Below are positions 1-64,000 of a stretch of 64,000 nt of DNA, one piece after another (within the stretch, counting starts at the first letter, position 1; each line of letters opens with the position of its first letter). The notes beneath the pieces were generated by a model, which was not told where the DNA came from, did no database searches, and worked only from the letters and a program-made list of their open reading frames with translations. Made by a program: the position numbers and the translations under genes. The stretch is from Psammoneis japonica (lineage: Eukaryota). The stretch covers positions 62,001 to 126,000 of the forward strand of contig QPGO01000120.1 in the NCBI GenBank assembly GCA_008632985.1, read 5' to 3'.

Positions 1-616
1 GACAACAAGGTATTCGTCAAAACAAGAAATGCAATCCAAACTAAAAAGCATTAGAATCAGTATCCCATCCTCACCTACCTCAGGATCGCAGTTCCTGCTT
101 GAACAGTCGTATGAGAAGGGGGGAGTGGTGTCGGAGTCGATGAGTCGTCCTCGTCTACATCGGGCGAAATTGGATACTGCTCGAGAATATGATTTATAAC
201 GTCCGAAGCTCCAGGAGGCTTTGTGCATTTGTAAGGGACTCTTGTCATTTTGAGAGACGAGTCTACAGGTAGAGGGAGGCTTCGAATTGAGATACTGATG
301 CGTTGCCAGCGGCGAGAAAGATGAATGAGAACACATACGTACCATAAGGCTTTAGATCTGATTTTCGTTGAGTGTAGCCATAATCGAATTCACTAGTCTC
401 CTCATAGTTGAATCCAGACTGGATGTCGCCGTTGGCACCTAATACTACCAAATTGTGAAACATGAGAAAGACACAAAGAGACTTCCCCCTTTTTCTGATA
501 TACTTACTACACTCGTCGAGCTGCTTTTTCGGCACGCAAGGATTTTGTTGAGGTCGCTAGAATGAGATGACTTGGAATTCTTACTTTATTAAGACCTACG
601 GTATCGGTGCAGTAAT

Positions 617-1198
617 CTAAAGTTCTGATTGGGCTGCAAAAGACTCATTCGAAGCGGCTTTATCAATGATGATGTTCTCATTCTCATCAAAGGTCAAGAT
701 TCCATCATTCTCCTCAAAACTTCTACACAAGGTGAACAAAACATGAATGCAAAAGTTCGCAAAGGCCGATATTAGCATTGTTTTGGGCCCAGACCTGCAG
801 CTACCCAAAGCTCCAGCGGGCAAGCTAAGAAGCAACCTCACGCCCGAGTCGAGTACAATATGGGAGCCAAAGAGTAGTAGAATGCTATAACAGAGGACTT
901 GGTGAAGCATTCCGAATTTTGCAACTGCCCACCCCCACTGTTTTCCTTTCAAGTGCATACCCTTTATCCAATTGCTAGGAAGTGCAATTATTCGAAGAAT
1001 GCCACCGACTATCCAAGGAATGGAAAGGAACCACTTGTACACGTATCCAATACAGAAGAGATACAACCATCCAATCAATGCCAAGAAAACTCCATAACAA
1101 GTCATGAAGGAAACGGTAAGTTCGGTGTTCTGGAACACATGTTGAATCAAGTCAGGATCATAGATCATGCCTGTTTTCGAAAGCACGATTTCCGCCAT
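617..1198 (-). CDS. Hypothetical membrane protein (193 aa)
   Basis: ATG-started ORF with several hydrophobic segments and normal Tyr/TpA content; no family recognised. Confidence 0.45.
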   Translation of the reverse strand: MAEIVLSKTGMIYDPDLIQHVFQNTELTVSFMTCYGVFLALIGWLYLFCIGYVYKWFLSIPWIVGGILRIIALPSNWIKGMHLKGKQWGWAVAKFGMLHQVLCYSILLLFGSHIVLDSGVRLLLSLPAGALGSCRSGPKTMLISAFANFCIHVLFTLCRSFEENDGILTFDENENIIIDKAASNESFAAQSEL

Positions 1199-1975
1199 GA
1201 TGGTGTCGAGGTTACGGCAAGCCAGGAAGCAGCCTTTGCGACATCAACATGATTGGTTGGGAAGTGCCGGGTAATGCTGAAAACGAAAAACCCGACTTTC
1301 ATGTTTCTCGTTCTCTGCCCTCGTCTTCCCCTCTCGTTTCGCCCCTGTGCTGTTTGCTCCTTGCGCCTCTGATGATGAAGAATGCGCGCGAAATTTCAAA
1401 ATTTCGATTTGAAGATAACCAGCCTGCAAGGAGCATTGACCACTTGTCTTTGTTTGTGGGTGTGGGTGTGTGCCGTTGCATGCAGTATTGCCTGTACGTA
1501 CGCAGGCCCCCACCGCGCGCCGGGCTGGCATTGTGGCGGCAGGGTGGCGTGGCCACCGCACCGGTGACGCGGATGACCGTTATATTTTATGGCTCATGCC
1601 ATTTTTGGGGCTGTAGCGAGGTGCAGGGACACTCTTTTTTGTCCAATTTACCGCCGAAATAGCGCATCTCACAAACCTTCTTATTGTTCGATATGTTTTC
1701 TCCAATATGACCGTTTCGCGTACAACTCACGAAAAATAATATCTATTAAGAACTGGATGTATCGTCGAACATCCCACGCCGGCAATCCCAATTTTACTGC
1801 ATTTTCGAGCTCTTCTGAAAAACCGTACCACGTACCCGTCGTAGGGATTTTATCGCTTTTTTAGGAAGTCCCCGCGAAACCCAATGTCCATAACAATCAT
1901 TCTAACAACACGAATAACACACCTGCACTAAACAAATCATACCGTTTCGAATGCCGAGGGACACTCTCACAATCG

Positions 1976-2052
1976 CCGACATCCCGACCCACCGACCGAC
2001 CGAACGACCGACCGACCGACCACCCACCGACCTACTGACTGACTGACTGACA
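1976..2052. repeat. Compound tetranucleotide microsatellite, (CCGA)n grading into (CTGA)n
   Basis: ccgaccgaccgaacgaccgaccgaccgacc...ctactgactgactgactgac read directly. Confidence 0.85.
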
Positions 2053-2859
2053 CGAAAAAGTCTGCAATCACCAACCACCGAGTGGTCAATGAAACACATT
2101 CTGCCGAGAGTTGCACTTAAATAAACAAAGAACTCCATTGCATCCATGATGGACATTTTCATGGGTGACCATGCCGTTGACGGCTCCAGATTTGTTTGCC
2201 ATTGCACAGAGTGACAAGGTGGGAGCACGGGTGCGCCGACCCACAAGAAAAGACAATTGCAATCCACAGTTTGGATGGCACGTTTGGCCGGTTCAAAACC
2301 TCTGGCATTGCCAATCCTTCAATTCGACTGGACTGGATCCGTGTTTTTTTTAACTCACCCATCATTCCTCGTCTGGCAAAATTGCAGTGCCGCGGGCCCT
2401 GCTGTCAGTGGATGGCCATGGATTTGGTGAATCAACAACAGCGCAATCATGGTCGAACGAATTGTCGCAATGAAAAAGTTGTCACAACAATCGAATGCAC
2501 CTTTCCATCATGAACTCCATTCACAGCAACAAGCTGAGAGTGCAGTGCTGGCGCAGCGAGTCCATTGTTGCTGTTGATTTCACAGGCAAGCGCGCAGAAA
2601 CCGGTGGGCTTGCATCATCATGGCCTGTCTGAAATCTGAAAAAACGCATCGTTGGTTGTCGGTTGTTGTCAGCAGCGCATGCTCCAAGCACAACAAACAC
2701 AGACTGGCTCCATCTAGTCACCTTCTACAGTTGGATGTAAAGAGGCCAAACCACTGACAAAAGACTCAAATCCAGCAAGCTCTTGTTTGAGCTGATCAAA
2801 TGACTGTCTGGAGAGTCCACGAGTGCAACTGAAGTTCAAGAGATTGATTTCTGTATTTC

Positions 2860-3690
2860 AGCGTCATGCGGGATTGTCGCACAAGTCGAAGCTGAGCCTG
2901 ATGACGGCGACAATTGTGAAGCTGCCAACGAACATGAATTTGGAACGGGAACTGACACACAACAGCCAACTCCACCGCCCCGGGAACAGACCTCACTCCG
3001 CCTCCCAGTCACATGCCAACCCCACCTCCAACTTTTCCACTGACACCGACACCACCACCGCCGACACCAATTCCCACTCCTGGTGCGCCTGATGGGACTC
3101 TGAGCCCAACATCTGCACCCGTGGCTGGTCCAACTCCTCCTCCTGCCCCCAGTCCAACCTGTGAGCACAATGCACCAAGTCCAACCCCTGCAGACGGGCC
3201 TGATGGAACCCCGAGTCCAACGTTGACACCGCCTGCACCGATGCCTCCTCCAGTTGCAGGTCCAATGCCACCACCGATGCCACCCCCAACGTTGTCACCA
3301 CCTGCGCCAACACCTCCTCCAGTTGTTGGTCCGACGCCACCACTGACACCACCCCCAACATTGTCACCACCTGCGCCAGCACCTCCTCCAGTTGTTGGTC
3401 CAATGCCACCACCAGCACCACCCCCAATGTTGTCACCACCTGCGCCGACACCTCCTCCAGTTGTTGGTCCGACGCCACCACCGACACCACCCCCAACGTT
3501 GTCACCACCTGCGCCAACACCTCCTCCAGTTGTTGGTCCGATGCCACCACTGACACCACCCCCAATGTTGTCACCACCTGCGCCGACACCTCCTCCAGTT
3601 GTTGGTCCGACGCCACCACCAACAGCAAATCCTGCTCCTGGTGAGCCTGACACAACTCCCAGACCTGCATTGCCACCCACTCCATGCAAG
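2860..3690 (+). pseudogene. Eroded relic of a Pro/Thr-rich extracellular-type protein gene
   Basis: A + frame reads ..CGIVAQVEAEPDDGDNCEAANEHEF..QPTPPP, then a PTPPP-rich tract (ORF 3013-3897) in another frame; resembles diatom Cys-domain plus Pro/Thr-linker proteins (recognition, not a search result). Confidence 0.45.
3222..3625 (+). repeat. 69-bp minisatellite, about 6 copies (23-aa unit LSPPAPTPPPVVGPTPPPTPPPT)
   Basis: Units start near 3222, 3291, 3360, 3429, 3498 and 3567; copies differ mainly by CG>TG/CA. Confidence 0.9.
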
Positions 3691-6600
3691 TGGATCAACT
3701 GTTGTTTGCGTGTCCACAGCAAAAACCATGTTGATGAACAAACTGGATTTGGGTGCGAACATCATCTGGGTGACTTGCTGGATCAAGGCAACAACTGGCA
3801 TGGCAGGCTGCCAGGAACACATGTCAAAAAGCTGTGCAGGCTCTTCAAATTTCTTGGGGTGCCTTGCATCTGTCAGCAGAGCAAGTGGAGTGCATGAAGC
3901 CAGAGCTCAGGCAGGGAAGAAATGCACCGGCCAAAGTGGGGGAGAGGAGCATGGACTTGTCCAGAGCAAGATCCTGTTTGCTCCTTGTTTTGTGGAAAGC
4001 CAGCTCCATTTGGTTGCAAGAAGAATGGCAGGAATGGTGCAAGTGACCCAATCAATTTTTACCTGCGGCAGAGTTTGAGTTGGTCCATGTGTGCTCCATT
4101 TTTCAAGAACCACAGTGGGAACAAACTCTCTCTTGTCCACTTCACTGGATGCATCCAACATTGCTTCTTAAGATGTGCAATGTCATGCCACAATGGCTCA
4201 CATGCAAAAACAACAATGGCCGGCATCATCTGCCATGTGCAAGCCTCAATTTTCACAGTCAATGGCAGCTGTGCTTTCAGCTGCTGCTGCTTTGGCAGTG
4301 GGTTTCCTTTTAACTCATTCTTCTTTTGCTTTGCTGCTGATGGTTGGTTCACGGATGCCAAAAGTGCTTCTGAACTGGACCCGCTGCAGTGTTTTTGAAT
4401 CATGTGAGTGGCAACCTCTGGATTGCATGCAAAGGAGAAACCCAAATGCTTGTGCAATGGGCGCAACTTTAAATCCACACCTTCAGTCTGACTTGCAATG
4501 ACGTTGCTTGATTTGCCAATGGCAAAGTCATCATCTCTTGCTGTCAACAGAAATCAGAGTTTGCAACCCAGCTGCTGGCAAGTTGAAAGAGAGTTGCACA
4601 TCATTGTTGCCCAACAACAACCACAGTGCTGTGCCAGCTCCAATCAACTCAAGTCATGGCTCACAATGATGCCCATTTCTTTGTGCAGCTCACAAGTGGC
4701 TCCCATTTTGCTGGCAAAGAGCAGCTGGTCCTTGGCAGCTCCTCTGCACTGCTCTGCTTGAACAAACTTGGGTTCATCAACATGCCCACCTCTGGAAGCT
4801 GAGGGAGGGGACCCTTTTTTCTTGCATGTGCAAAATGCAAGAGCAACAGCCCATGGACCACTGTGGACTGCAATGTGCGCAAAACAAAAGAAAGAGTTGG
4901 AGGTTGCCATGGTGACAATCAACAAGATGGCAACACTTTGACCAGAGAGTCACTCACTGATGAAAATGAACCCACTGCAGTGGCATCTGCATGGCTCACC
5001 AGGCTTGGCTTTTCTGAAAGGTCTTGAGGAGTGGTGCTCTTGCTGTTTGGCTTTTCTGAAACATGATCCTGAGGATCAGCATTTTCAAGACTTGACATTT
5101 CTGAATCATGGGCAACAGCATTGTCAATGCCAGGCTCTTTGGAAATGTTCAGGGAAATGCTCTGAGCTTTCCCAAACATCCTGAGAAGCGGTGTTGTCAT
5201 TCTGCTTTTGATGCTTGACAAGAAGTTGGCATGCAACCTCTTCACATGTGACATTGAAAAAAAAAAACCAATTTAAAGTGCTGTCACACCTTTGCCCAGC
5301 AATGCTGGCGCCGGCCAACCCACACCTCTGGTGCACTCCATGGGGAGTGCAGCAGAAGTGGATGCGATTGGCCTGAATGTGGGCATCTTGCTGAGGAAAT
5401 GCCCAGCCAGTGGAAAGAACTGGCAACAGCACACCTGCCTTGAAGCACTGGCTTCTTCACCTCTTTCAAACTTTCTTTGAGTCTGGGCTGAACTGCAGAA
5501 ATCCAATTTTGTGTGCATGTGGTGGAGAATGTTTGATTTTCCTCCACTGAATCTAATGACACACCTCAACCCTTGACCAAATGCTCCTGATGCTTTTTGC
5601 AAATTGCTGTCAACTCTGCTTTGACCATTTGCTGTTGTGAGGACTTGCAAGAATCCACATGATCGCCATGCACAAAATGGTTGTTGTGCTCTTCCCATGG
5701 CTCCCACCATTGCTTCCAAAGGAAAGGCATGATTTGCACCATCCAGTCTGGTGGTTGTTTGTTCTCCTCTTGGCATTGACAAAGAATGCTGGAGTCCCAC
5801 AAGCATCCACATTATAGCATGTTCCACAGACTGGAGAAGTGTTCATCTGTGACATTCAGCACACACTCTTGTTCATGACAAATGTTCTTGACATTGACTG
5901 TGCTGCCCATTTTTTCAATCATTTGACAATTTTGCAAGAGCTGGGTCACTTCACTCTGTTGCTTTTTTCTTGGAGTCCTTTGAATTTTTGATGCCTGTAA
6001 AAACCCACCCAAGTCCACCACAATTGTGCTGGCTCTTTGTTGATGCAGTGTTCTCTTGAGGTGCAAATGTTGCAAGTGTGAGCCATGACAAAAGCTCTGC
6101 AGTGCTGACTGCAGCCATGGCTGGCAACTGTGAGCAGACATTTGAGTCCAAGTGTGTCATTGTTGCTGCTCCATTGAAAATGCTGAAGAGAAAAGAGCTG
6201 CAGAATCTCTTTCCCACCTTCTCTTGACATTGCCAGCCATCCCATTGATGTCAACAAAGTGCACATCTTTTGTTCTTTGTCATGATCTTTTTTCATTTTG
6301 TCTTCCAGTCCAACATCTGGCCTTTGCAATGGGAATTGAAATGAACACGAGATTGAAAAGGTCTGGATTCAGTTCAACAAAGCTTTTGGAGACACAAGCA
6401 GGCAGCAGCCAGTCATTTAAAATGAGCAAAAAGGTGGTGCGGGTGCACTTTTTTTAAGTTTGAACTTGCTTGGCTGGGTGGTGAGATGCTGCTGGGTTTC
6501 ATGAACAGAGTGCAGCTGGCAGCTGCCATCAATGACTCCAATGAAACAGACAACAAAATGCCACTCATGAGCACATCAACTCTCTCAAAAGGCTTTGTGG

Positions 6601-9255
6601 TTGGAATGATGACATCACCTGCACACGGCAAGCCACAGAGTGGAAGAACAACCCACATTTGTTGAGAAGAAGCTGGGAGTTCTGTGAATTGAGTTTGGTG
6701 CATGAGGAGTTTTGTGACAACATTTTTTTTTGGCCCACAAGACAGGCTTCACATGGCCAGCTGATCCAGACATTGCCAGAACTTTTTGGACTTCACACAG
6801 GGTGCAACAACATTCAGTGGAATCTAGAACAGCCAATGGGTTGTTGATTGCATTGCAAAACCACCATCAGAACCCTGGTCAATTGCTCCATGCACTCCCT
6901 GTGAGAGTGCTGGTGACATCAAAGCAGAGGACATGAAAAAGTTCTGCCGACAATGTGGTGGCATGCTTTTTTCTTAACTCAGAACCCAAGGCATCACACA
7001 ACTCCCCATTGCAATGCCTGCAATGTTGCACAGACATTCGTTGACACTCTCTTCTTTTGGCTTCTCTTCTTTCAGAGATGATGGTGGCCACACAGCCACA
7101 ATTTTGGGAAGCAGATCTTTGGTCTTTTTTGCATGACCAGCGGCATTGAGATGCACATGATCAACCAGTGCAAAGCCAGCAAGTTGCTGCATGTTGGCTT
7201 GGAGATCAAGAATCTTGACAATGTCCTTGAGTTTGGGCGAGTTGGCAATCACTTTCATGGTCATGGTGTGGACTCAAATCATGAAATCCCCTTTTGCATT
7301 GCTGCAGATGGGACATTGAGATGAGAGCATGCAGCCAATTTTGGTGACAGATGGATGTGCTGCAATTGTTTCAAACAGTTTCATCAGCATGGTGGGCATG
7401 TCTGCCCAGTGGCAGCATTGAGACCAAAATCATGGTTGTTGCCCAAGGCATGGACAATGACAATGGATGGGTCCCAAACTGGATGGAGCAACTCCACACT
7501 CTTTTGAATGTCCTGAGACAAGATGATGTGCCAAAGCCAGCATTGAAATGGTTGGAACAAAATGGCACCACACCTTGAGTCAGATTGTGCCAGAAGCCAT
7601 TGCTCATGCTTTGGGTGCTCTTCAGAGCTGTGTTGGCCTCTCCATTCATGATGCACTCCATGAGATCAAAGTGCCCATTGTGTGGAAACACACCACACAC
7701 AAAGAGCTGGCACAAGACATCAGCTCTCAAAGGTCATGCACAAAGCTTTGCTGTTTGACAAGACAGCTCTGGGGAAGATCATGAAGCCCACTGCTGCAGC
7801 ATTCCATGCAGATGACAAGACCCAAAAAGAAGACAATTGAGGATCCTCCAAAGGCAATGGCCCCAGATCCGGCAACCCAGCCAGAGCTGTGTCAATCAAA
7901 AAACCCACCACCAGACTGACTCCATGAGGGCAATGTGACAAACAAAATGACAATGACAGAATCTGGCAAGCAAGGCCCAGCTGGTGCATTGCTTCCTTCA
8001 AACAAAGGATGCCTTGTGGAGGTTGGCCCCAGCTTGGATTCCTTCACAATGTCAGGCTTTGGTTTGCGGTGGCAGGCAACTCAGCAAAGTTCACATTCTC
8101 AAAATTTTCTGCATGAGGAGGTCTGGCCCATCTCATGGCCTTGACCTTGAGCTTGGCCACTGTGGCAATGGTCATGACTGTCATCACATTTTCCTCATCC
8201 TTGGCAGTGGCTTTTGCAGGGGAAGATTCATCTTCATCCTTCTCCTCATCACCCAAGGCAACAACAGCTTTTTTCTCACTGCCTTGCACTTCCACATCTT
8301 TGGCAGTGGTGACCTCCATGTTCTCTTGTGTTTGTCAACAAGCATCTTCTCCATTTTGATCTTGTTCTGTTGTTTTTTGCTGAAAAGATTTTTGTTGTTT
8401 TCCTTTCTTTTGTCTGTTTTTCTTTCCCAAAAAGACTGCCTTGTTTTTGGCATCATTGTGCAGCTCACCTCAAGTCACGTGCAGTGGCCACACGTTCTCA
8501 ACAAAATTGCTTTTCACCTCTTGTTGTCATCTGCAACCCAGAAAGATCACCACATCTGTGCATGAGCACAGTGCAGCAACAAACACAGTTGAGTGCCCTT
8601 GCCAAAGAAATCCCACAATGGAGAAACATGAGAGCCAACCATTGGAGTTTGCCACAGCTTGTGTGGCAATGTCATGCTCAAGTCAAAAGGCTGAGCCTGC
8701 AATGACTCTCTTTTGAAGTGGCCACAATGGCTGGGAGTGTCATGCATGAGTGTTGCCAACCCAGTGAGTGGTGCACATGCTCTGCAGTGTGATGCACAGT
8801 GGAGTGAGAAGTTTGATTGGTTCAAAGCATGCCCAAGAAAATGGTCACCGCAGCGCTCTGCACAAGAGACAAATGTGAAAAAGACATGGAGCCAGAGAGT
8901 TAGAGGCAGCATGGGAGGCTGACAAAAAAGGCACAAAGTCCCTGCAGAGATTGCAAAAAGCCTTGGAAATTCAACCAGCTTCAACCAGACAATGCCAGAT
9001 GAAAAGAGAGCACAGCTGCACCAAGGGAGCCCATGCTCACTTGAGGGCATTCAGACAAAGCTCTGCATGCCAACTTCAGCACCAGAGTCAACCAGGGGCT
9101 TCTTAGAGCTGGAGGTGCAGAGAACTTGTGCCACAATTTAGGTCAAAGCATGTGCACAATTTTGCTGAAGAACTTTCTGTCAATGTGTGCTCCGCACACA
9201 ACTGTCCATTCACAGATTGCAAAAACATGGAAGAAGAAAAATTCAGAGTGGAGCA

Positions 9256-12200
9256 TGACAGAATGCCGAAGGTCAGAGGTGACAAAGGTGTGAAAGACTC
9301 CCCAAGCACTGGGACTGTGACAACACGAGCACTGGTAGATGAGAAAGTGAGAGGTCTATCTAGATGGTCTGTCCATCATCCGCACACAGTCTGTCCATCA
9401 TAGAATGGGTAGACTGACACGCTCCCCTGATCTGTGATGTCCAAATGGATGGTGGGACAATGCAGATCAATCCAAAGAATGGGGATGATGCATGAGAGCA
9501 GACCGGATGACAAAACAAAGTGTCCAGACTCAACTCGCACTGCAATCGTAAAGGCAGCACCACACACAGCACAGGGCAATGACATGATCTCCAAAAAGTC
9601 TCCAACGGCATCTGGGCGCATGTGCTGGTCCATCGGAGTCTTCGACAAAAAAATCTAAGGTAGTTTCCATTAAATCTTGAGCACAAATGGAGTCTTGCAC
9701 CAAAGAAATAAATTTGTCAATCAATGAGCAATTGATCGCAGAAAGACATTCCAGCGAGTCATGCTGTCACCAAATCTCATTGGAAGGGACGGGGCCAGAA
9801 AATGCAAATCCACCATGGCAGACAGTGCAGCAAAAAAGAAGCAACAGCAATCCACCTGACAAAACAGTGCTTCTACCACCGGATGTGTTGCCCCTGAAAA
9901 ACACATTGGACAAACAAAATGCATCGTGCAATTGCTCAACATGCCGGAAGAACAGTGACGCGTCGCAGGTGAGCATCGCACGGCGTTCAAATCATGGTCG
10001 TCAAGTGAGGTTTCTTGATTGAATGTGACATTCTCAACAGCCTGACATGCTTCCTCTGCACTGTGGGAATCCCTCCCGTGATCAAAAAATGTGGGGTCAT
10101 CATCGGGGATGGTTGACAGGTCGGGACCACCAGGAAAAATGCTGTTTAACACCACAACGGTCTTGACAGCGAAAGAAGAAGGCGACACGCTGGAAGAGTT
10201 GGTGTGATTGTCAATCTTGCACAATTCCTCTGCACAACATTGCTCCCTCCTTTGACAAGAAAATGAAGGATCATCATCAGCAATGGTGGACAGGTCCGGA
10301 GCACCATGAAAAGCACAAACAGACGCGACAACGGTCCTGACAATGGAGGAAAGAGATGGTGTAACGGAAGGCAGCAAGACTCCGTGGCCCTCTTTCATGA
10401 CAACATCATCGTGGAACCCCACAAATGCGTGGGGACTCGCAACCCGGAAATGTGTGGAGTTGTGCGTGCATGTGTGGGGACTGTTCACGTGGGTTTTGCA
10501 CCAGAGCCATCTCGCGAACCAGGCGTTTTTTCGAAATTTTGTCGTACAAACTGCACCAGTTTTGCGCATGTGGGCTACATGTTTCAGCACCACATGCAAA
10601 AATGCGCGCAGACCTCTGCAGGAGGGTCCCCATGCATTTGTGGGGTTCCACGATGAAACCCCGCTTCTGTTGGTCTTGTTTGGACAATGGAAGGAATGGC
10701 GGCATTGCACATCCAAAATTGATGACGGCCGAGCCAAAAATCCAAGGACAAAGCAACCTGACAACCAACAGAGCTCTGGCTGTGTCCACAGGTGTCACAT
10801 GCATCATACGATGGTGCCACAGAGGCAGCAAATAGCTCATGGGTGACCTTGGCAATGTGGCATGATCCATCCAATGGATTAAAGTGAGCACCATTGCATG
10901 AAACAACAGGATTGCCAGACACAAAAAACTTTGGGGTCTTGAGTGGGCAAGCATGGAGGTTGGCGGGAAATGCCACCAATCTGGCAGACAATGCAAGTGA
11001 ACCAGTGCCAACAATTGCAGATGGCTCACTTGCAGGCACCACAACAGACATGGGAGACATGACATCTGGTGCAGCAGCATTCGTGGGATCAATCCAAGCA
11101 CCCGTTAAAATTGCATCTTCATCTTGAGTCACATCTGCATCATCTTGGGAAGAGGACTCAGTGGCGGCATCCATCTTGGAATCTTCAAATGCATGGTTGG
11201 TCAAAGATGAGACCTGAGGTGAGGAAAAGAGCAAAGAGGCCTTCTCATGTCCATCACGGTCACTGGAAGGTGAAGGGTCTGGATGGCGTTGATCCTTTGC
11301 ACAAGGAGGTTCGTCCATGCCCTCGTTGAAGCACACATTTGTGTCCATCTTGATCTGAGAGTTTTCAGGATCCTGCCACCTTGTTGGTGTCAGATGAACA
11401 ACCAAGGAAAATGCCCTTCTTGGAGATGGGGTGCAACTTGGAGCAACAGGAACCGGGTTCTTGAACCCAAACATGAGAACCAATTTCAATCTCCCCAGTG
11501 GCAGGCGCAGTGGATTCTCCAGAAGACAATTTGGCAGTCACAATGGATGATGTAGACCCCGATGAGGAGTCACACAACACAGCAACAAGATTGTGAATGC
11601 GTGCAGAGGGAAGAGGTGCACTCATCATTGGAAGAGGCACAAGAGCTTCTTGTTTTGCATGTGGCACACAATTGGATGGAAGATGCATGTCAGCACCTCC
11701 AGGATGCATGGTTGTGTTCACATGGAGTGGCGCAGTTGCTGATGAAGGACCACGCCGGGCCTTGACAAAATTGTCTGCGCCAATCAACAAGGAATTCATG
11801 CTTGTTGCTGGATGAGGTAGATGTTCTTGTGGAGGTTGATGCTGGGGTGCATCACACATGGGAGCACCTCCACAACACTTTGCAGTTGTCGAACATGGTT
11901 GTGCACAACGTGACGCAACGTCACACGAAGTTGTCACAAAATGGTCTGTGCACATCAACGAAGGATTCACAATCAATGACTGTGGAGCCGTGTGAGCTTG
12001 TTTGGATGCACATGGGGAAAGGGAAAACTCTTTCCAATCTCCACAGTTCCATGTCATGTCAGGATCAAAGTGCACATGGTGCGTTGACCTGAGAACATAG
12101 AGAGATTGCTCATGTTGCTGAAGACTCAACTTGATCATGGTGGAGAGACCTCCAAGCATCAAACAAATCATGTGAGACTCAACAGGGTCTACAATGCAAA

Positions 12201-12883
12201 AACAAGCTTCATCCATAATTGTCTTGATGGACTGCATGTCCATGGGATCCACCGTGCAAGGTGGAATCGCTTGATTGATGAGAAACTCACGGAACAAGTC
12301 CACAAAATTCTTCTTCTTAGGCCAAGTGTGTTCTGGGTCATTGAAGAACGGATCCAGATCCAATGTGGAATCCGCGCGCAGCATGTTCAGGGACATGTGG
12401 ACATGCAATGGAGTGCTGTGTGCTTGGAATTCACAACAGATCTCTGCAACAGACTTGGGAGTGGCCTTCGCAAGGTTGGGAGACGCCATGGTTTTTCTTC
12501 GTGAAAACATTTTTGGTCATGCACATGCAGAAATCTGGTGTGTTTCTACAAGCGTGAAAAATGCCGGGAAAGTGAGATAAAAATCCTTCCGGGAACAAGA
12601 GATGAGGCTTGCTCGATCTGCTCACAAAACAAATGAATCGAAACAGAAAGCTTGGCGCAGAGTTCTTTGGCACAGCGCAAGGCCATGACCTGACAGAGTG
12701 CCAAAGGTCAGAGGTGATAAAGGCATGAAAGACTCCCCAAGCACCAGGACAGTGATGACATGAGTGCCAGCAGATGAGAAAGTGAGAGGCAGATCTCAGA
12801 GAGATCTGCTCGTCTGTCTAGATGGTCTGTCCATCATCCGCACACAATCTGTCCATCACAGAACAGGTGCTTGTAGACTGACA
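9256..12883 (-). mobile_element. Non-autonomous or degenerate LTR retroelement (3.6 kb)
   Basis: LTRs 12691-12883 (5') and 9256-9419 (3') with TG..CA ends; 5-bp TSD GAGCA (9251-9255, 12884-12888); minus-strand PBS-like GGTcATGGCC (12681-12690); PPT AGGGGAG next to the 3' LTR; no pol motifs recognised inside. Confidence 0.85.
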
Positions 12884-14495
12884 GAGCATCAGCCCCTGGG
12901 GCAGACACCACATGGGGGTGTGCATCTGCTCTTCTTTCCATTCTCACCACAATGACAAACAACCAAAATGTGAGTCAGGTTGGACCAGCCTCCTGCTTGT
13001 TGGACAAGCTCCAGCTCTGGGTGGGACCTTGAAATGCTCGGCTGTCACAATCTCATGCCTGGCATCAAAGCCACACAAAGAGCCACTTTGCACAGCAACA
13101 AATGCTTTTTTCAGCCATTTTCCAGTGCCATTTTCACTTTCTAAAATGTCAACTTGTGAAAAGCATCTCTCTCCCAGCTGCGCTCTTTCATGTCATTTTT
13201 TGGCAGGGCAACAACTCCAGTTGATGGCCAGAAATGATTTCACTCCCATGTTGCACATGTGTTGTTTCCTGTCAGTGGATTTGTTGGTGCTGATTGAGCA
13301 ATGGTGAGCAGTTTGAAATTTTGCAAGGATTGGGCACCACAAACTTTGATCAAGTGCAGTGTCCTCAGCAGCGCTGCACCACACCCACAATTTTCACATG
13401 GCACTGTGGGCCACAAGGGCCAAGTGGCACACAGCATGCTTGGCACTTTTCTCACTTTTAACAATCATGAGTTGCTTCAAAGATTTGAGAAAAAAGACAC
13501 AAGGCTGGAATGGCAGTCGCAGCCTTCTCACATGAGAAAATGCAAGAACAGCCAAATGCAAGCATCCAAGCACATCTGTTGTTGCTGAATCATTGAAACA
13601 AGTGGTTGAAAACAAGGAGGTCACCAACAGCTGTTTCAGAAGCAGTGGGTCTGGGCCTTTGGTGCATTTGCAAATTCAGCTTGTCGACAAAGAGACAAAA
13701 AGGCAGCAAATCAGTCAGATGATGGTGCTGGCAAATCATTGATGGCACTCAAATGCAACAATTTTGCCTGCATTTAATTCAATTGAGTTTGAACCATTGG
13801 ATGAAGGACTTGCACTCAACTGCAACAACAAAGGAGAGAAAAATGAAAGGACAGGGTGACAATGAGCGACAGCAAACCACCATGTTGCAATTTCAACAGC
13901 AGATGCCCTGGTGAAGTCAGCCAACAAGACAACAACAGGACAGCTGCCTGGCAGCAGTGCAGCACCAGGGTTGCTGAAACAAGTGAGAAGTTCTTGCCAA
14001 CAAGGTTGCTGCACAGTTCTAAGACAGTGATCGTGAAGAAGCCCTTGAAGAGAGCTGGCTTGTCATGTGGCTCTGGTGCACAAAAAATTTGATGCTGATG
14101 ACAATGACCAGTCACTTGTCCTGCTCCTTGCAGTTGATATGTTGGGTGGCATCACCACGCATGCCACATTGGCTGTGAAATGGTGGTGCCATCGATTGGA
14201 CCAAACAGCATGGCATCATTTTGGCTTTGTTTCGATTCAAGCTTTTCAGATTGGACTGGTTGGGACACAATGCGAGACTCCCTCCAAGTTCTTTCTATGT
14301 GTTTGTTTCGTAAGCATGATTGTAATGCCATTGTCCCTTTTGGTGCAACAAGTCGGGCTTACACCCACTGGCACGGATTTTTTTTCCCCCATTCTCCGAG
14401 CGTGAAGCTTCTTCTGGCCCATTTTTATCAAAGGAGCCGTTTCAACCCCTGTCCCACTGTGCACAGATAGCAAGAAACAAGAAGTCTATATTTCG

Positions 14496-15503
14496 TTAAC
14501 TCCCTAAAACAATTGCGTTCCAGATCAGACAAGCCGCTGTACTTGACATGGTGAGAAGAAAGAACTTGTTCAGTTGTCGATTCGCCACACTCGCCGAGTC
14601 ATCGTCCTTGTTGGCTTGACACAAGTATGAGAGGTCCATTTCATCATGTGAAACGGCATCCAAGATTGGATGCGTGATTGGAGCTGTTTCGAGCCCTTCC
14701 GGCGTTATCTCACAAGAATTGATCTGTCGTGACGAGAACTCAACGTTTGCACACTGGTCGCTCTCATGATGATGGCTTGTCGTGATGCGATTCTTTTCTC
14801 CAGAAACAAAAAGTTGAGTGATGGATTCGAACACACTCAACAGGTTGTGTCTCCCCGATACAAGTCCCGTTGTGATTATCCCATCAGTCACAACAAAGGC
14901 GTCCTTTCCCGCCAAGGTGATGTTGACGTTTCTCTCAGACTTGTTCCCCAAAAACAGATCGTTCGACGTCCCATAGTCTGCAAAATTCACCATGTTTACT
15001 AGCGATTTGCTCACGGAAACAACCAGGCGACTTGTGTCGGATTCAACCACAACAGTTTGGAGATTGATGAAACCGGATAGGACCTGTCCCGCGAACGAAG
15101 TGCCGGCTGCACCGTAAACGTTTCTGAGCTGATGGTATGGTACCTGAACCCGCACTCCCGCACCCAACTCGTGATGCTCAAGAGATACCGAGTTGTGACG
15201 AAATTGTAATACACCATTCTGCATATCCACATCGACCAGACCTCTTGGTGAAGAGCTAATCACTACAGATTCTTCCGCACGTACCGGTTCGATGGTCCAG
15301 TGAATCAGATTGACACTCGTCTGGTTCTCGTCGCCATCAACAAGGTGCTCAGGACAATCGAGACCAAGCTTGACGGAGTCGATTGGCTGAGTAATTTCGA
15401 GTAACAATTCAAACCCTGTAAAGTCGAGTATCTCGTTGGCTCTTGCATGGATTACTACCAGAAGTAACGCTGTGCCAAATGCGCTAGCCCTAGCTGCCCT
15501 CAT
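14496..15503 (-). CDS. Secreted or surface protein of unknown function
   Basis: Signal-like MRAARASAFGTALLLVVIHARA, beta-rich body, hydrophobic C-terminus (TM or GPI-like); normal composition. Confidence 0.7.
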   Translation of the reverse strand: MRAARASAFGTALLLVVIHARANEILDFTGFELLLEITQPIDSVKLGLDCPEHLVDGDENQTSVNLIHWTIEPVRAEESVVISSSPRGLVDVDMQNGVLQFRHNSVSLEHHELGAGVRVQVPYHQLRNVYGAAGTSFAGQVLSGFINLQTVVVESDTSRLVVSVSKSLVNMVNFADYGTSNDLFLGNKSERNVNITLAGKDAFVVTDGIITTGLVSGRHNLLSVFESITQLFVSGEKNRITTSHHHESDQCANVEFSSRQINSCEITPEGLETAPITHPILDAVSHDEMDLSYLCQANKDDDSASVANRQLNKFFLLTMSSTAACLIWNAIVLGS

Positions 15504-16137
15504 CTTGAGGTGTGTTTGAGAAGTGAGTGAGTGGTCGTGCACCTCGTGCCTCGAGCGAGAAAGCAATGGAGGGATAAGCGGACAAAACCATTGAATCGGT
15601 GTCGGGCGCCATCTTCTAATTAAAGCTCATGATAGACTCCCGCACGGGAGTTCTTTAGCGACATAACTTGTGTGTCGCGATAAGAAGAGCTCTCAAGATG
15701 GAGTCCCGGGCGGGAGTGATTCTGTGAAATGGTCCGTGCGGGAGAACTTGGTCAATCGAATGGGCGACTCACTTGACTTCAACTCATCCTCCGTTTTCCA
15801 TCATCAAGGACGGAAAAGATCACCTTAGAAAAATCAAACTCTAGAATATGGTATCTCTACCATGTGACCCACGTGTAGTCTAGCCTCGTGCTTGATACGC
15901 ATTGTACCTGTTCCTGAAAGTTAAGTATTGCATGTTTCCACTACGCAAGCAGGTCCTTGATCTTAGAAGTACTAAATGCAAATCACCGTCTGTACCCGAA
16001 TCCACAGTCTGGACATTCCCGGTCGCCGCCAAAACACATGACGACATAGTTTCAAGAACTTTATACTCTGAGACGGATTGAACGCCGATGTGTGCTCGTC
16101 CATCTGTTTTTTTTTTCGCTTTAACCCGCCATCCTCA

Positions 16138-16719
16138 TCATGAAATATCAGCTGATTCGGCACAAGTATCTTTATTGTTTCCGAGTATTTGAATAGCCTC
16201 TTGCGCATTCTTCTCAGTTAATCCTGCCTCCGGGTGGACTTTGACTACGTGACCTTGCATTCTATCAATCACAGTCGAGTCCTCAACCTTTGACAAGTTT
16301 AAATCATCCAAGACAACCCATGGCTGGTCTTTTGTACAGTGCTCTTGAAGCCACGCCAGAATTTCTTGACATCGCTGCAATTCCACAGCTTCTTGAATGG
16401 CACAATAACGCCCGTCTTGTCGCAACTTTCGGACGGGTTCCACAGTTGGAGTGGAACCAACAATGCTCTCTTTGCAAAGTCCAACCTTTGCGAGTTCGCT
16501 TACAAGAACATTGAAGTATTTTCCATCCAATCTCCATGTCGAGGATACAACTATACCACATTTTGTTTCTTCGACAATCGAGGCGAGCCGTTTCATCAGT
16601 TTGGGATGAACCGTGGCACCGCCGGCCATGAGGGACGTGTTGAGAACGCCATCCACGTCAAGAAACAGAAACGAGCTGGACTTTGCCGCAGCTTTTGTCG
16701 CATCCCCTGGTTTCAACAT
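16138..16719 (-). CDS. HAD-superfamily protein, Swiss-Army-Knife RNA-repair (HAD_SAK_2)-like
   Basis: Motifs FLDVDGVLN, IVVSSTWR, WVVLDD. Confidence 0.85.
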   Translation of the reverse strand: MLKPGDATKAAAKSSSFLFLDVDGVLNTSLMAGGATVHPKLMKRLASIVEETKCGIVVSSTWRLDGKYFNVLVSELAKVGLCKESIVGSTPTVEPVRKLRQDGRYCAIQEAVELQRCQEILAWLQEHCTKDQPWVVLDDLNLSKVEDSTVIDRMQGHVVKVHPEAGLTEKNAQEAIQILGNNKDTCAESADIS

Positions 16720-17094
16720 GACGACTACGTTTACTTTCTAGTTGAAGGATGCGAGTAAGTGTTCTGGATGATGACACCCGAAAGTTTGAGCCATGGCGTT
16801 TCGTTACGTTTCGTGCCGTGTGAGGAATCGTCGTTCCGTGCGTGTTCCGTCAAGATTTTTCGGCGCAAGACGCGACGTCCTCCTCGCTATTTCGACGTCG
16901 GACAGACGTTGGAGGGAAGTTTTCGCGCGCACGGATATCAAGAGATGCGCGAAAATCAAGAACACGTACCTCTGTACGTGTTGTTGAAGGTGTATCCAAC
17001 GAGCCAAAAACAGCAGATTCAAGTTCGTCGGGCGAGAATGGCCGCGGCAGATATCCCACACCCTCAACTCCTTTACTTGTAATAGACCATCACC

Positions 17095-17682
17095 ATGAAG
17101 ACTGTCCTTTTCGCTTCTCTCGTTGCGGGTGCCGCTGCATTCGTCCCTGCTTCCAAGACTTCGTCTAGTGTTGCCTTGAACAATGCCTTGTCTAACGAGC
17201 TTGGAGCTACCGCTCCTTTGGGTTTCTTTGACCCCCTTGGCCTTTGCAAGAACGAAAATAAGGAAGATTTCGACAAATTGCGAGACGTCGAGCTTCGCCA
17301 TGGACGTTGCGCCATGCTTGCCGTCGTTGGATGGTTGACCACTGCTTCTGGTGCTCGTTTGCCGGGCATGGAAGATGTCGGATTCGGATTCAAGGCTCTG
17401 GACATGTCCGGCCTTCCCATGGAGGTTCGTGGAACGATTCCCTTTACTCTGGGATGCATCTTCTTCTTGACTGCTTTCATGCAAGACTCCAGTGGAGAGT
17501 TCGTAGGCGACTGCCGCAATGGATTCATTGATTTCGGATGGGACAAGCAAACCGATGAATGGAAGAACCGCAAGCGTGCCATCGAATTGAACAATGGCCG
17601 TGCCGCACAAATGGGTATCTTGGGAATCATGGTCCACGAACAACTCGGAAATTTGGCCGATCTTGGTCTTCCCCAACCTTAA
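17095..17682 (+). CDS. Lhcf: Fucoxanthin-chlorophyll a/c binding protein (Lhcf-type), plastid targeted
   Basis: AAA|FVP presequence; GFFDPLG, ELRHGRCAMLA, DFGWD and ELNNGRAAQMG motifs. Confidence 0.95.
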   Translation: MKTVLFASLVAGAAAFVPASKTSSSVALNNALSNELGATAPLGFFDPLGLCKNENKEDFDKLRDVELRHGRCAMLAVVGWLTTASGARLPGMEDVGFGFKALDMSGLPMEVRGTIPFTLGCIFFLTAFMQDSSGEFVGDCRNGFIDFGWDKQTDEWKNRKRAIELNNGRAAQMGILGIMVHEQLGNLADLGLPQP

Positions 17683-17889
17683 ATTCGCCGCAGCTCTCTT
17701 ATGTGATTATACCATGCTAAGATTGCAGCTGTAACCGCTTTTTATTTTTATTTTAGAACACCCGTTGTCCTTCTAATTATCTGTCCTTTTCTTTTATCCT
17801 GATGCGCATTTCATTCGAAAGCAGAGTGTAACAAGCTATAGGCATCCGGCAACAGGCGCTAGAGAACACACGTACATTGCGCTGTCGAC

Positions 17890-18700
17890 CTTGCTGCCAT
17901 CCTAGTCGGGCACACCAAACAGTTTTTCTGCAAGCAGTCCAGTTTCTTGACTCTCTAGAACTCGAGAGAAGGAGACGAAAAAGCCAGAGGTTTTTTGCAC
18001 TCTTTCAAAATGCTTAAACAAGAGCACTTTTTTATCATGGGCCTGCAGTGCTGAAAGAAGCAAGAAGAAGACAGCGCATGCCAAGGCACGCCAGCAAGTG
18101 CTGAATTCGAGAAAGGAAGGCAGATCAGCAGCAAGCATGCACCACTCTCCACACTTTGCAGATGATGTGCTGAAGAAGACGGCATCAATGTTCCAAAATT
18201 GTGGGTTGCTGCCACAGCATTGGATCCTGAAAGGTTGTCAACAGCAGGCAAGTGCGGGCTTCTGGAGCTGGGCTGCCATTGAGCACACAGCTCCTGCCCC
18301 CTTGCTTGATTTCATGCTGGCTGGACAGTGCCCCACATGTGTGCACACACATGCACACTGGCATTTTTTCTGGCAGGATTTGGCTGATTGGCAGCTCACC
18401 AGGCTTCTTTTTGCAAGAACGACAGTGCTTTCCTTTGGCGCGACTCTGTTTCCTGCTCCTTTGGTGTGTGTTTCAAGAATGCTGCTGGACCCATCTGACA
18501 ACCACTCTCACATGATGTGCAGTGCTGCTGCAGAGCTCACTTGCAGCTCTTTTAACCATTTTCTCCACTGTGTGCCCCACCACACACAAACATGATCCCA
18601 CCCTTGCCATACAGTGGCTTGGATGATGCGAGGTGTCATGCACTCTCTCTCATGTTGCGAACACAAAGCTGATTACCTGTTGTCTCTTTTGTACAAAAGA
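17890..18700. repeat. Small TpA-depleted repeat relic between Lhcf and amine oxidase
   Basis: Abrupt loss of TA and CG and gain of TG/CA relative to both flanking genes; no termini recognised. Confidence 0.55.
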
Positions 18701-18860
18701 TCTTTCACGTAGAATTCTACAGGGCGTGTACCAGCCAGCAAAATTTCCAAAAATCTGGCAGATCTTCGGCGCAAGCAAGATCTTCTCACATTTTGGACGG
18801 CGTTTTTGGTTTTCTGTTGTTGCTTCTCTATGCAACCCATCCCTTCGGTACCGTACGACG

Positions 18861-20945
18861 ATGACGGTGACCAATCCACTGGATCCTCTTACGGCCGAGG
18901 AGATTGAGCTTGCGTCGAGTGCCGTCAAAGCTCGATTTTCTGATGTTTCAAATCTTCGTTTCGTCGCCGTCACATTGGCGGAACCGAGCAAGAGAACTGA
19001 ACTTCCAGAACGAGCGGCCGAAGTGGTTGTGCTCAATCCAAACACCGGCATTGTGACAGAGATGCTGGTGAAGCTGGACGGGTCGGATGCAAGTATTGAA
19101 AAAACAAATGAATTGCCACCTGGTGTGCAACCACTCTTCTCGCCGGAGGATTGCGATCTGGCGGAACACATTTCGAAGAATTCAGCAGAAGTGAAGAAGG
19201 CTTTGGAAGAACGATACGGCATTACTGACATGAGCAAGATTGCAGCGGATCCGTGGAGTGTTCATCTTGCTGATGATAGTGATAAAGCTATGACTACGTC
19301 CGATGATCCTTCCCATCCACCTCGCCGACTAGTACAAACCTTCTTGTACCAGCGTGTGCAAGGGAAGGGTCTAGAAGACAACCACTACGCCCATCCAATC
19401 GACATTCTTCCAGTGGTGGACCTCAACACACAGACCGTTGTTCGTATTGATGGGCTCGATAGGGCGCCTCCTCCTGTCATTCCTCAGCTTGGCGTGAACT
19501 ATCATCGCGATCTTATCAAGACAAACTCTTATCTCCAGACGATCTTTCGTGAAGATTGCCTCAAGGCTCTTGATATCACGCAGCCCGATGGTCCCTCCTT
19601 TAGCGTATCCGAAAATAATCTTGTGCATTGGCAGAACTGGTCCTTCAGGGTCGGTTTCAACTATCGTGAAGGACTTGTCTTGCATGACGTGCGATTCCAA
19701 GACCGTCAAGTCATGAACCGAGGTAGCTTGGTGGAAATGGCAGTGCCGTATGGTGATCCAAACCCTCCGTTCCAGCGTAAATGTGCCTTTGATGTTGGGG
19801 ATTATGGACTAGGAAACTGTGCAAATTCCCTCGAGCTTGGGTGCGACTGTCTTGGTCACATTCATTACTTTGACGCCCATCTTGTTACAAGCGATGGAGA
19901 GCCCAAGTTGGTGAAGAAGGCGGTGTGTATGCACGAAGAAGACGACGGAATTCTCTGGAAGCACGTTGAGTATCGCAACGGACATAACGAGTCTCGCAGA
20001 GCCAGAGAACTTGTGATAAGCTCGATTGCTACTGTTGTGAACTATGAGTACTTGTTCTATTGGCGACTCAAGCTCGACGGCACGATTGACTTCGAGATAC
20101 GCCTGTCTGGTGAACTGTCCACAAATCTAGTCTCGGCAGGTGAAAACCCGAAGAAGCCAGGTCATGGCACGCTTGTTGCTCCGGGAGTGAACGCTCAGGT
20201 CCACCAACACATGTTTTGTGCTCGGTTGGATATGGCGGTGGACGGAAAATTAAACACAGTTTCTGAGGTAGACGTGGTAGCCGAGCCGGTGTCGGATGCA
20301 AATCCCTATGGGAATGTCTTTGGCCCAAAAGAGACCGTCTTTGTTACGGAGCATGATGCCATTCGAAGGTGTGATGCGACAAAAGCTCGAACGTGGAAGA
20401 TTTCGAATGCGGAAGGGAAGACAAACCCGATCTCAGGTAGTCCAGTTGCATATAAGCTCATCCCATTCACGCGCGGCCCCGCTCAGCCAACGCTCCTGAC
20501 GGATCCAAAGGCATGTGCTGTTTCTCACAAGGGTGCCTTTGCGACCGCAAATTTGTGGGTAACACCGTACGCCCAAGCGAGCGATACCCCGCTGGCGAAC
20601 ATACCCCGCAAGCGAAGGAACCTGATGGTTTGCCTAAATGGACTACTGAAAACCGCAACATCAAAGGTGAAGACGTTGTTCTTTGGCACGCATTTGGAGT
20701 TTGTCATGTTTCTCGTGTCGAAGATTTCCCAGTTATGCCTTGTGAACGTACGGGTGAGTAGCAACGGATTTCATGATGATTGCGATTTCTTTCTATTCGA
20801 AAACGAACCTCAATGGTTGCGACCTTTTCATCGCACAGGCTTCACCCTAAAACCAGAAAATTTCAGCAGCGGGAATCCCACGATCGACTTGGCGCCTGAA
20901 GTGAACGCCAAGAGCAAATTGAATGGGGGTTGTTGCTCGCCATAG
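18861..20945 (+). CDS. Copper-containing (TPQ) amine oxidase
   Basis: N-terminal NPLDPLT, AFDVGDYGLG (catalytic Asp), VVNYEY (TPQ consensus), HQH copper ligands. One apparent 1-bp frameshift near 20570 restores ERYPAGE..VLWHAFGVCH..EDFPVMP; GT-AG intron 20754-20838. Confidence 0.93.
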   Translation: MTVTNPLDPLTAEEIELASSAVKARFSDVSNLRFVAVTLAEPSKRTELPERAAEVVVLNPNTGIVTEMLVKLDGSDASIEKTNELPPGVQPLFSPEDCDLAEHISKNSAEVKKALEERYGITDMSKIAADPWSVHLADDSDKAMTTSDDPSHPPRRLVQTFLYQRVQGKGLEDNHYAHPIDILPVVDLNTQTVVRIDGLDRAPPPVIPQLGVNYHRDLIKTNSYLQTIFREDCLKALDITQPDGPSFSVSENNLVHWQNWSFRVGFNYREGLVLHDVRFQDRQVMNRGSLVEMAVPYGDPNPPFQRKCAFDVGDYGLGNCANSLELGCDCLGHIHYFDAHLVTSDGEPKLVKKAVCMHEEDDGILWKHVEYRNGHNESRRARELVISSIATVVNYEYLFYWRLKLDGTIDFEIRLSGELSTNLVSAGENPKKPGHGTLVAPGVNAQVHQHMFCARLDMAVDGKLNTVSEVDVVAEPVSDANPYGNVFGPKETVFVTEHDAIRRCDATKARTWKISNAEGKTNPISGSPVAYKLIPFTRGPAQPTLLTDPKACAVSHKGAFATANLWVTPYAQASDTPLANIPRKRRNLMVCLNGLLKTATSKVKTLFFGTHLEFVMFLVSKISQLCLVNVRVSSNGFHDDCDFFLFENEPQWLRPFHRTGFTLKPENFSSGNPTIDLAPEVNAKSKLNGGCCSP

Positions 20946-21049
20946 TGTGTGGAAGCGTTATAATTGGATCAACTCTAGCGCTTTTTTTTATCATGTATAA
21001 AGGAAGTTACTTTTCTTAGATGTAAAATGTTGTTAGGAGCTCAAGATAC

Positions 21050-22160
21050 AATCCAAAGGCAATGCTGCACCAAAAATTGCGAAAAAACAAAATTTGCATC
21101 GCAATTTTGACACTGCCTGGTCCACAGTTTTGGCGGGTGAAACCCACCTTGCAAACAGCAATTGCCCTTGCAAGTTGAAAGCGAGGTTGGACCAGAGACC
21201 AAGTGATCGTTGACACAAGAAAAGAGCAATCAGGCCAATCCTCCCAACCAATTGTGTGGAACTGGCTGCTGTCAGTCTTGATGCCAGAGCCACAATTCAA
21301 TGGCAAAGGCTGTGCGAGGGGGTGTGAGCTGCGTGGTCAGTTTTCACACAAAATGGTGTGGGGTTCAGTCAGCCCACTGTGTTGGCCAGTCAACCAGCCC
21401 CATTTTTGCCAAGTGCCTTTTCTGTGGTGGAACACACAGTGTGCAGAGTGCACAACAACCACTGCTCACTCCACTTTCACATTTCTTTTGCACAGTGTGT
21501 CCCTTGTGAGAGCTGGCTCTTGCTTGGTTGTGTGCTCACCTCTGCCATGGCCAACTGTGGTGTGAACTTGCCAATTTGGTGCACTTGCACTGTTGATGAT
21601 GAAGGTTTCAACACTTTGGAGGAAAAACATTTTGAGATGGGTGTGCTGTCAGCCCACGCGGAGTGAAGTGCTGCCCAGTTGCTGCTCAACTCGCGCAAGC
21701 ACATGCAGAGGGTGGCACCATGTGAGTTTTGGTGCTGCTCAGCCAGACAAAAAAGTTTCCAGATTTTGACAGCAGGCTGGATAACCTTTGGCAGTGGAAG
21801 ATGTTGTCATCAGCACCTCTGGCACCTTTCTGTTTGTGAAAAGGGGAGAGGGAGACTTTTGAAGCTCTGTGGTCAACAGCTTGATCGCTGCTTTCAATCC
21901 TCATGGCTGTGACATGCATGAAAACACTTTCCCAACTTGTTGTTGCAGAAACTGGGAGTGATGAAGGTGCCATTGCACTGCATTGTGTGTGTGTGTGTGT
22001 GTGCAGGCCGCTCTGGTGAGGCGTTGACCAGGAGCAATGAGGACGAGGCCAAACACCTTGTGTGCCCGTTGTTGGCTGGAGAGAGGTTGGTTGTTCCTCA
22101 AGAACAAGTGTTCTCTGTGACACTCAGATTTGGTCATGATTCTTGTTTTGCAATCATTGT
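21050..22160. repeat. TpA/CpG-depleted repeat relic containing a (TG)n tract
   Basis: Composition shift as in the other repeat domains; (TG)n at about 21984-22003. Confidence 0.55.
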
Positions 22161-22423
22161 GAGATAGATTGATTGTTCTTTACTTTGTTGTAGGCTGTGC
22201 GTTCGTCTTGCGGGGTTAAGGTCGAATTCACAGGGTCTTTGCTTGAGTTCACCCGGCCCATAACCTCCATCCTCGCACCGCGCAATGAACTCCGGATTCT
22301 GGATTCCTATCGCGATTCTATTTCTTCGCTCCTCAACAAATCACAAAAAGAAAACACGATGACCATGGCAAGAAACGGGGCAAAAACAAGCAAAGACAGT
22401 GCAAAGAACGTCATGAGAACACC

Positions 22424-24529
22424 ATGAAACAGTCGAAAGATAACAACGAAGCTCAGTCTGGAGAGAATTCTTTTCAAAACAAGCTTGGATTGAACATTTC
22501 TGTGGAGGGAAACGCGTCTGTTCCACAAACATTGGATGAAGAGAGCAAAGCCGTCATGCAGAGGGTATGGAAGTACATTACAGAGAAGAAGCAAAAGAAA
22601 AAACACACCAACAAAAAGTGGGAGCCAACAAAAATTCAACAGCAAGCTTGGCCTATTCTTTGGGACTCAAAGGTTGGTCTCAATTTGATTGGTATTGCAC
22701 CCACCGGTAGCGGCAAAACGTTAACATATGGGGTACCAATGGCGTCTCGTGCCCACCAATGCCAAGCTGTTGGTGTGTATGGCTTGGTATTGGTACCCAC
22801 AAGGGAGCTAGCACTACAAGTATCTCGGGAATTAAGCATCGCTTGCAAGGCTTTTCGGAAGAAATGTGCAGCTCAAACGCAACGCAACGTGCGAGTCGTT
22901 TCAATTTACGGCGGAGTCAGCAAAGAGGAACAGATGTCTTCGTTATTGGAAGAGCGTGATGCTGAACAAAAAAGTGCGTTACTCGTAGCTAGCACCCCCG
23001 GAAGGCTTATGGATCTTTTAGAACCGGCAAAACTGGAAGACGTTTCTGAAAACGACACAGCCGCTGGGAATGCACCACACCATGCCGTCGCCTCGCTATT
23101 TTCAAACGTCCAGTTCATTGTGATGGACGAAGCAGACCGAATGGCAATCAATACTGATATTTCTCTACAAGTGGATGCTATTCTCGAGAACATCGTGCCT
23201 ACAATGACACACGACAATGAAACGCCAAGACGAACCGTCTGTTTGTTTTCTGCGACATTTCCAGAGAATGTGATTGAGAAATGGAACAAGTGGGTTGGAC
23301 TGCCGCGGGTTTGTATCAAGGTGGAAACAATCACTGTTGGATCAAATCGAGCAAACGTGGAAGAAGCTAACGGTAGAGTCGAAATTGAACAAAGTAGACA
23401 AGCTACTGTTGGCTCTGAACAAACTGAAAAAGACAATGAAAAGGAGCCAAAGGACACAAGTGGATCGGGGAATGAATCGCACGATGACTCTGACTCCGGA
23501 CATCAAAAAAAGCGAAAGGCAGTTAGCTTGGCAAAGATTCCCAGCCATATCACACAAACGCTTCACGTTTGTGCCGGGCATAAGAAACCTCGAAAGTTGC
23601 TGACAACGCTAAAGCAAATACGAACACGAGAATCCAAGGAGGGGAGAAAACGGCAACCTGGATTGTGTATCGTCTTTTTTGCTCGTATCAAGACACTCCT
23701 TTATGTAAGCAAGTTTCTCACACAAGAAGGTACGTGTAGCACATGTCATTCTGTCTCGATCGACTCTGCCGTATGGACGAGTTCACCCAAGCTGTACTTT
23801 TTTTCGCGCTTTTGGACTCTGCTACTGTTAGGCTACAGAACGGCTGAAATTCACAGTCAACGTAATCAGAATCTTCGTGAAAAGGCACTAACTGACTTTA
23901 GAGCAGGAAAGGTAACAATTCTTCTTGCCAGCGACATTGCGGCGCGTGGCATACATGTCAACAATGTCGAGTATGTGATCAACTATGATTTTCCTGGAAC
24001 GTTGGAGCAGGTAAGTTTGCTTTTGTTCGGTGTTTGCGTTACGTCGCTGTGTGACTTGGTCCCCTAAGCTCATCACCTCATTCTCTTCGTCTACTAGTAT
24101 GTCCACCGCTGCGGCCGAGCGGGTCGCAACCAAGTGTCAAGCCTTGAAGGCGATGCTGCGCATCCCTCATCGTCGGCTACTGTTTACAGCTTTTTCACTC
24201 GAGAGCTTAAACCCATGGCCAAGGACGTTTTGTCGCTTTTGAAAGCGTCTGATGCGTGGATAGACCCGAATCTTGTAGAGCTGGCTGGTGAAGCACCAAA
24301 CGACGATTCCCCGCCCAAGAGAAAAAGAAGACGCAAGTCCAACGCAACCAAATCAACAGGAATGAACTCAAACAATTCTGCGAAGGAGAAGAATGAAACG
24401 AATGCAAATGCAATTGACGATGATGACTGGGATGATGGTCAGTTCGCTTCGCTCGCTCCCAATCGCATCGTGTTGAAGAGGGCAAGCCACGTTAGTGATG
24501 CTTCCGACTCCGATAGCTCTGATGAGTAG
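22424..24529 (+). CDS. DEAD-box RNA helicase
   Basis: Q motif, APTGSGKT, PTRELA, TPGRL, DEAD, SAT, ARG, YVHRCGRAGR; introns 23730-23831 and 24011-24097; start codon uncertain. Confidence 0.93.
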
Positions 24530-24563
24530 AGTGTCGTGGAAATATTACAGCCACGATTTTTTT

Positions 24564-26135
24564 CTAAGTGGTATTTTGGTCGCCTCTCCCACAGTTTCCA
24601 ATACCTATGTGTTCAAGGCAAGGAGGTCGCTTCTTTGGCCAGTCGATTCTCGAGTGATAAAATTGAGCGAGTGACAAGAGTTTCGAGTCACTATTTCGTG
24701 CGCCAATGAGCTGTATTCCCATCGGCAGTCCCTCGCTACCGAAACCAGCCGGGATTGTCGTGCACGGGAGACCGGCCAAAGTGCCTGGTACTACCACTTC
24801 CATCCAACGATGATAGGTATCCATGTCCGTTCCTTCAATCGTCTTGGGCCATCTCCATTCGGACGGAAAGGGCCAGACTTGAGCTGTTGGGAGGGCAAGC
24901 GCATCGTACCTTTCAAAGAGATTGGCGGCTGTGTCGGTCCATTTTTTTGCGAAAGTTAATGCTTCATCAACATCCTCATCCGTCACTGCCATTCCTCGTT
25001 GTGCCTCCCACAATGCTTCTTCCTTTATTGGTGCCTTACCGGTTTGCAGCGTATCCTTCCCATACATTTCCTCCAGGTTTGAATAAATAACCTTGCACCT
25101 AATGGTCGTCCAAGACTTCCATAAATGATCAGCCTTCATGGGCGGGATGGAAATGTCATCTATCATGACTCGACCACTGGCAGAAAAACCGTCCCTCAGA
25201 GCATCTTTACAAAGTGAAAGGATCCCTGCTTCCATCGGATACGCTCCGCCCCAATCTCCGAGCCATCCAATTCGCATGCTAGTTACATTTGGAGAAGCTT
25301 CGACCTTTTCTTCATCAAATTGTTCCTTTCCAGCCATGGTTTGTAGCAACCTGGCAACATCGAGTGGTGTCCTTGCCATTGGACCCACAGTTGATATTGG
25401 ATATGTCAAAGGATTCACATTTGCAGTGTCGTCGCGTTCAACGATTCCAGCGGTTGGTCGGTGACTGTAAATGTTGTTCCATCCTGCCGGATTTCGCAAA
25501 CTACCCATCATGTCCGAGCCGTCCGCCACGCACAGCATTCGACTTGATAGAGCCACCGCAGCTCCTCCACTACTACCTCCCGCGCTCTTGTTGATATTGT
25601 ATTGGTTTACTGTTGTCGGAAATTTGGAATTGAAACTGTGGGATCCAAGCCCGAGTTCTGGAGTGTTTGTTTTTCCAATAACAATGGCTCCCGCGTCAAC
25701 AAGCCGTTGTACAAACAAATCATTTTCGGTAGCAACCTCATTCAACACACCACCCATGGTCGTAACAAGCCCTTTTGCGTTTGACATGTCCTTGATGGCG
25801 ATGGGAATGCCGTGGAGCCAACCCTTCCGATAGGAGGCGGCATCCGCTTGCTCGGCTTGTTCCATCAGGTCGTTTCGATTTCTCAGCAAAATCAAGGCTC
25901 CCAGCGTTGGATTCAATTGTTCAATTCGATTTAGAGTGACCTCCATGAGTTGTGTACACGTTACTTGTCCCTCTTGTATCTTTTTCGATAGTGTCGATGC
26001 ATCGAGATCCAAGATACTCATTCTGCGTTGTGTTCTGAAAGATCCATGTGTCGGAACGTTCCTTCTCGTCACTTGCAGGGCTTCTGTTACATAAAAAGCA
26101 AGGAACGCAAACATAGCGCTTCTGATACATCTCAT
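24564..26135 (-). CDS. Amidase-signature family enzyme
   Basis: GIPIAIKD, GGSSGG, GSDMMGSLRNPA (Ser-cisSer-Lys triad); possible N-terminal targeting peptide. Confidence 0.93.
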   Translation of the reverse strand: MRCIRSAMFAFLAFYVTEALQVTRRNVPTHGSFRTQRRMSILDLDASTLSKKIQEGQVTCTQLMEVTLNRIEQLNPTLGALILLRNRNDLMEQAEQADAASYRKGWLHGIPIAIKDMSNAKGLVTTMGGVLNEVATENDLFVQRLVDAGAIVIGKTNTPELGLGSHSFNSKFPTTVNQYNINKSAGGSSGGAAVALSSRMLCVADGSDMMGSLRNPAGWNNIYSHRPTAGIVERDDTANVNPLTYPISTVGPMARTPLDVARLLQTMAGKEQFDEEKVEASPNVTSMRIGWLGDWGGAYPMEAGILSLCKDALRDGFSASGRVMIDDISIPPMKADHLWKSWTTIRCKVIYSNLEEMYGKDTLQTGKAPIKEEALWEAQRGMAVTDEDVDEALTFAKKWTDTAANLFERYDALALPTAQVWPFPSEWRWPKTIEGTDMDTYHRWMEVVVPGTLAGLPCTTIPAGFGSEGLPMGIQLIGARNSDSKLLSLAQFYHSRIDWPKKRPPCLEHIGIGNCGRGDQNTT

Positions 26136-26259
26136 GTTGTCGAAGAAGCGTGTTCATGCAGCCCAATGTTTTGTTGATTGCGTCTATCACATTGAACATA
26201 GGTCTTCCATCTTTCTCGTGCGTGTGTCGTGAGTAAGTCGTGCCGCCACCATCGTCCTC

Positions 26260-29200
26260 TGCGTGTCAAGTGTCAATGCAATCACGTCCAAAATCCCAAA
26301 ATCCAAAAACGTGGGCACAGACAGACAACACTTTGTTCCAATCACGTCACCCAGAGCAAGCAATCACCATTGATTCTTCCATCCGGCGTGCTCGAAAAGG
26401 GGAGCACGGGCTGCAACTTGCAACAACGTTTGGTTGGGGGACAATGAAAGACTTGCCATTGAGTCAACCAGCAGGCAAAGATGAGCGCAGCTTCGCCCCA
26501 CTCAAAGAGACTGCCAACCAGACCAAACACGTTGGGGCTGTGAAGGGCAGTCATGCCACCTTTGTGCACACTCCAGCAGTGTGGCAGAAAAGATGACACT
26601 TGTCAAGCACCCATCAAAAAACACAAGGACAATTTTGTTGTGGTGTCAAGAAAACCCCACATGCTGCAGCAGACCTCATTGCGCGTGCCCCCCCTTTTGT
26701 GTCGCCTGCCGCCATGGTTGACAGCCAGCAGCACTTCCAGGTGAGGAGGAAGAGGGCTCTGAAACTGCCATGTCCCAGTCTGCTAGAAAGCTGAGGGGTC
26801 CCTCCCTGTCCACTGATGTGCTGGTGCCATGCAAAGACCACACTGTGACGACAGACTTGCCACAGCAGCGCTGAGTGAGCTGGGTGGCTGCACAGAGTGC
26901 TGCCACAATCAGAAAACAAAACCACTGGCAAAACAGATGTGGTGGTTGCCCTGTGGTGGAAGCAGAACTTGTGCAATGTAGGCTGCCCCAGCAATGTGCC
27001 CACCAGCATGTTTTGTGGACCAGCGGCATCTGGACAATCTAACGGATGTCTGGGACAGATGACAATCGTGCACTGGATGAGAAAGAAAGTGAGCAAAGGA
27101 GAGATCATCAGATCTCTCCATGCTGTCCATGCCAGTCTGTCTGACACAAGGGAGTGCACTCCCCATCTTGGATGTCTGTCACCCTCCCCTGATGAGCAAC
27201 GCAATGCTCAACAAGAAAGAAAGAGACAATCCGGACAAAAAGAGGACCAGAACAGCAGATGACAAAACAAACAAAACAGAGACACACCCAAGACTCAATC
27301 CACAACAAACCCGATGACAATCAACGGCAGTGTCCCATCAAGCAGCGAGCATGGCGGGAATGGAGTGTCCAACCCATGGCCTTGGTCAGTGCATCAGCAG
27401 GGTTGATGACACCCGGGATGTGTCGAGTGACAATTTTCCCTGCGTCACGCCAGTCTTGGATCGCAAAATGTTGAATGTCAACATGGTGCGATCGCTCCGT
27501 AGGCACCTTGTTGTTGATCATCCGGACAGCAGAGGAATTGTCAATGTGCAAGGGAGCAGGATTACATTGGACAAAACCGAGCTCTTCAAGGACCATGCGA
27601 AGGTGCAACGTCTGCTTGGCAGCAGTGACAGCCGCGAGGAATTCAGCCTCGGTGGAGCTGGTGGCTGCAATGGCACGACAACGGCAATCAATCGCAGCAC
27701 CAGCAAGGACATGTGCGCACCCATCAGTGGATCGGTGACGCCACAGTTCATTGCCATGTGCTGCATCAACAAAACCAATCAATTGAAACAGATCGGCAGC
27801 ACGGGGGAACTCAGGAAGGGATGGAGCATCTTCGAGCCACTCAAACATGCTCTCCAAGGTCATCCTGAAGCTGGTGTTCTGTGGGAAAAGCACATCAATT
27901 TGATCCTCACTGGTGCAAAACTTCTTTTTTGCAACACTGCTCATGACAAGTGCATCTGCTCCGGTGAATGTGATGGTGTCAAGGTTCCATTGCTCCGTCA
28001 AGTTGATGATTTTGCACTTGCTTGTCCTTCTGAGAAGATTGCGAAGGAAATCTATGATCACATTGGAAAAGCTCTCCAGATGGAGAACGAGGATGCTCCC
28101 CCCTTTAAACATCTCGGCCTCGTTGCTGAATTCAATGGTGTTGATGTTGTCCAGAATGATGATTCGATCACGATCAATGTTGCCAGCTACCTTGACCGTG
28201 TCTTCAAGACCCATGGATGGGATGCTCCCACTGCGAATGAAACTGACAGTGATTTCAAGGCTGCTCCTGTGCCGGTCGACTGCATCCCCGAGTTGCATGC
28301 TGCTGAAGGCCCTGAGGAGGGCACCCCTGAATGCGATGTTCTCTCTGACTCTCATGGATTTTCATGTCGCTCTCTCAAGAATTGGTCTTTGCCCACTCGT
28401 GCTGTCGCTTGGACATCAGACACCCCATTGTCACCTTGTCCAAGTTCTCTAAGGCTCCTGCTGATGTTCACTGCGATTCCCTCAAGCGCATGACCAAGTG
28501 CCTGCGATGCACCAAACACTGGGGCTTGACGTGCAAGAAGACCAAGCATGATCCGGGCTTGCCTCCCCATGCTTTTGAGTGGCTCGAAGATGCTCCATCC
28601 CTTCCTGAGTTCCCCCGTGCTGCCAATCTGTTTCAATTGCTTGGCTTTGTTGATGCGGCACATGGCAATGAACTGTGGCATCGCACCTGCTGTGGCAGCT
28701 GGTGGAGGTGCAGAACTTGAAGTTTGAGATGACTTTGGACATGGAGCATCACTCACATCGTCCCAACATGCAAAAGACAGAAAATCAGGGCGGAAGAAGA
28801 GGAACACAGTCTCAACATAGACCGTCATGGCATCGTGTCCATCTGAAATTGCCTGGATCACAGCCTTCTGAAGATTGGTGAGGTTCAGACGAATCGGAGA
28901 AGCTTCAGGAGCAGCCACAAAGAGAGGAGCTTTGTCCACAATCGGGCCAATCCGTGTGAGATCTTCAGTCAACGCAGCCTTGGGGATGATGAGGTCATGA
29001 ACAATCTCACGACGGAGAGTGGCAACAGCATCGCTCTTGAGGCCTTGAGGAGCAAATCCGTCCAGAAGTTCTTCAGGAGCAGGCATCTTGTCGGAATGAA
29101 GGACATTCAGGTGATGATGGGCATCAGGTGAGCCATGCTGGGGGTTGAACACAACCAGCATCGACTTGATCTTGGTCAAATCGACGGCGTTTTGATTTTT

Positions 29201-31830
29201 GTTCACCATGGTTGCACGGGGAAAAAATTAAATTCCTGCGCAGAGCTCTGGTGTGTGTTCTACGGTGGTCGTTTGATCACAAATCGAGAGGTGAAAAAAC
29301 AGCTGTGACAATGATGACGATTTCAATGAAGAAAAAGTCGCCAAATCACACAACAGGCATTGCAACGGAGGAGCACAGAGGAAGAGGAACAGCGCACTGC
29401 TGCTCATGACCTTGCGGACTAGCGGCATCGGGACAATCTAACGGATGTCTGGGACAGATGACAATCGTGTGCCAGATGAGAAAGAAAGTGAGCAAAGGAG
29501 AGATCATCAGATCTCTCCATGCTGTCCATGCCAGTCTGTCCGACACAAGGGAGTGCACTCCCCATCTCGGATGTCTGTCAATGTTTTTGTTTGCGCCCAT
29601 TTTGACTTCCCTTTTTTGTTGTGTCTCACTGCCCCACGTCATTTTGAAGTTGCAGTCTGCTCACGTCAAGCATGCTTTGCACTTTGGAAACCACAATGAA
29701 TCAAGTTGCAGCAAAGTGCCTCTTAAAGGGTTGATTGCTGTTGGCTCAAATGCACAAACACAGTGCTCAGCTGTCTCAACAGCACATCAGGTGCTGCCGC
29801 AGATGGCAAGTCTGGTGCTGTTGTTGCAAGGCTCAAAGCCCATTTGATTGGTTGTCAATGCCACACATGATGCTTGCAAAATGTGTGTTGGGTCAAATTT
29901 GTCGCAACAGAAAGAAGCCAGGACCCCCTCTTTTTTGCTTGTGGCTGAGTTGCCAAGAGCCTTGATCCAGACACAGCAGTGTGACTGGACTGTGACCAGA
30001 GAAGCCACATTGCCAGGGCACCGTTTGGGCTGATGGTTCACAAAAAACAATGAGACTGGTTGAAGCCTGTCAGTGGACAACTGAGTTGTTGCCAGTGATC
30101 AGAGTGTTTTGCAAACATCAGCTGCAATGCTAGAGAAGATGCCCTTCACTCTGTGTGCTTGCTGTTGATGAAAAAGGCAAATGTGCAAAACACATCTGCG
30201 CTGACTTTTTTCCCATGTTTTCTCTCACTGCATGCTGTGCCATCATTGCACTCCATGTGGTCAGAAATGAACATTTGTTGCTCCCTCTGATTGTGCATGG
30301 TTTGACTTCAGAGAGACTTGGCGCCACATCTGTCAGCACTTGTCAACCAGCAGCACAGTGCCAGCACACATGTCACACTGACAGTGCAGACCACCAGTCA
30401 TGCAACAGAGAGTTGTGACATCGGACTTGCGGAGCATTCCCACAGTGCACCAATGCCTGCCTTGCCATTCACAAATGAAAATCAGTCAAATTTTGTCCAG
30501 ATTGATTTTGTTTTTTCTTAAAAATGAGAGAGTCTGTTGTTGCTTTGTTGAGGTGGATGCAAATGCAGAGTGGCTTGCCATTGCTTTGACCAAAAGATGC
30601 CCAACCTTGTCTCTCATTCTTCCATTGCAATCAATGAGATCAATCAAGAGTTCTCATTGTGCAGAGTCAAGCCCAGGCTGTGCAAACATTTTGGAGGCCA
30701 CCAGCAAAAAAGCGCTGCCCCAAATGACAAACAATGAATGGGGTGCCAACAACAATGCTGTCATTGGTGCTCATGATGATGATGAAGAATGATGATGCAG
30801 TTGTTGTGTGCCACCCCTGCACAAGAATTGAAGCTCACAAGGACTTGCTTCAGTGCAAACCAAAGTCATGCTGCACACATGCTGCAGTCCTCTGACAAGT
30901 GGCACTTTTCTTTGCAACCTGCACTCTTCTGAAGTTGTCTGCAAGCAGGGGCAACAACCACAAGACATCATTTGTCATGGTGCCATGTCATGCAACCAGC
31001 AGCATTGGCTCTGGCATTGCACTGCAAGTGCACTCAAGTGCAGAGCTTGGCTGCAATGCTGTGGTTTGGATGACACCACAAAATGGCAGCACAATGACCC
31101 CACCACAGGTGTTGTTTTGAGTGCTGGCATTCTGTTCCAACAAAGTTGAGAACTCGGTGATGCACTCTGGCTCCAGGTGGGAATTTTTTGAAACATTTTG
31201 CTGCAGACTCTCCATGTGCAAGCTCTGTGCAGCTCACTTGTTGGGCAATGACTGTGCTTTGTCTTTGACACAAATGCAAACTGTGGCTCTTTTGCAGCAC
31301 GGGGAACAAGGCAGCAAGCCCCCCCTTCTTGTCAGCAGTGTGTGAGCTTGACTCGCTGCTGGATCCGCCACACACATGGGTTGACAAGATGCTCTTTTCC
31401 TCCTCTCCAGAAGCACATCATTTTGACTGCTTGGCACCCATGTGGCAAATCTGTGACTTGTGTTTCGTTGCACTGAGAAAGAAGTGGAAAAGATTTGCCA
31501 CCCTGCAGAGCAAAGCCAGAGTCCCCCCCCCCAAGAGAGTGAGGCACTGTCTGAGCTGAGGAAAGAAACAGCTTACATCAAAAAACAGCAAGCCTTGGAT
31601 TTCCTGAGACAGCAGGTGAAAATGCCACACAAGCAAGGTGGCTGTTGCTTCAGCCTCAAAGCTGCTGTGCAAAGAGGGCGGCATTGTTGCTGCCCACCAC
31701 CGCTCTTCTCATTTGGGGGGGGGGGGAGACACGGGCGCGCAATGGTGAAGGTGAGAAGTTCTTCACACATTGGCACGGCCTGCATTGGTCAGGTTGAAGG
31801 TGTGCAGCAGGTCGAGACCCCCGCCATTTT
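26260..31830. repeat. TpA/CpG-depleted repeat domain hosting a nested LTR element
   Basis: Composition; flanks of the LTR element are more eroded than the element itself. Confidence 0.7.
27014..29580 (-). mobile_element. Internally deleted and rearranged Ty1/copia LTR retrotransposon
   Basis: 168-bp LTRs 29413-29580 (5') and 27014-27181 (3'); flanking duplication ATGTTT (27008-27013, 29581-29586); PBS-like GGTcATGAGC (29402-29411); PPT AGGGGAGGG; RNase H end on minus (SSTEAEF..NPADALTK); RT piece on plus (ALQGHPEAG..LRQVDD); probable gag start on minus. Confidence 0.9.
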
Positions 31831-32063
31831 GAATGCCTGAGTTTATCAAGTTTTCTCAGAGGGAGCGAGGTTTCTTGCACGCTCGATCGGCGGCGGCTCG
31901 GCCGGCTTGAACGAAGGATGACGTCACCATTGTCCGTCCGTCATCGGAGCCGACGTGTCAAAAGAAGTTGAAGAATAAAGGCTGACGTCTGCGTTTCCCG
32001 CCACTCGCTGAAGTCGGGCGCAACGCACCAGGTGATCACAAAAAATTGGAAAAACGACCAACC

Positions 32064-32633
32064 ATGAAGGTCAACGCTCTCATCTTTACCCTCTGCGCCT
32101 TCCAGGGTGCTAGCGCCTTCACCGCGCCGCGTTCCATGAGCGCTGCTAAGACTGCTCTGGCTTCGACCGGTCCAGAGGCTTCGGCCATGACACAGGCCCC
32201 TCCCGAACCCATGGCGCCTCCACCACCCCCGGAGCAACCCTATTATGGTGCGTATCTCTTGCCCGGGTCTCTTGTTGCCGAGGTTTACGACCTGATTCTC
32301 AATTGATTTGCTTTTCTGCTCATGACAGCCGAACCCGAACCTGTCATGCGGGCTCCGACCTACATGTCCGACCAGGAAAAGATCTGGGGTGCCAAGGGAG
32401 GCGAAGAATGGAAATACAGTCATCGCAGTAGCTTTGAACAGAACCCCGCCTACATCCAACCTGAAGTTAGCTTTCCTCAGGCCAGAGCTCACCGTCCCAG
32501 TAACTCTGCCTATTACAGTGGCAACTCGCGTGGTGCCGGCGGAAACACGTGGTATCATGCAGCGTACTCTGATTACGATCAAAATGGAAGCGGCGGGTAC
32601 GAGAACCGTCACCGCCCCCCTTATTCCTATTAG
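32064..32633 (+). CDS. Unknown plastid-targeted Tyr/Gly/Arg-rich protein, paralog 1
   Basis: Exons 32064-32247 and 32329-32633 (phase-1 GT-AG intron); ASA|FTAP presequence; conserved with paralogs 2 and 3. Confidence 0.85.
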
Positions 32634-33388
32634 GGTTAGGGAGTTGCGAAGCAGTCAAGCCTGTGACCGGGGAAGCCTACATGCTTTCTCCGGGGATTGA
32701 CGACTTCTGCTTCAAAACCCCGGGCGAAATGAGAATGAGGACGACCGCGGTGACTACGACATCAGTCGTCGCAACCTTCAGTTTTATTCCAGAGGGAGGA
32801 GTCGTTCAAGTTTAAAAGTTAATATTGGTTAAAAAGCTGGGAGAACCGTGTAGGGGGGACACCACAATAAAAAAATAGATAAATGCTTGCTGCTTAGTTT
32901 TTTGCGGTATATGTTGCAAGTTTTGATTAAGAATGTTCGTCTTAATGTCCTTGTTCTACAAAAAATGATGATCTATGAAAAAGTTAGGAGGGAAAAATTT
33001 CAATACCTCTTCAAATTACCGTAACTTGAACCGGTCTTCTGCGAGTGGTGTGGTACTCGCATCAACCTGCTTTCTCTGTGACTCGCCTAGAGAGTAGAGG
33101 ACTAGGGCCCTAGGCTACGATCACAGGCCTTTCGTGGTGGTTGATGTTTCAAAGAACAAAGTGCCAATCATCGTAAAGACGAAGCCAAATGCGTGTCATC
33201 AACTTTCGTCACCTTTGGTCATCTGATCCATGTCAAGTGATACAAGTACCTACGTATGTAGAATTGTACAGCACAATGGTGACGTGGCCTAGTGCCGTAG
33301 AAAAGTACTGTGGCGGAATCAGTACAAGGCAAAGAACCGGATTCTCGCTTCGTTCACAAAAATTTCAAAAAACTCCCTCCACCCCACC

Positions 33389-34081
33389 ATGAAGATCGCC
33401 ATTCTCCTTTCCCTCTGTGCCGGGTCCAGCGCCTTCACCGCCCCGCGTTCTAACGCCGGTAACACTGCGCTTTCTGCTAGCATATGGTGCCCATGACCGA
33501 GGCCCCTCCCCAGCAGCAAGCCCCTCCTCCGATGCGCACGGAACAGCCATACGCCCCTGAGCAACCCTACTACGGTACGTGAACCATTTTCGTGGATCGG
33601 AAAGCTTTACGGTTCTCCTGTCTTTTAGACAAAGAACAAGTGATTTTCCTACGCAATTATTGTGTAATTGTCGAACGAAGCAGCGAAATCACGTCAACTG
33701 TCTGTTGTTTCCTCCCTTTCTAGTGTCTCACTTGTTTGCAACTCTTTCTGTCTGTCGATTACAGCCGAGCAGGCTCCCCCAATGAGGCCACCCGTTGTGT
33801 CCGACCAGGAGATCATTTGGGGCGCCAAGGGAGGCACGGAATGGAAATATGGCCACCGCAGCAGTTTCGACGCGCACCCCGACAAGCAAACCCGCGATGG
33901 CTACAACGCGGCCTACGATGGGCGCCGAGTTGCCCAGACCGGGCGGGACGGAACTCCACTCTATCATGATGGATCTCGCGGTACAGGGGCCAACACATGG
34001 TACCACGCAGCGTACAGCAACTACGATCAACACGGAAGCGGTGGATACGAAAACCGCCACCGTCCTCCTTACTCTTATTAG
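33389..34081 (+). CDS. Paralog 2 (apparent 1-bp frameshift near 33482; pseudogene or assembly error)
   Basis: MKIAILLSLCAGSSA|FTAP; intron 33575-33764 at the same position as in the paralogs; exon 2 intact. Confidence 0.75.
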
Positions 34082-35322
34082 AGGAGTGCGTGGCAAGAGC
34101 AAGCTTTTTGAGTGTTAAGAGCGGAAGTTATGTAGCTTTTTGCTATAGATTTTTGATCATTTTCAACACATGTTGCTCAGCTTGCTTCATCTAGGGAGTA
34201 CGAGGAGCATGCATCCTTTCAAAAGAGATAGAGCATTCTGATTCCAATGCCACAAACCAATTCGAATGCACGAAGCAACTCGGAGAAGATTGCATCTATC
34301 GTTCAGTTCTTTGGCATGTTTTTTCGCAAGCATATGTTGGAATTACTCATACGAAGAAATGATGTGCGAAGAAATCAACGCTTGCGAAACCTCGAAGCAG
34401 CTGCACCTTCAGGGCTTTAGCCCCACAACATGTCGTTGTGGTGCCAAAGGTCTGTTTCCAGAGATCCATCGCCCGATTCTCCACGAATTCGTGTCTACAA
34501 TATAAGACTATCTGTACTACGATTTATTAATGGAATAAGGCTTGCATCACACCCTCGCCATTATCAGTTCTTCCCACGAGCTCACTAGTGGGGTGCATCT
34601 CCCTACATGTAGTAGAGAGCTAACCTTTTAATTCATAAGATTTAGCCAACAGAGAATAGTCTCGTCGACCCCCGCATAAGGTAATAGATACAGCGGGGCT
34701 CCGCAAGCTCCACCCCGCTTCACCCAGGCCACCAGTCGTATACACAGATACTAGTAGTAGGTACGAGTCGATTGGGGCTGGCAAAACAATTTACAGGCTT
34801 TCCCAGACCCGCCGGCTCGGACAAGAGCGCCATAGGATGGAGCCCAAAGGAATACACAGGGTGGGTCCGAAGGTAGGGTGGGAGAAGTTAGGCGGCAAGG
34901 TGGACGGGAACTTGATTGAGAAGTGCTTGTGCCGCCTGAGGCACATTTTGGGCCGGTAGTAAAGCAAATTGGCCATGAGTGGCCATGGCGGTAGCAAAAT
35001 TGCGCATGAGAGGGTAGCATTGCGCATGAAGATAGCGGAGCATCTCGTCGGAGCGCCAGCGGCCGACGAGACTTTGGCACAAAGAAGTGCCATGGCACCG
35101 CCGGACCGGAGGCCACGAGTAGTCACGTGGGAAGGATGCAGGTTGGTGGTACATTATTTCCTCGCACCTAATACTTGTCTTAGAATGCCTTGTAAGTATA
35201 AGGCTTAGTGGCATTGGGGAGCTCGCATTAAAACCTATACCGGTCGTACGGTCATAGTAAGTAGGCTAATGAATAAAAAGTGCTGATGATAAAAAGTGCT
35301 GAATACAATATTATGACCTTAA

Positions 35323-35954
35323 CTTTTTCCGTACCCGCGGGACAAAATTTTTTGTCCCGGTATTTTCTCTAATTAACTCAAGTGTAATTGTTATTTCATT
35401 ATTATTTATATATTTAATCACATATTTCCTGGTGTTATATTATTTGAATAGAAAATGTTGCCTTTCCTCTTTGTCAGTAGCTTCAGAAGAATGACTCGGC
35501 TTAACACATTTCGACCCATAGACATTTAGTTTAGACACTTATGAAGCAGGGTGCACAGCCCTGCTGACAAAACCTATGCGTAATGCAAAACTTTGAATAG
35601 GACAGAAGATTTCGGAAATTATCGCCAAAAGTCACTCTTCCATGGTGTCTACATACGTCCCCAGTATGTATGCGTCTGTCCGTCACTTTTTTGCACCCTA
35701 TTGCCCTAGTCCATTCAGATGTGTCGTCCGGTTGTGTATATGGCACGGATCTCTTCGCAATTGTCCAAACTATGGTCCAAAGTCTGTCCTAGGGCTTGTA
35801 ATGCCATTAGACAAAACTGTCACGGTCGAAACAGCACACATTTATTTGTATTTATTTGAATAGAAAAGTTTTGTTATTTATGTTGGTATTCTTCATAATT
35901 GAAAATTTTGTTTAAATAGGGCAATCGCGCGAAACCGCGTGGGTACGGAAAAAG
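35323..35954. mobile_element. MITE with 17-bp TIRs and TTAA flanks (piggyBac-like)
   Basis: TTAA-CTTTTTCCGTACCCGCG ... CGTGGGTACGGAAAAAG-TTAA (16/17 match); AT-rich non-coding interior. Confidence 0.85.
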
Positions 35955-36007
35955 TTAAAACCTAGAAATTTGAGAGGGGCCAACATGAATATACAATCGC
36001 GAGCCAC

Positions 36008-37939
36008 TCATTTCTTCTGTGGTAACTGTAACTGCACACAAGCCTCTTGTTTTTCCCGTTTGGACGAGCTAGTGACATCGCTGTACCTATGGTATCGCTT
36101 CCTGGAAGTAAAATGGGTTGGCGGAGGCTCCCAGCTCTTTGGACTCGAGCGCTTGTACGCGAAAATGTCGGGAATCTCGAAGACCAGTTGAAAATCTGGT
36201 TGCTTTCTTGTTTGCTTATCATCATCGTTCAAATAAGTCTCTTTCTGGAATAAAAACGGTTCGAAGCATTCAGTTGGGACCATGAACGCCGTGTAGGCAG
36301 CGCCGTTATCCTGGTAACCAGGAATTCTGGTTCTAAATACATCTTCAAATTTCTCGCGAACGTGCTGCTTCACAGCGTGCTCGGGACGACGCGGTAAGCC
36401 AGTAGCCCCAGACACCGTCATCTGTAGGAGCAATGCAGCAATGTTTACGTCGAGACCTAAAAGTTCTCCATCTACAAGAACAGCTGAATCGTAGGACGGG
36501 TGGTTGCTTGAGTATGGCCACAGATACTTGCTCTTCTCAACCGAGCCGGCGAACGCCTGCTCTAGGAGAATGGACGGATCATTTGATTTGTACCGAACAG
36601 TACCCGTTAAAGCCGGGAAAATGACATGACGAGTTTCGTTGGTGTTGTCGGAATCGTCACGGTGAACAACACGCATCTTGAGCTTGAGATCACCGTCCTT
36701 GTTATTTTCCAACAAACGATGACATCGCAGCTCAAAAAGCGCACCGTAAACACACTCGAAACCACTTTGACCCGCCCAGTTCTTGAGGCACAACTTCAAA
36801 GTTTCGTTGCTATAATTGAGCAACTCATCGTTGAACATTTCCAGAATCTTGGGGGACCCAAAGGTGTATCGGTACTGGCTAAAGTCGTTGGGCTCTTCGA
36901 CTTGATCATCACTGCCAGTCTGATCAACCGACATCTTTTCTGCATCCTCAAACTTGGCAATAGGTCTCTCTTCATCAAAATCCACTGACGTGTGAATAAT
37001 GGAACCTCTGCTACTCGTATTCCTGGCCAAAACATTGTCGCCACGATTCTTGACCACTTCCTTTACTTTGGCTACAAGTTCATCCCACACCTCGCCTTGT
37101 AGCAACCATCCTCGAATGCATCCGCCAAATTTATCGTACAACTTGTCGACCTCATCCAAGTTAACAAGCGACGTGTCTGCATCCTGGTGCTTCAAGAGTG
37201 GCAAAGCCCTCTTGGCCTCAAGCTTGCTCCAGAGAGGCATGTAATCGTACCGAAAAGGCCCGCCTCCTTTTGTGTTCCAATAGCTGATCAAAGAGTGGCC
37301 GCGCGACAGAATATAGATTAGATGGTTGATATCGTTTCTACGGTCTTGAACTCTGGTGTCCCCCGCTTTTGGATCGTGGATGACAATGATGTCAAACAGC
37401 TCGGTCAGCAAGTCAGGCCAATGCCGAGTTTCAGCAGTATCCCAATATGCCGCGTAACACTTGCCACCGTCTTCCATCTCTAAAAAGTCAGACAAACCGA
37501 AATAGCGCTTTGCCACAGGATCGAATGAGAACATGTAGACGTTGTCCTTTTCCCAGTACAGAACAGTCTGCTTTTGTTGTACATAGTGTCGAACTAGCAG
37601 CACTCCGAAAACTGACTTCCCAATTCCAGGGGTTCCAGTTACCGCAGTCCTATAGTATCCACGTGGTGCTGTAAGAATGGAATTGTGGATTTGAGGCAGA
37701 AGATGATCGTAGCATGGGCGAATGATGAGACTATCGGTATCGAACATGTTCTTGCCGGTGCCCAGTGGGATGTATTTGCAAGAGCCGCCGCCTCCGTCCA
37801 CGATCGGTGCAAAGAGAGCAGCAGCAAAAAAAGTTTCCGCAGAAAGGGAAATGTCTGAAATCTCTGAAGCGACAGGCGAAGGATTGCGATCCTTCGCCTC
37901 AGGGCGTTTATAGACGAGCTTAAAGGAGGTGGTCGACAT
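36008..37939 (-). CDS. Crinkler/RHS-like P-loop NTPase plus restriction-endonuclease-fold protein
   Basis: VTGTPGIGKS Walker A; FGGCIR; GALFE..H, P...NHPSYDS and LLQMTVS motifs typical of CR-NTPase+REase proteins; intronless and intact. Confidence 0.75.
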   Translation of the reverse strand: MSTTSFKLVYKRPEAKDRNPSPVASEISDISLSAETFFAAALFAPIVDGGGGSCKYIPLGTGKNMFDTDSLIIRPCYDHLLPQIHNSILTAPRGYYRTAVTGTPGIGKSVFGVLLVRHYVQQKQTVLYWEKDNVYMFSFDPVAKRYFGLSDFLEMEDGGKCYAAYWDTAETRHWPDLLTELFDIIVIHDPKAGDTRVQDRRNDINHLIYILSRGHSLISYWNTKGGGPFRYDYMPLWSKLEAKRALPLLKHQDADTSLVNLDEVDKLYDKFGGCIRGWLLQGEVWDELVAKVKEVVKNRGDNVLARNTSSRGSIIHTSVDFDEERPIAKFEDAEKMSVDQTGSDDQVEEPNDFSQYRYTFGSPKILEMFNDELLNYSNETLKLCLKNWAGQSGFECVYGALFELRCHRLLENNKDGDLKLKMRVVHRDDSDNTNETRHVIFPALTGTVRYKSNDPSILLEQAFAGSVEKSKYLWPYSSNHPSYDSAVLVDGELLGLDVNIAALLLQMTVSGATGLPRRPEHAVKQHVREKFEDVFRTRIPGYQDNGAAYTAFMVPTECFEPFLFQKETYLNDDDKQTRKQPDFQLVFEIPDIFAYKRSSPKSWEPPPTHFTSRKRYHRYSDVTSSSKREKQEACVQLQLPQKK

Positions 37940-39095
37940 GATTGTGAACAAGCTTTGTTGTGCGGTTGCCTTTGTTTGTTCTGGTTCTTATTTTATTAAT
38001 GTCACCGTCACCCAGCCAGGCTGATGCGTTTCGATCGTGAGTCGTGAGTTCACCATCAGTCAACTCGTGGATTACTCGAGAGGCATTTTTACTCGTGACT
38101 GAAAAACGTCGCCCTTCGATGACGTGGATGCACGATGCACAGTAAGTGCTTGCTGGAAGTCTCGGCCTGAGGGACTGAAAATTGCCCTCAACGGAAATCG
38201 CCGTCACGTTTGGCGAGGGCAGAAAGTGGTCGGTCAAACGAACGGGACAATGAGAGAAGATTGACTCACACGGGTTCCGACAGCTGTGACTTCATCCGGT
38301 GCCGACGCCGATGACTTTGTTGTCAAGTCGAAGAGCACAGCTGTCACATCACCTGGCGGCAAAGCCTGCGTCTTTTTGCGTTCAGTGAGAATCTTGGAAA
38401 TGGCAACAACAAAAACACACCTGCAAGAGCAGGAGAGCACCCCAAGAGAGTGCAGCGAGGTGCCATGGTGGAATCAAACTTTCTTGGAGGACTTCTTGCA
38501 AGGACAAACAATGTTGTCACAACCAGGGGGGCAAAAACAAGTTTTTGGGTGCTGCATCAACATGCCACACAGCCACACTGCTGTGGGAGACTCCAGCCGA
38601 TGCACCCCAGCAAACCCATGCTGTTGATCATGCCACAGGAAGAGGATGGCGGGAGTTGATGTCATCCTGGGATGACACAGCCCCGGGCAACTTGGCAGCA
38701 TCTTGTGCCTTGCACAGCACTCTGAGCCAAGCACAGGCTTGCAGCCAGCTCTTGCCTCTGCCAGCGATCACCAATTTTTTGCCAGTTTGACACAAGCTTC
38801 TCTGCCTTCTCCATCTCAGCTAAACACAAGAAATGGGCCCAATCTCTTTTGCCAAGCAATTGTCTCATCATCAGCTGCGGGCAACTCAAGTGTTTTCACA
38901 TGCCTTGTTGGCACCGTCGCCAGCTGGCTGCCCAGTGTGTGACATGACCACATGTGCCCATGCATGGGTGCATGATGGGTCTTGGTTGCACAGCCATGTC
39001 TCTCAAAAATCTCACTGCTGAGACATCAAATCATGTGCAGGAAATGACAGACAAGTTTCCCAGAGCCCCAGAAGGCTCGCTCTCCTCATTTTTTG

Positions 39096-42000
39096 TGACA
39101 GGATTTGAACAGGATTTGGGTGCGCGCGAAATGTCGCGCGCTGTTTAGTTTGCCGCGCACAGTTTTGTGTGCTTTAGTTCCGCATGTTCGCACGCGATGT
39201 GGTTTGCTTTCGAGCCACAAGACTCACAAGAATGACAACAGCAGCCCGATCACACCGACTTGCACGTCTTTCGGCTCCTGTGACGGTCTCTGAGCGGAGA
39301 CTCATCTGCCATTTAGACAGCAGTGAGGAGTCATTGTTTGAATTCTTGCCATTTGCCTTCAATTTCTGTCAGATCAACAGTCTTGCTCATTGTCAACCCA
39401 TTGAGCAACCGCCATCGTTGTCGTGATTTACCAACGACGCCACTTCAATTCTGCGTGGACCTCCGTGTGTGTTCTACATGCATCGGCAAGTCTGCGCACG
39501 TTCAACACCAGGCATCGGCAGGAAGTTGACGTCACCGTCAAAGCCTCCTTGCCGCTGGACATCTGGATTGATTGTGCCACCTTTGATCGCTGAAGACATG
39601 CATCAAAGGTCACGCCCCAAGTCTGTCCTTGATCCTCATCCCTTGGCACACCCATTCATCGGTTGACGGTCAAGAACCCCACATGTTCAAGGATCTTCGT
39701 CGCTGAAGACATGCATGTGTGCATGTCTTCACGGCCAAGAACTTGCACCCACTCTTCGGACTGCGGTTTTGCTGCCACTCTACAAGCACACTGAGTCCAT
39801 TGCACCTGATCTGCCCCGGACTGCTGGTGCTCTGTGGTTCCACTGGGTCCACGAGGACGACTGTGAGAGCAAGCAGCCGTGACCACAGCCTGCGTTGGGG
39901 CGATGGTGTTTTCCCGCGTTTGTTCGTTCGTCCACAGCGCCCAATGCCTGCGTCAACTGGCCAGCCTGATCGGGAAATCCAACCGACATAAAACAAGAAC
40001 GGTTCGGGGGTCTTGTCCACCTCTGGTCAGCTCACCTGCAGGGGTTTGCAACCCGCTGCTCCGCTCGCAAGCAACCCAAAGCGCCGCTGGCTGCGGGTTC
40101 GGACGTGCCGGCACAACTCTACGGACCGGATGGGAAGTTTGGCACTTGACAACGAACGGGATGGCACAGCCCGGCGACTTCTGATTTTAAGGTAGTTCAA
40201 GATTTCAAGTCAAGTCCATTTCAAGTCAAGTCCACTCTCACCCAAGTTTCAAGTCTGCCCTCGCTTCCCAACAAGAATTGCTTGTCCTGACACCACTTTT
40301 GTCTGCCATGGTTCTCACTCGTCAGCAACAAACCGATGGTTTCGAGCACGTTGTTGGAACCGTGCTTGCCCAAGGTGTTGGGAGCCCTCTTCGTTTGGCT
40401 TTGACCCAAGACGGCACGGACTCGCATCAAGAACTGTTCACGTTCATGCCGTCCCAAATCGACTCGCTTGAGTGCGACAACGGCGCTAATGTGGTCCCTT
40501 TGCCCCGCGGTTATAAGAACATGTTAGCAGCTCTGACCAGTCTGTGCATTGTCAAAGCACACGAAGGTCTTGACGTTGCCAATGACTCCTCGTTGTTCAC
40601 GCATGATGAGTTCCTTGCCTGCCGCCTCAGCCCCGACCACATGTCTTCTGTGTCCGTCGGCAGCTCACCCCTCGCACCTCCGCATGTCACCAACCCGACC
40701 AAGGCACGCGACCCGGTGCGAGACTTCAAGCGAGGCATCAAGCGCGACCCCACCGCTTTCACGGCTCTCAAATCTGACAAGCAGTGGCACACTTGGCACA
40801 CCTCACTTGTGGCACAAGCCCGTGCCCAAGACGTCGAGTGCACTCTAGACTCGTCGCACAAACCAACCAGCCCCGAAGACAAACTGCTCTTTGCTGAACA
40901 GCAAAAGCACATGTTTGCCGTCTTCGAACGCATTCTTCTCACCGACAAGGGCAAGGCTCTCATTCACGAAAATGTGGGGTCTTCTGACGCCCAGACTGTC
41001 TGCCGCGCCTTGTCTGAGCATGCGCTCGCCTCCACCCGCGCATCCATCAAGTCCTCCACCTTGCTCACGCACCTCACCACCGCACGTCTTGGTGATGGCA
41101 CTTGGAAAGGTCCGACCCACGGGTTCATCCTCCATTGGCAAGATCAGTTGTGCAAGTGCGAGGCACTCATCCCGGCCAGTGACCACTTCTCTGAAGGACA
41201 GAAGCGCGTCATGCTAGAGAATGCCGCACACCCTGTCGAGGAACTCCGTGCTGTCAAGAACCAAGCTGATCAGCATCGTGCGCAGAGTGGCAAGAGCCTC
41301 ACATGCGATCAACACTGTGGCTTGCTCCTCTCCGCGGCGGCTCAATGCGACAGTGCGTTTCAACCCAAGACAACACCTCGAGCTCCCCGACGTGCCATGT
41401 GCGCACACGACATCTGCTCCGAGGAACCGTCCGACGATGTGTTCTGCGACATTGACAGCGACATTGACGTCCTTCAGGCCAATGCTGCCTGCACCCGTGG
41501 TCCCAGCCTCACCGGTGACCAATGGAAACGTCTCCCTCCCGACCACCAACGGATTTGGGATTCGTTGCCCCATTCCTCCAAGGCGATCATCCTTGAGCAT
41601 TCTCATCCGCCTCCCCGCAACCCGCGAGCCAGCAACTGCCATGAGTCCGTTACGGCCAACCTTCACGACCAACGCCTTGGGAGTGACGGTGATGTCAACT
41701 TGTCCAACACGACTCCTGCTGACTCTGGTGACTCCGCTCCAAATGTGGGTGCCACTTTGGACAATCCCATCCTGGCGCACCTCACCAAGTGCAAGCCACT
41801 GCCACCCGGTGATCTGCAACATCTGTTGTCTCCTAACCAAGCCCCCAACGCCAGTCGACCGGGGCCATCCGCCGCTCCCTCTACCCCGCCAGCTTCTGCC
41901 GATGACATGGAACTTGCGGCCACACTTGCCGTCGCGTCAACAACCACAATGTCATTTGCTCTGCCTCTGCTCATCGCTCCACACACACTGGTGCTCTAGT

Positions 42001-45000
42001 CGATCGTGGGGCCAATGGCGGCATTGCTGGCGACAACGTTCGCGTCATTGCACGCACCTCTCGCCAAGTCAACGTTCAGGGCATTGAAGACCATCAATTG
42101 GTGGACATCCCTGTTGTCGCCGCTGGTGCCGTCATTGAGACCCAGCGTGGTCCCGTCATCGCCATCCTCCATCAGTGCGCATGCACGGGCAAGGGCAAGA
42201 CCATCCATTCCTGCGGCCAGCTCAAATGGCACAAACAGGATGTCAACGATCGCTCTGTCAAGGTGCCCAACGGCTTGCAACGCACTGCCACTCCTGATGG
42301 CTGTGTCATCCCCATTGACATCAAGGGCGGCCTGCCTTTTGTTGCCATGCGACCTTGCACTGACGCCGAATGGGACACCCTGCCCCATGTCATCCTCACC
42401 GGTGATGACACATGGGATCCTTCCGTCCTCGATCACTCTGTCACTGACGACGACCAGTGGTGCGATGCGATCTCTGACCTGCAGGACGATCCCACTGCCA
42501 ACCCATTTGACGAATGCGGCAACTGCCGTCATCGTGTCGTTGTCAATGAGACCATCATGTCCGCTTCCTTGTCTGCCGATCACGTGTCCGCCCTCGATGA
42601 TCACCTCATTCCGAACAACGACGTGTTCCACGAGTGTCATCCACACGCGATTGACCCCAAGGACGACGACGTTCCGCCCCCGGAGCAAACTGTGCAGCCC
42701 AAGGACCCCCCCTTCGAGTCTCTTCGGCCTCACTTTGGCTTCCTCCCTGCCGATGCGGTCCGTCGCACTTTTGACTGCACCACGCAGTGCGTCCGCATGC
42801 CCGCCAGTGCACGCCTTGGGAAGGCCTGCAAATCACCCAACCCCGCCCTTAATGTGCACCGCCGCAACGAGCCCATCGCCACTGACACCGTTCATGCCGA
42901 CACCCCGGCCGTCGACTCTGGTTGCACCAGCGCCCAACTGTTTGTTGGCACCGAGTCCACCGTCACTGACGTTTACGGCACCAAGACGGACAAAGAGTTT
43001 GTCAACACACTCAAGGATCAGATCCGGGAGCGTGGTGCCCCATCCAAACTCATTGGCGACCGTGCTCAAGTTGAGATCAGCAACAAGGTGCTCGGGATCC
43101 TACGAGCCCTCTTCATCTCCAGCTGGCAAAGTGAGCCTCACCAGCAACACCAAAACTTTGCCGAGCGTCGACACCAGACCGTGAAGCGCATGGCGAACAC
43201 TGTCATGGATCGTTTTGGTTTGCCCGCCCACACATGGCTGCTGGCGCTCATGTGTGTGTGCTTCACACTCAACCATGCAGCGTCCCCACGTCTCCACTGG
43301 CGCACGCCCCTCGAGACTCTCACTGGCTCCACCCCGGACATCAGCCCATTGCTTCGCTTTCACTGGTGGGAACCCATGTGCTTCCACCTCGATGACTCCG
43401 ATTGGCCGTCCGAATCCCGTGAGTTGCGTGGACGCTTTGTTGGCATTGCTGAGCACGTCGGCCACCAGATGACCTTCAAGATTCTCTCTGATGAGACTCA
43501 GAAGATCCTCTGCCGGTCCAACGTACGCTCCGCCACCACCGATCCTGCCGTTCGAAACCTGCATCTTGATCCTCCTGATGGGGAGCCACCTGAACCCATC
43601 ATCAAATCTCGCCATGACGACAACCCCGTCGATTCTCCTGATGGGGAGATCAGGACACCCAAGATGCCAGTTTTCGATCCGCAAGACATCATCGGACGCA
43701 CCTTCCTCATGCAGCCACAAGAGGACGGACAACGCCACAGAGCTCGCATCGTCAAGGCCGTCGAAGACCACGAATGGAAAGTGAGTGGCAATCCCGAGCT
43801 CACTAAGTTCGTCTGCTCTGTCAACAACGAGGAATGCGAGGAAGTCCTTGCCCACAATGTCATCATGAATCACATTGAGCAAGAAGACGAAGACACTGCT
43901 GTTTGGAAATTTCGACACATCGTGTCACACGAAGGACCTCTGAAGCCTCATGACCCAACCTGGAAAGGCTCAAGCTACAACATCATGCTTGAATGGGAAA
44001 GTGGGGAGATCACGTCCGAGCCTCTTGCCATCATCGCCAAGGATGACCCCGTCACCTGCGCCATCTATGCACGAGAGAACGGACTTCTCGACACTGATGG
44101 CTGGAAGCGGTTCCGCACCATCGCGAGGCGCCAAAAGAAGCCATTTCGCATGGCCAACCAAGCCAAGCTTCGCTCCTTCTGCACTGCACCTCGCTGCAAG
44201 TACGGATGCGAAGTTCCCCGGAACTGCAAACACGCCATGTCACTAGACGAACGCAACGGCAACCGCAAATGGGGAGATGCAACTAATCTCGAGATGGACC
44301 AACTCGAGGAATACGAAGTCTTCCATGACTGCGGGCCCTTCGAGTCTTCCACTCCTCCTGCGGGACACAAGAAGATCCGAGTGCACCCAGTGTACGACGT
44401 GAAACACGACGGTCGCCACAAGGCACGACTCGCAGCCGATGGGCACCTCACAGACGTGCCTGTCGACAGTGTCTGCTCCGGAGTGGTCTCCCTCCGTGGC
44501 CTTCGGCTGATGATTTTCCTGGCCGAACTCAATGAGTTGGAGACATGGGCCACCGACATTGGCAATGCCCACCTTGAAGCCACCACCAAGGAGAAGCTTT
44601 ACATTGCAGCCGGACCCGAATTTGGCAAACTCGAAGGACACATCCTTGTCATCCACAAGGCCCTGCATGGACTGCGCAGCTCTGGTCTCCGCTGGCACGA
44701 GCACTTCGCCGACTGCCTGCGAGCTGAAGGATTCTTCCCCTGCCACGCCGAACCCGACATTTGGATGCACAGGAACGGCGACCACTGTGAACACATTGCC
44801 GTTTGTGTGGATGACCTCGCCATTCCCATGAAGGACCCTCAATCTTTCGTCGACACTCTCACGGAAAAGTGCAAGTTCAAGCTCAAGGGTGCGGGACCCA
44901 TTGAGTTCCATCTGGGTTGCGACTTTTCCCGGGATCCTGACGGAACCTTGTGCCTGTCTCCACGCAAGTACATCGAGCGCATGGTCGACAGCTGCGCCCG

Positions 45001-46199
45001 ACTGTTTGGGGAGAAACCTGCCACCAACGCCCTGTCACCTCTGGAGAAGGGTGACCACCCCGAACTGGACACTTCCGAACTGCTGGGGCCCGATGGCATT
45101 CACAAGTTCCAGTCTCTTGTTGGTTCACTCCAATGGGCAGTGTCCCTTGGTCGAATTGACATTGCCACGGCCGTCATGTCACTCTCTAGCTTCCGAGCTG
45201 CGCCCCGTCAAGGCCACTTGGATCATGCCAAACGCGTCTGTGGGCACCTCTCCAAGATGCGACACGGCGCTCTCCGTGTTCGCACGGAAGAGCCCGATTG
45301 TTCGGATCTCCCTGCTCCGGCCTATGAGTGGATGCATTCCGTGTACGGCGAAGCAGAAGAGATGATCCCGAAGGACGCTCCACCGCCCCTTGGCAAGTTC
45401 GTCACTGCCACCCACTGCGTCGATGCAAACTTGCACCATTGCATGCTCACCGGACGCTCTGTCATGGGAATGCTCCACTTCCTCAACAAATTCCCTGCTG
45501 ATTGGTTCTCTAAGAAGCAAGCCACCGTGGAGACTGCGACCTGCGGGTCTGAATTTGTTGCCGCAAGGACTTGTGTCGAGCAGATTGTTGACCTGCGCAT
45601 CACCCTGCGCCACCTTGGCATCCCGATCCGTAATGTCAGTTACATGTTCGGTGACAACAAGTCGGTTGTAGACAGTGCCACCATCCCGCACTCCAAGTTA
45701 CACAAGCAACACACTGCACTGTCGTTCCACCATGTGCGTGAGGCAATTGCCTCTGGTCACCTTGAGTTCCACTTCATCGAAGGCTCCCGCAACCCTGCTG
45801 ACATTCTCAGCAAGCATTGGGGTTGCTCCCAAATCTGGGACCTTCTCTGCCCCCTCATGTTCTGGAACTTCATTCCATCCGAAGTCGAATCTGTTTCTGT
45901 GACTCCTCAAGCAAACTGGGGAGTGACAGGATTTGAACAGGATTTGGGTGCGCGCGAAATGTCGCGCGCTGTTTAGCTCACCGCGCACAGTTTTGTGTGC
46001 TTTGGTTCCGCGCGTTCGCGCGCGATGTAGTTTGCTTTCGAGCCACAAGGCTCACAAGAATGACAACAGTGGCCCGATTGTGCTGACTCACATGTCTTTT
46101 GGCTCCTGCAATGGTCTCTGAGTGGAGACTCATCTGCCATTTAGACAGCAGCAAGGAGTTGTTGTTTGAATTCTTGCCATTTGCCTTCAATTTCTGTCA
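39096..46199 (+). mobile_element. Full-length Ty1/copia (CoDi-like) LTR retrotransposon, hypermutated
   Basis: 276-bp LTRs 39096-39371 and 45924-46199 (TG..CA); TSD TTTTG (39091-39095, 46200-46204); PPT GGGGAG; domain order gag-PR-IN-RT-RH. Confidence 0.97.
40308..45976 (+). pseudogene. gag-pol polyprotein of the copia element (one frameshift near 41910; Tyr mostly replaced by Cys/His)
   Basis: FKRGIKRD (gag), ALVDRGANGG (protease), ATDT..GDRAQVE..QNFAER (integrase), KHDGRHKARL, DIGNAHL, CVDD (RT), CGSEFVAAR..NPADILSKHW (RNase H). Confidence 0.93.
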
Positions 46200-47530
46200 T
46201 TTTGCAGCGCCAAAAGCTGGCTCTGCAGGCTGGATTTGCACTGACACCTTCTTTGACCTCGCCTGTTGCTGCTCGCTGGTGTGTGACAGCAAGCCACAAG
46301 CTGCTGTCATGAAACAAGCATGTCACCAGCCAGCTTGTCCTTTTTGGGGAGAGGGGTGGCTTGTGCAAAAATGCAAGGAAGGGGGCATGCCACATCATTG
46401 AGAGAATGATGCCCGCCCTCAGTTTTTGAAGCTGTTGCTGCTCCTTCAATGACAGGAGCAGGAAAAAAGAGCAAGGTGATGGCCAAGCGGGGGCACGTGT
46501 CAACGGCATCTTCAGATCATGTCAAACACAGAGTGCTCTGCTGACCAAGAAAAAAGCTTTGTGAGCAAGTCTCAGTGCAGAGGAGGAGAGCACCACACTG
46601 CTTGAATGCAGCAACAATTGTCTTGCTTTGGCTGTTTGTTTTTTTCATTGGAGCAGCTGCAGGGAGTGCCCTGTTGCTGAGCTCTGCGGGGGGGCATGGA
46701 CCTGCAAGGCCGCGAGATGCAGAGAGACAAGCCACAGCAATGTCGTCCCATGCACAACATGAGTTGTCAAGGGAGATCTGCAGGGATGGAGTTTTCCAGC
46801 AGGAGAAGGAAATCCCCTGTGGTGTGATTGAAAAGCCACACAGAGGCTGCACTTTGCACATTGTGCAAAAAGCATGCCGGGCGTGTGTGCGCGTTTTGAG
46901 TTCATTGGGTCAGAGGGGATCTCTGCCTGGCACGTGCATGTGAGGAGGTCACGCGCAATGTCACCCAGTGTTGCGGTGTGAAGACCAGATGGTGCAGTGG
47001 GATGAAACGACATCATGCAGGTGGGGAACGGGAGGGTTTCGGGGTTGGATTGGCAAGTTGTGGTTGAAGTTTGGTGGAGCGGCAAAGAAGCTGGTCAGCA
47101 AGGGATTTGGTGACCGTGAGACTGAGACTTTGCAAGGATCATTGGCTTGGGGTGGTGGTGTGGCATGTGAGACCAAACCTGGTCGAGGTGATGGTGTTCC
47201 AGGCAGTTGTGGCAGTGGGAAGAAGGCCCGATGGGGAGAGTTGGGCATTGGTTGCGAAGAAACTCGCATGGCATGTTGGGCCACTATGACGTCACAACCA
47301 GATGCGATGGAGGCTTCAGACAAAGAGACAAGACACCTGCCGCAGCTCGGATGTGCCGACGTCACAAAATTGAAAATGGTGACATCAGCAGATTTTGTAT
47401 GGTTCGCCCCGTAGAAAGTACCGTAGTACAGTACGTGCGTTGGAAACGCACTCTCGTTGTGCGAAAGAACAATTAATTGTCTCATCACTCTTTTCACAAT
47501 TTTTCAAAAACTCCCTCCAACACGACCAAC

Positions 47531-48125
47531 ATGAAGATTGCTCTCCTCCTCTCCCTCTGTGCCGGCTCCAGCGCCTTCACCGCCCCTCGCTGTAACGCAA
47601 GAAGCACCGCTCTTGCCGCCAGCCGCACCATGGAACCCATGACTCAAGCTCCCATGCAGCGGGCTCCTCCCCCTCGTATGGAACAGCCATACGCCCCTGA
47701 GCAACCCTACTATGGTACGTTCGTAGGCCCTATCTGTTACGATCTATTACTCCCGTTTCCCTCGCCCAATATCTCACTCATTCGAATCATATCTGTCTCT
47801 CTCCGTCACAGCTGAGCCGGCTCCCCCAATGAGGCCGCCTGTCTTGTCTGACCAAGAGGTCATCTGGGGCGCCAAGGGAGGCACGGAGTGGAAGTATGGT
47901 CATCGCAGTAGTTTTGACTCGCACCCCGACAAGCAGACCCGTGATGGATACAACCAGGCCTATGATGGTTCTTATGCTCAAGTCGGACGGGATGGCACTC
48001 CTCTCTATCATGATGGATCTCGCGGTACCGGGGCCGACACTTGGTACCACGCTTCATACAGCAAATACAACCAAGACGGAAGCGGAGAATACGAAACCCG
48101 CCACCGCCCTTCTTACACCTTTTAA
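47531..48125 (+). CDS. Unknown plastid-targeted Tyr/Gly/Arg-rich protein, paralog 3
   Basis: Exons 47531-47714 and 47812-48125; SSA|FTAP presequence; same intron position as paralogs 1 and 2. Confidence 0.85.
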
Positions 48126-48645
48126 AGAGCGTTGCGGAAAAGTCAAGTCTGCTATGTAGGTGCTTGCGAGATTGGGAAAAGCGGAAGTTATGTGGCCGCG
48201 TTTGCTGTAGCTTTTTGTAATTGTGAACACGGGTTGTTGTACAAAATACTCCTTTTTAGCGGCCTTCATTATCTTCTTGAGCTGAAGAATGCATTGCACA
48301 TGCATGCTTTTCGAGTGAGGAACAATAGCATTAGCTTGGTTCGCATAAAGCTCGAACTTGGACTCAATAGAGTCTTCTACTCTAGCTCGTATGAGACCGT
48401 CCAGAAAGATCGGCATTCGTTCGCAGCAGCACAGACTGTGAATTAATCACTGAACATTCAATAAGTGCACTGACGTAGTCAAGACCAAAGCTGAGAAACG
48501 ATTACGTAGAATTCAGGGCAAGCTATTTAGTCGTCTCCATAAAGCCATGTACTTACCGGATCAGAAGGGAGAAGGATAAGGCAGGAGGTAGGAGAAGCGA
48601 AGTCGTCACAGCAAAATGTTCAAGGACAAAGAACCTCAGATGCGT

Positions 48646-48694
48646 TGACGTCATCAAACATTGACGTCAGAAGCTGTGGATTTCTGCCACGTCA
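48646..48694. promoter_or_regulatory. Cluster of TGACGT(CA) bZIP/aureochrome-box-like sites
   Basis: TGACGTCA at 48646 and 48662, ACGTCA at 48689; about 400 bp upstream of the LMF gene. Confidence 0.4.
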
Positions 48695-49083
48695 CATCGT
48701 GTCAACGCGAATCCAAAAAATTTTGGAGTCGGTTGCAGCTCGTCCCTATTAGTTTGAATTAGAAATTCAAATCGATATCTTATTGAATTTGTCTCCTAAA
48801 TGCTGTATTCAAAACATTTTATTTGTAACAAATTATGGATCGACTAGTTCGACTTAACTACGAGTTTTTCGCCCAGTCGTGTGCGTGTCGTGATCCGCGA
48901 TCATAGGTCACGACTCAGAGCATCACACATCACACGCAAAAGCACAGGCCGTGGCAAAAGCGCAAGAGACAACAAAAATGGCGGGAGTTCGCATCGACTG
49001 GGACTGTTGCTCTCCCTCCGCAAAAACATCAGACTCGACTCTTTTCGCCTATCAGCTCCATTAATCGTATTTAGCTAGAAACC

Positions 49084-50853
49084 ATGAGGAATCCAGTTTC
49101 CGAGTTTGTCAAATGGTTTGTTGAAAGCGGCGTGTGGTGGTATTGCTTTGGTCTGATTCTGATTTATTGTCAGGTTGTTGTGCTTGTCTCGCTTGCCATT
49201 CTTCCCTACAAGCAGCACGATGGGCTCTTGACAGTCATGGCGGTGGAACGAGGTTGTGCGCTCTCCAATGCTGTCGCATTTGCCTCTTTTTGGTCACAGT
49301 TCCCCGGTCTCATTGGATCGAATGGACTGACTCCAGCCAAGGATTTGGTGAACTATACTCTGAGGCTGTCACAACGCCATCATGATTCAATTTCATGGAA
49401 TAAGTGGCTTTCAGATTACTTTTTACGATTTCCAACCGTTTTCTGGGCGACATCCTGCAGTGACTTGGCGATTCATTGTGTCTGTGGAGGAGGGTTCGTT
49501 CTTTCCATCCTGCTCTTCTTCATGCCCTTTCTCCCGCCTTTGGTGTCGGCGCTCACTTGGTGGTTCTGTGGATGGCTGTACCTGTCTCTGATTCATGTCT
49601 CAGGCGATTTTCTTGGACTACAGTCGGACAGCAATACGGTTGAGATTGATTTTCTCTTGGGCTTACTGAGCCTCATCCGAACGACCCATCCTTTTCCGGC
49701 GCTTTTGGTTCTGCGCTTCTTTGCGTTTCGAAAGATGCTCGGATGTGGCATATGCAAATTTTATGGATCCAAAATGTGGACGGACGGCACGGCCATGACG
49801 GTTCATTATTATACTCAACCCCTTCCCAATCGATGGTCCTACTACGCCCATCACATGCCGTTGTGGATTCACAAACAGTCCGCCTTGGCTACCTTTGTCG
49901 TGGAGATTCTCTTTCCGTATGTCATCTTTGCGCCTTACAGCAAGTTGCGATATATTCCGTGGGTCGGATTCAATTGTCTCAATCTTGCCATCAACACTAG
50001 CGGTAACTATGGCTTTATTGGCTTCTTGAATACAGCAGAGAATCTGAGTATTACGGACGATGACTTGTGGCGTCGTGTCCTCTCGCCGATTGGTATTTCG
50101 AGGTGGACTGTTCAACCATCCGTTGTTGACAGCATTCCACACTTTGAAACTTTGTTGCTCGTAACTGGCTCGATTGTTAGAATGCTTGTCGCTTCAATGG
50201 GGATGATATATTTGGCCGTTTCCTCGATTCCGACATTGAGCCGAGCTAGCCATGGCAAGTTCTCAATGGACAACTTTGCGGAAGCTTGGCCTCTGAGAGC
50301 ATTGCCGCTCCAAGATCAAATCAAGACTCTATCTACCAAAATCCATCTACTCTACAGACGGCAACAAAGCTTACGGCTTTGCAACTACCAAGGAAAGTTT
50401 GCAAGTATGCATGACTTTAGGTGGGAGCCAATCCTTGAGGGGAGTCGGGACGGGGTGACTTGGCATCAGTACATGTGGAAATACAAACTAAACAAGGGAC
50501 CAAACGAGTGTGGGAGGGTCGTGCCTTTCCATCTTCCAAGATTAGATTGGAGAGTCTGGTTTTTACCGTTGTATGCAAGGCGAGGTGGCGAACCGCCAGA
50601 ATGGTATGACTGCCTCATGGAGAAACTCTTGACGCAACAGCCAGAGGTCGTTGCGCTGTTGGCTCAAGATCCATTTGGTCCCGGCGGAGCTGCACAAGGC
50701 GAGACTCCGAGATTTATTCGTAACAGACTGGAGGTCTTCACTTTTGCGCCGAGGGGATCCAATCGATGGTGGAACAGTCGGGAGGTACGACTAGAGACGC
50801 CTCTCGATTTGCTGGTATCCGTAACAGACGCAACGTCGAAGAAGGATGACTGA
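49084..50853 (+). CDS. Lipase maturation factor (LMF) family membrane protein
   Basis: GLIGSNGLTP, HYYTQPLP, SGNYGF, HLPRLDWRVWF; multiple TM segments. Confidence 0.9.
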   Translation: MRNPVSEFVKWFVESGVWWYCFGLILIYCQVVVLVSLAILPYKQHDGLLTVMAVERGCALSNAVAFASFWSQFPGLIGSNGLTPAKDLVNYTLRLSQRHHDSISWNKWLSDYFLRFPTVFWATSCSDLAIHCVCGGGFVLSILLFFMPFLPPLVSALTWWFCGWLYLSLIHVSGDFLGLQSDSNTVEIDFLLGLLSLIRTTHPFPALLVLRFFAFRKMLGCGICKFYGSKMWTDGTAMTVHYYTQPLPNRWSYYAHHMPLWIHKQSALATFVVEILFPYVIFAPYSKLRYIPWVGFNCLNLAINTSGNYGFIGFLNTAENLSITDDDLWRRVLSPIGISRWTVQPSVVDSIPHFETLLLVTGSIVRMLVASMGMIYLAVSSIPTLSRASHGKFSMDNFAEAWPLRALPLQDQIKTLSTKIHLLYRRQQSLRLCNYQGKFASMHDFRWEPILEGSRDGVTWHQYMWKYKLNKGPNECGRVVPFHLPRLDWRVWFLPLYARRGGEPPEWYDCLMEKLLTQQPEVVALLAQDPFGPGGAAQGETPRFIRNRLEVFTFAPRGSNRWWNSREVRLETPLDLLVSVTDATSKKDD

Positions 50854-51118
50854 AACGAGTGCACCACTTACGAAGTACCGGTACCTTAGTCTCAACGAAA
50901 ACTGTAACACCTAGGCCAACTATCTTCATTTCATTCCTCAATTCAAATGGCATTCAACTGATCTTTGTTACACCATTTCCAATTTGTTCACATGGAGCGT
51001 GAGACTAAGTGTCCACCAGAATTAAAACAACGCCACCACATTTCGTCAGTCTCCAAGGTCGTCTTTCGAAACATGTGCACGAGATGGGGCGAGTGCCCCA
51101 TTACGGACGACTTCTGTG

Positions 51119-51206
51119 GCAGAAAAGGCATAATGTGGTGATATGTGGAGGCGAACCTACGTGCAGAAAAGGCATAATGTGGTGATATGTGGAGGCGAAC
51201 CTACGT
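51119..51206. repeat. Perfect 44-bp tandem duplication
   Basis: gcagaaaaggcataatgtggtgatatgtggaggcgaacctacgt x2. Confidence 0.95.
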
Positions 51207-51473
51207 TATTCTTTTTCCCCGCTTGGACACTGTCGGGGAATGACAAACCCTCAACTAGGCCCCCCATTTAAATGGTGTCATTGAAAGGGTTGCGTAGATT
51301 CAAGATACAATGATGGTAGCAAAATTCTAGTTTCATTTTTGAACTTCTTTACCTATTTTTGTCGAGTCTTTTCGATCGTCCGTCACATACTACAGCTAAC
51401 GTCATCACATCCCCATTGCCAATGCAGCACACATTCATGTCACACCATGGCAGCGTCATGGATTCCATCACAG

Positions 51474-52916
51474 TTACGTAATGATGCGCGAAATCTTAGC
51501 AAGATCAATGGGAGTCCAATAGCGATGGAGGTTCCTCACCATGTTGCTCTCCTCAAGATTCTCCTCCTCATTGCTGTCGCTCGAGGGGATGTCATAGATT
51601 CTGGGACTGTGCCCACCACTCATGATGATGGCCGGACTGAATGTTCCTTCATGACAGAAGTTTTTCGAGTCAAATGTTACATCCTCTGCAACAGCATACA
51701 ATCGTTTCACTCCAGCAGAAACCAACAAATCCAAGCCAATAATGACAAACGGTCTTTCATCCGACGAATCCTGAATGAGAAAGGCGAGCCCGCCCATGTC
51801 ATGCTCGCCAGCCGTACGTCGTACACCAACAATGAGAAAAGCATGAAGTTGGATGTCGTTTGGGGGGCGACCCCAGAAATTGTTGTAGTCGTCGATATCC
51901 ATAGGGGCTTCTTGGAGGTCCCTTTCGCTGGCGTCTTGCTTGAGGTCGTTCCAGTTTCCATGAAAGACACACTTTGTTTTGTCCGCCACATACTTTGGAA
52001 ACAGTTTGAAGTCAGAAGCCACCAGCGCACCATGCTGGCCAAGCCAATATTTGACATTTTCAAACAACAAGTCAATGGGCATGTTGACGTCAAGCTTGTA
52101 GTCCTCTACAACCTTCTTGTTTGGGTTCTGGGGCCTGAGAAGGCGTTCCATCATTGCATCGGGATGACCCCCTTGGGTCATAAAGACATTGGCACAGATT
52201 TCTTCATTTGTGAATTCATCCCGCATGAATCGGCTGATATTCAGAGAGTACTTCTGAACCGCAAAGGGACGATCGTTCGCAGTCACCCCATTTTGGATAC
52301 ATTGGTTGTAACAGATAGCACAGGCTACCGTGACAAGGTAACACACCATTGAAGTCTGTTCTTGTACCCATATTAATGGTTTTTCCACCTGTTTGAACCT
52401 ATCCCGGACGTTGAAAATGGTCGGGGCATCGTCCGGATCGTAAAACTCCTGGTGGCGTCTCAGAAACGTCTCCAGTGGGCAACTAGTAGCAACTTCTCGA
52501 TCCTCATCCGAAACAACTATGTCCCCCCCTTTCCTAACGAGGGCATCGAGCCTCTTTCCAAATGTATGGTTCAAGTCCAACGCATACTGAAATGCTTGAG
52601 CTACCTTTTCCGGTTTCGCGTTGAGGAGCTGCGACAGCAATTTATGCTGATCGCGCATAATAAGAAATGATATTTTTGCACGATCAACTGAATCAAGGCT
52701 GTCCCAATACCCGGGAGCTAATAAACCATTCACTTGTCGCTCCATATCTGCAATGGAAAATTGATCAGCTTTTGCAGGAGGTGTAAGTTGTGCTCCCTCG
52801 TACAGTTCTTTCAACGTCCTCGTCGCGTTCATGGGGGTGCTAAAGCCAACCGAAGACGATGATAGAGTCGAAAGGCTCGTGCTGACAGCTAGCTGCGGAG
52901 TCTCATTCGATGTCAT
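51474..52916 (-). CDS. Divergent papain-like (clan CA) cysteine peptidase-fold protein
   Basis: Q....CY (EQTSMVCY), HAFLIVG and FLIQDS in the order expected for the Cys-His-Asn/Asp triad; intact 480-aa ORF. Confidence 0.6.
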   Translation of the reverse strand: MTSNETPQLAVSTSLSTLSSSSVGFSTPMNATRTLKELYEGAQLTPPAKADQFSIADMERQVNGLLAPGYWDSLDSVDRAKISFLIMRDQHKLLSQLLNAKPEKVAQAFQYALDLNHTFGKRLDALVRKGGDIVVSDEDREVATSCPLETFLRRHQEFYDPDDAPTIFNVRDRFKQVEKPLIWVQEQTSMVCYLVTVACAICYNQCIQNGVTANDRPFAVQKYSLNISRFMRDEFTNEEICANVFMTQGGHPDAMMERLLRPQNPNKKVVEDYKLDVNMPIDLLFENVKYWLGQHGALVASDFKLFPKYVADKTKCVFHGNWNDLKQDASERDLQEAPMDIDDYNNFWGRPPNDIQLHAFLIVGVRRTAGEHDMGGLAFLIQDSSDERPFVIIGLDLLVSAGVKRLYAVAEDVTFDSKNFCHEGTFSPAIIMSGGHSPRIYDIPSSDSNEEENLEESNMVRNLHRYWTPIDLAKISRIIT

Positions 52917-53348
52917 TGTTCAGCTTTTATGACTGTTTGACAGTTTCGGCGGCACGATCATGATAGTAGAGATTACTCTCTCTACAGCGAGAGTTTTCAA
53001 CCGTTTGTTTTGGTCACGGGTCACAGAAAATTTTTTTTGGAGGGACGCGGAGCGTCCCTGGAGGGACATTTGTCCCGCGGAGCGGGAGGGACGCGCGAAG
53101 CGCGCCCCCGAGGGACAGGGTGTCCCTCGGGTCCCTCGCAAATCGGCCGGAAATCGACGGGTGGAGCCGGCGACCCGACCGGTCACCCTGCGACGGACGA
53201 CAGACGGTCCGACCACCGCACTACCGCCGCTCGCTCGTTGCTGCTGTTGCACCAACAACAGGGCCTAGTCTACCGTTTTCATTGCCATTGTTGCGATTCG
53301 TTGCGATTGGACTTGTATGGCATACGCTGTCGGCATCATTTGTCCATA

Positions 53349-55800
53349 ATGCCATCTCTCATCAATGAAAAAGATGCTCCAACTGCACAGGCCCAGGACG
53401 GGTTGGAACCACCAGCAACCACTGCAGCAGGCACCATCTTCTACTCGCATCATAACAATCCATACAAGAAGGACAAGTCCAGCGACGAGCCGAGCGACGA
53501 GGCAAAAGCGAGTGAGGTGGACCACATCAATCGACTTGCCACTGAGCTTGAGGCCTCCTTTTTGGAAGATTCAAACGAGGATGAGGCAGAAGAGCGCGAA
53601 GACGAATCCATCATGCTCCAAGCATACGCAGAAATGCAAGACAAAGCAGACCGAACCGAAGATGGCTACAAGACGGCGGTAGCAGCATTTAATATTTTTG
53701 CCAAAAAAACAGGATATCCACCAGTCCATCAGTTGGAACGAAAGCATCTACGTGGAGAGACTCTCACCGTGCCGAACTGCAGTAAATTGATGAGGCAATT
53801 CTGCACTTTCTTAATGGAGTACAAGATTGAACGCGAAGGTGCTCGCAAGGGGACTCATTGGAAGCCTAAGTCGCAGGCACAATATCATTCTGGTGTGTAC
53901 ATGGTGCTCAAGAATAAGTTGGGGCATAGGGCACTTTACAAAAAATCCGAGCATGACGAACTCAACAAAGCCCTAAAGTGAGGGCCCGTGTTGCGGCTAT
54001 CAAGCGTGGAGAGTCGCCGGAGGATTCGACGGTGGGCCTTCACAGGGAGCTTCTGGAAGAGGTGAATGATGCTCTTCTCAAGAAAGGATGCTATTATGAA
54101 AGAGATATCACCAACACATTGTACCATGCTGTTGGGCGGACGGCTGAGGCAGGTGCATGGGTGTGGGACATAACCGTTTGGAACAGTAGCAAGCAGCAAC
54201 TTGAGAGCGACTGGAGGGAGACAAAAACCGCAAAGAATGGTTTCATGACATGGCACAAGGATGCTGATGGATTCTTGTGTGACAAATATCACTCTATGGC
54301 GCAAACATTGTCACCACCACGGGCAGGCTTGAAACTGCAGATGACGATTCAGTGGAATTTGTGTTTCCAGAGCTGAAAGATCTGGCCAGCGGTGGCGCAG
54401 CTGCAAAGGTGTCTCAAATTCTAAAGAACTTGGTAGATGAAATTGACAACTTGACAAAGGATCACACGAGCCACAGCTTCCGTGTCGGCTCTGCGGATGA
54501 CATGGTGTTCCATCGTTGCTTCAACACTGTTGCTTCCATTGCTCGCGGCAATTGGGATTTCAAGGGTGATTCTGCAGCATTTGGATATTGGACTATGAAA
54601 CTTTTTGTGGCCATGGCAGGAAAGAATCTGTGCCGGTGGGCTGATCCGAAGCAACACGTTTCAGCCCCCAGTTTGGACTGCATTCTCACCGCTGAAAACG
54701 GGCCGGTGTTGAATTCGTGGATTCACAGCTTGTTCTCTACCAATGGAATAAAGGCGCTTGCTGCTGACGGCCATTTGAAAAACTTTCGTCCTGTAATGCT
54801 GGCCACCTTGCTCATGCACCACCAGGAAGTTATTGACCGATACGGATGCAGCGACAAATTAGTGAGGCGACTAATCGACTCGGCCCGAGTTGTTGGCATA
54901 CCGAGCAATCAACTCTTGGAGTGGGGCACGGCAATTAAAGAAGAATTCATTGCAAGTAACGCGGGCAACTTTCACAAGAGTGGCTATACGTCGACCGAAG
55001 AGAAGCAACAAATCCAGATCGACGCTCTGATGAAGCGAGTCGCAAGCATGGAAGCCAAGCAAAAGTCGATGCATGAGGAACTGCGCAGCATGAACAAGAA
55101 CATCGACAATAAGTTGGACCTCATTGTGGACCTTATGTCTGGTTCGCCCCAGTCTTCCCCATTGAAGAGGAAGAAACTGTCACCACCTGAAATGTCGGAG
55201 GATGCGGATAGGACGGAGACTGCTGCAGCGGGGCACGACGCGATGGCTGTCTTGATGCATGCACAGAACACGCAGCCACAATTCAATGCTTACGCTGATG
55301 AAAAGGAACTTCGAGATTCATCGCTTCACGGACTTCTCAAGAAGCTCATTGAATATAGGATCATTGGAGGAGTGCTCAAAATCCTTTTGGTGCTAAGATT
55401 GATCGCAAGCTCAAGGCGAAAGTGCTCAAAATCCTCAACGACATGCACCACCCGAGGAACTTGAATGCGCTGTTTACAAGTGAGGAGAAGGAGTATCTCA
55501 ATGGCAGCAATCGTCCTCATGCAAAGGATGATGACAACTACACGGCTTGGTGGGACAGGGCTTGCAAGACATTGAAATCCGTGTCTCTCAAGTATGTTTT
55601 TAATTTGGTTGAGCAGCACAACAAAGCCGTGCCCTTGTACAACAAGCTGGTTGATGAAAAGAAGGCAGCATCAACCCGCAGCTTCAAAGCTGGCACAAGT
55701 GAGGAGAGGAAGGTTATTGATGGAAAATCCAAATTGGAAACAAAGTGGGAGCTGTTGTTTCCGTGTTGGAAAAACTGCAAACGATGATGAACAAGATTGA
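53349..55800 (+). pseudogene. Tyrosine recombinase split by several apparent frameshifts
   Basis: AVGRTAE (first Arg), SHSFRVGSA (HxxR), ARGNW, then AFGY (candidate catalytic Tyr); shifts near 53980, 54300, 55370 and possibly 55750. Confidence 0.75.
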
Positions 55801-55842
55801 GAAAGAGGGCAAGAGGGCGGCGGCTTAAAAACTCCAGTCACA

Positions 55843-56082
55843 TTGACAGCAGATTAGCATGCTATTTGTATCTCTAGTGTTTATTGTAAGAGTCTTAATT
55901 TTAACAACCTAATGTGCTCTATCATGCGACACCACTGGTAGTTTCGGATCGACGGCAGATTAGCTTACTGTTTGCACTGGCATTCCTTGTAGGAGTCTTA
56001 ATTTTAAATACTACATCATATGCTCTATCACATGTCACATGACATACGTTGGTGTGACACTGTCAATAGTTTCGGATCGACA
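55843..56082. repeat. Degenerate two-copy tandem repeat downstream of the YR gene
   Basis: Blocks gcagattagc, gagtcttaattttaa, tgctctatca and tagtttcggatcgac each occur twice in the same order. Confidence 0.7.
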
Positions 56083-57625
56083 ATTGGGAATCGAAATACT
56101 GCACAACCTGGATCCTTCGTACACGCTTTCCTTAGTGCGCGCTTCTCCAAATTTGAAATTGCTGCATGGTTTCAAACAAAACAGAAATCCATAATTCACA
56201 ATGACACACAATGGAATCAAGCTCATTGGATGAATTATACAATTTATGTTAAGAATGAAACAAGCAACGGGAAAATCGGTGAAAGTATCATTGAGATATC
56301 ACGCCGTAAAGTGGGACACCGGCGGCTCGCATCATCGTGCTGCTGCAGTTTGCTGCGTGCAAATTGACTTGGTGAAATTTTGTGAGGGTTTCGTGTCCCT
56401 TGGAAATTGTGCGTGTTGTGTGCGATTGATTATGTGTCTGTGTATGGCACTTGTATGCGTGTCGTGTCCCTCAGGAATTGGGTGTACTGTCCCTCTGAGT
56501 CGGTCTAACACAGAAAATCTGGAAAGATTGCATCGGCGATCGACGAGGAGTCCTTTTCGACTGCGTTCAGGTCGGTCCCGTAGGCCCTCTAGTAGCTAGC
56601 TACTAGCTAGGGCCCTAGAGCTGGGGCCCTAGCTAGCCAGTAGAGACTGCTCGCCCCCCCTGCGTGCCACTCTATTGATTTAGAGGTGGCTTTCTACGGG
56701 TCGATCATTGATCGAGACCCTCGATCAACGAAGTCTCCAGTGCAGGCGCCTGCAGAGCGTCTACGGTGATCAACGAGACTCGAACCCCCGATCAACGCGG
56801 GAAACCTCACCTCTCCCTCCGAGCTCCGCGTGATGGATTTCACAAAGAACGATGATGACGAGTTGCATTTTCATGCGTCGTGTCACCGACTCATGACTCG
56901 TCAGATGTGAATCAAACCCAAGAGTTGGTTGACAACATGGCCGAAGCTGCCGACACCCAAGAACATGATGGCGGTGCGGCTTCGATTCGCCCCCATCCAC
57001 CCTCACAAACTGTCGATGCGTCATTTGACGCGATGTCAGTGACAAGGGAGTGGGACAAGGAATTGGAGGAGTTCAACCCTGACTCCTTTGAAAGGGACGC
57101 CTCGTGCCATGCAACAAAATGTGGCATCAACAAATGTGGTGCAGTCGATGGAGCTGGAGCCACTGATCAGTCTGCACGACCGCTTGCATTGGAGCAAGTC
57201 GCTCTTTTCAAGGATGCAATCTTTTTTGCAGATCCTTTCACTGACGAATTGTTTTCTGTTTCAACAGAAACCATGAGAGACAAAATGATTCATCGTGGGT
57301 TTCGTCAGGTGCAGGCAAACCACATTGTGGATCTGTCTTGCCTGCCAGCTCCACCCCGGCAAGAACAAGCACAAGATTCAGCAGCACCGCTCGGCGACCG
57401 GTTGCCTCCGTCGACGTTGACGTTGCCAAGAAGTGGTGAGAGCAAGAATTTTGTGCCAAGGCCATTTTTTAAAAAACAGAAGAGAGGAGACATGCGCCAC
57501 TGCAGCAGTCCGTGCATGTGAAGAAAAGGTGGTGGATGGTCGAGATGCAGTCCTGCAGCTGGTGGGATGGACAAGACCTCGGAGGTTGGCAGCAACATGA
57601 ATGGCGACAGAGGCAAACAGACGCT

Positions 57626-60600
57626 TGTTCAAAGTCGTTGTCTAAAAATTGTGGCGAATGTCGTTGTTTCTGTTTGAATCGATTTTGTGATGAGCCATTT
57701 GTTTCGAAGAGAAAATCTGAGTCTGGGTTGCAGTCATGAGATGCGACCAGAATGACGTTGAGTCGTGACTCTCCCTCTCAACCGAGAGAGCTTGCCAGCC
57801 CATGAGAGCCTTTCTAGCCACACGGACCGCATCGGTCTGCAGTCCCTTCGTGAACTGATCGGCTGGTTGCTCTGGAGTGCTGATGGGTTGGACATCGATC
57901 TCCAATTGTTCGACTTTAGTCCCAAACCAGTGGTGCGGGATGCCGATGTGTTTGGTTCGCGGTGACAACTCAGGCATGCGTGCAAACTTGAGGCACACGG
58001 AGTCATCTTTGTGCACAACGGACGTGGGCAGGACAGTCTGCTCAACAGGCGAGTCATCGGTGCCTTGGTTTGCAAGCTCAAAAGCCTTGGAGTGAGTCGT
58101 GATGGGGTTTTGGCGGTCAGACTTTCCGAGTGCGTGGTGGTTGAGTTCCTTGAGAACTTCACGAATGGGGATGAGATTGCGCACAGCTTGAGAAAGTGCG
58201 ACATGTTCCGCTTCCACAGTTGACAATGCCACAAGAGTCTGCAGCTTGGACACCCAGACAAGCGGGCAGCTGGCGCAGCAGACAAGGCATCCAGTCCTGG
58301 ACTTGACAGAAACTGGGTCTTGACCATCTTCCACACCAAATGACCCCGCGAAGTCAGAATCGACGCAACAATCAACTCGATGGTCTTGTGCAGGCTTGAG
58401 AATGAGACCTTCAGCAGCCGTTGCTTTGAGATGCCGGAGTGTCCGCTTCACTGCAGCAGCGTGGGACGCTCGGGGTGCAAACGAAAATTGAGCTGCTTGA
58501 TGTGCAGCATGTGCAATGTCTGGCCGGCTGTTCGCTGCCAAGTGCATCAACATTCCAACAACTGAGCGATGATCGCAGGGTTCATCAAAAGGTGGGCCGT
58601 CCGTGTCGGCACCAACAGCCGCGGGTGGAGCTGGAGCAGATGCTCCATTGCAATCCTGCATCTGTGCGGTGCGCAGGACCTTGTCAATGAGACCGGGTTG
58701 AGTGAGCAGAAATCGACCCTTGGAGGGCTTTTCGATCTTGATGCCGAGAAAGTCACCGACTTCTCCTTCGTCTCTAAGTTCAAATGCGTGGTGATGTTCA
58801 TCGTCGGAGACTCCTAACTTGCGAATTTCTTCCTCTAGAGCTTCAGCTGAAGCTCCAGCAAATGTGGTGTCGTCGACGTGCACCACACACATCATGCCCT
58901 CCTTGAAATACAAACAGGGGTCTGTGGTTGAAGGCACCCATCTGCGCTCGGTTAAACCAGCCCGCAACTTCTCGCAGAAGCCCTTGGGAGACTGTTTTAG
59001 GCCGTGTGGTCCTTTCAAAAGTTTGAGAACCACACTGAGTCCCAACCTTGGCGCAAAACCCTTCGGCGGCGTCACACAAACTTCCTCGGCGATGTCGGCT
59101 TGGCAAAAGGCTGTGGTGTGGTCTGCCTGATGTGTGGTCCATCCCTCCTTTAATGCCGCAGTGAGCATGAGTCGGATGCTGGACCATTGCACAACCGGCG
59201 CGCAGGTTTCGAAGCAGTCGACTCCTTCTTTCTGCAAATCACCGCGGACACAGTGTCGGGCCTTGTGCTTGAGAGGGGTTCCATCTGGGAGTCTCTTGAG
59301 CTTGAGTGCCCATGTTCCTGGAAGTGCATTCACACGCGGCTGACGCTCGACTGCTTTCCAGGCTCGACGATGTGTGAGTGCGTTGACTTCAATGTTCATC
59401 GCCTCAATCCACTCGTCGGCGTCCGGACCTTTCAGAGCATTGTGCAACGAAGGCATGTCAGGGTCCTTGGTTTTCTTGCTAGCTGCGCAGGCTCGTGGAT
59501 CGCCGACATTGATGGCACCACAGTCCAAATCCATCTCAAGAGTCACCAGACAAGCTGGTTGAGCCTCGTGTCCGATCGGCAGTGGAATTTCCTTGACGGA
59601 ACTGAAGCAGACTTTGTCTGCAAACTTGGCAGAGTTGAACTGTCCCTTGGTTGACCGTGAAGACCATCGCAGCCCTGACACTCCCTCTGGATTCGTCAAA
59701 GGAGGTGTCTCGACTGGGGGAGGAGCTGTTGGTTCCGTCGGCACTTCGGGTGGCGGAAGTTCATCACCAACTTGAGGTTCAGGTGGCTGAATTGGCGCAG
59801 AGTCCACAGAGTCTGCAGGAGTTTGAGTCGCTGGTGGGACTGGTGGCGTTGGCTGCTGAGTCGCAGGTGCGACTCGATCGGTGACGTCGTCACAAGAAGT
59901 GGGTGACTCCGGCACAGCAATCGATGGAGTGGGCTCAAAATGGCCGCAAATGCGTGTGGCTCTGGCCAGCTCTCACTCTTCATGTTGACGCTCTGGAGGG
60001 GCAAGCCACTCATCGTGCAAATGAACTGCTTGATCCTTCTCCAGAGGGATGCACATCGATTGGTTGAGACACAGGTGCTCCCAGTGATCAGGTGGATCCA
60101 TCTCCCTCTCGATTGATGGTGCGGCAGTGAAGAGATCGTCAAAGACCACATGACACTGAGGAGCAACACTTCCAGTTTGTAGATTGAGGACCAAAGGAAC
60201 CTCGCTGGAATGGATGGCACTGAGTCCCACGAACAAAGCACGATGAGTGCAAGGTTCCCAACGCGGGAGTTTCTTTCCGGAAGTGAGGGTTGGATCAAGT
60301 GCGTGCGCTGGACATCCCCATGTGTGAATGTCTCGCAAACGGTGTCTTGGCACTGTCAAGCCGGTGAACATGTCCGCTGGGCAATGTCCCTTGGAATTTG
60401 GGGTGACATTGTAGATGTGCGTGGCATGAGAAACAGCCATGGGCCACAGGGAGCTGTCAATTCCCCCTTTCCAGTGGATTGATGCATGAAGCAACATCGC
60501 TCTCGCCATGTTGGAGATGCTTCGGATGCCCCGCTCTGCGACGCTGTTCTGATGATGGGCGTTGGTTCCACAAAAACAGAGACGTTGTTCATGATCTCGC

Positions 60601-63600
60601 ACATGTTGTACAAAAGCGTTGGCCTTGAAAGCACCACTGTCAGCAAGAAATTCTTGGACGATGACACCGTGGTCCAAAGCATGTTTCTCATGCGCTTGCT
60701 TCGCTTGCATCGTCTCAACAGCGGAGAAACCGAGTTGGTGCTCGACCTGGACACAACCAGAGGCGTGGTCGACAAAGATGCAACCGCCCTTGAATTGCTT
60801 GGACGTGGCTTTGCCATGTGAGTCAAAGGTTCGGCCTAAAAGGCGCGACTCAAAATGATCAACGCTGACAGCCTGACCCGGTCGAAGATGGTCAGCTCGA
60901 AGGGCCCCGTCGCGTTCAGGGACTGTCGACTTGTGAGCAGATCCAAGGGAGCGTCTGTGACCTTTAGCACACTCGCATGCCTCGCATCTTGGGTGGTCAC
61001 ACTTCGCTGCGGACTTGAAACGGTTCGATGGGAATGGAACTGCGCGGAGAAGTGCTTGGACGTGACCAAAGTTTAAATGGCCAAAATGGGCGTGCATTTC
61101 GATGAGAAGCTTTTGGCCTGCTGCAAGGTTTTGATTTTCCTTGTTGAGGATTTGTAGATTCACTTGTGGAGCGGCAGATGCGCCCTTGGTCATCGACGCA
61201 ATGGGCAAGTGGCTTGATGGGTGACATGGCACGACCAACTTGCCTGTCCCGTCAACATGTAAATGGAAAGTGGTTTCATCGCCCTCACACTTCCCACGTG
61301 CCCCCTTCTCTTCGTTGAAGAGGCGTTGAGGCGACAGCAGGCGTTGACGGGCTCCAGGGACGCAGTGCGCCATGGTGTTCAGTTGGATGGCAGCGCCACT
61401 TGGCGTGGTGAACACCCACGCAACCGGACCAGCACCCTGGATGGCAAGACCGTTGGCAATCCCATTGATCTGCAAGGGTTTCTTGGGAACAGTCACAGGC
61501 CCCGTAAAATCATCTTTGTCGGGGGCAATGGCCAACGTGGCACCAGTGTCCATGACGACCGTCAGAGCTTCGTCCGACAGACCAATGAGTGCCTGCGGAT
61601 CGGATGCAAGAAGGTCGGCTTGAGAATGTCCGGTGAGCAGTTGGATGGTGGAGGTGTTGTGGACGACTGGCCTGACACGTGCGTCCTCCAACAGTTTCAC
61701 AGGATCTTGAAAATGAGCAGTGTCCACGATGTGATTGGGCAGACAGAGCTCGTCAAACCGGAAGAAATCTGGGCTGAAGTCCTCAAGAGCGTCGAAGAAA
61801 CACTTCTGGTCGTCAAGAGGTTCCAGTTCCTCGCAGGTGTCAAAGAAGGCTGATTCGTCTATCGTGTCAGACCTTTCAGCTGCTTCCAGGCTCTCCCAGT
61901 GGGCCTTGAGACGAGTGCTCAGTGCGTGTGACGGATGGCGCGCGACAAACTCGGTGAGCACTTGCGTGCCTTTGATCCTGTGACATTCGAACAGTGACCC
62001 CGCATCCAACACTATCCAGTCATCCAGCTCTTCCACAACATGGTAGACTTGAGAGCCAGCGGTCGAAAAACAGCTTGGTGCGTTCGAGAATGGACACTCG
62101 GGCTGTCGACCGGTGCAAACTGCTGACCACACCACAACTGCAATGGATGGGACCATCCAAGACGCTGGAAACCCGTGCAAGGTTGGGAGTTTGCCCTGGC
62201 GGTGTAGAGCTCAAGGGATGCTTGTGATCGGAGCAAAGCAAAAGTGCAGCGCCGTTTCCCAAAACATGGCGGCGAGCCAGAATGTGAATGGCTTGACCCG
62301 TCCCAAGATTGATCGACGCGAAGTGGGCTCGTCTTCGACGTCCTCGTGACAATCATCCGCATCCAGGATCTCTGGATCGTAGAAATCGAAGCCACGACAT
62401 GTGACACACGGAGGTGAGTCGTCGTTTGCGTCTTCAAAGTGTGCGTCATGTTCAAGGATGAGATCTGACTTTGTGTCGTCTGACAGCATGTCCGTCAAAT
62501 TTGTGGGAGCGTCAAAGAACTCATCTGGATGCTTGACAGAGTGCAGCTTCAAGGCCGGAAACAACTCAACAGCCGGTGGTTCGTTTTCAAATGTAGAGAA
62601 AGCGTTGGAGTGTTCGCAGAAGTCATCGGCGTCTTCGGGAGTGACAGTCTCAACCACGATGGGAGACACGACTGGATCCACAACTGAGGTGAGTGCAGGT
62701 GGGCTCGTTTCGTTGCAAAGCACCTCCGTGCTAACGACTGCATCGCTCTCCCTCTCGGCCGAAGAAGCCAGAGCAACAATGATTGCAGCAGTGACAGGGT
62801 CGGAAAAGAAATCCGGGTCGGCAACGGCATCCACAGCCGCGCACCACATTCCCGTGAAAACCAACTCGTTGGGGTCGGACTCATCTCCCTCTGGTTCCTT
62901 GGCAGTCTGAGCTGGCGGACCCATGGGCACGCCACCATCCGGATCAGCAACGGAAGACAGATTCCCGGCTGGGGTTTCCTTGGGAGGATGCCTGTGGTCT
63001 TCGGTGTTTTCCACGGCAGAGTGCTTCTGGCAGATTCCAGGTTTTTGGCACCCTTCGCCTTGCACGTGGCACACCACTTCCACTCTTTGCCATTCTCATC
63101 CTTCTTTGTTTCTCCGTCAAATTTAATGCGCCAGGCAGTGATGGGTCTCCGCTTCTTCTTGGAAGGGTCGTCTGTGGGCGGCGGATTCGTGGGAGGATCG
63201 TCGCGCGGCGGTTTGGCATTGCACTTTGGGCACGTCTTCTTGGTGCACCCCTCAAGACCGCAACCATGACAGTGCTTCGTCTTCCCAGGGTTGTCCGTAG
63301 TCGAAAGATCACTCTCGGGCAGCTCAGTGACCAAAGCAGGCCACTCCCTGTCCTTCACGAGTTCATTGTGTTGCTCCTGAATCCACGCAATGATGCCGAC
63401 CGGTCCGAGCGTGTTGCAATCGCTGTCGGACGTGATGTCAGCAGGATTCTTGAGGCGGCACTTGCGTTCCATGGCCTTGACATCGTTGAGCTTGTTGTGG
63501 ACTCTCCGATTGAAGCATTCAGAGGACGCAGAGGAGATCTTGTGGAGTGGCTTGGAGCTTGTGTTCACCGGAAGCGCGCAGTTGGTCTGCACAATTTTTA

Positions 63601-64000
63601 CGATGTGAAGAGCTTCGGCAGCAAAGTCCGTGCAATCCTTGCTGGGACAGCCAGCCAAACTGAGGTCTTCTAGCTGCTTCTCAGCTGTCTCAATGTCCGT
63701 TAGAGCGCCAGCATTGCAAGCATCGAGAGCCATCATGAACAGAACAGATCCAGGGCAGTCTTGGCAGTCCTTGAGATGGTTGAACTTGGTCTCGATTTTC
63801 TCGCAAAAGGCATCAGTGATGCTTGAGTGAACAAGCAGCTGAGAGAGCCCGATGTCGTTGAGCTTGATCTCGTCGCACTTGGTGTCATCGGCAGCTGCTT
63901 TCCTGACCTTGCATTCATTCACGAGATCAGTCACCGTAAACTCGTGGAGATGTTCGAAGACATGTCGAACCTTGTCGTCGCTGTTCTTGACATGGCAGAA
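57626..64000 (-). mobile_element. Ty1/copia LTR retrotransposon, hypermutated, 5' end outside window
   Basis: gag with knuckle-like Cys motif (62549-63934), protease VMDTGA, GAG-pre-integrase H..FGH..CEAC, integrase VSVDH..ADSG..QNSVAER (59973-62180), RT/RNase H (about 57795-59915); PPT GAGAGGGAGAG near 57770; 3' LTR boundary only approximate. Confidence 0.92.

Follow-up and report, generated by a model that had tools for sequence, protein, structure and literature searches.

The 64-kb stretch of Psammoneis japonica contig QPGO01000120.1 analyzed here (the window) contains, at 39096-46199 on the forward strand, an LTR retrotransposon of the Ty1/copia type. Its two LTRs, each of 276 bp (39096-39371 and 45924-46199), have TG..CA termini (TGACAG...CTGTCA); the same five bases, the target-site duplication TTTTG, stand beside each of them (39091-39095 on the left, 46200-46204 on the right), and a polypurine tract, GGGGAG (45918-45923), adjoins the 3' LTR. 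The element encodes a gag-like ORF of 573 aa (40278-41999), to which a Pfam search returned zero matches and in which the match to homologues spans 40308-41876, and a pol ORF of 1292 aa (42098-45976) that is 66% identical to P0003, a gag-pol polyprotein of about 1900 aa. The pol ORF carries a reverse transcriptase domain, RVT_2 (Pfam PF07727, E = 7e-23), at residues 754-965 (44357-44992), which together with the LTR ends, the 5-bp duplication and the polypurine tract gives the element the features expected of Ty1/copia. Integrase and RNase H were not recognized by Pfam, either in this element or in the precomputed domain lists of its homologues. In these homologues gag and pol are joined in a single uninterrupted ORF of about 1900 aa; here, tblastn matches to P0003 fall in two frames, and the reading frame changes from the gag to the pol part at 41876-41918, which may be either a programmed shift or a lesion. 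Within the catalytic motif of the reverse transcriptase, the tyrosine codon at 44804-44806 reads as cysteine (YVDD to CVDD) in alignments with homologues, although this residue (Y903) is almost invariant among 20 homologues.

The element resembles diatom Ty1/copia elements, putatively of the CoDi type, in its RVT_2 domain, its short TG..CA LTRs, its 5-bp target-site duplication and the gag-pol polyprotein of about 1900 aa that its relatives encode as one chain. A blastn search of the window with the element returned its own LTR pair alone, and a degenerate pattern of the LTR start had 0 matches in metagenomes. The family is extremely abundant in sequencing reads: 4889 contigs were placed, and the summed depth is about 2-6e5 over the LTR vs 59 over the single-copy flank. 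A term search of Maumus et al. 2009 (PMC2806351), on diatom Ty1/copia elements, revealed no mention of a dinucleotide or deamination bias.

The composition of the element is unusual in one respect: TpA occurs at 0.13 of its expected frequency, with ApT at 0.96, CpG at 0.86 and the other dinucleotides near 1. Its GC content is 0.57 vs about 0.48 around it, and its stop trinucleotides comprise 118 TGA, 14 TAG and 10 TAA. A 500-bp profile of the window separates transposon blocks, with TpA observed/expected of 0-0.2, from genes, with 0.4-1.2. The same border is seen in TA density (4.8 vs 37.3 per kb) and in tyrosine content, which is 0-0.9% in eight transposon ORFs vs 1.6-4.7% in six host ORFs, and the depletion signature spans approximately half of the window. 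The focal element lies with older flanks in one such block (38001-47000), the flanks having TA ratios of 0-0.11 and CpG ratios of 0.2-0.45. Another block, at 57001-64000 on the reverse strand, holds a second copia element (RVT_2 ORF 57642-59534; TA ratio 0-0.23, tyrosine 0-0.3%), which belongs to another family and has no DNA similarity to the first. As controls for composition and LTR spectrum, though not for LTR polarization, we used 80 related metagenome loci that belong to other families (51-66% protein identity); their TpA ratio is 0.72 at the median and 0.49 at its lowest, and the signature is absent both from these loci and from the 120 homologues listed.

The sister LTRs, which were claimed in the initial annotation to differ by about 28 transitions with no indels or transversions, do so exactly: a gap-free alignment gives 28 differences, of which 28 are transitions and none is an indel, and the proposed classes were also reproduced to the last site. 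Eight are reciprocal TG<->CA swaps that account for 16 positions (starting at 39151, 39242, 39251, 39253, 39261, 39281, 39324 and 39332), two are TA-vs-TG sites (39176 and 39201) at which each LTR retains one TA, and eight are CG-vs-TG/CA sites (39184, 39185, 39192, 39256, 39265, 39272, 39284 and 39295), leaving two others (39149 and 39222). YpR steps hold 26 of the 28 differences vs 52% of LTR positions (binomial P = 4e-6). Five pairs of paralogous host-gene segments in the window differ by 98 transitions and 60 transversions, a spectrum from which the LTR pair departs significantly (P = 1.6e-6), and 14 repeat pairs from the 80 related loci show 91 transitions, 57 transversions, 77 gap columns and 3 swaps; some apparent LTR pairs in those loci are uninformative, being tandem copies or overlaps of contig ends with 100% identity. 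Two further forward-strand repeat pairs in the window, previously cited as having direct TA-vs-CA/TG differences, were found to contain them. In the element at 27013-29580 (terminal repeats 27013-27181 and 29412-29580) there are 8 transitions, 1 transversion, 2 swaps and 1 CA/TA site, and in the third pair (9256-9419 and 12691-12883, within 9256-12883) there are 18 transitions, 2 transversions, 7 swaps, 3 CA/TA sites and 1 TA/TG site.

The possibility that these patterns stem from errors of assembly or polishing in a high-copy repeat, yielding a chimeric LTR, deserves mention given that the best run holds 54% of the element's sampled words and that run and window disagree at two flank sites, 38837 and 38878. 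Such errors, however, would not produce transitions at every difference, confined to YpR steps and free of indels; the structure is backed by the matching target-site duplications and by a junction contig into the 5' LTR, and the same signature recurs in three LTR pairs and across about half of the window. We therefore regard an artefact as extremely improbable.

The conserved protein sequence of the family provides a first indication of the direction of change. Our alignment used 45 full-length homologues, taken in listed order from those of 1800-1990 aa in the list of 120, and 40 of its columns count as conserved tyrosine columns, having tyrosine in at least 80% of the 45. At these columns the focal copy has TGC 12 times, TGT 5, CAC 10, CAT 2, TAC 6, TAT 1, TTY 3 and TGG 1, so that 7 are still tyrosine, 17 have become cysteine (TGY) and 12 histidine (CAY). 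Conversion of tyrosine codons to TGY or CAY thus amounts to 29 of 36, in a copy that retains every other residue class at 74-97%. The tyrosine content of the focal ORFs is correspondingly 0.2-0.9% (0.2% in the gag-like ORF and 0.9% in pol, the latter with 3.3% cysteine and 5.5% histidine), whereas the 120 listed homologues have a median of 3.85%. A>G changes at the first codon base are preceded by T in 6 of 8 cases, and G>A changes by C in all 7 real cases.

Reads from other copies of the family offer a second view. All four runs from which they come belong to a single study and a single sample, from which the assembly was probably also made, and the reads form short contigs whose support we express as depth-weighted shares, not as copy counts. 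The variant table has 137 rows, and our analysis rests on 36 of the 40 rows listed. Among these 36, other copies have TA where the focal copy has TG or CA in 27 rows, one row pair is a swap and 4 rows are CpG. At 132 X1 places, other copies have A/T vs G/C in the focal copy at 76, the reverse at 46, and transversions at 10. Within the LTR, one contig from a different copy (record 25 of run X4) equals the 5' LTR over 39095-39183 except for 39152 G>A; it agrees with the 5' LTR at 39149 and 39176, and at the swap 39151-2, where the two LTRs have TG and CA, it has TA. At position 39201, A accounts for 96% of the family depth. Direct polarization by other copies was obtained for 5 of the 28 LTR positions, all of them A/T to G/C, and individually for one of the eight swap sites (39151-2).

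These comparisons bear on one alternative, that the swap sites were once CpG and that methylated cytosines were deaminated on opposite strands, so that a TpA process would be unnecessary. CpG decay is real. It accounts for changes at 8 of 52 conserved CGN arginine codons (to CAY, CAA or TGC) and at 8 of 44 CpG copies in the LTRs, where 14 CpGs are unchanged in both; the CpG ratio falls to 0.03-0.19 in the older blocks at 4-9 kb and to 0.22 in some related elements. Such ordinary decay, in parallel with the TpA process, is the best reading of the eight CG-vs-TG/CA sites. Seven of the eight swap sites are without individual polarization, which leaves room for a CpG origin, but the measured CpG rate of 0.15-0.18 predicts only 0.3-0.6 swaps vs the 8 seen (P(>=8) < 2e-7), and a one-rate model for 14 unchanged, 8 single and 8 swapped sites is rejected (P = 0.004). 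CpG decay also cannot account for the conversion of tyrosine codons, for the depletion of TpA beside a CpG ratio still at 0.86, or for the TA carried by reads of other copies, including at swap site 39151-2. We thus consider CpG decay very unlikely as the sole cause; it is about tenfold weaker than the TpA process. The data support instead that the ancestral state at the swap sites was probably TA and not CG, as initially proposed, and that the change ran from TA to TG or CA, that is, from A:T to G:C.

The two strands are affected alike. On the sense strand, A>G is frequent and so is T>C, as judged from the tyrosine codons (17 to cysteine, 12 to histidine), TG and CA counts in transposon blocks are 3254 vs 3381 with a neighbor concordance of 0.46-0.50, and the orientation of the swaps is balanced, with the 5' LTR having TG at 4 and CA at 4. 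Per-copy rates estimated from the sister LTRs (about 0.84 for TpA and 0.18 for CpG) match those in the body, measured against conserved protein sequence (0.81 and 0.15). Because the LTR-derived rates equal the body-derived rates, nearly all of the damage came after integration. Editing before integration is difficult to reconcile with these observations. An ADAR-like enzyme acting on the RNA, which would suit the preference of ADAR for U 5' of the edited A stated in bioRxiv 10.64898/2026.01.13.699255, predicts sense-strand A>G alone, whereas T>C is equally common. A deaminase acting on single-stranded cDNA could in principle account for different LTRs through the timing of strong-stop synthesis, as the scheme of reverse transcription permits. 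Minus-strand editing that takes place after plus-strand strong-stop synthesis could leave the two LTRs different, but every swap would then have its TG in the 5' LTR and its CA in the 3' LTR, in contrast to the 4:4 division observed. Moreover, the LTRs share their rates with the body, and the older transposon flanks are more depleted still, which fits accumulation in place. Pre-integration editing of either kind is, in our estimation, hardly credible, and the claim that the mutations arose on the chromosome, rather than at the RNA or reverse transcription stage, is supported.

A different possibility is that the TpA process is real but that ectopic gene conversion brought these LTR differences in from differently mutated copies. 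The family is extremely abundant, and other copies do carry, for example, TGTG joined to downstream sequence resembling the 5' LTR. Conversion would be expected to leave tracts, however, and the LTR differences are dispersed singly over 39149-39332 with the two orientations interleaved; their rates equal those of the unpaired body as well. We find this scenario unlikely, although it may have contributed at individual sites, and since the mutations would still be chromosomal in origin, the main conclusion of the initial annotation would be unaffected by it.

The TpA process that we favor is fast and depends on context. Relative to 0.008 hits per non-YpR site, TpA sites have received 1.6-1.8 hits each, an approximately 200-fold difference. 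TAs that survive are in YTA contexts, and the order of preference is ATA > GTA > YTA. A model with a single TpA rate fits the LTR counts (2 unchanged, 2 single, 8 swaps) only marginally (Monte Carlo P = 0.03), a misfit that context heterogeneity may explain. The strand-coordinated runs expected of a processive enzyme, a check suggested in the initial annotation, were not found: along the 29 converted tyrosine codons, cysteine and histidine form 19 runs vs 15.1 expected (z = +1.5), and neighboring TG/CA sites in transposon blocks show a concordance of 0.46-0.55 whatever their distance, much like those in genes, with no clusters. Since neither analysis revealed such runs or clusters, nothing suggests a processive, single-strand enzyme. 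The 36 read rows form 9 runs vs 13 expected, but they are a selected subset and we give this figure no weight.

The spectrum of the mutations, their dinucleotide specificity, polarity, restriction to transposons and strand symmetry, and their timing after integration are all directly apparent in these data. Taken as a whole, they are very likely best explained by a post-integration, transposon-confined mutation of TpA to TpG or CpA, accompanied by slower CpG decay. Under this model, the copia element would have integrated and its chromosomal DNA would then have met a very fast mutation process confined to transposons, in which A:T gives way to G:C at the palindromic TA step and the strand is picked independently at each site. 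Approximately 80-90% of TpA sites would have been changed in each LTR and in the body, opposite-strand changes at one site in the two LTRs would have created the TG/CA swaps, and a parallel, slower decay of CpG to TpG or CpA at 15-18% of CpGs would have given rise to the CG-vs-TG/CA sites. The element would thereby be inactivated without stop codons, tyrosine being replaced by cysteine or histidine, TAA and TAG erased, and GC content raised. By analogy with the proposal made for Bigelowiella natans, we infer that the agent may be enzymatic deamination of adenine in DNA, yielding inosine that is read as G, aimed at silenced or foreign chromatin; the preference for a purine before TA would be consistent with a sequence pocket in the enzyme.

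The closest parallel is found in the chlorarachniophyte Bigelowiella natans. A preprint by Mettrop et al. (bioRxiv 10.64898/2026.01.13.699255) describes mutation-accumulation lines in which two integrated viral regions had acquired 231 mutations; of these, 230 were A>G or T>C, all 230 at TpA, at a rate about 1000x background and episodic between lines; an ADAT2-like enzyme was put forward as a candidate, and low-TpA coding sequences were enriched in reverse-transcriptase and DDE domains. The two systems share A>G/T>C changes at TpA in chromosomal DNA, with TpG or CpA produced depending on the strand, a confinement to foreign or integrated DNA that leaves host genes untouched, and a residue of sequence poor in TpA and rich in CpA and TpG. 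These hallmarks of the B. natans process (A>G/T>C almost exclusively, TpA restriction, both strands) are found here, localized to transposons and after integration. The two systems differ in host (Rhizaria vs a diatom, a stramenopile), in target (single-copy giant-virus and virophage inserts vs high-copy LTR retrotransposons and a tandem array), in extent (a TpA ratio of 0.45 in the NCLDV region vs a near-saturated 0-0.2 here) and in the nature of the evidence, which is experimental there and comparative here (sister LTRs and tyrosine codons). The extended RTA preference and the concurrent CpG decay that we describe were not found in the abstract, Results or Discussion of the preprint. In our full-text literature search, TpA-targeted A:T>G:C mutation was not encountered for diatoms or for LTR retrotransposons, the sole match being the B. 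natans preprint, whose supplementary tables may list retrotransposon targets.

Other known processes resemble this one in part. Fungal RIP likewise introduces dinucleotide-specific, defense-like transitions, leaving missense-riddled repeats with skewed dinucleotide ratios and respecting the borders between transposons and genes. However, RIP makes TpA from CpA and TpG through C>T changes, lowers GC content and creates stop codons, whereas here TpA is destroyed, GC content rises and TAA and TAG are erased; the polarity is reversed. Deamination of 5-methylcytosine at CpG has the same kind of palindromic YpR target and the same TG/CA products, and is a minor component here; TA, not CpG, is the chief target. 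Editing of retroelements by ADAR or APOBEC also leaves deaminase-type transitions, with ADAR favoring a 5' U/T, but its signature is set at insertion on one strand with identical LTRs; in this element the strands are equal and the sister LTRs diverge reciprocally.

Our findings have consequences for the analysis of diatom genomes. The K2P distance between the sister LTRs is 0.113 at all sites vs 0.015 outside YpR steps, a 7.4-fold difference that bears out the earlier suggestion that dating by LTR divergence overestimates the age of these elements; such clocks run about 7x too fast here, and they saturate. In a diatom study (10.1101/2025.10.24.684338), LTR insertions were reportedly dated by one substitution rate. 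Because TAA and TAG have been erased, the reading frames of dead elements stay long and open on either strand, and gene callers would therefore over-predict, while homology searches face proteins that lack tyrosine.

Regarding the biology of the host, the sister-LTR comparison places the damage after integration without an experiment, and it extends a TpA mutation process known, in the literature available to us, from one 2026 preprint to another algal lineage, one that is unrelated and ecologically dominant and in which its targets are retrotransposons instead of viruses. The idea that diatoms and chlorarachniophytes share a chromatin-directed DNA adenine-editing defense that mirrors RIP could just as readily prove wrong as right; it would act on double-stranded transposon TpA with a preference for RTA at about 200x background, erasing tyrosine codons while frames stay open, and would then be old or widespread in SAR. 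If it is true, there would be a natural enzyme that edits A to G in duplex DNA with sequence specificity, an activity of interest for base editing, and with two lineages bearing the signature it should be possible to find this enzyme by comparing genomes with and without that signature. At present, our data support that the P. japonica genome alters its transposons in place, in a manner akin to a "reverse RIP".

Positions 39096-46199 hold a Ty1/copia LTR retrotransposon whose 276-bp LTRs (39096-39371 and 45924-46199) start with TGACAG and end with CTGTCA; GGGGAG stands directly before the 3' LTR. The 5-bp target-site duplication, TTTTG, is identical on both sides, which points to a single insertion, and its LTRs were therefore identical on arrival. 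Between them lie a gag-like ORF of 573 aa and a pol ORF of 1292 aa that carries an RVT_2 domain and is 66% identical to metagenomic gag-pol polyproteins of marine and freshwater origin, each about 1900 aa long; a frame switch at 41876-41918 divides what is a single ORF in these relatives. The host is a diatom: its genes in the window are long ORFs, apparently without introns, the named relatives of its DEAD-box helicase are all diatom proteins (at most 41% identity), and the top named relative of its LMF1 protein comes from an Extubocellulus transcriptome (52%). Neither protein search brought up a near-identical match, which sets this genome apart from the published one of Bigelowiella natans.

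Alignment of the two LTRs reveals 28 differences, all of them transitions, and no indels. They comprise eight swaps, in which one LTR has TG and the other CA (16 positions), two TA/TG sites, with each LTR keeping one TA, eight sites with CG in one LTR and TG or CA in the other, and two others. The hand alignment of the initial annotation proved exact in the number of transitions, the absence of indels and every class count, and the two other LTR pairs it named (9256/12691 and 27014/29413) are alike, with 7 and 2 swaps, respectively, in addition to direct TA-vs-TG/CA sites. These results confirm its observation and support its interpretation. YpR steps make up 52% of LTR positions yet hold 26 of the 28 differences (P = 4e-6). 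As a control we used five pairs of paralogous host-gene segments from the same window, which differ by 98 transitions, about 40% of them in YpR context, and by 60 transversions; measured against that ratio, 28 transitions out of 28 have P = 1.6e-6, and the LTR pattern is not due to chance. The control segments 33357-34083 vs 47495-48127, and 32365-32633, flank the transposon block and are 76-82% identical; they have a normal difference spectrum and encode N-termini that resemble signal peptides. Separately, a 109-bp inverted repeat (27737-27845 vs 28574-28682, 95% identity) lies within the 27.0-29.6 kb element; four of its five differences are transitions, three of these in YpR steps.

Three independent lines of comparison, namely a protein outgroup, base composition and other copies of the family, all give the direction of change as TA to TG or CA. 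For the outgroup, we aligned the first 45 full-length homologues (1800-1990 aa) among the 120 listed and considered the 40 columns with Tyr in at least 80% of the 45. At these columns the element has converted codons (TGC at 12, TGT at 5, CAC at 10 and CAT at 2), keeps TAC at 6 and TAT at 1, and has TTY at 3 and TGG at 1, while other residue classes are 74-97% retained. Its reverse-transcriptase motif reads CVDD rather than YVDD, and Tyr makes up 0.2% of gag and 0.9% of pol; among the 120 listed homologues the median is 3.85%, and none falls below 1.5%. Changes at the first codon base show the same context, A>G being preceded by T in 6 of 8 cases and G>A by C in 7 of 7 real cases. In composition, the element has observed/expected ratios of 0.13 for TpA, 0.86 for CpG and 1.35-1.55 for TG/CA; across 80 related metagenome elements, the median TpA ratio is 0.72 and the lowest 0.49. 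Three of these related copia elements from other organisms (L037, L003 and L004) are strongly depleted in CpG (0.22-0.24) and have normal TpA (0.49-0.52); loss of CpG does not by itself give rise to the TpA signature. Because TAA and TAG contain TA, nearly every stop on the two strands of the element is TGA (118 TGA, 14 TAG and 10 TAA). Spurious ORFs of 100-270 aa occur on both strands of 39096-46199, where gene callers would over-predict.

Other copies were examined in short contigs from four sequencing runs of one sample, placed on 38600-40400 at a likeness of at least 80%. Summed contig depth rises from 59 in the flank to 2-6e5 across the LTR, which marks the family as highly abundant. Our sample was 40 of the 137 variant rows; two flank rows and two rows without support from run X1 were left out, giving 36. 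In 27 of the 36, an A or T in other copies faces a G of TG or a C of CA in the window, which amounts to TA only if the neighbouring base is unchanged, something not always visible in the row table; the other nine comprise one row pair forming a swap, four rows involving CpG and three other changes. Across all 132 X1 places, other copies have A/T where the window has G/C at 76, the reverse at 46, and transversions at 10. A single contig (X4 record 25) covers another copy's junction of polypurine tract and 3' LTR. Over 39095-39183 its sole difference from the 5' LTR is G>A at 39152, so it reads TA where the sister LTRs read TG and CA, and it sides with the 5' LTR at 39149 and 39176. Position 39201 is A in 96% of family depth; 39251 and 39253 have T at 50% and 39%, compatible with TA or TG. 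The polarisation against the family called for in the initial annotation came out in part: five of the 28 LTR positions could be polarised, the derived state at each having arisen by an A/T to G/C change, in TpA at four, and only one of the eight swap sites was placed individually. The sole single-copy X1 contig over the left flank departs from the window at 38837 (G>A) and 38878 (C>A), at full depth; these mismatches could stem from strain or haplotype variation, or from an error in the assembly.

Could the swaps instead derive from CpG decay? Quantitatively, they do not. Conserved CGN Arg codons are kept at 44 positions and have become CAY at 6, CAA at 1 and TGC at 1, a hit probability of 8/52 per copy, and single-hit sites in the LTRs give 8/44 per copy. 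At the measured rate, 22-38 ancestral CpGs would yield 0.3-0.6 swaps (probability of at least eight, < 2e-7), and CpG methylation decay does not explain the pattern. The counts (none 14, single 8, swap 8) reject a one-rate CpG model (P = 0.004). The one-rate TpA model (none 2, single 2, swap 8) fits marginally at an estimated rate of 0.84 (P = 0.03), and the TpA survivors in excess of the model have a pyrimidine before the TA (YTA), a refractory context. For the eight CG-vs-TG/CA sites, the best reading is normal CpG decay in parallel.

Sister LTRs record post-integration events only. Per-copy rates are about 0.84 for TpA and 0.18 for CpG in the LTRs, and 0.81 and 0.15 in the body measured against conserved protein; since the two sets are equal, essentially all damage is post-insertion. 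ADAR/APOBEC-type editing before integration does not explain the data. RNA editing leaves sense-strand A>G only, but Tyr to His (sense T>C; 12) and Tyr to Cys (17) are equally common (binomial P = 0.46), as are TG (3254) and CA (3381) across the transposon blocks. By the scheme of reverse transcription, deamination of single-stranded cDNA during the strong-stop stages should leave the 5' LTR with TG and the 3' LTR with CA at every swap, but the orientation is 4:4. The matching rates, the hits on both strands and the balanced orientation all bear out the earlier proposal that the mutations arose on the chromosome after integration. The older transposon DNA that received the insertion has a TpA ratio of 0-0.11 and is also CpG-poor, which fits continuing decay in place. 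Less probably, gene conversion may lie behind individual LTR differences. The strand-coordinated runs (processivity) that the initial annotation had suggested looking for did not appear between neighbouring sites at any distance tested; TpA sites seem to be hit one by one, on either strand, independently.

A 500-bp profile of the window is bimodal in observed/expected TpA, with values of 0-0.2 in transposon blocks (at 2-14, 26.5-31.5, 38-47 and 57-64 kb, together with two islands, 18.0-18.5 and 21-22 kb) and 0.4-1.2 in genes. TA density is 37.3 per kb in genes vs 4.8 per kb in transposon blocks, and Tyr accounts for 0-0.9% of residues in all eight transposon ORFs tested, compared with 1.6-4.7% in six host ORFs. 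The two islands (18001-18500 and 21001-22000), also CpG-poor, are on either side of a copper amine oxidase gene (18861-20945) and could be either solo LTRs or pieces of transposons beside a host gene. A tandem array of 69-bp units (3148-3696; 6 registers, 66-90% identity) lies in a block with a TpA ratio of 0.00, so the depletion covers a satellite-like repeat too, beyond retroelements. The oldest-looking blocks, 4001-9000 and 29501-31500, have CpG at 0.03-0.24, TpA at 0-0.11 and TG/CA at 1.6-2.0 of expectation; TG/CA seems to be the end state on which sequence converges under both processes. A second copia element, of another family (57001-64000, minus strand; RVT_2 ORF 57642-59534, more ORFs up to 63736), extends past the window end, with Tyr at 0-0.3% and CpG at 0.55-0.98.

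Relative to related elements, TpA survival in transposon blocks depends on the 5' base (A 2.6%, G 7.1%, C 14.6%, T 16.4%; chi-square 107), which suggests an extended target motif RTA, with ATA the best. Hits per site are 1.6-1.8 for TpA, 0.17-0.20 for CpG and 0.008 for other positions, a TpA rate about 10x that of CpG and about 200x background. LTR K2P is 0.113 over all sites vs 0.015 outside YpR steps. The prediction that LTR dating would overestimate age therefore holds, since a clock would overstate it 7.4-fold, and the divergence signal saturates.

Our comparisons show a TpA-specific, strand-symmetric A:T to G:C process, confined to transposons and acting after integration. Among searchable full texts, the sole match for TpA-targeted A:T>G:C mutation was a report on B. 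natans (Mettrop et al., bioRxiv 10.64898/2026.01.13.699255). According to its main text, 230 of 231 mutations in integrated NCLDV and virophage sequence of mutation-accumulation lines are A>G or T>C, and the GC-biased mutations all fall at TpA, at about 6e-7 per site per generation (about 1000x background) and in some lines only; TpA-poor CDS are enriched in reverse-transcriptase and DDE domains, and an ADAT2-like adenine deaminase is the proposed agent. The signature is common to both systems, but the window belongs to a different supergroup, concerns LTR retrotransposons and is near saturation, and its two additions, timing by sister LTRs and a preferred sequence context, do not appear in the abstract, Results or Discussion of that report. 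The searched terms for such a bias bring up no mention in two diatom transposon papers (PMC2806351; 10.1101/2025.10.24.684338), the latter of which relies on one substitution rate to date LTR insertions. Fungal RIP is the mirror image: RIP creates TpA, whereas the process in the window destroys TpA, raises GC and erases stop codons.

By analogy, we infer that adenine in DNA would be enzymatically deaminated to inosine, and that this deamination would be directed at silenced chromatin. Alternatively, a symmetric base modification at TpA might raise deamination or mispairing, as 5-methylcytosine does at CpG. The phenomenon is real and striking in this one window, and it represents a new host lineage and a new target class for a process described once, in 2026.

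Follow-up and report, generated by a model that had tools for sequence, protein, structure and literature searches.

The window analysed here is a stretch of 64,000 nt of diatom DNA from one sample, in which genes for an amine oxidase, a helicase, an amidase and LMF1 lie in TA-normal DNA, set among blocks that nearly lack the dinucleotide TA. Two of these blocks hold copia LTR retrotransposons, referred to here as elements 1 and 2. The features, with strand where one applies, are as follows:

1941..14295, no strand: TA-depleted block 1, old repeat DNA, mostly unclassifiable; TA observed/expected per 500 nt 0-0.22
18034..18552, no strand: short TA-free, CpG-poor island directly upstream of the copper amine oxidase gene
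21048..22164, no strand: short island, poor in TA and CpG, separating the gene for the amine oxidase from that for the DEAD-box helicase
26235..31975, no strand: TA-depleted block 2, delimited by composition and TA positions
38144..39090, no strand: older TA-free DNA at the insertion site of element 1, left flank; 1 TA in 38144-39096, CpG observed/expected 0.43
39091..39095, plus: left copy of the target-site duplication TTTTG, whose right copy sits directly after the 3' LTR at 46200-46204
39096..39371, plus: 5' LTR of element 1 (TGACAG...CTGTCA)
40278..41999, plus: element 1 ORF encoding gag, 1 Tyr among 573 aa; tblastn match with residues 1-538 of homologue P0002
42098..45976, plus: element 1 ORF encoding pol, in the order protease-integrase-RT-RNase H, 11 Tyr among 1292 aa; RVT_2, 7e-23
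45924..46199, plus: 3' LTR of element 1, 90% identical to the 5' LTR
46200..47284, no strand: right flank of element 1, older DNA devoid of TA, beginning with the target-site duplication copy; 0 TA in 1085 nt
56763..64000, minus: TA-depleted block with copia element 2, which extends past the end of the window; 34 TA in 57001-64000
57642..59915, minus: element 2 ORF encoding RT and RNase H, 1 Tyr among 757 aa; RVT_2, 4e-33
59973..62180, minus: element 2 ORF encoding protease and integrase, 2 Tyr among 735 aa
62211..64000, minus: ORFs in the gag region of element 2, with 1 Tyr or none; no Pfam match, assigned by position

Computed along the window, TpA observed/expected is 0.09 in the TA-depleted blocks (187 TA in 35,000 nt) and 0.57 in the DNA between them (1045 TA in 27,500 nt). 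The blocks are enriched in TG (1.63 vs 1.18) and CA (1.57 vs 1.17), AA stands at 1.17 in blocks and between them alike, and AT differs little (0.90 vs 0.95). CpG observed/expected in the blocks is 0.58, their GC content is higher (0.53-0.575 vs ~0.47-0.50), and their edges are sharp to ~100-500 nt. The process is thus restricted to TpA, sparing adenines and thymines outside this dinucleotide, and within the window hypermutation is limited to foreign or mobile DNA, with host genes unaffected. The preliminary description of this DNA had named Pol eta-like repair among candidate causes; the identical ApA ratio of 1.17 in blocks and host DNA contradicts that suggestion. TA depletion also extends beyond the positions which that description covered, to the first four features listed above.

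Little of this older DNA could be classified. Block 1, which is also CpG-depleted across 3500-9500 and 11000-14000, contains a degenerate copia remnant flanked by a repeat pair (9256-9419 / 12691-12883), with a weak integrase SH3 trace at 11368-12516 on the minus strand (Pfam). Block 2 contains another such remnant within the repeat pair 27013-27181 / 29412-29580, with a weak RVT_2 match at 27318-28490 on the plus strand. The first island has no TA from 18033 to 18553, a CpG observed/expected of 0.25 and no match in the Pfam search, and the second has a single TA (21782) in 1.1 kb and a CpG ratio of 0.17-0.25. A search of 80 stop-to-stop ORFs from the older blocks returned the two weak copia traces and nothing else, and three full-length copia proteins used as tblastn queries found matches at elements 1 and 2 only.

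Element 1 is a Ty1/copia retrotransposon by its TG..CA LTR ends, 5-nt target-site duplication, gag-PR-IN-RT-RH order and RVT_2 domain; full-length homologues align across gag and pol, and those of the pol ORF are 65-73% identical. The summed read depth of its family is ~1000x that of neighbouring genes, a sum that is not a copy number. In element 2, homologues P0124 and P0126 (tblastn) span 61676-57795.

The proteins of both elements have been stripped of tyrosine in a characteristic manner. The catalytic YVDD motif reads CVDD in element 1 (44804-44815, plus strand, with TGT at 44804) and HVDD in element 2 (58869-58880, minus strand), both as previously described. Recounting gives the same tyrosine numbers as before (1 of 573 residues in gag, 11 of 1292 in pol and 1 of 757 in the RT/RNase H ORF), against 1.6-4.6% across six host ORFs; indeed, all checkable observations of the preliminary description hold. 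Scored against 25 full-length homologues, the 34 conserved tyrosine columns of the element 1 pol ORF now read 7 Y, 15 C, 8 H, 3 F, 1 W and 0 R (23 changed to Cys or His), and every non-Tyr residue class of this ORF is 74-100% retained. The 11 conserved columns of element 2, scored against 30 homologues, read 0 Y, 4 C and 7 H. Pooled, the 45 columns comprise 7 Y, 19 C, 15 H, 4 other and 0 R, so that the earlier claim of conserved Tyr turned to Cys or His in two copia elements applies to 34 of 45. As TAY codons yielded 19 TG and 15 CA outcomes, both strands must have been attacked.

Neighbouring bases appear to influence where the process strikes. We modelled TA survival in the ten pooled NTAN contexts as exp(-(h[3' base, top] + h[3' base, bottom])), and the surviving-TA counts fit this independent-strand model, with hazards T:C:G:A of 1.82:1.20:0.65:0.52 when host DNA supplies the baseline and 2.62:1.21:0.53:0.74 when the baseline is that of the 78 relatives introduced below. 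We infer that the strands are struck independently, with a 3'-neighbour preference of T>C>A,G (5'-TAY). Among Tyr codons, those with a 5' purine favour CA (10 vs 5) and those with a 5' pyrimidine favour TG (14 vs 5); the two biases together give a Fisher P=0.036.

The differences between repeats that flank one element are informative because the two LTRs are identical at integration. The LTR pair of element 1 differs by 8 TG↔CA, 2 TA↔TG/CA, 8 CpG↔TG/CA and 2 other transitions, with 0 transversions. The pair 9256-9419 / 12691-12883 shows 6 TG↔CA, 4 TA↔TG/CA, 2 CpG, 2 other transitions and 1 transversion, and the pair 27013-27181 / 29412-29580 shows 2 TG↔CA, 1 TA↔CA, 3 CpG and 1 transversion. 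Summed over the three pairs, 23 of 42 differences are TA-derived and 13 are CpG differences, the remainder being 4 other transitions and 2 transversions; a host gene duplicate, used as a control, has 0 TG↔CA against 45 other substitutions. CpG decay as the sole source of the TG↔CA differences between the LTRs of element 1 was rejected, as it would be expected to give 0.57 where 8 are seen (P ~2e-7). That these LTRs differ in this way means that the change took place after integration, on DNA and on both strands. Within the same pair CpG decay is ~22% complete per copy, versus an estimated ~85% for TpA. The pair suggests a rate at TpA a few hundred-fold above background, although such rate ratios are rough, the LTR differences being unpolarised and hidden concordant changes being assumed.

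Both the tyrosine columns and the LTRs bear on the idea that retrotransposon transcripts were subject to ADAR-like A>I editing, later fixed through reverse transcription. ADARs typically favour a 5' U, a point made in a recent preprint on a similar signature (Mettrop et al., bioRxiv 10.64898/2026.01.13.699255), and the clearest victims in the window are retroelements. However, editing of RNA would make only sense-strand A>G heritable, yet T>C (His) outcomes number 15 beside 19 A>G (Cys), the LTRs have acquired 10 TA-derived differences since integration, and the non-coding flanks beyond them are TA-free. We therefore reject this explanation as hardly credible.

Could the missing TA be an error of base calling or assembly at a modified base in repeats, the true DNA reading TA? 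The available reads, four public runs from one sample and one study, are possibly the assembly's own source, and neither library type nor the platform of runs or assembly is on record, their accuracy being inferred from k-mer depth. Contigs assembled from one of these runs contain 0.75 of sampled words. One of them, 1043 nt long at depth 59.2, covers 46173-47215 (0 TA) with 2 differing letters, so that the bases of this TA-free stretch are reproduced by reads; exact 31-mer contigs at depth ~59 would not be produced from error-prone long reads. Furthermore, miscalls made independently on the two strands would yield Arg (CGY) at one quarter of Tyr sites, in place of the 0 of 45 observed (P ~2e-6); P0263 and P0200, from other public assemblies, share the pattern, with Tyr replaced by Cys or His at 8 of 11 columns each; and Illumina data in the same preprint record such changes arising in real time (bioRxiv 10.64898/2026.01.13.699255). 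An artefact is accordingly very improbable. Two further Tyr-poor proteins, P0140 and P0392, were considered as additional cases and rejected, 7 of 11 conserved Tyr being retained.

Nearby host contigs have a depth of ~60, which places 46173-47215 at single-copy depth. This qualifies the earlier label 'repeat-targeted', as does the main target in Bigelowiella natans, which is single-copy (bioRxiv 10.64898/2026.01.13.699255). High-copy families are hit, as a RIP-like duplication trigger would predict, but so is this TA-free single-copy-depth stretch, which may nevertheless be an old diverged repeat.

Other copies of the element 1 family retain TA where the window reads CA or TG, at 40033 (52% of depth), 40141 (89%), 41446 (75%) and 46004 (97%), and relative to these copies the window has many private CpG>TpG/CpA sites. 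For some TG↔CA polymorphisms among family copies one state accounts for 78-89% of depth, which points to subfamily structure, and hence some changes may predate this copy and have been inherited. All 78 related metagenome loci are undepleted (TA observed/expected 0.47-1.01). A native avoidance of TpA by the elements, through selection or codon habit, would accord with the moderate under-representation of TpA in host DNA (0.57), but it is contradicted by the 78 undepleted relatives, the TA retained at the same sites by other copies in the same genome, the loss of catalytic YVDD from both elements and the discordant outcomes between LTRs, and we give it next to no weight.

More serious is the proposal that no dedicated mutator is involved, and that TA is slowly driven to TG/CA by biased repair, by GC-biased gene conversion among the many copies, or, in methylated chromatin, by a correction of T:G to C:G resembling 'very short patch' repair. 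The summed depth of the element 1 family makes ectopic conversion plausible, block GC is raised, and CpG methylation decay is seen in the same blocks. GC-biased conversion, however, predicts a rise of G/C at ApA and ApT, both of which are unchanged, and it homogenizes copies, yet the LTRs of element 1 hold 8 discordant TG/CA outcomes. Nor does it sit well with 0 TA in 1043 nt at single-copy depth, or with the de novo gain of the signature by a single-copy insert within hundreds of generations in B. natans (bioRxiv 10.64898/2026.01.13.699255). We regard these conversion and repair explanations as quite improbable.

Instead, the data show that, after integration, a DNA-level process turned TpA into TpG or CpA on either strand. 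In the affected blocks some nine tenths of TpA were lost to it, whereas adjoining genes and adenines outside TpA were spared. It ruined the element proteins, with Tyr changed to Cys or His and the YVDD motif included, and ordinary CpG>TpG/CpA decay proceeds alongside at a slower pace. With TAA and TAG stops erased, long false ORFs arise in every frame. The core of the preliminary description, a TpA-specific A:T>G:C process on both strands of integrated mobile DNA, is upheld by the Tyr columns, the LTR pair and composition alike, and on the same grounds neither RIP nor 5mC decay accounts for the loss of TpA.

The statement that no such system had been described does not stand. The preprint cited above reports that NCLDV and virophage sequences integrated in B. 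natans undergo hypermutation from TpA to TpG/CpA, observed in mutation-accumulation lines: two viral inserts gained 231 mutations, of which 230 were A>G or T>C and each of these lay at TpA, at a rate ~1000x background in the inserts and with only some lineages active (Mettrop et al., bioRxiv 10.64898/2026.01.13.699255). The same source finds TpA-poor coding sequences enriched for reverse transcriptase and DDE domains and cites amphioxus ADAT2 as a DNA editor; its main text makes no mention of diatoms, stramenopiles, trinucleotides or sequence context. The two cases share exclusive A>G/T>C change at TpA that gives TpG/CpA, confinement to foreign DNA, a direction counter to AT bias and a long-term footprint of TpA loss with CpA and TpG gain. 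They differ in host, a rhizarian there and a diatom here, and in target. The preprint describes single-copy viral inserts with a mild footprint (the NCLDV insert has a Rho of 0.45 and its virophage counterpart is undepleted in TpA), in contrast to the high-copy LTR retrotransposons and old repeat debris of the window (Rho ~0.09). The diatom case is a new and much stronger instance of B. natans-type hypermutation in another lineage, and the same kind of targeted process appears to have come near saturation on diatom LTR retrotransposons. Leaving the enzyme aside, we assign a probability of roughly 0.78 to a post-integration, TpA-directed process at the DNA level that belongs with that of B. natans.

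Other known systems resemble this process in part. Fungal RIP, in ascomycetes, likewise produces dense transitions in mobile or duplicated DNA, with sharp edges, dead element genes and a dinucleotide footprint, but its chemistry is opposite, as it converts CpA/TpG to TpA (C>T) and lowers GC, whereas here TpA is destroyed and GC rises. RIP itself was rejected on the block values of 0.09 for TpA and ~1.6 for CpA/TpG, and on the loss rather than gain of Tyr. Deamination of 5mC at CpG has the same TpG/CpA products and is active in the same blocks, but is unable to make TGY or CAY from TAY. In animals, APOBEC (C>U) acting on LTR retrotransposons and ADAR acting on repeat RNA (PMC4866542) are also deaminase-type hypermutation against retroelements, and ADAR shares the favoured 5' U; APOBEC differs in giving G>A/C>T, and the two work no later than reverse transcription and strand-asymmetrically, unlike the symmetric, post-integration change seen here.

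The chemistry can be addressed with less assurance, attack on A and attack on the paired T being indistinguishable from sequence alone. We give about even odds to an enzyme that deaminates the adenine of 5'-TA, the resulting hypoxanthine being copied as G, and our leading guess for the enzyme would be an ADAT2/TadA-like deaminase drawn to silenced foreign DNA. The natural tRNA substrate of this family is A34 after the invariant U33, which is a 'TA' context, and TadA, ADAT2-ADAT3 and the TadA-derived laboratory adenine base editors all target adenine after U or T; to our knowledge, no natural TadA/ADAT member hypermutates chromosomal DNA at TpA. Alternatively, the attacked base might be the thymine of TpA, for instance through TET/JBP-type oxidation to 5-hydroxymethyl- or 5-formyluracil, which would pair with G and give T>C. 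TpA is self-complementary, and all results fit equally well if the target is taken to be 5'-RTA on the opposite strand; in dinoflagellates 5hmU is concentrated at TpA and TpC, and 5-formyluracil forms mispairs with G. We nonetheless consider thymine attack unlikely, since the sole published proposal for the signature is adenine deamination (bioRxiv 10.64898/2026.01.13.699255).

Building on adenine deamination, we tentatively suggest, with the odds somewhat against it, that some diatoms possess a natural chromatin- or homology-guided, 5'-TAY-specific DNA adenine deaminase, a mirror image of RIP that would act on both strands and kill entire families with copies numbering around a thousand. Such a deaminase would derive from deep SAR ancestry shared with Rhizaria or have been invented twice, and no natural adenine base editor of chromosomal DNA would precede it. 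Two quantitative features reported here, independent strands and the 3'-neighbour order T>C>A,G, have to be reproduced by any candidate enzyme. Related elements of other environmental diatoms are untouched (78 of 78 metagenome elements), which suggests a patchy distribution that would allow comparative genomics, by phylogenetic profiling, to locate the gene.

Within a search of mainly open-access literature, the signature is unreported for diatoms or stramenopiles; term searches within Maumus 2009 (PMC2806351), Hoguin 2023 (PMC9998398), a 2025 diatom TE preprint and the SPLASH preprint did not find it. The sole prior report is one 2026 preprint, which concerns one rhizarian alga, two viral inserts and a mild footprint. 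The diatom case shows the process to be no peculiarity of one strain or of viral DNA, to act after integration and to be capable of inactivating very large transposon families. There are practical consequences as well: false ORFs in all frames of TAA/TAG-poor regions can misguide gene callers, database 'proteins' poor in Tyr and rich in Cys and His may stem from such hypermutation, and ages based on LTR divergence will be overestimated unless TpA and CpG sites are masked.

Finally, a probable Crypton-like, low-copy element at ~53-56.7 kb shows only a mild shortage of TA (observed/expected 0.29-0.65). Its ORF at 54352-55464 contains 1.4% Tyr (5/370) and has 4 database relatives in all. The mildness of this shortage indicates that classes of mobile DNA are not all struck equally.

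The TpA observed/expected ratio, scanned along the window in 500-nt windows, falls to 0–0.2 inside blocks with sharp edges, located as follows:

~1941–14295: TA-depleted block
18034–18552: TA-depleted block
21048–22164: TA-depleted block
26235–31975: TA-depleted block
38144–47284: TA-depleted block, containing element 1 (39096–46199, plus strand)
39096–39371 and 45924–46199: long terminal repeats (LTRs) of element 1, with TGACAG...CTGTCA ends
56763–64000: TA-depleted block, containing element 2 (minus strand)

Table. Dinucleotides pooled over blocks (35,000 nt) and the DNA between blocks (27,500 nt).
TA count: blocks 187; between blocks 1045
TA observed/expected: blocks 0.09; between blocks 0.57
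TG observed/expected: blocks 1.63; between blocks 1.18
CA observed/expected: blocks 1.57; between blocks 1.17
CG observed/expected: blocks 0.58; between blocks 0.94
AA observed/expected: blocks 1.17; between blocks 1.17
AT observed/expected: blocks 0.90; between blocks 0.95

The ratios of 0.09 and 0.57 bear out the loss of TpA from transposons noted in the preliminary description, and its extent exceeds the 39096–64000 indicated there. ApA and ApT are untouched, which contradicts both Pol eta-like repair (WA>WG), a cause considered in that description, and GC-biased conversion. The triplets TAA and TAG are depleted about four-fold in the blocks (127 and 117, vs 464 and 479 in a smaller amount of host DNA), whereas TGA is not. 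The blocks therefore contain many long open reading frames (ORFs) in all frames, including overlapping ORFs of 150–390 aa that occupy several frames of both strands (e.g. 40278–45976), and this loss of stop codons could yield false gene calls.

Element 1 belongs to Ty1/copia and is complete, with a 5-nt target duplication (TTTTG) and gag and pol ORFs, including an RVT_2 domain. It sits within older DNA that is itself TA-free, with one TA in 38144–39096 and none in 46200–47284. Element 2 is a second copia, unrelated to element 1, that extends past the window end. The remaining blocks hold two degenerate copia remnants, each flanked by a repeat pair, and otherwise unclassifiable sequence, much of which is CpG-poor too. 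A tandem array at 3148–3696, in the first block, comprises six copies of a 204-nt repeat at 69-nt spacing (66–90% identity).

The motifs singled out in the preliminary description (CVDD at 44804–44815 and HVDD at 58869–58880, minus strand) are exact, as are its tyrosine counts of 1/573, 11/1292, and 1/757 residues in the element ORFs, vs 1.6–4.6% in six host ORFs of the window. Set against 25 full-length homologues (65–73% identity), the pol ORF of element 1 has 34 columns of conserved Tyr, which read Tyr in seven cases, Cys in fifteen, His in eight, Phe in three, and Trp in one; the remaining residue classes were retained at 74–100%. The 11 conserved Tyr columns of element 2 read Cys in four cases and His in seven. 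In element 1 pol (42098–45976, plus strand), conserved Arg columns read His (CGY>CAY) in 5/49 cases and Cys (CGY>TGY) in 0/49; these small numbers may reflect a strand asymmetry of CpG decay.

Several observations speak against a sequencing artefact. Independent miscalls on the two strands predict Arg at a quarter of Tyr columns, whereas Arg occurs at none of the 45 conserved columns of element 1 pol and element 2. The stretch is contained in four public runs of a single sample from a single study (0.75 of sampled words in the best run), from which the assembly itself may derive. Host genes are covered by k-mer contigs of these runs at a depth of about 60, and a 1043-nt contig of depth 59.2 matches the TA-free 46173–47215 apart from two letters; error-prone long reads would not produce contigs of this kind. 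The summed depth of the element 1 family is about a thousand times higher than that of host genes, a depth figure rather than a copy number. Both high-copy families and DNA at single-copy depth are among the targets. In 40 of the 713 rows of difference for this one window and one sample, TA in further copies stands against CA or TG in the window at 40033 (52% of depth), 40141 (89%), 41446 (75%), and 46004 (97%), and many of these rows have CpG in all copies but the window's, which reads TpG or CpA.

Native avoidance of TpA by the elements is excluded by 78 related metagenome elements, found with peptide patterns lacking Tyr, all 78 of which have TA observed/expected ratios of 0.47–1.01. Two copia reverse transcriptases in databases, P0263 (Logan contig, 2.7 kb) and P0200 (NCBI contig, 47 kb), share about 36% identity with element 2; they contain 0.3–0.8% Tyr and have Cys or His at 8/11 conserved Tyr positions, so the footprint is present in further database records, from other assemblies.

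Both LTRs of such an element are copied from one template and are hence identical at integration. Over 275 columns, the element 1 LTRs show eight adjacent double differences (TG in one, CA in the other), two differences between TA and TG/CA, eight between CG and TG/CA, and two other transitions, with no transversions or indels. The ancestor of a TG–CA pair may be TA or CG; a CpG-only origin, calculated from 14 shared and 8 half-changed CpGs, predicts 0.57 such pairs vs the 8 observed (P about 2e-7). These pairs therefore mark ancestral TpA sites that changed separately in each LTR and yielded different products. In two other repeat pairs there are 2+6 TG–CA pairs, 1+4 differences between TA and TG/CA, 3+2 CpG changes, and 4 other substitutions, whereas a host gene duplicate has no TG–CA pairs vs 45 other substitutions. 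The target of the process is therefore DNA that has already integrated. The LTR divergence contradicts RNA editing, and so does the strand symmetry of outcomes at Tyr codons (19 TG vs 15 CA). As a rough estimate that takes hidden concordant sites to be as many as discordant ones, the LTRs would have lost about 85% of TpA targets vs 22% of CpG targets and 0.5% of other positions. TpA would then change a few hundred times as fast as background and about ten times as fast as methylated CpG decays.

The TpA sites that survive are non-random: ATAT, GTAT/ATAC, and TTAT/ATAA remain at 2–7% of host density, TTAA at 43%, and CTAA/TTAG at 27%. A two-strand model, in which survival equals exp(-(h[3' base on top] + h[3' base on bottom])), fits all ten pooled contexts, with hazards of T 1.82, C 1.20, G 0.65, and A 0.52 relative to host DNA and of T 2.62, C 1.21, A 0.74, and G 0.53 relative to the 78 relatives. 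Tyr codons offer an internal check, as their top strand is always TAY and a 5' purine makes the bottom strand TAY too: outcomes are CA 10 and TG 5 after a purine vs CA 5 and TG 14 after a pyrimidine (Fisher P=0.036). Together, these results indicate that the strands are attacked independently, with a preference for 5'-TAY (5'-RTA on the complementary strand), and they place testable constraints on a candidate enzyme.

The core of the preliminary interpretation is upheld: an A:T>G:C process, specific for TpA and acting on both strands at the DNA level after integration, is limited to mobile DNA. Because we know of no spontaneous lesion confined to TpA and to particular segments of chromosomes, we infer that an enzyme is responsible. 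The leading candidate would be an ADAT2/TadA-like enzyme deaminating adenine to hypoxanthine in TpA; this family naturally acts on tRNA A34, which follows the invariant U33. If the paired thymine were attacked instead of adenine, the outcome in the sequence would be the same.

A very recent preprint supersedes the suggestion that the system is wholly undescribed. Mutation-accumulation lines of the chlorarachniophyte Bigelowiella natans yielded 302 nuclear mutations, 231 of which fell within integrated giant-virus and virophage regions; A>G or T>C changes, every one at TpA, made up 230 of those 231 (bioRxiv 10.64898/2026.01.13.699255). The insert rate was ~6e-7 per site per generation (1000x background), the effect appeared in some lines only, and reverse transcriptase and DDE domains were enriched among TpA-poor coding sequences (bioRxiv 10.64898/2026.01.13.699255). 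An ADAT2 homologue was also proposed as the cause there, with amphioxus ADAT2 DNA editing cited (bioRxiv 10.64898/2026.01.13.699255). All features of the B. natans system testable here are present in the window, which is a further case of a known, barely explored kind of hypermutation. However, the lineage here is stramenopile rather than rhizarian, the targets are LTR retrotransposons and old repeat debris, and Rho is about 0.09, vs 0.45 for the NCLDV insert there. The window thus widens the known range of the phenomenon to include diatoms and transposons, shows it near saturation, and adds LTR proof of post-integration action and a 3'-neighbour rule. The main text of the preprint does not mention diatom, stramenopile, trinucleotide, or context, and a literature search with poor coverage of subscription journals found no description of this signature from diatoms. 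Fungal RIP is a functional analogue only, with opposite chemistry.

The DNA between the blocks carries ordinary genes, namely copper amine oxidase, DEAD-box helicase, amidase, and LMF1. Among named proteins, those closest to the copper amine oxidase all come from diatoms (Seminavis, Thalassiosira, Attheya, Nitzschia, Pseudo-nitzschia, and others; 54–67% identity), followed by Ectocarpus (51%), which identifies the host as a diatom, one that lacks near named kin in the database searched. The copper amine oxidase gene is bracketed by the two short TA-free, CpG-poor islands at 18034–18552 and 21048–22164, each of which may be a solo LTR or a piece of a transposon; neither yielded a domain, nor any repeat partner within the window. 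A small host gene family with normal TpA is represented by diverged copies (66–84% identity) at 32365–34083 and 47495–48127, one of them starting ~200 nt away from a TA-free block. Their predicted N-terminus ends in ...SSAFTAP, resembling the diatom plastid-import motif ASAFAP.

Two ORFs at 53010–55464 (plus strand) have no Pfam match. For the second (54352–55464), Atlas leads to clusters with NDC10_II/GCR1_C and DUF3435, domains of Crypton-type tyrosine-recombinase transposons, and read depth over ~52780–56763 is ~2–20x that of neighbouring genes. The low-copy element at ~53–56.7 kb is probably Crypton-like, an assignment that is an Atlas lead only. Its TpA is only mildly low (observed/expected 0.29–0.65), and it may be a mobile element unswept or partly swept by hypermutation.
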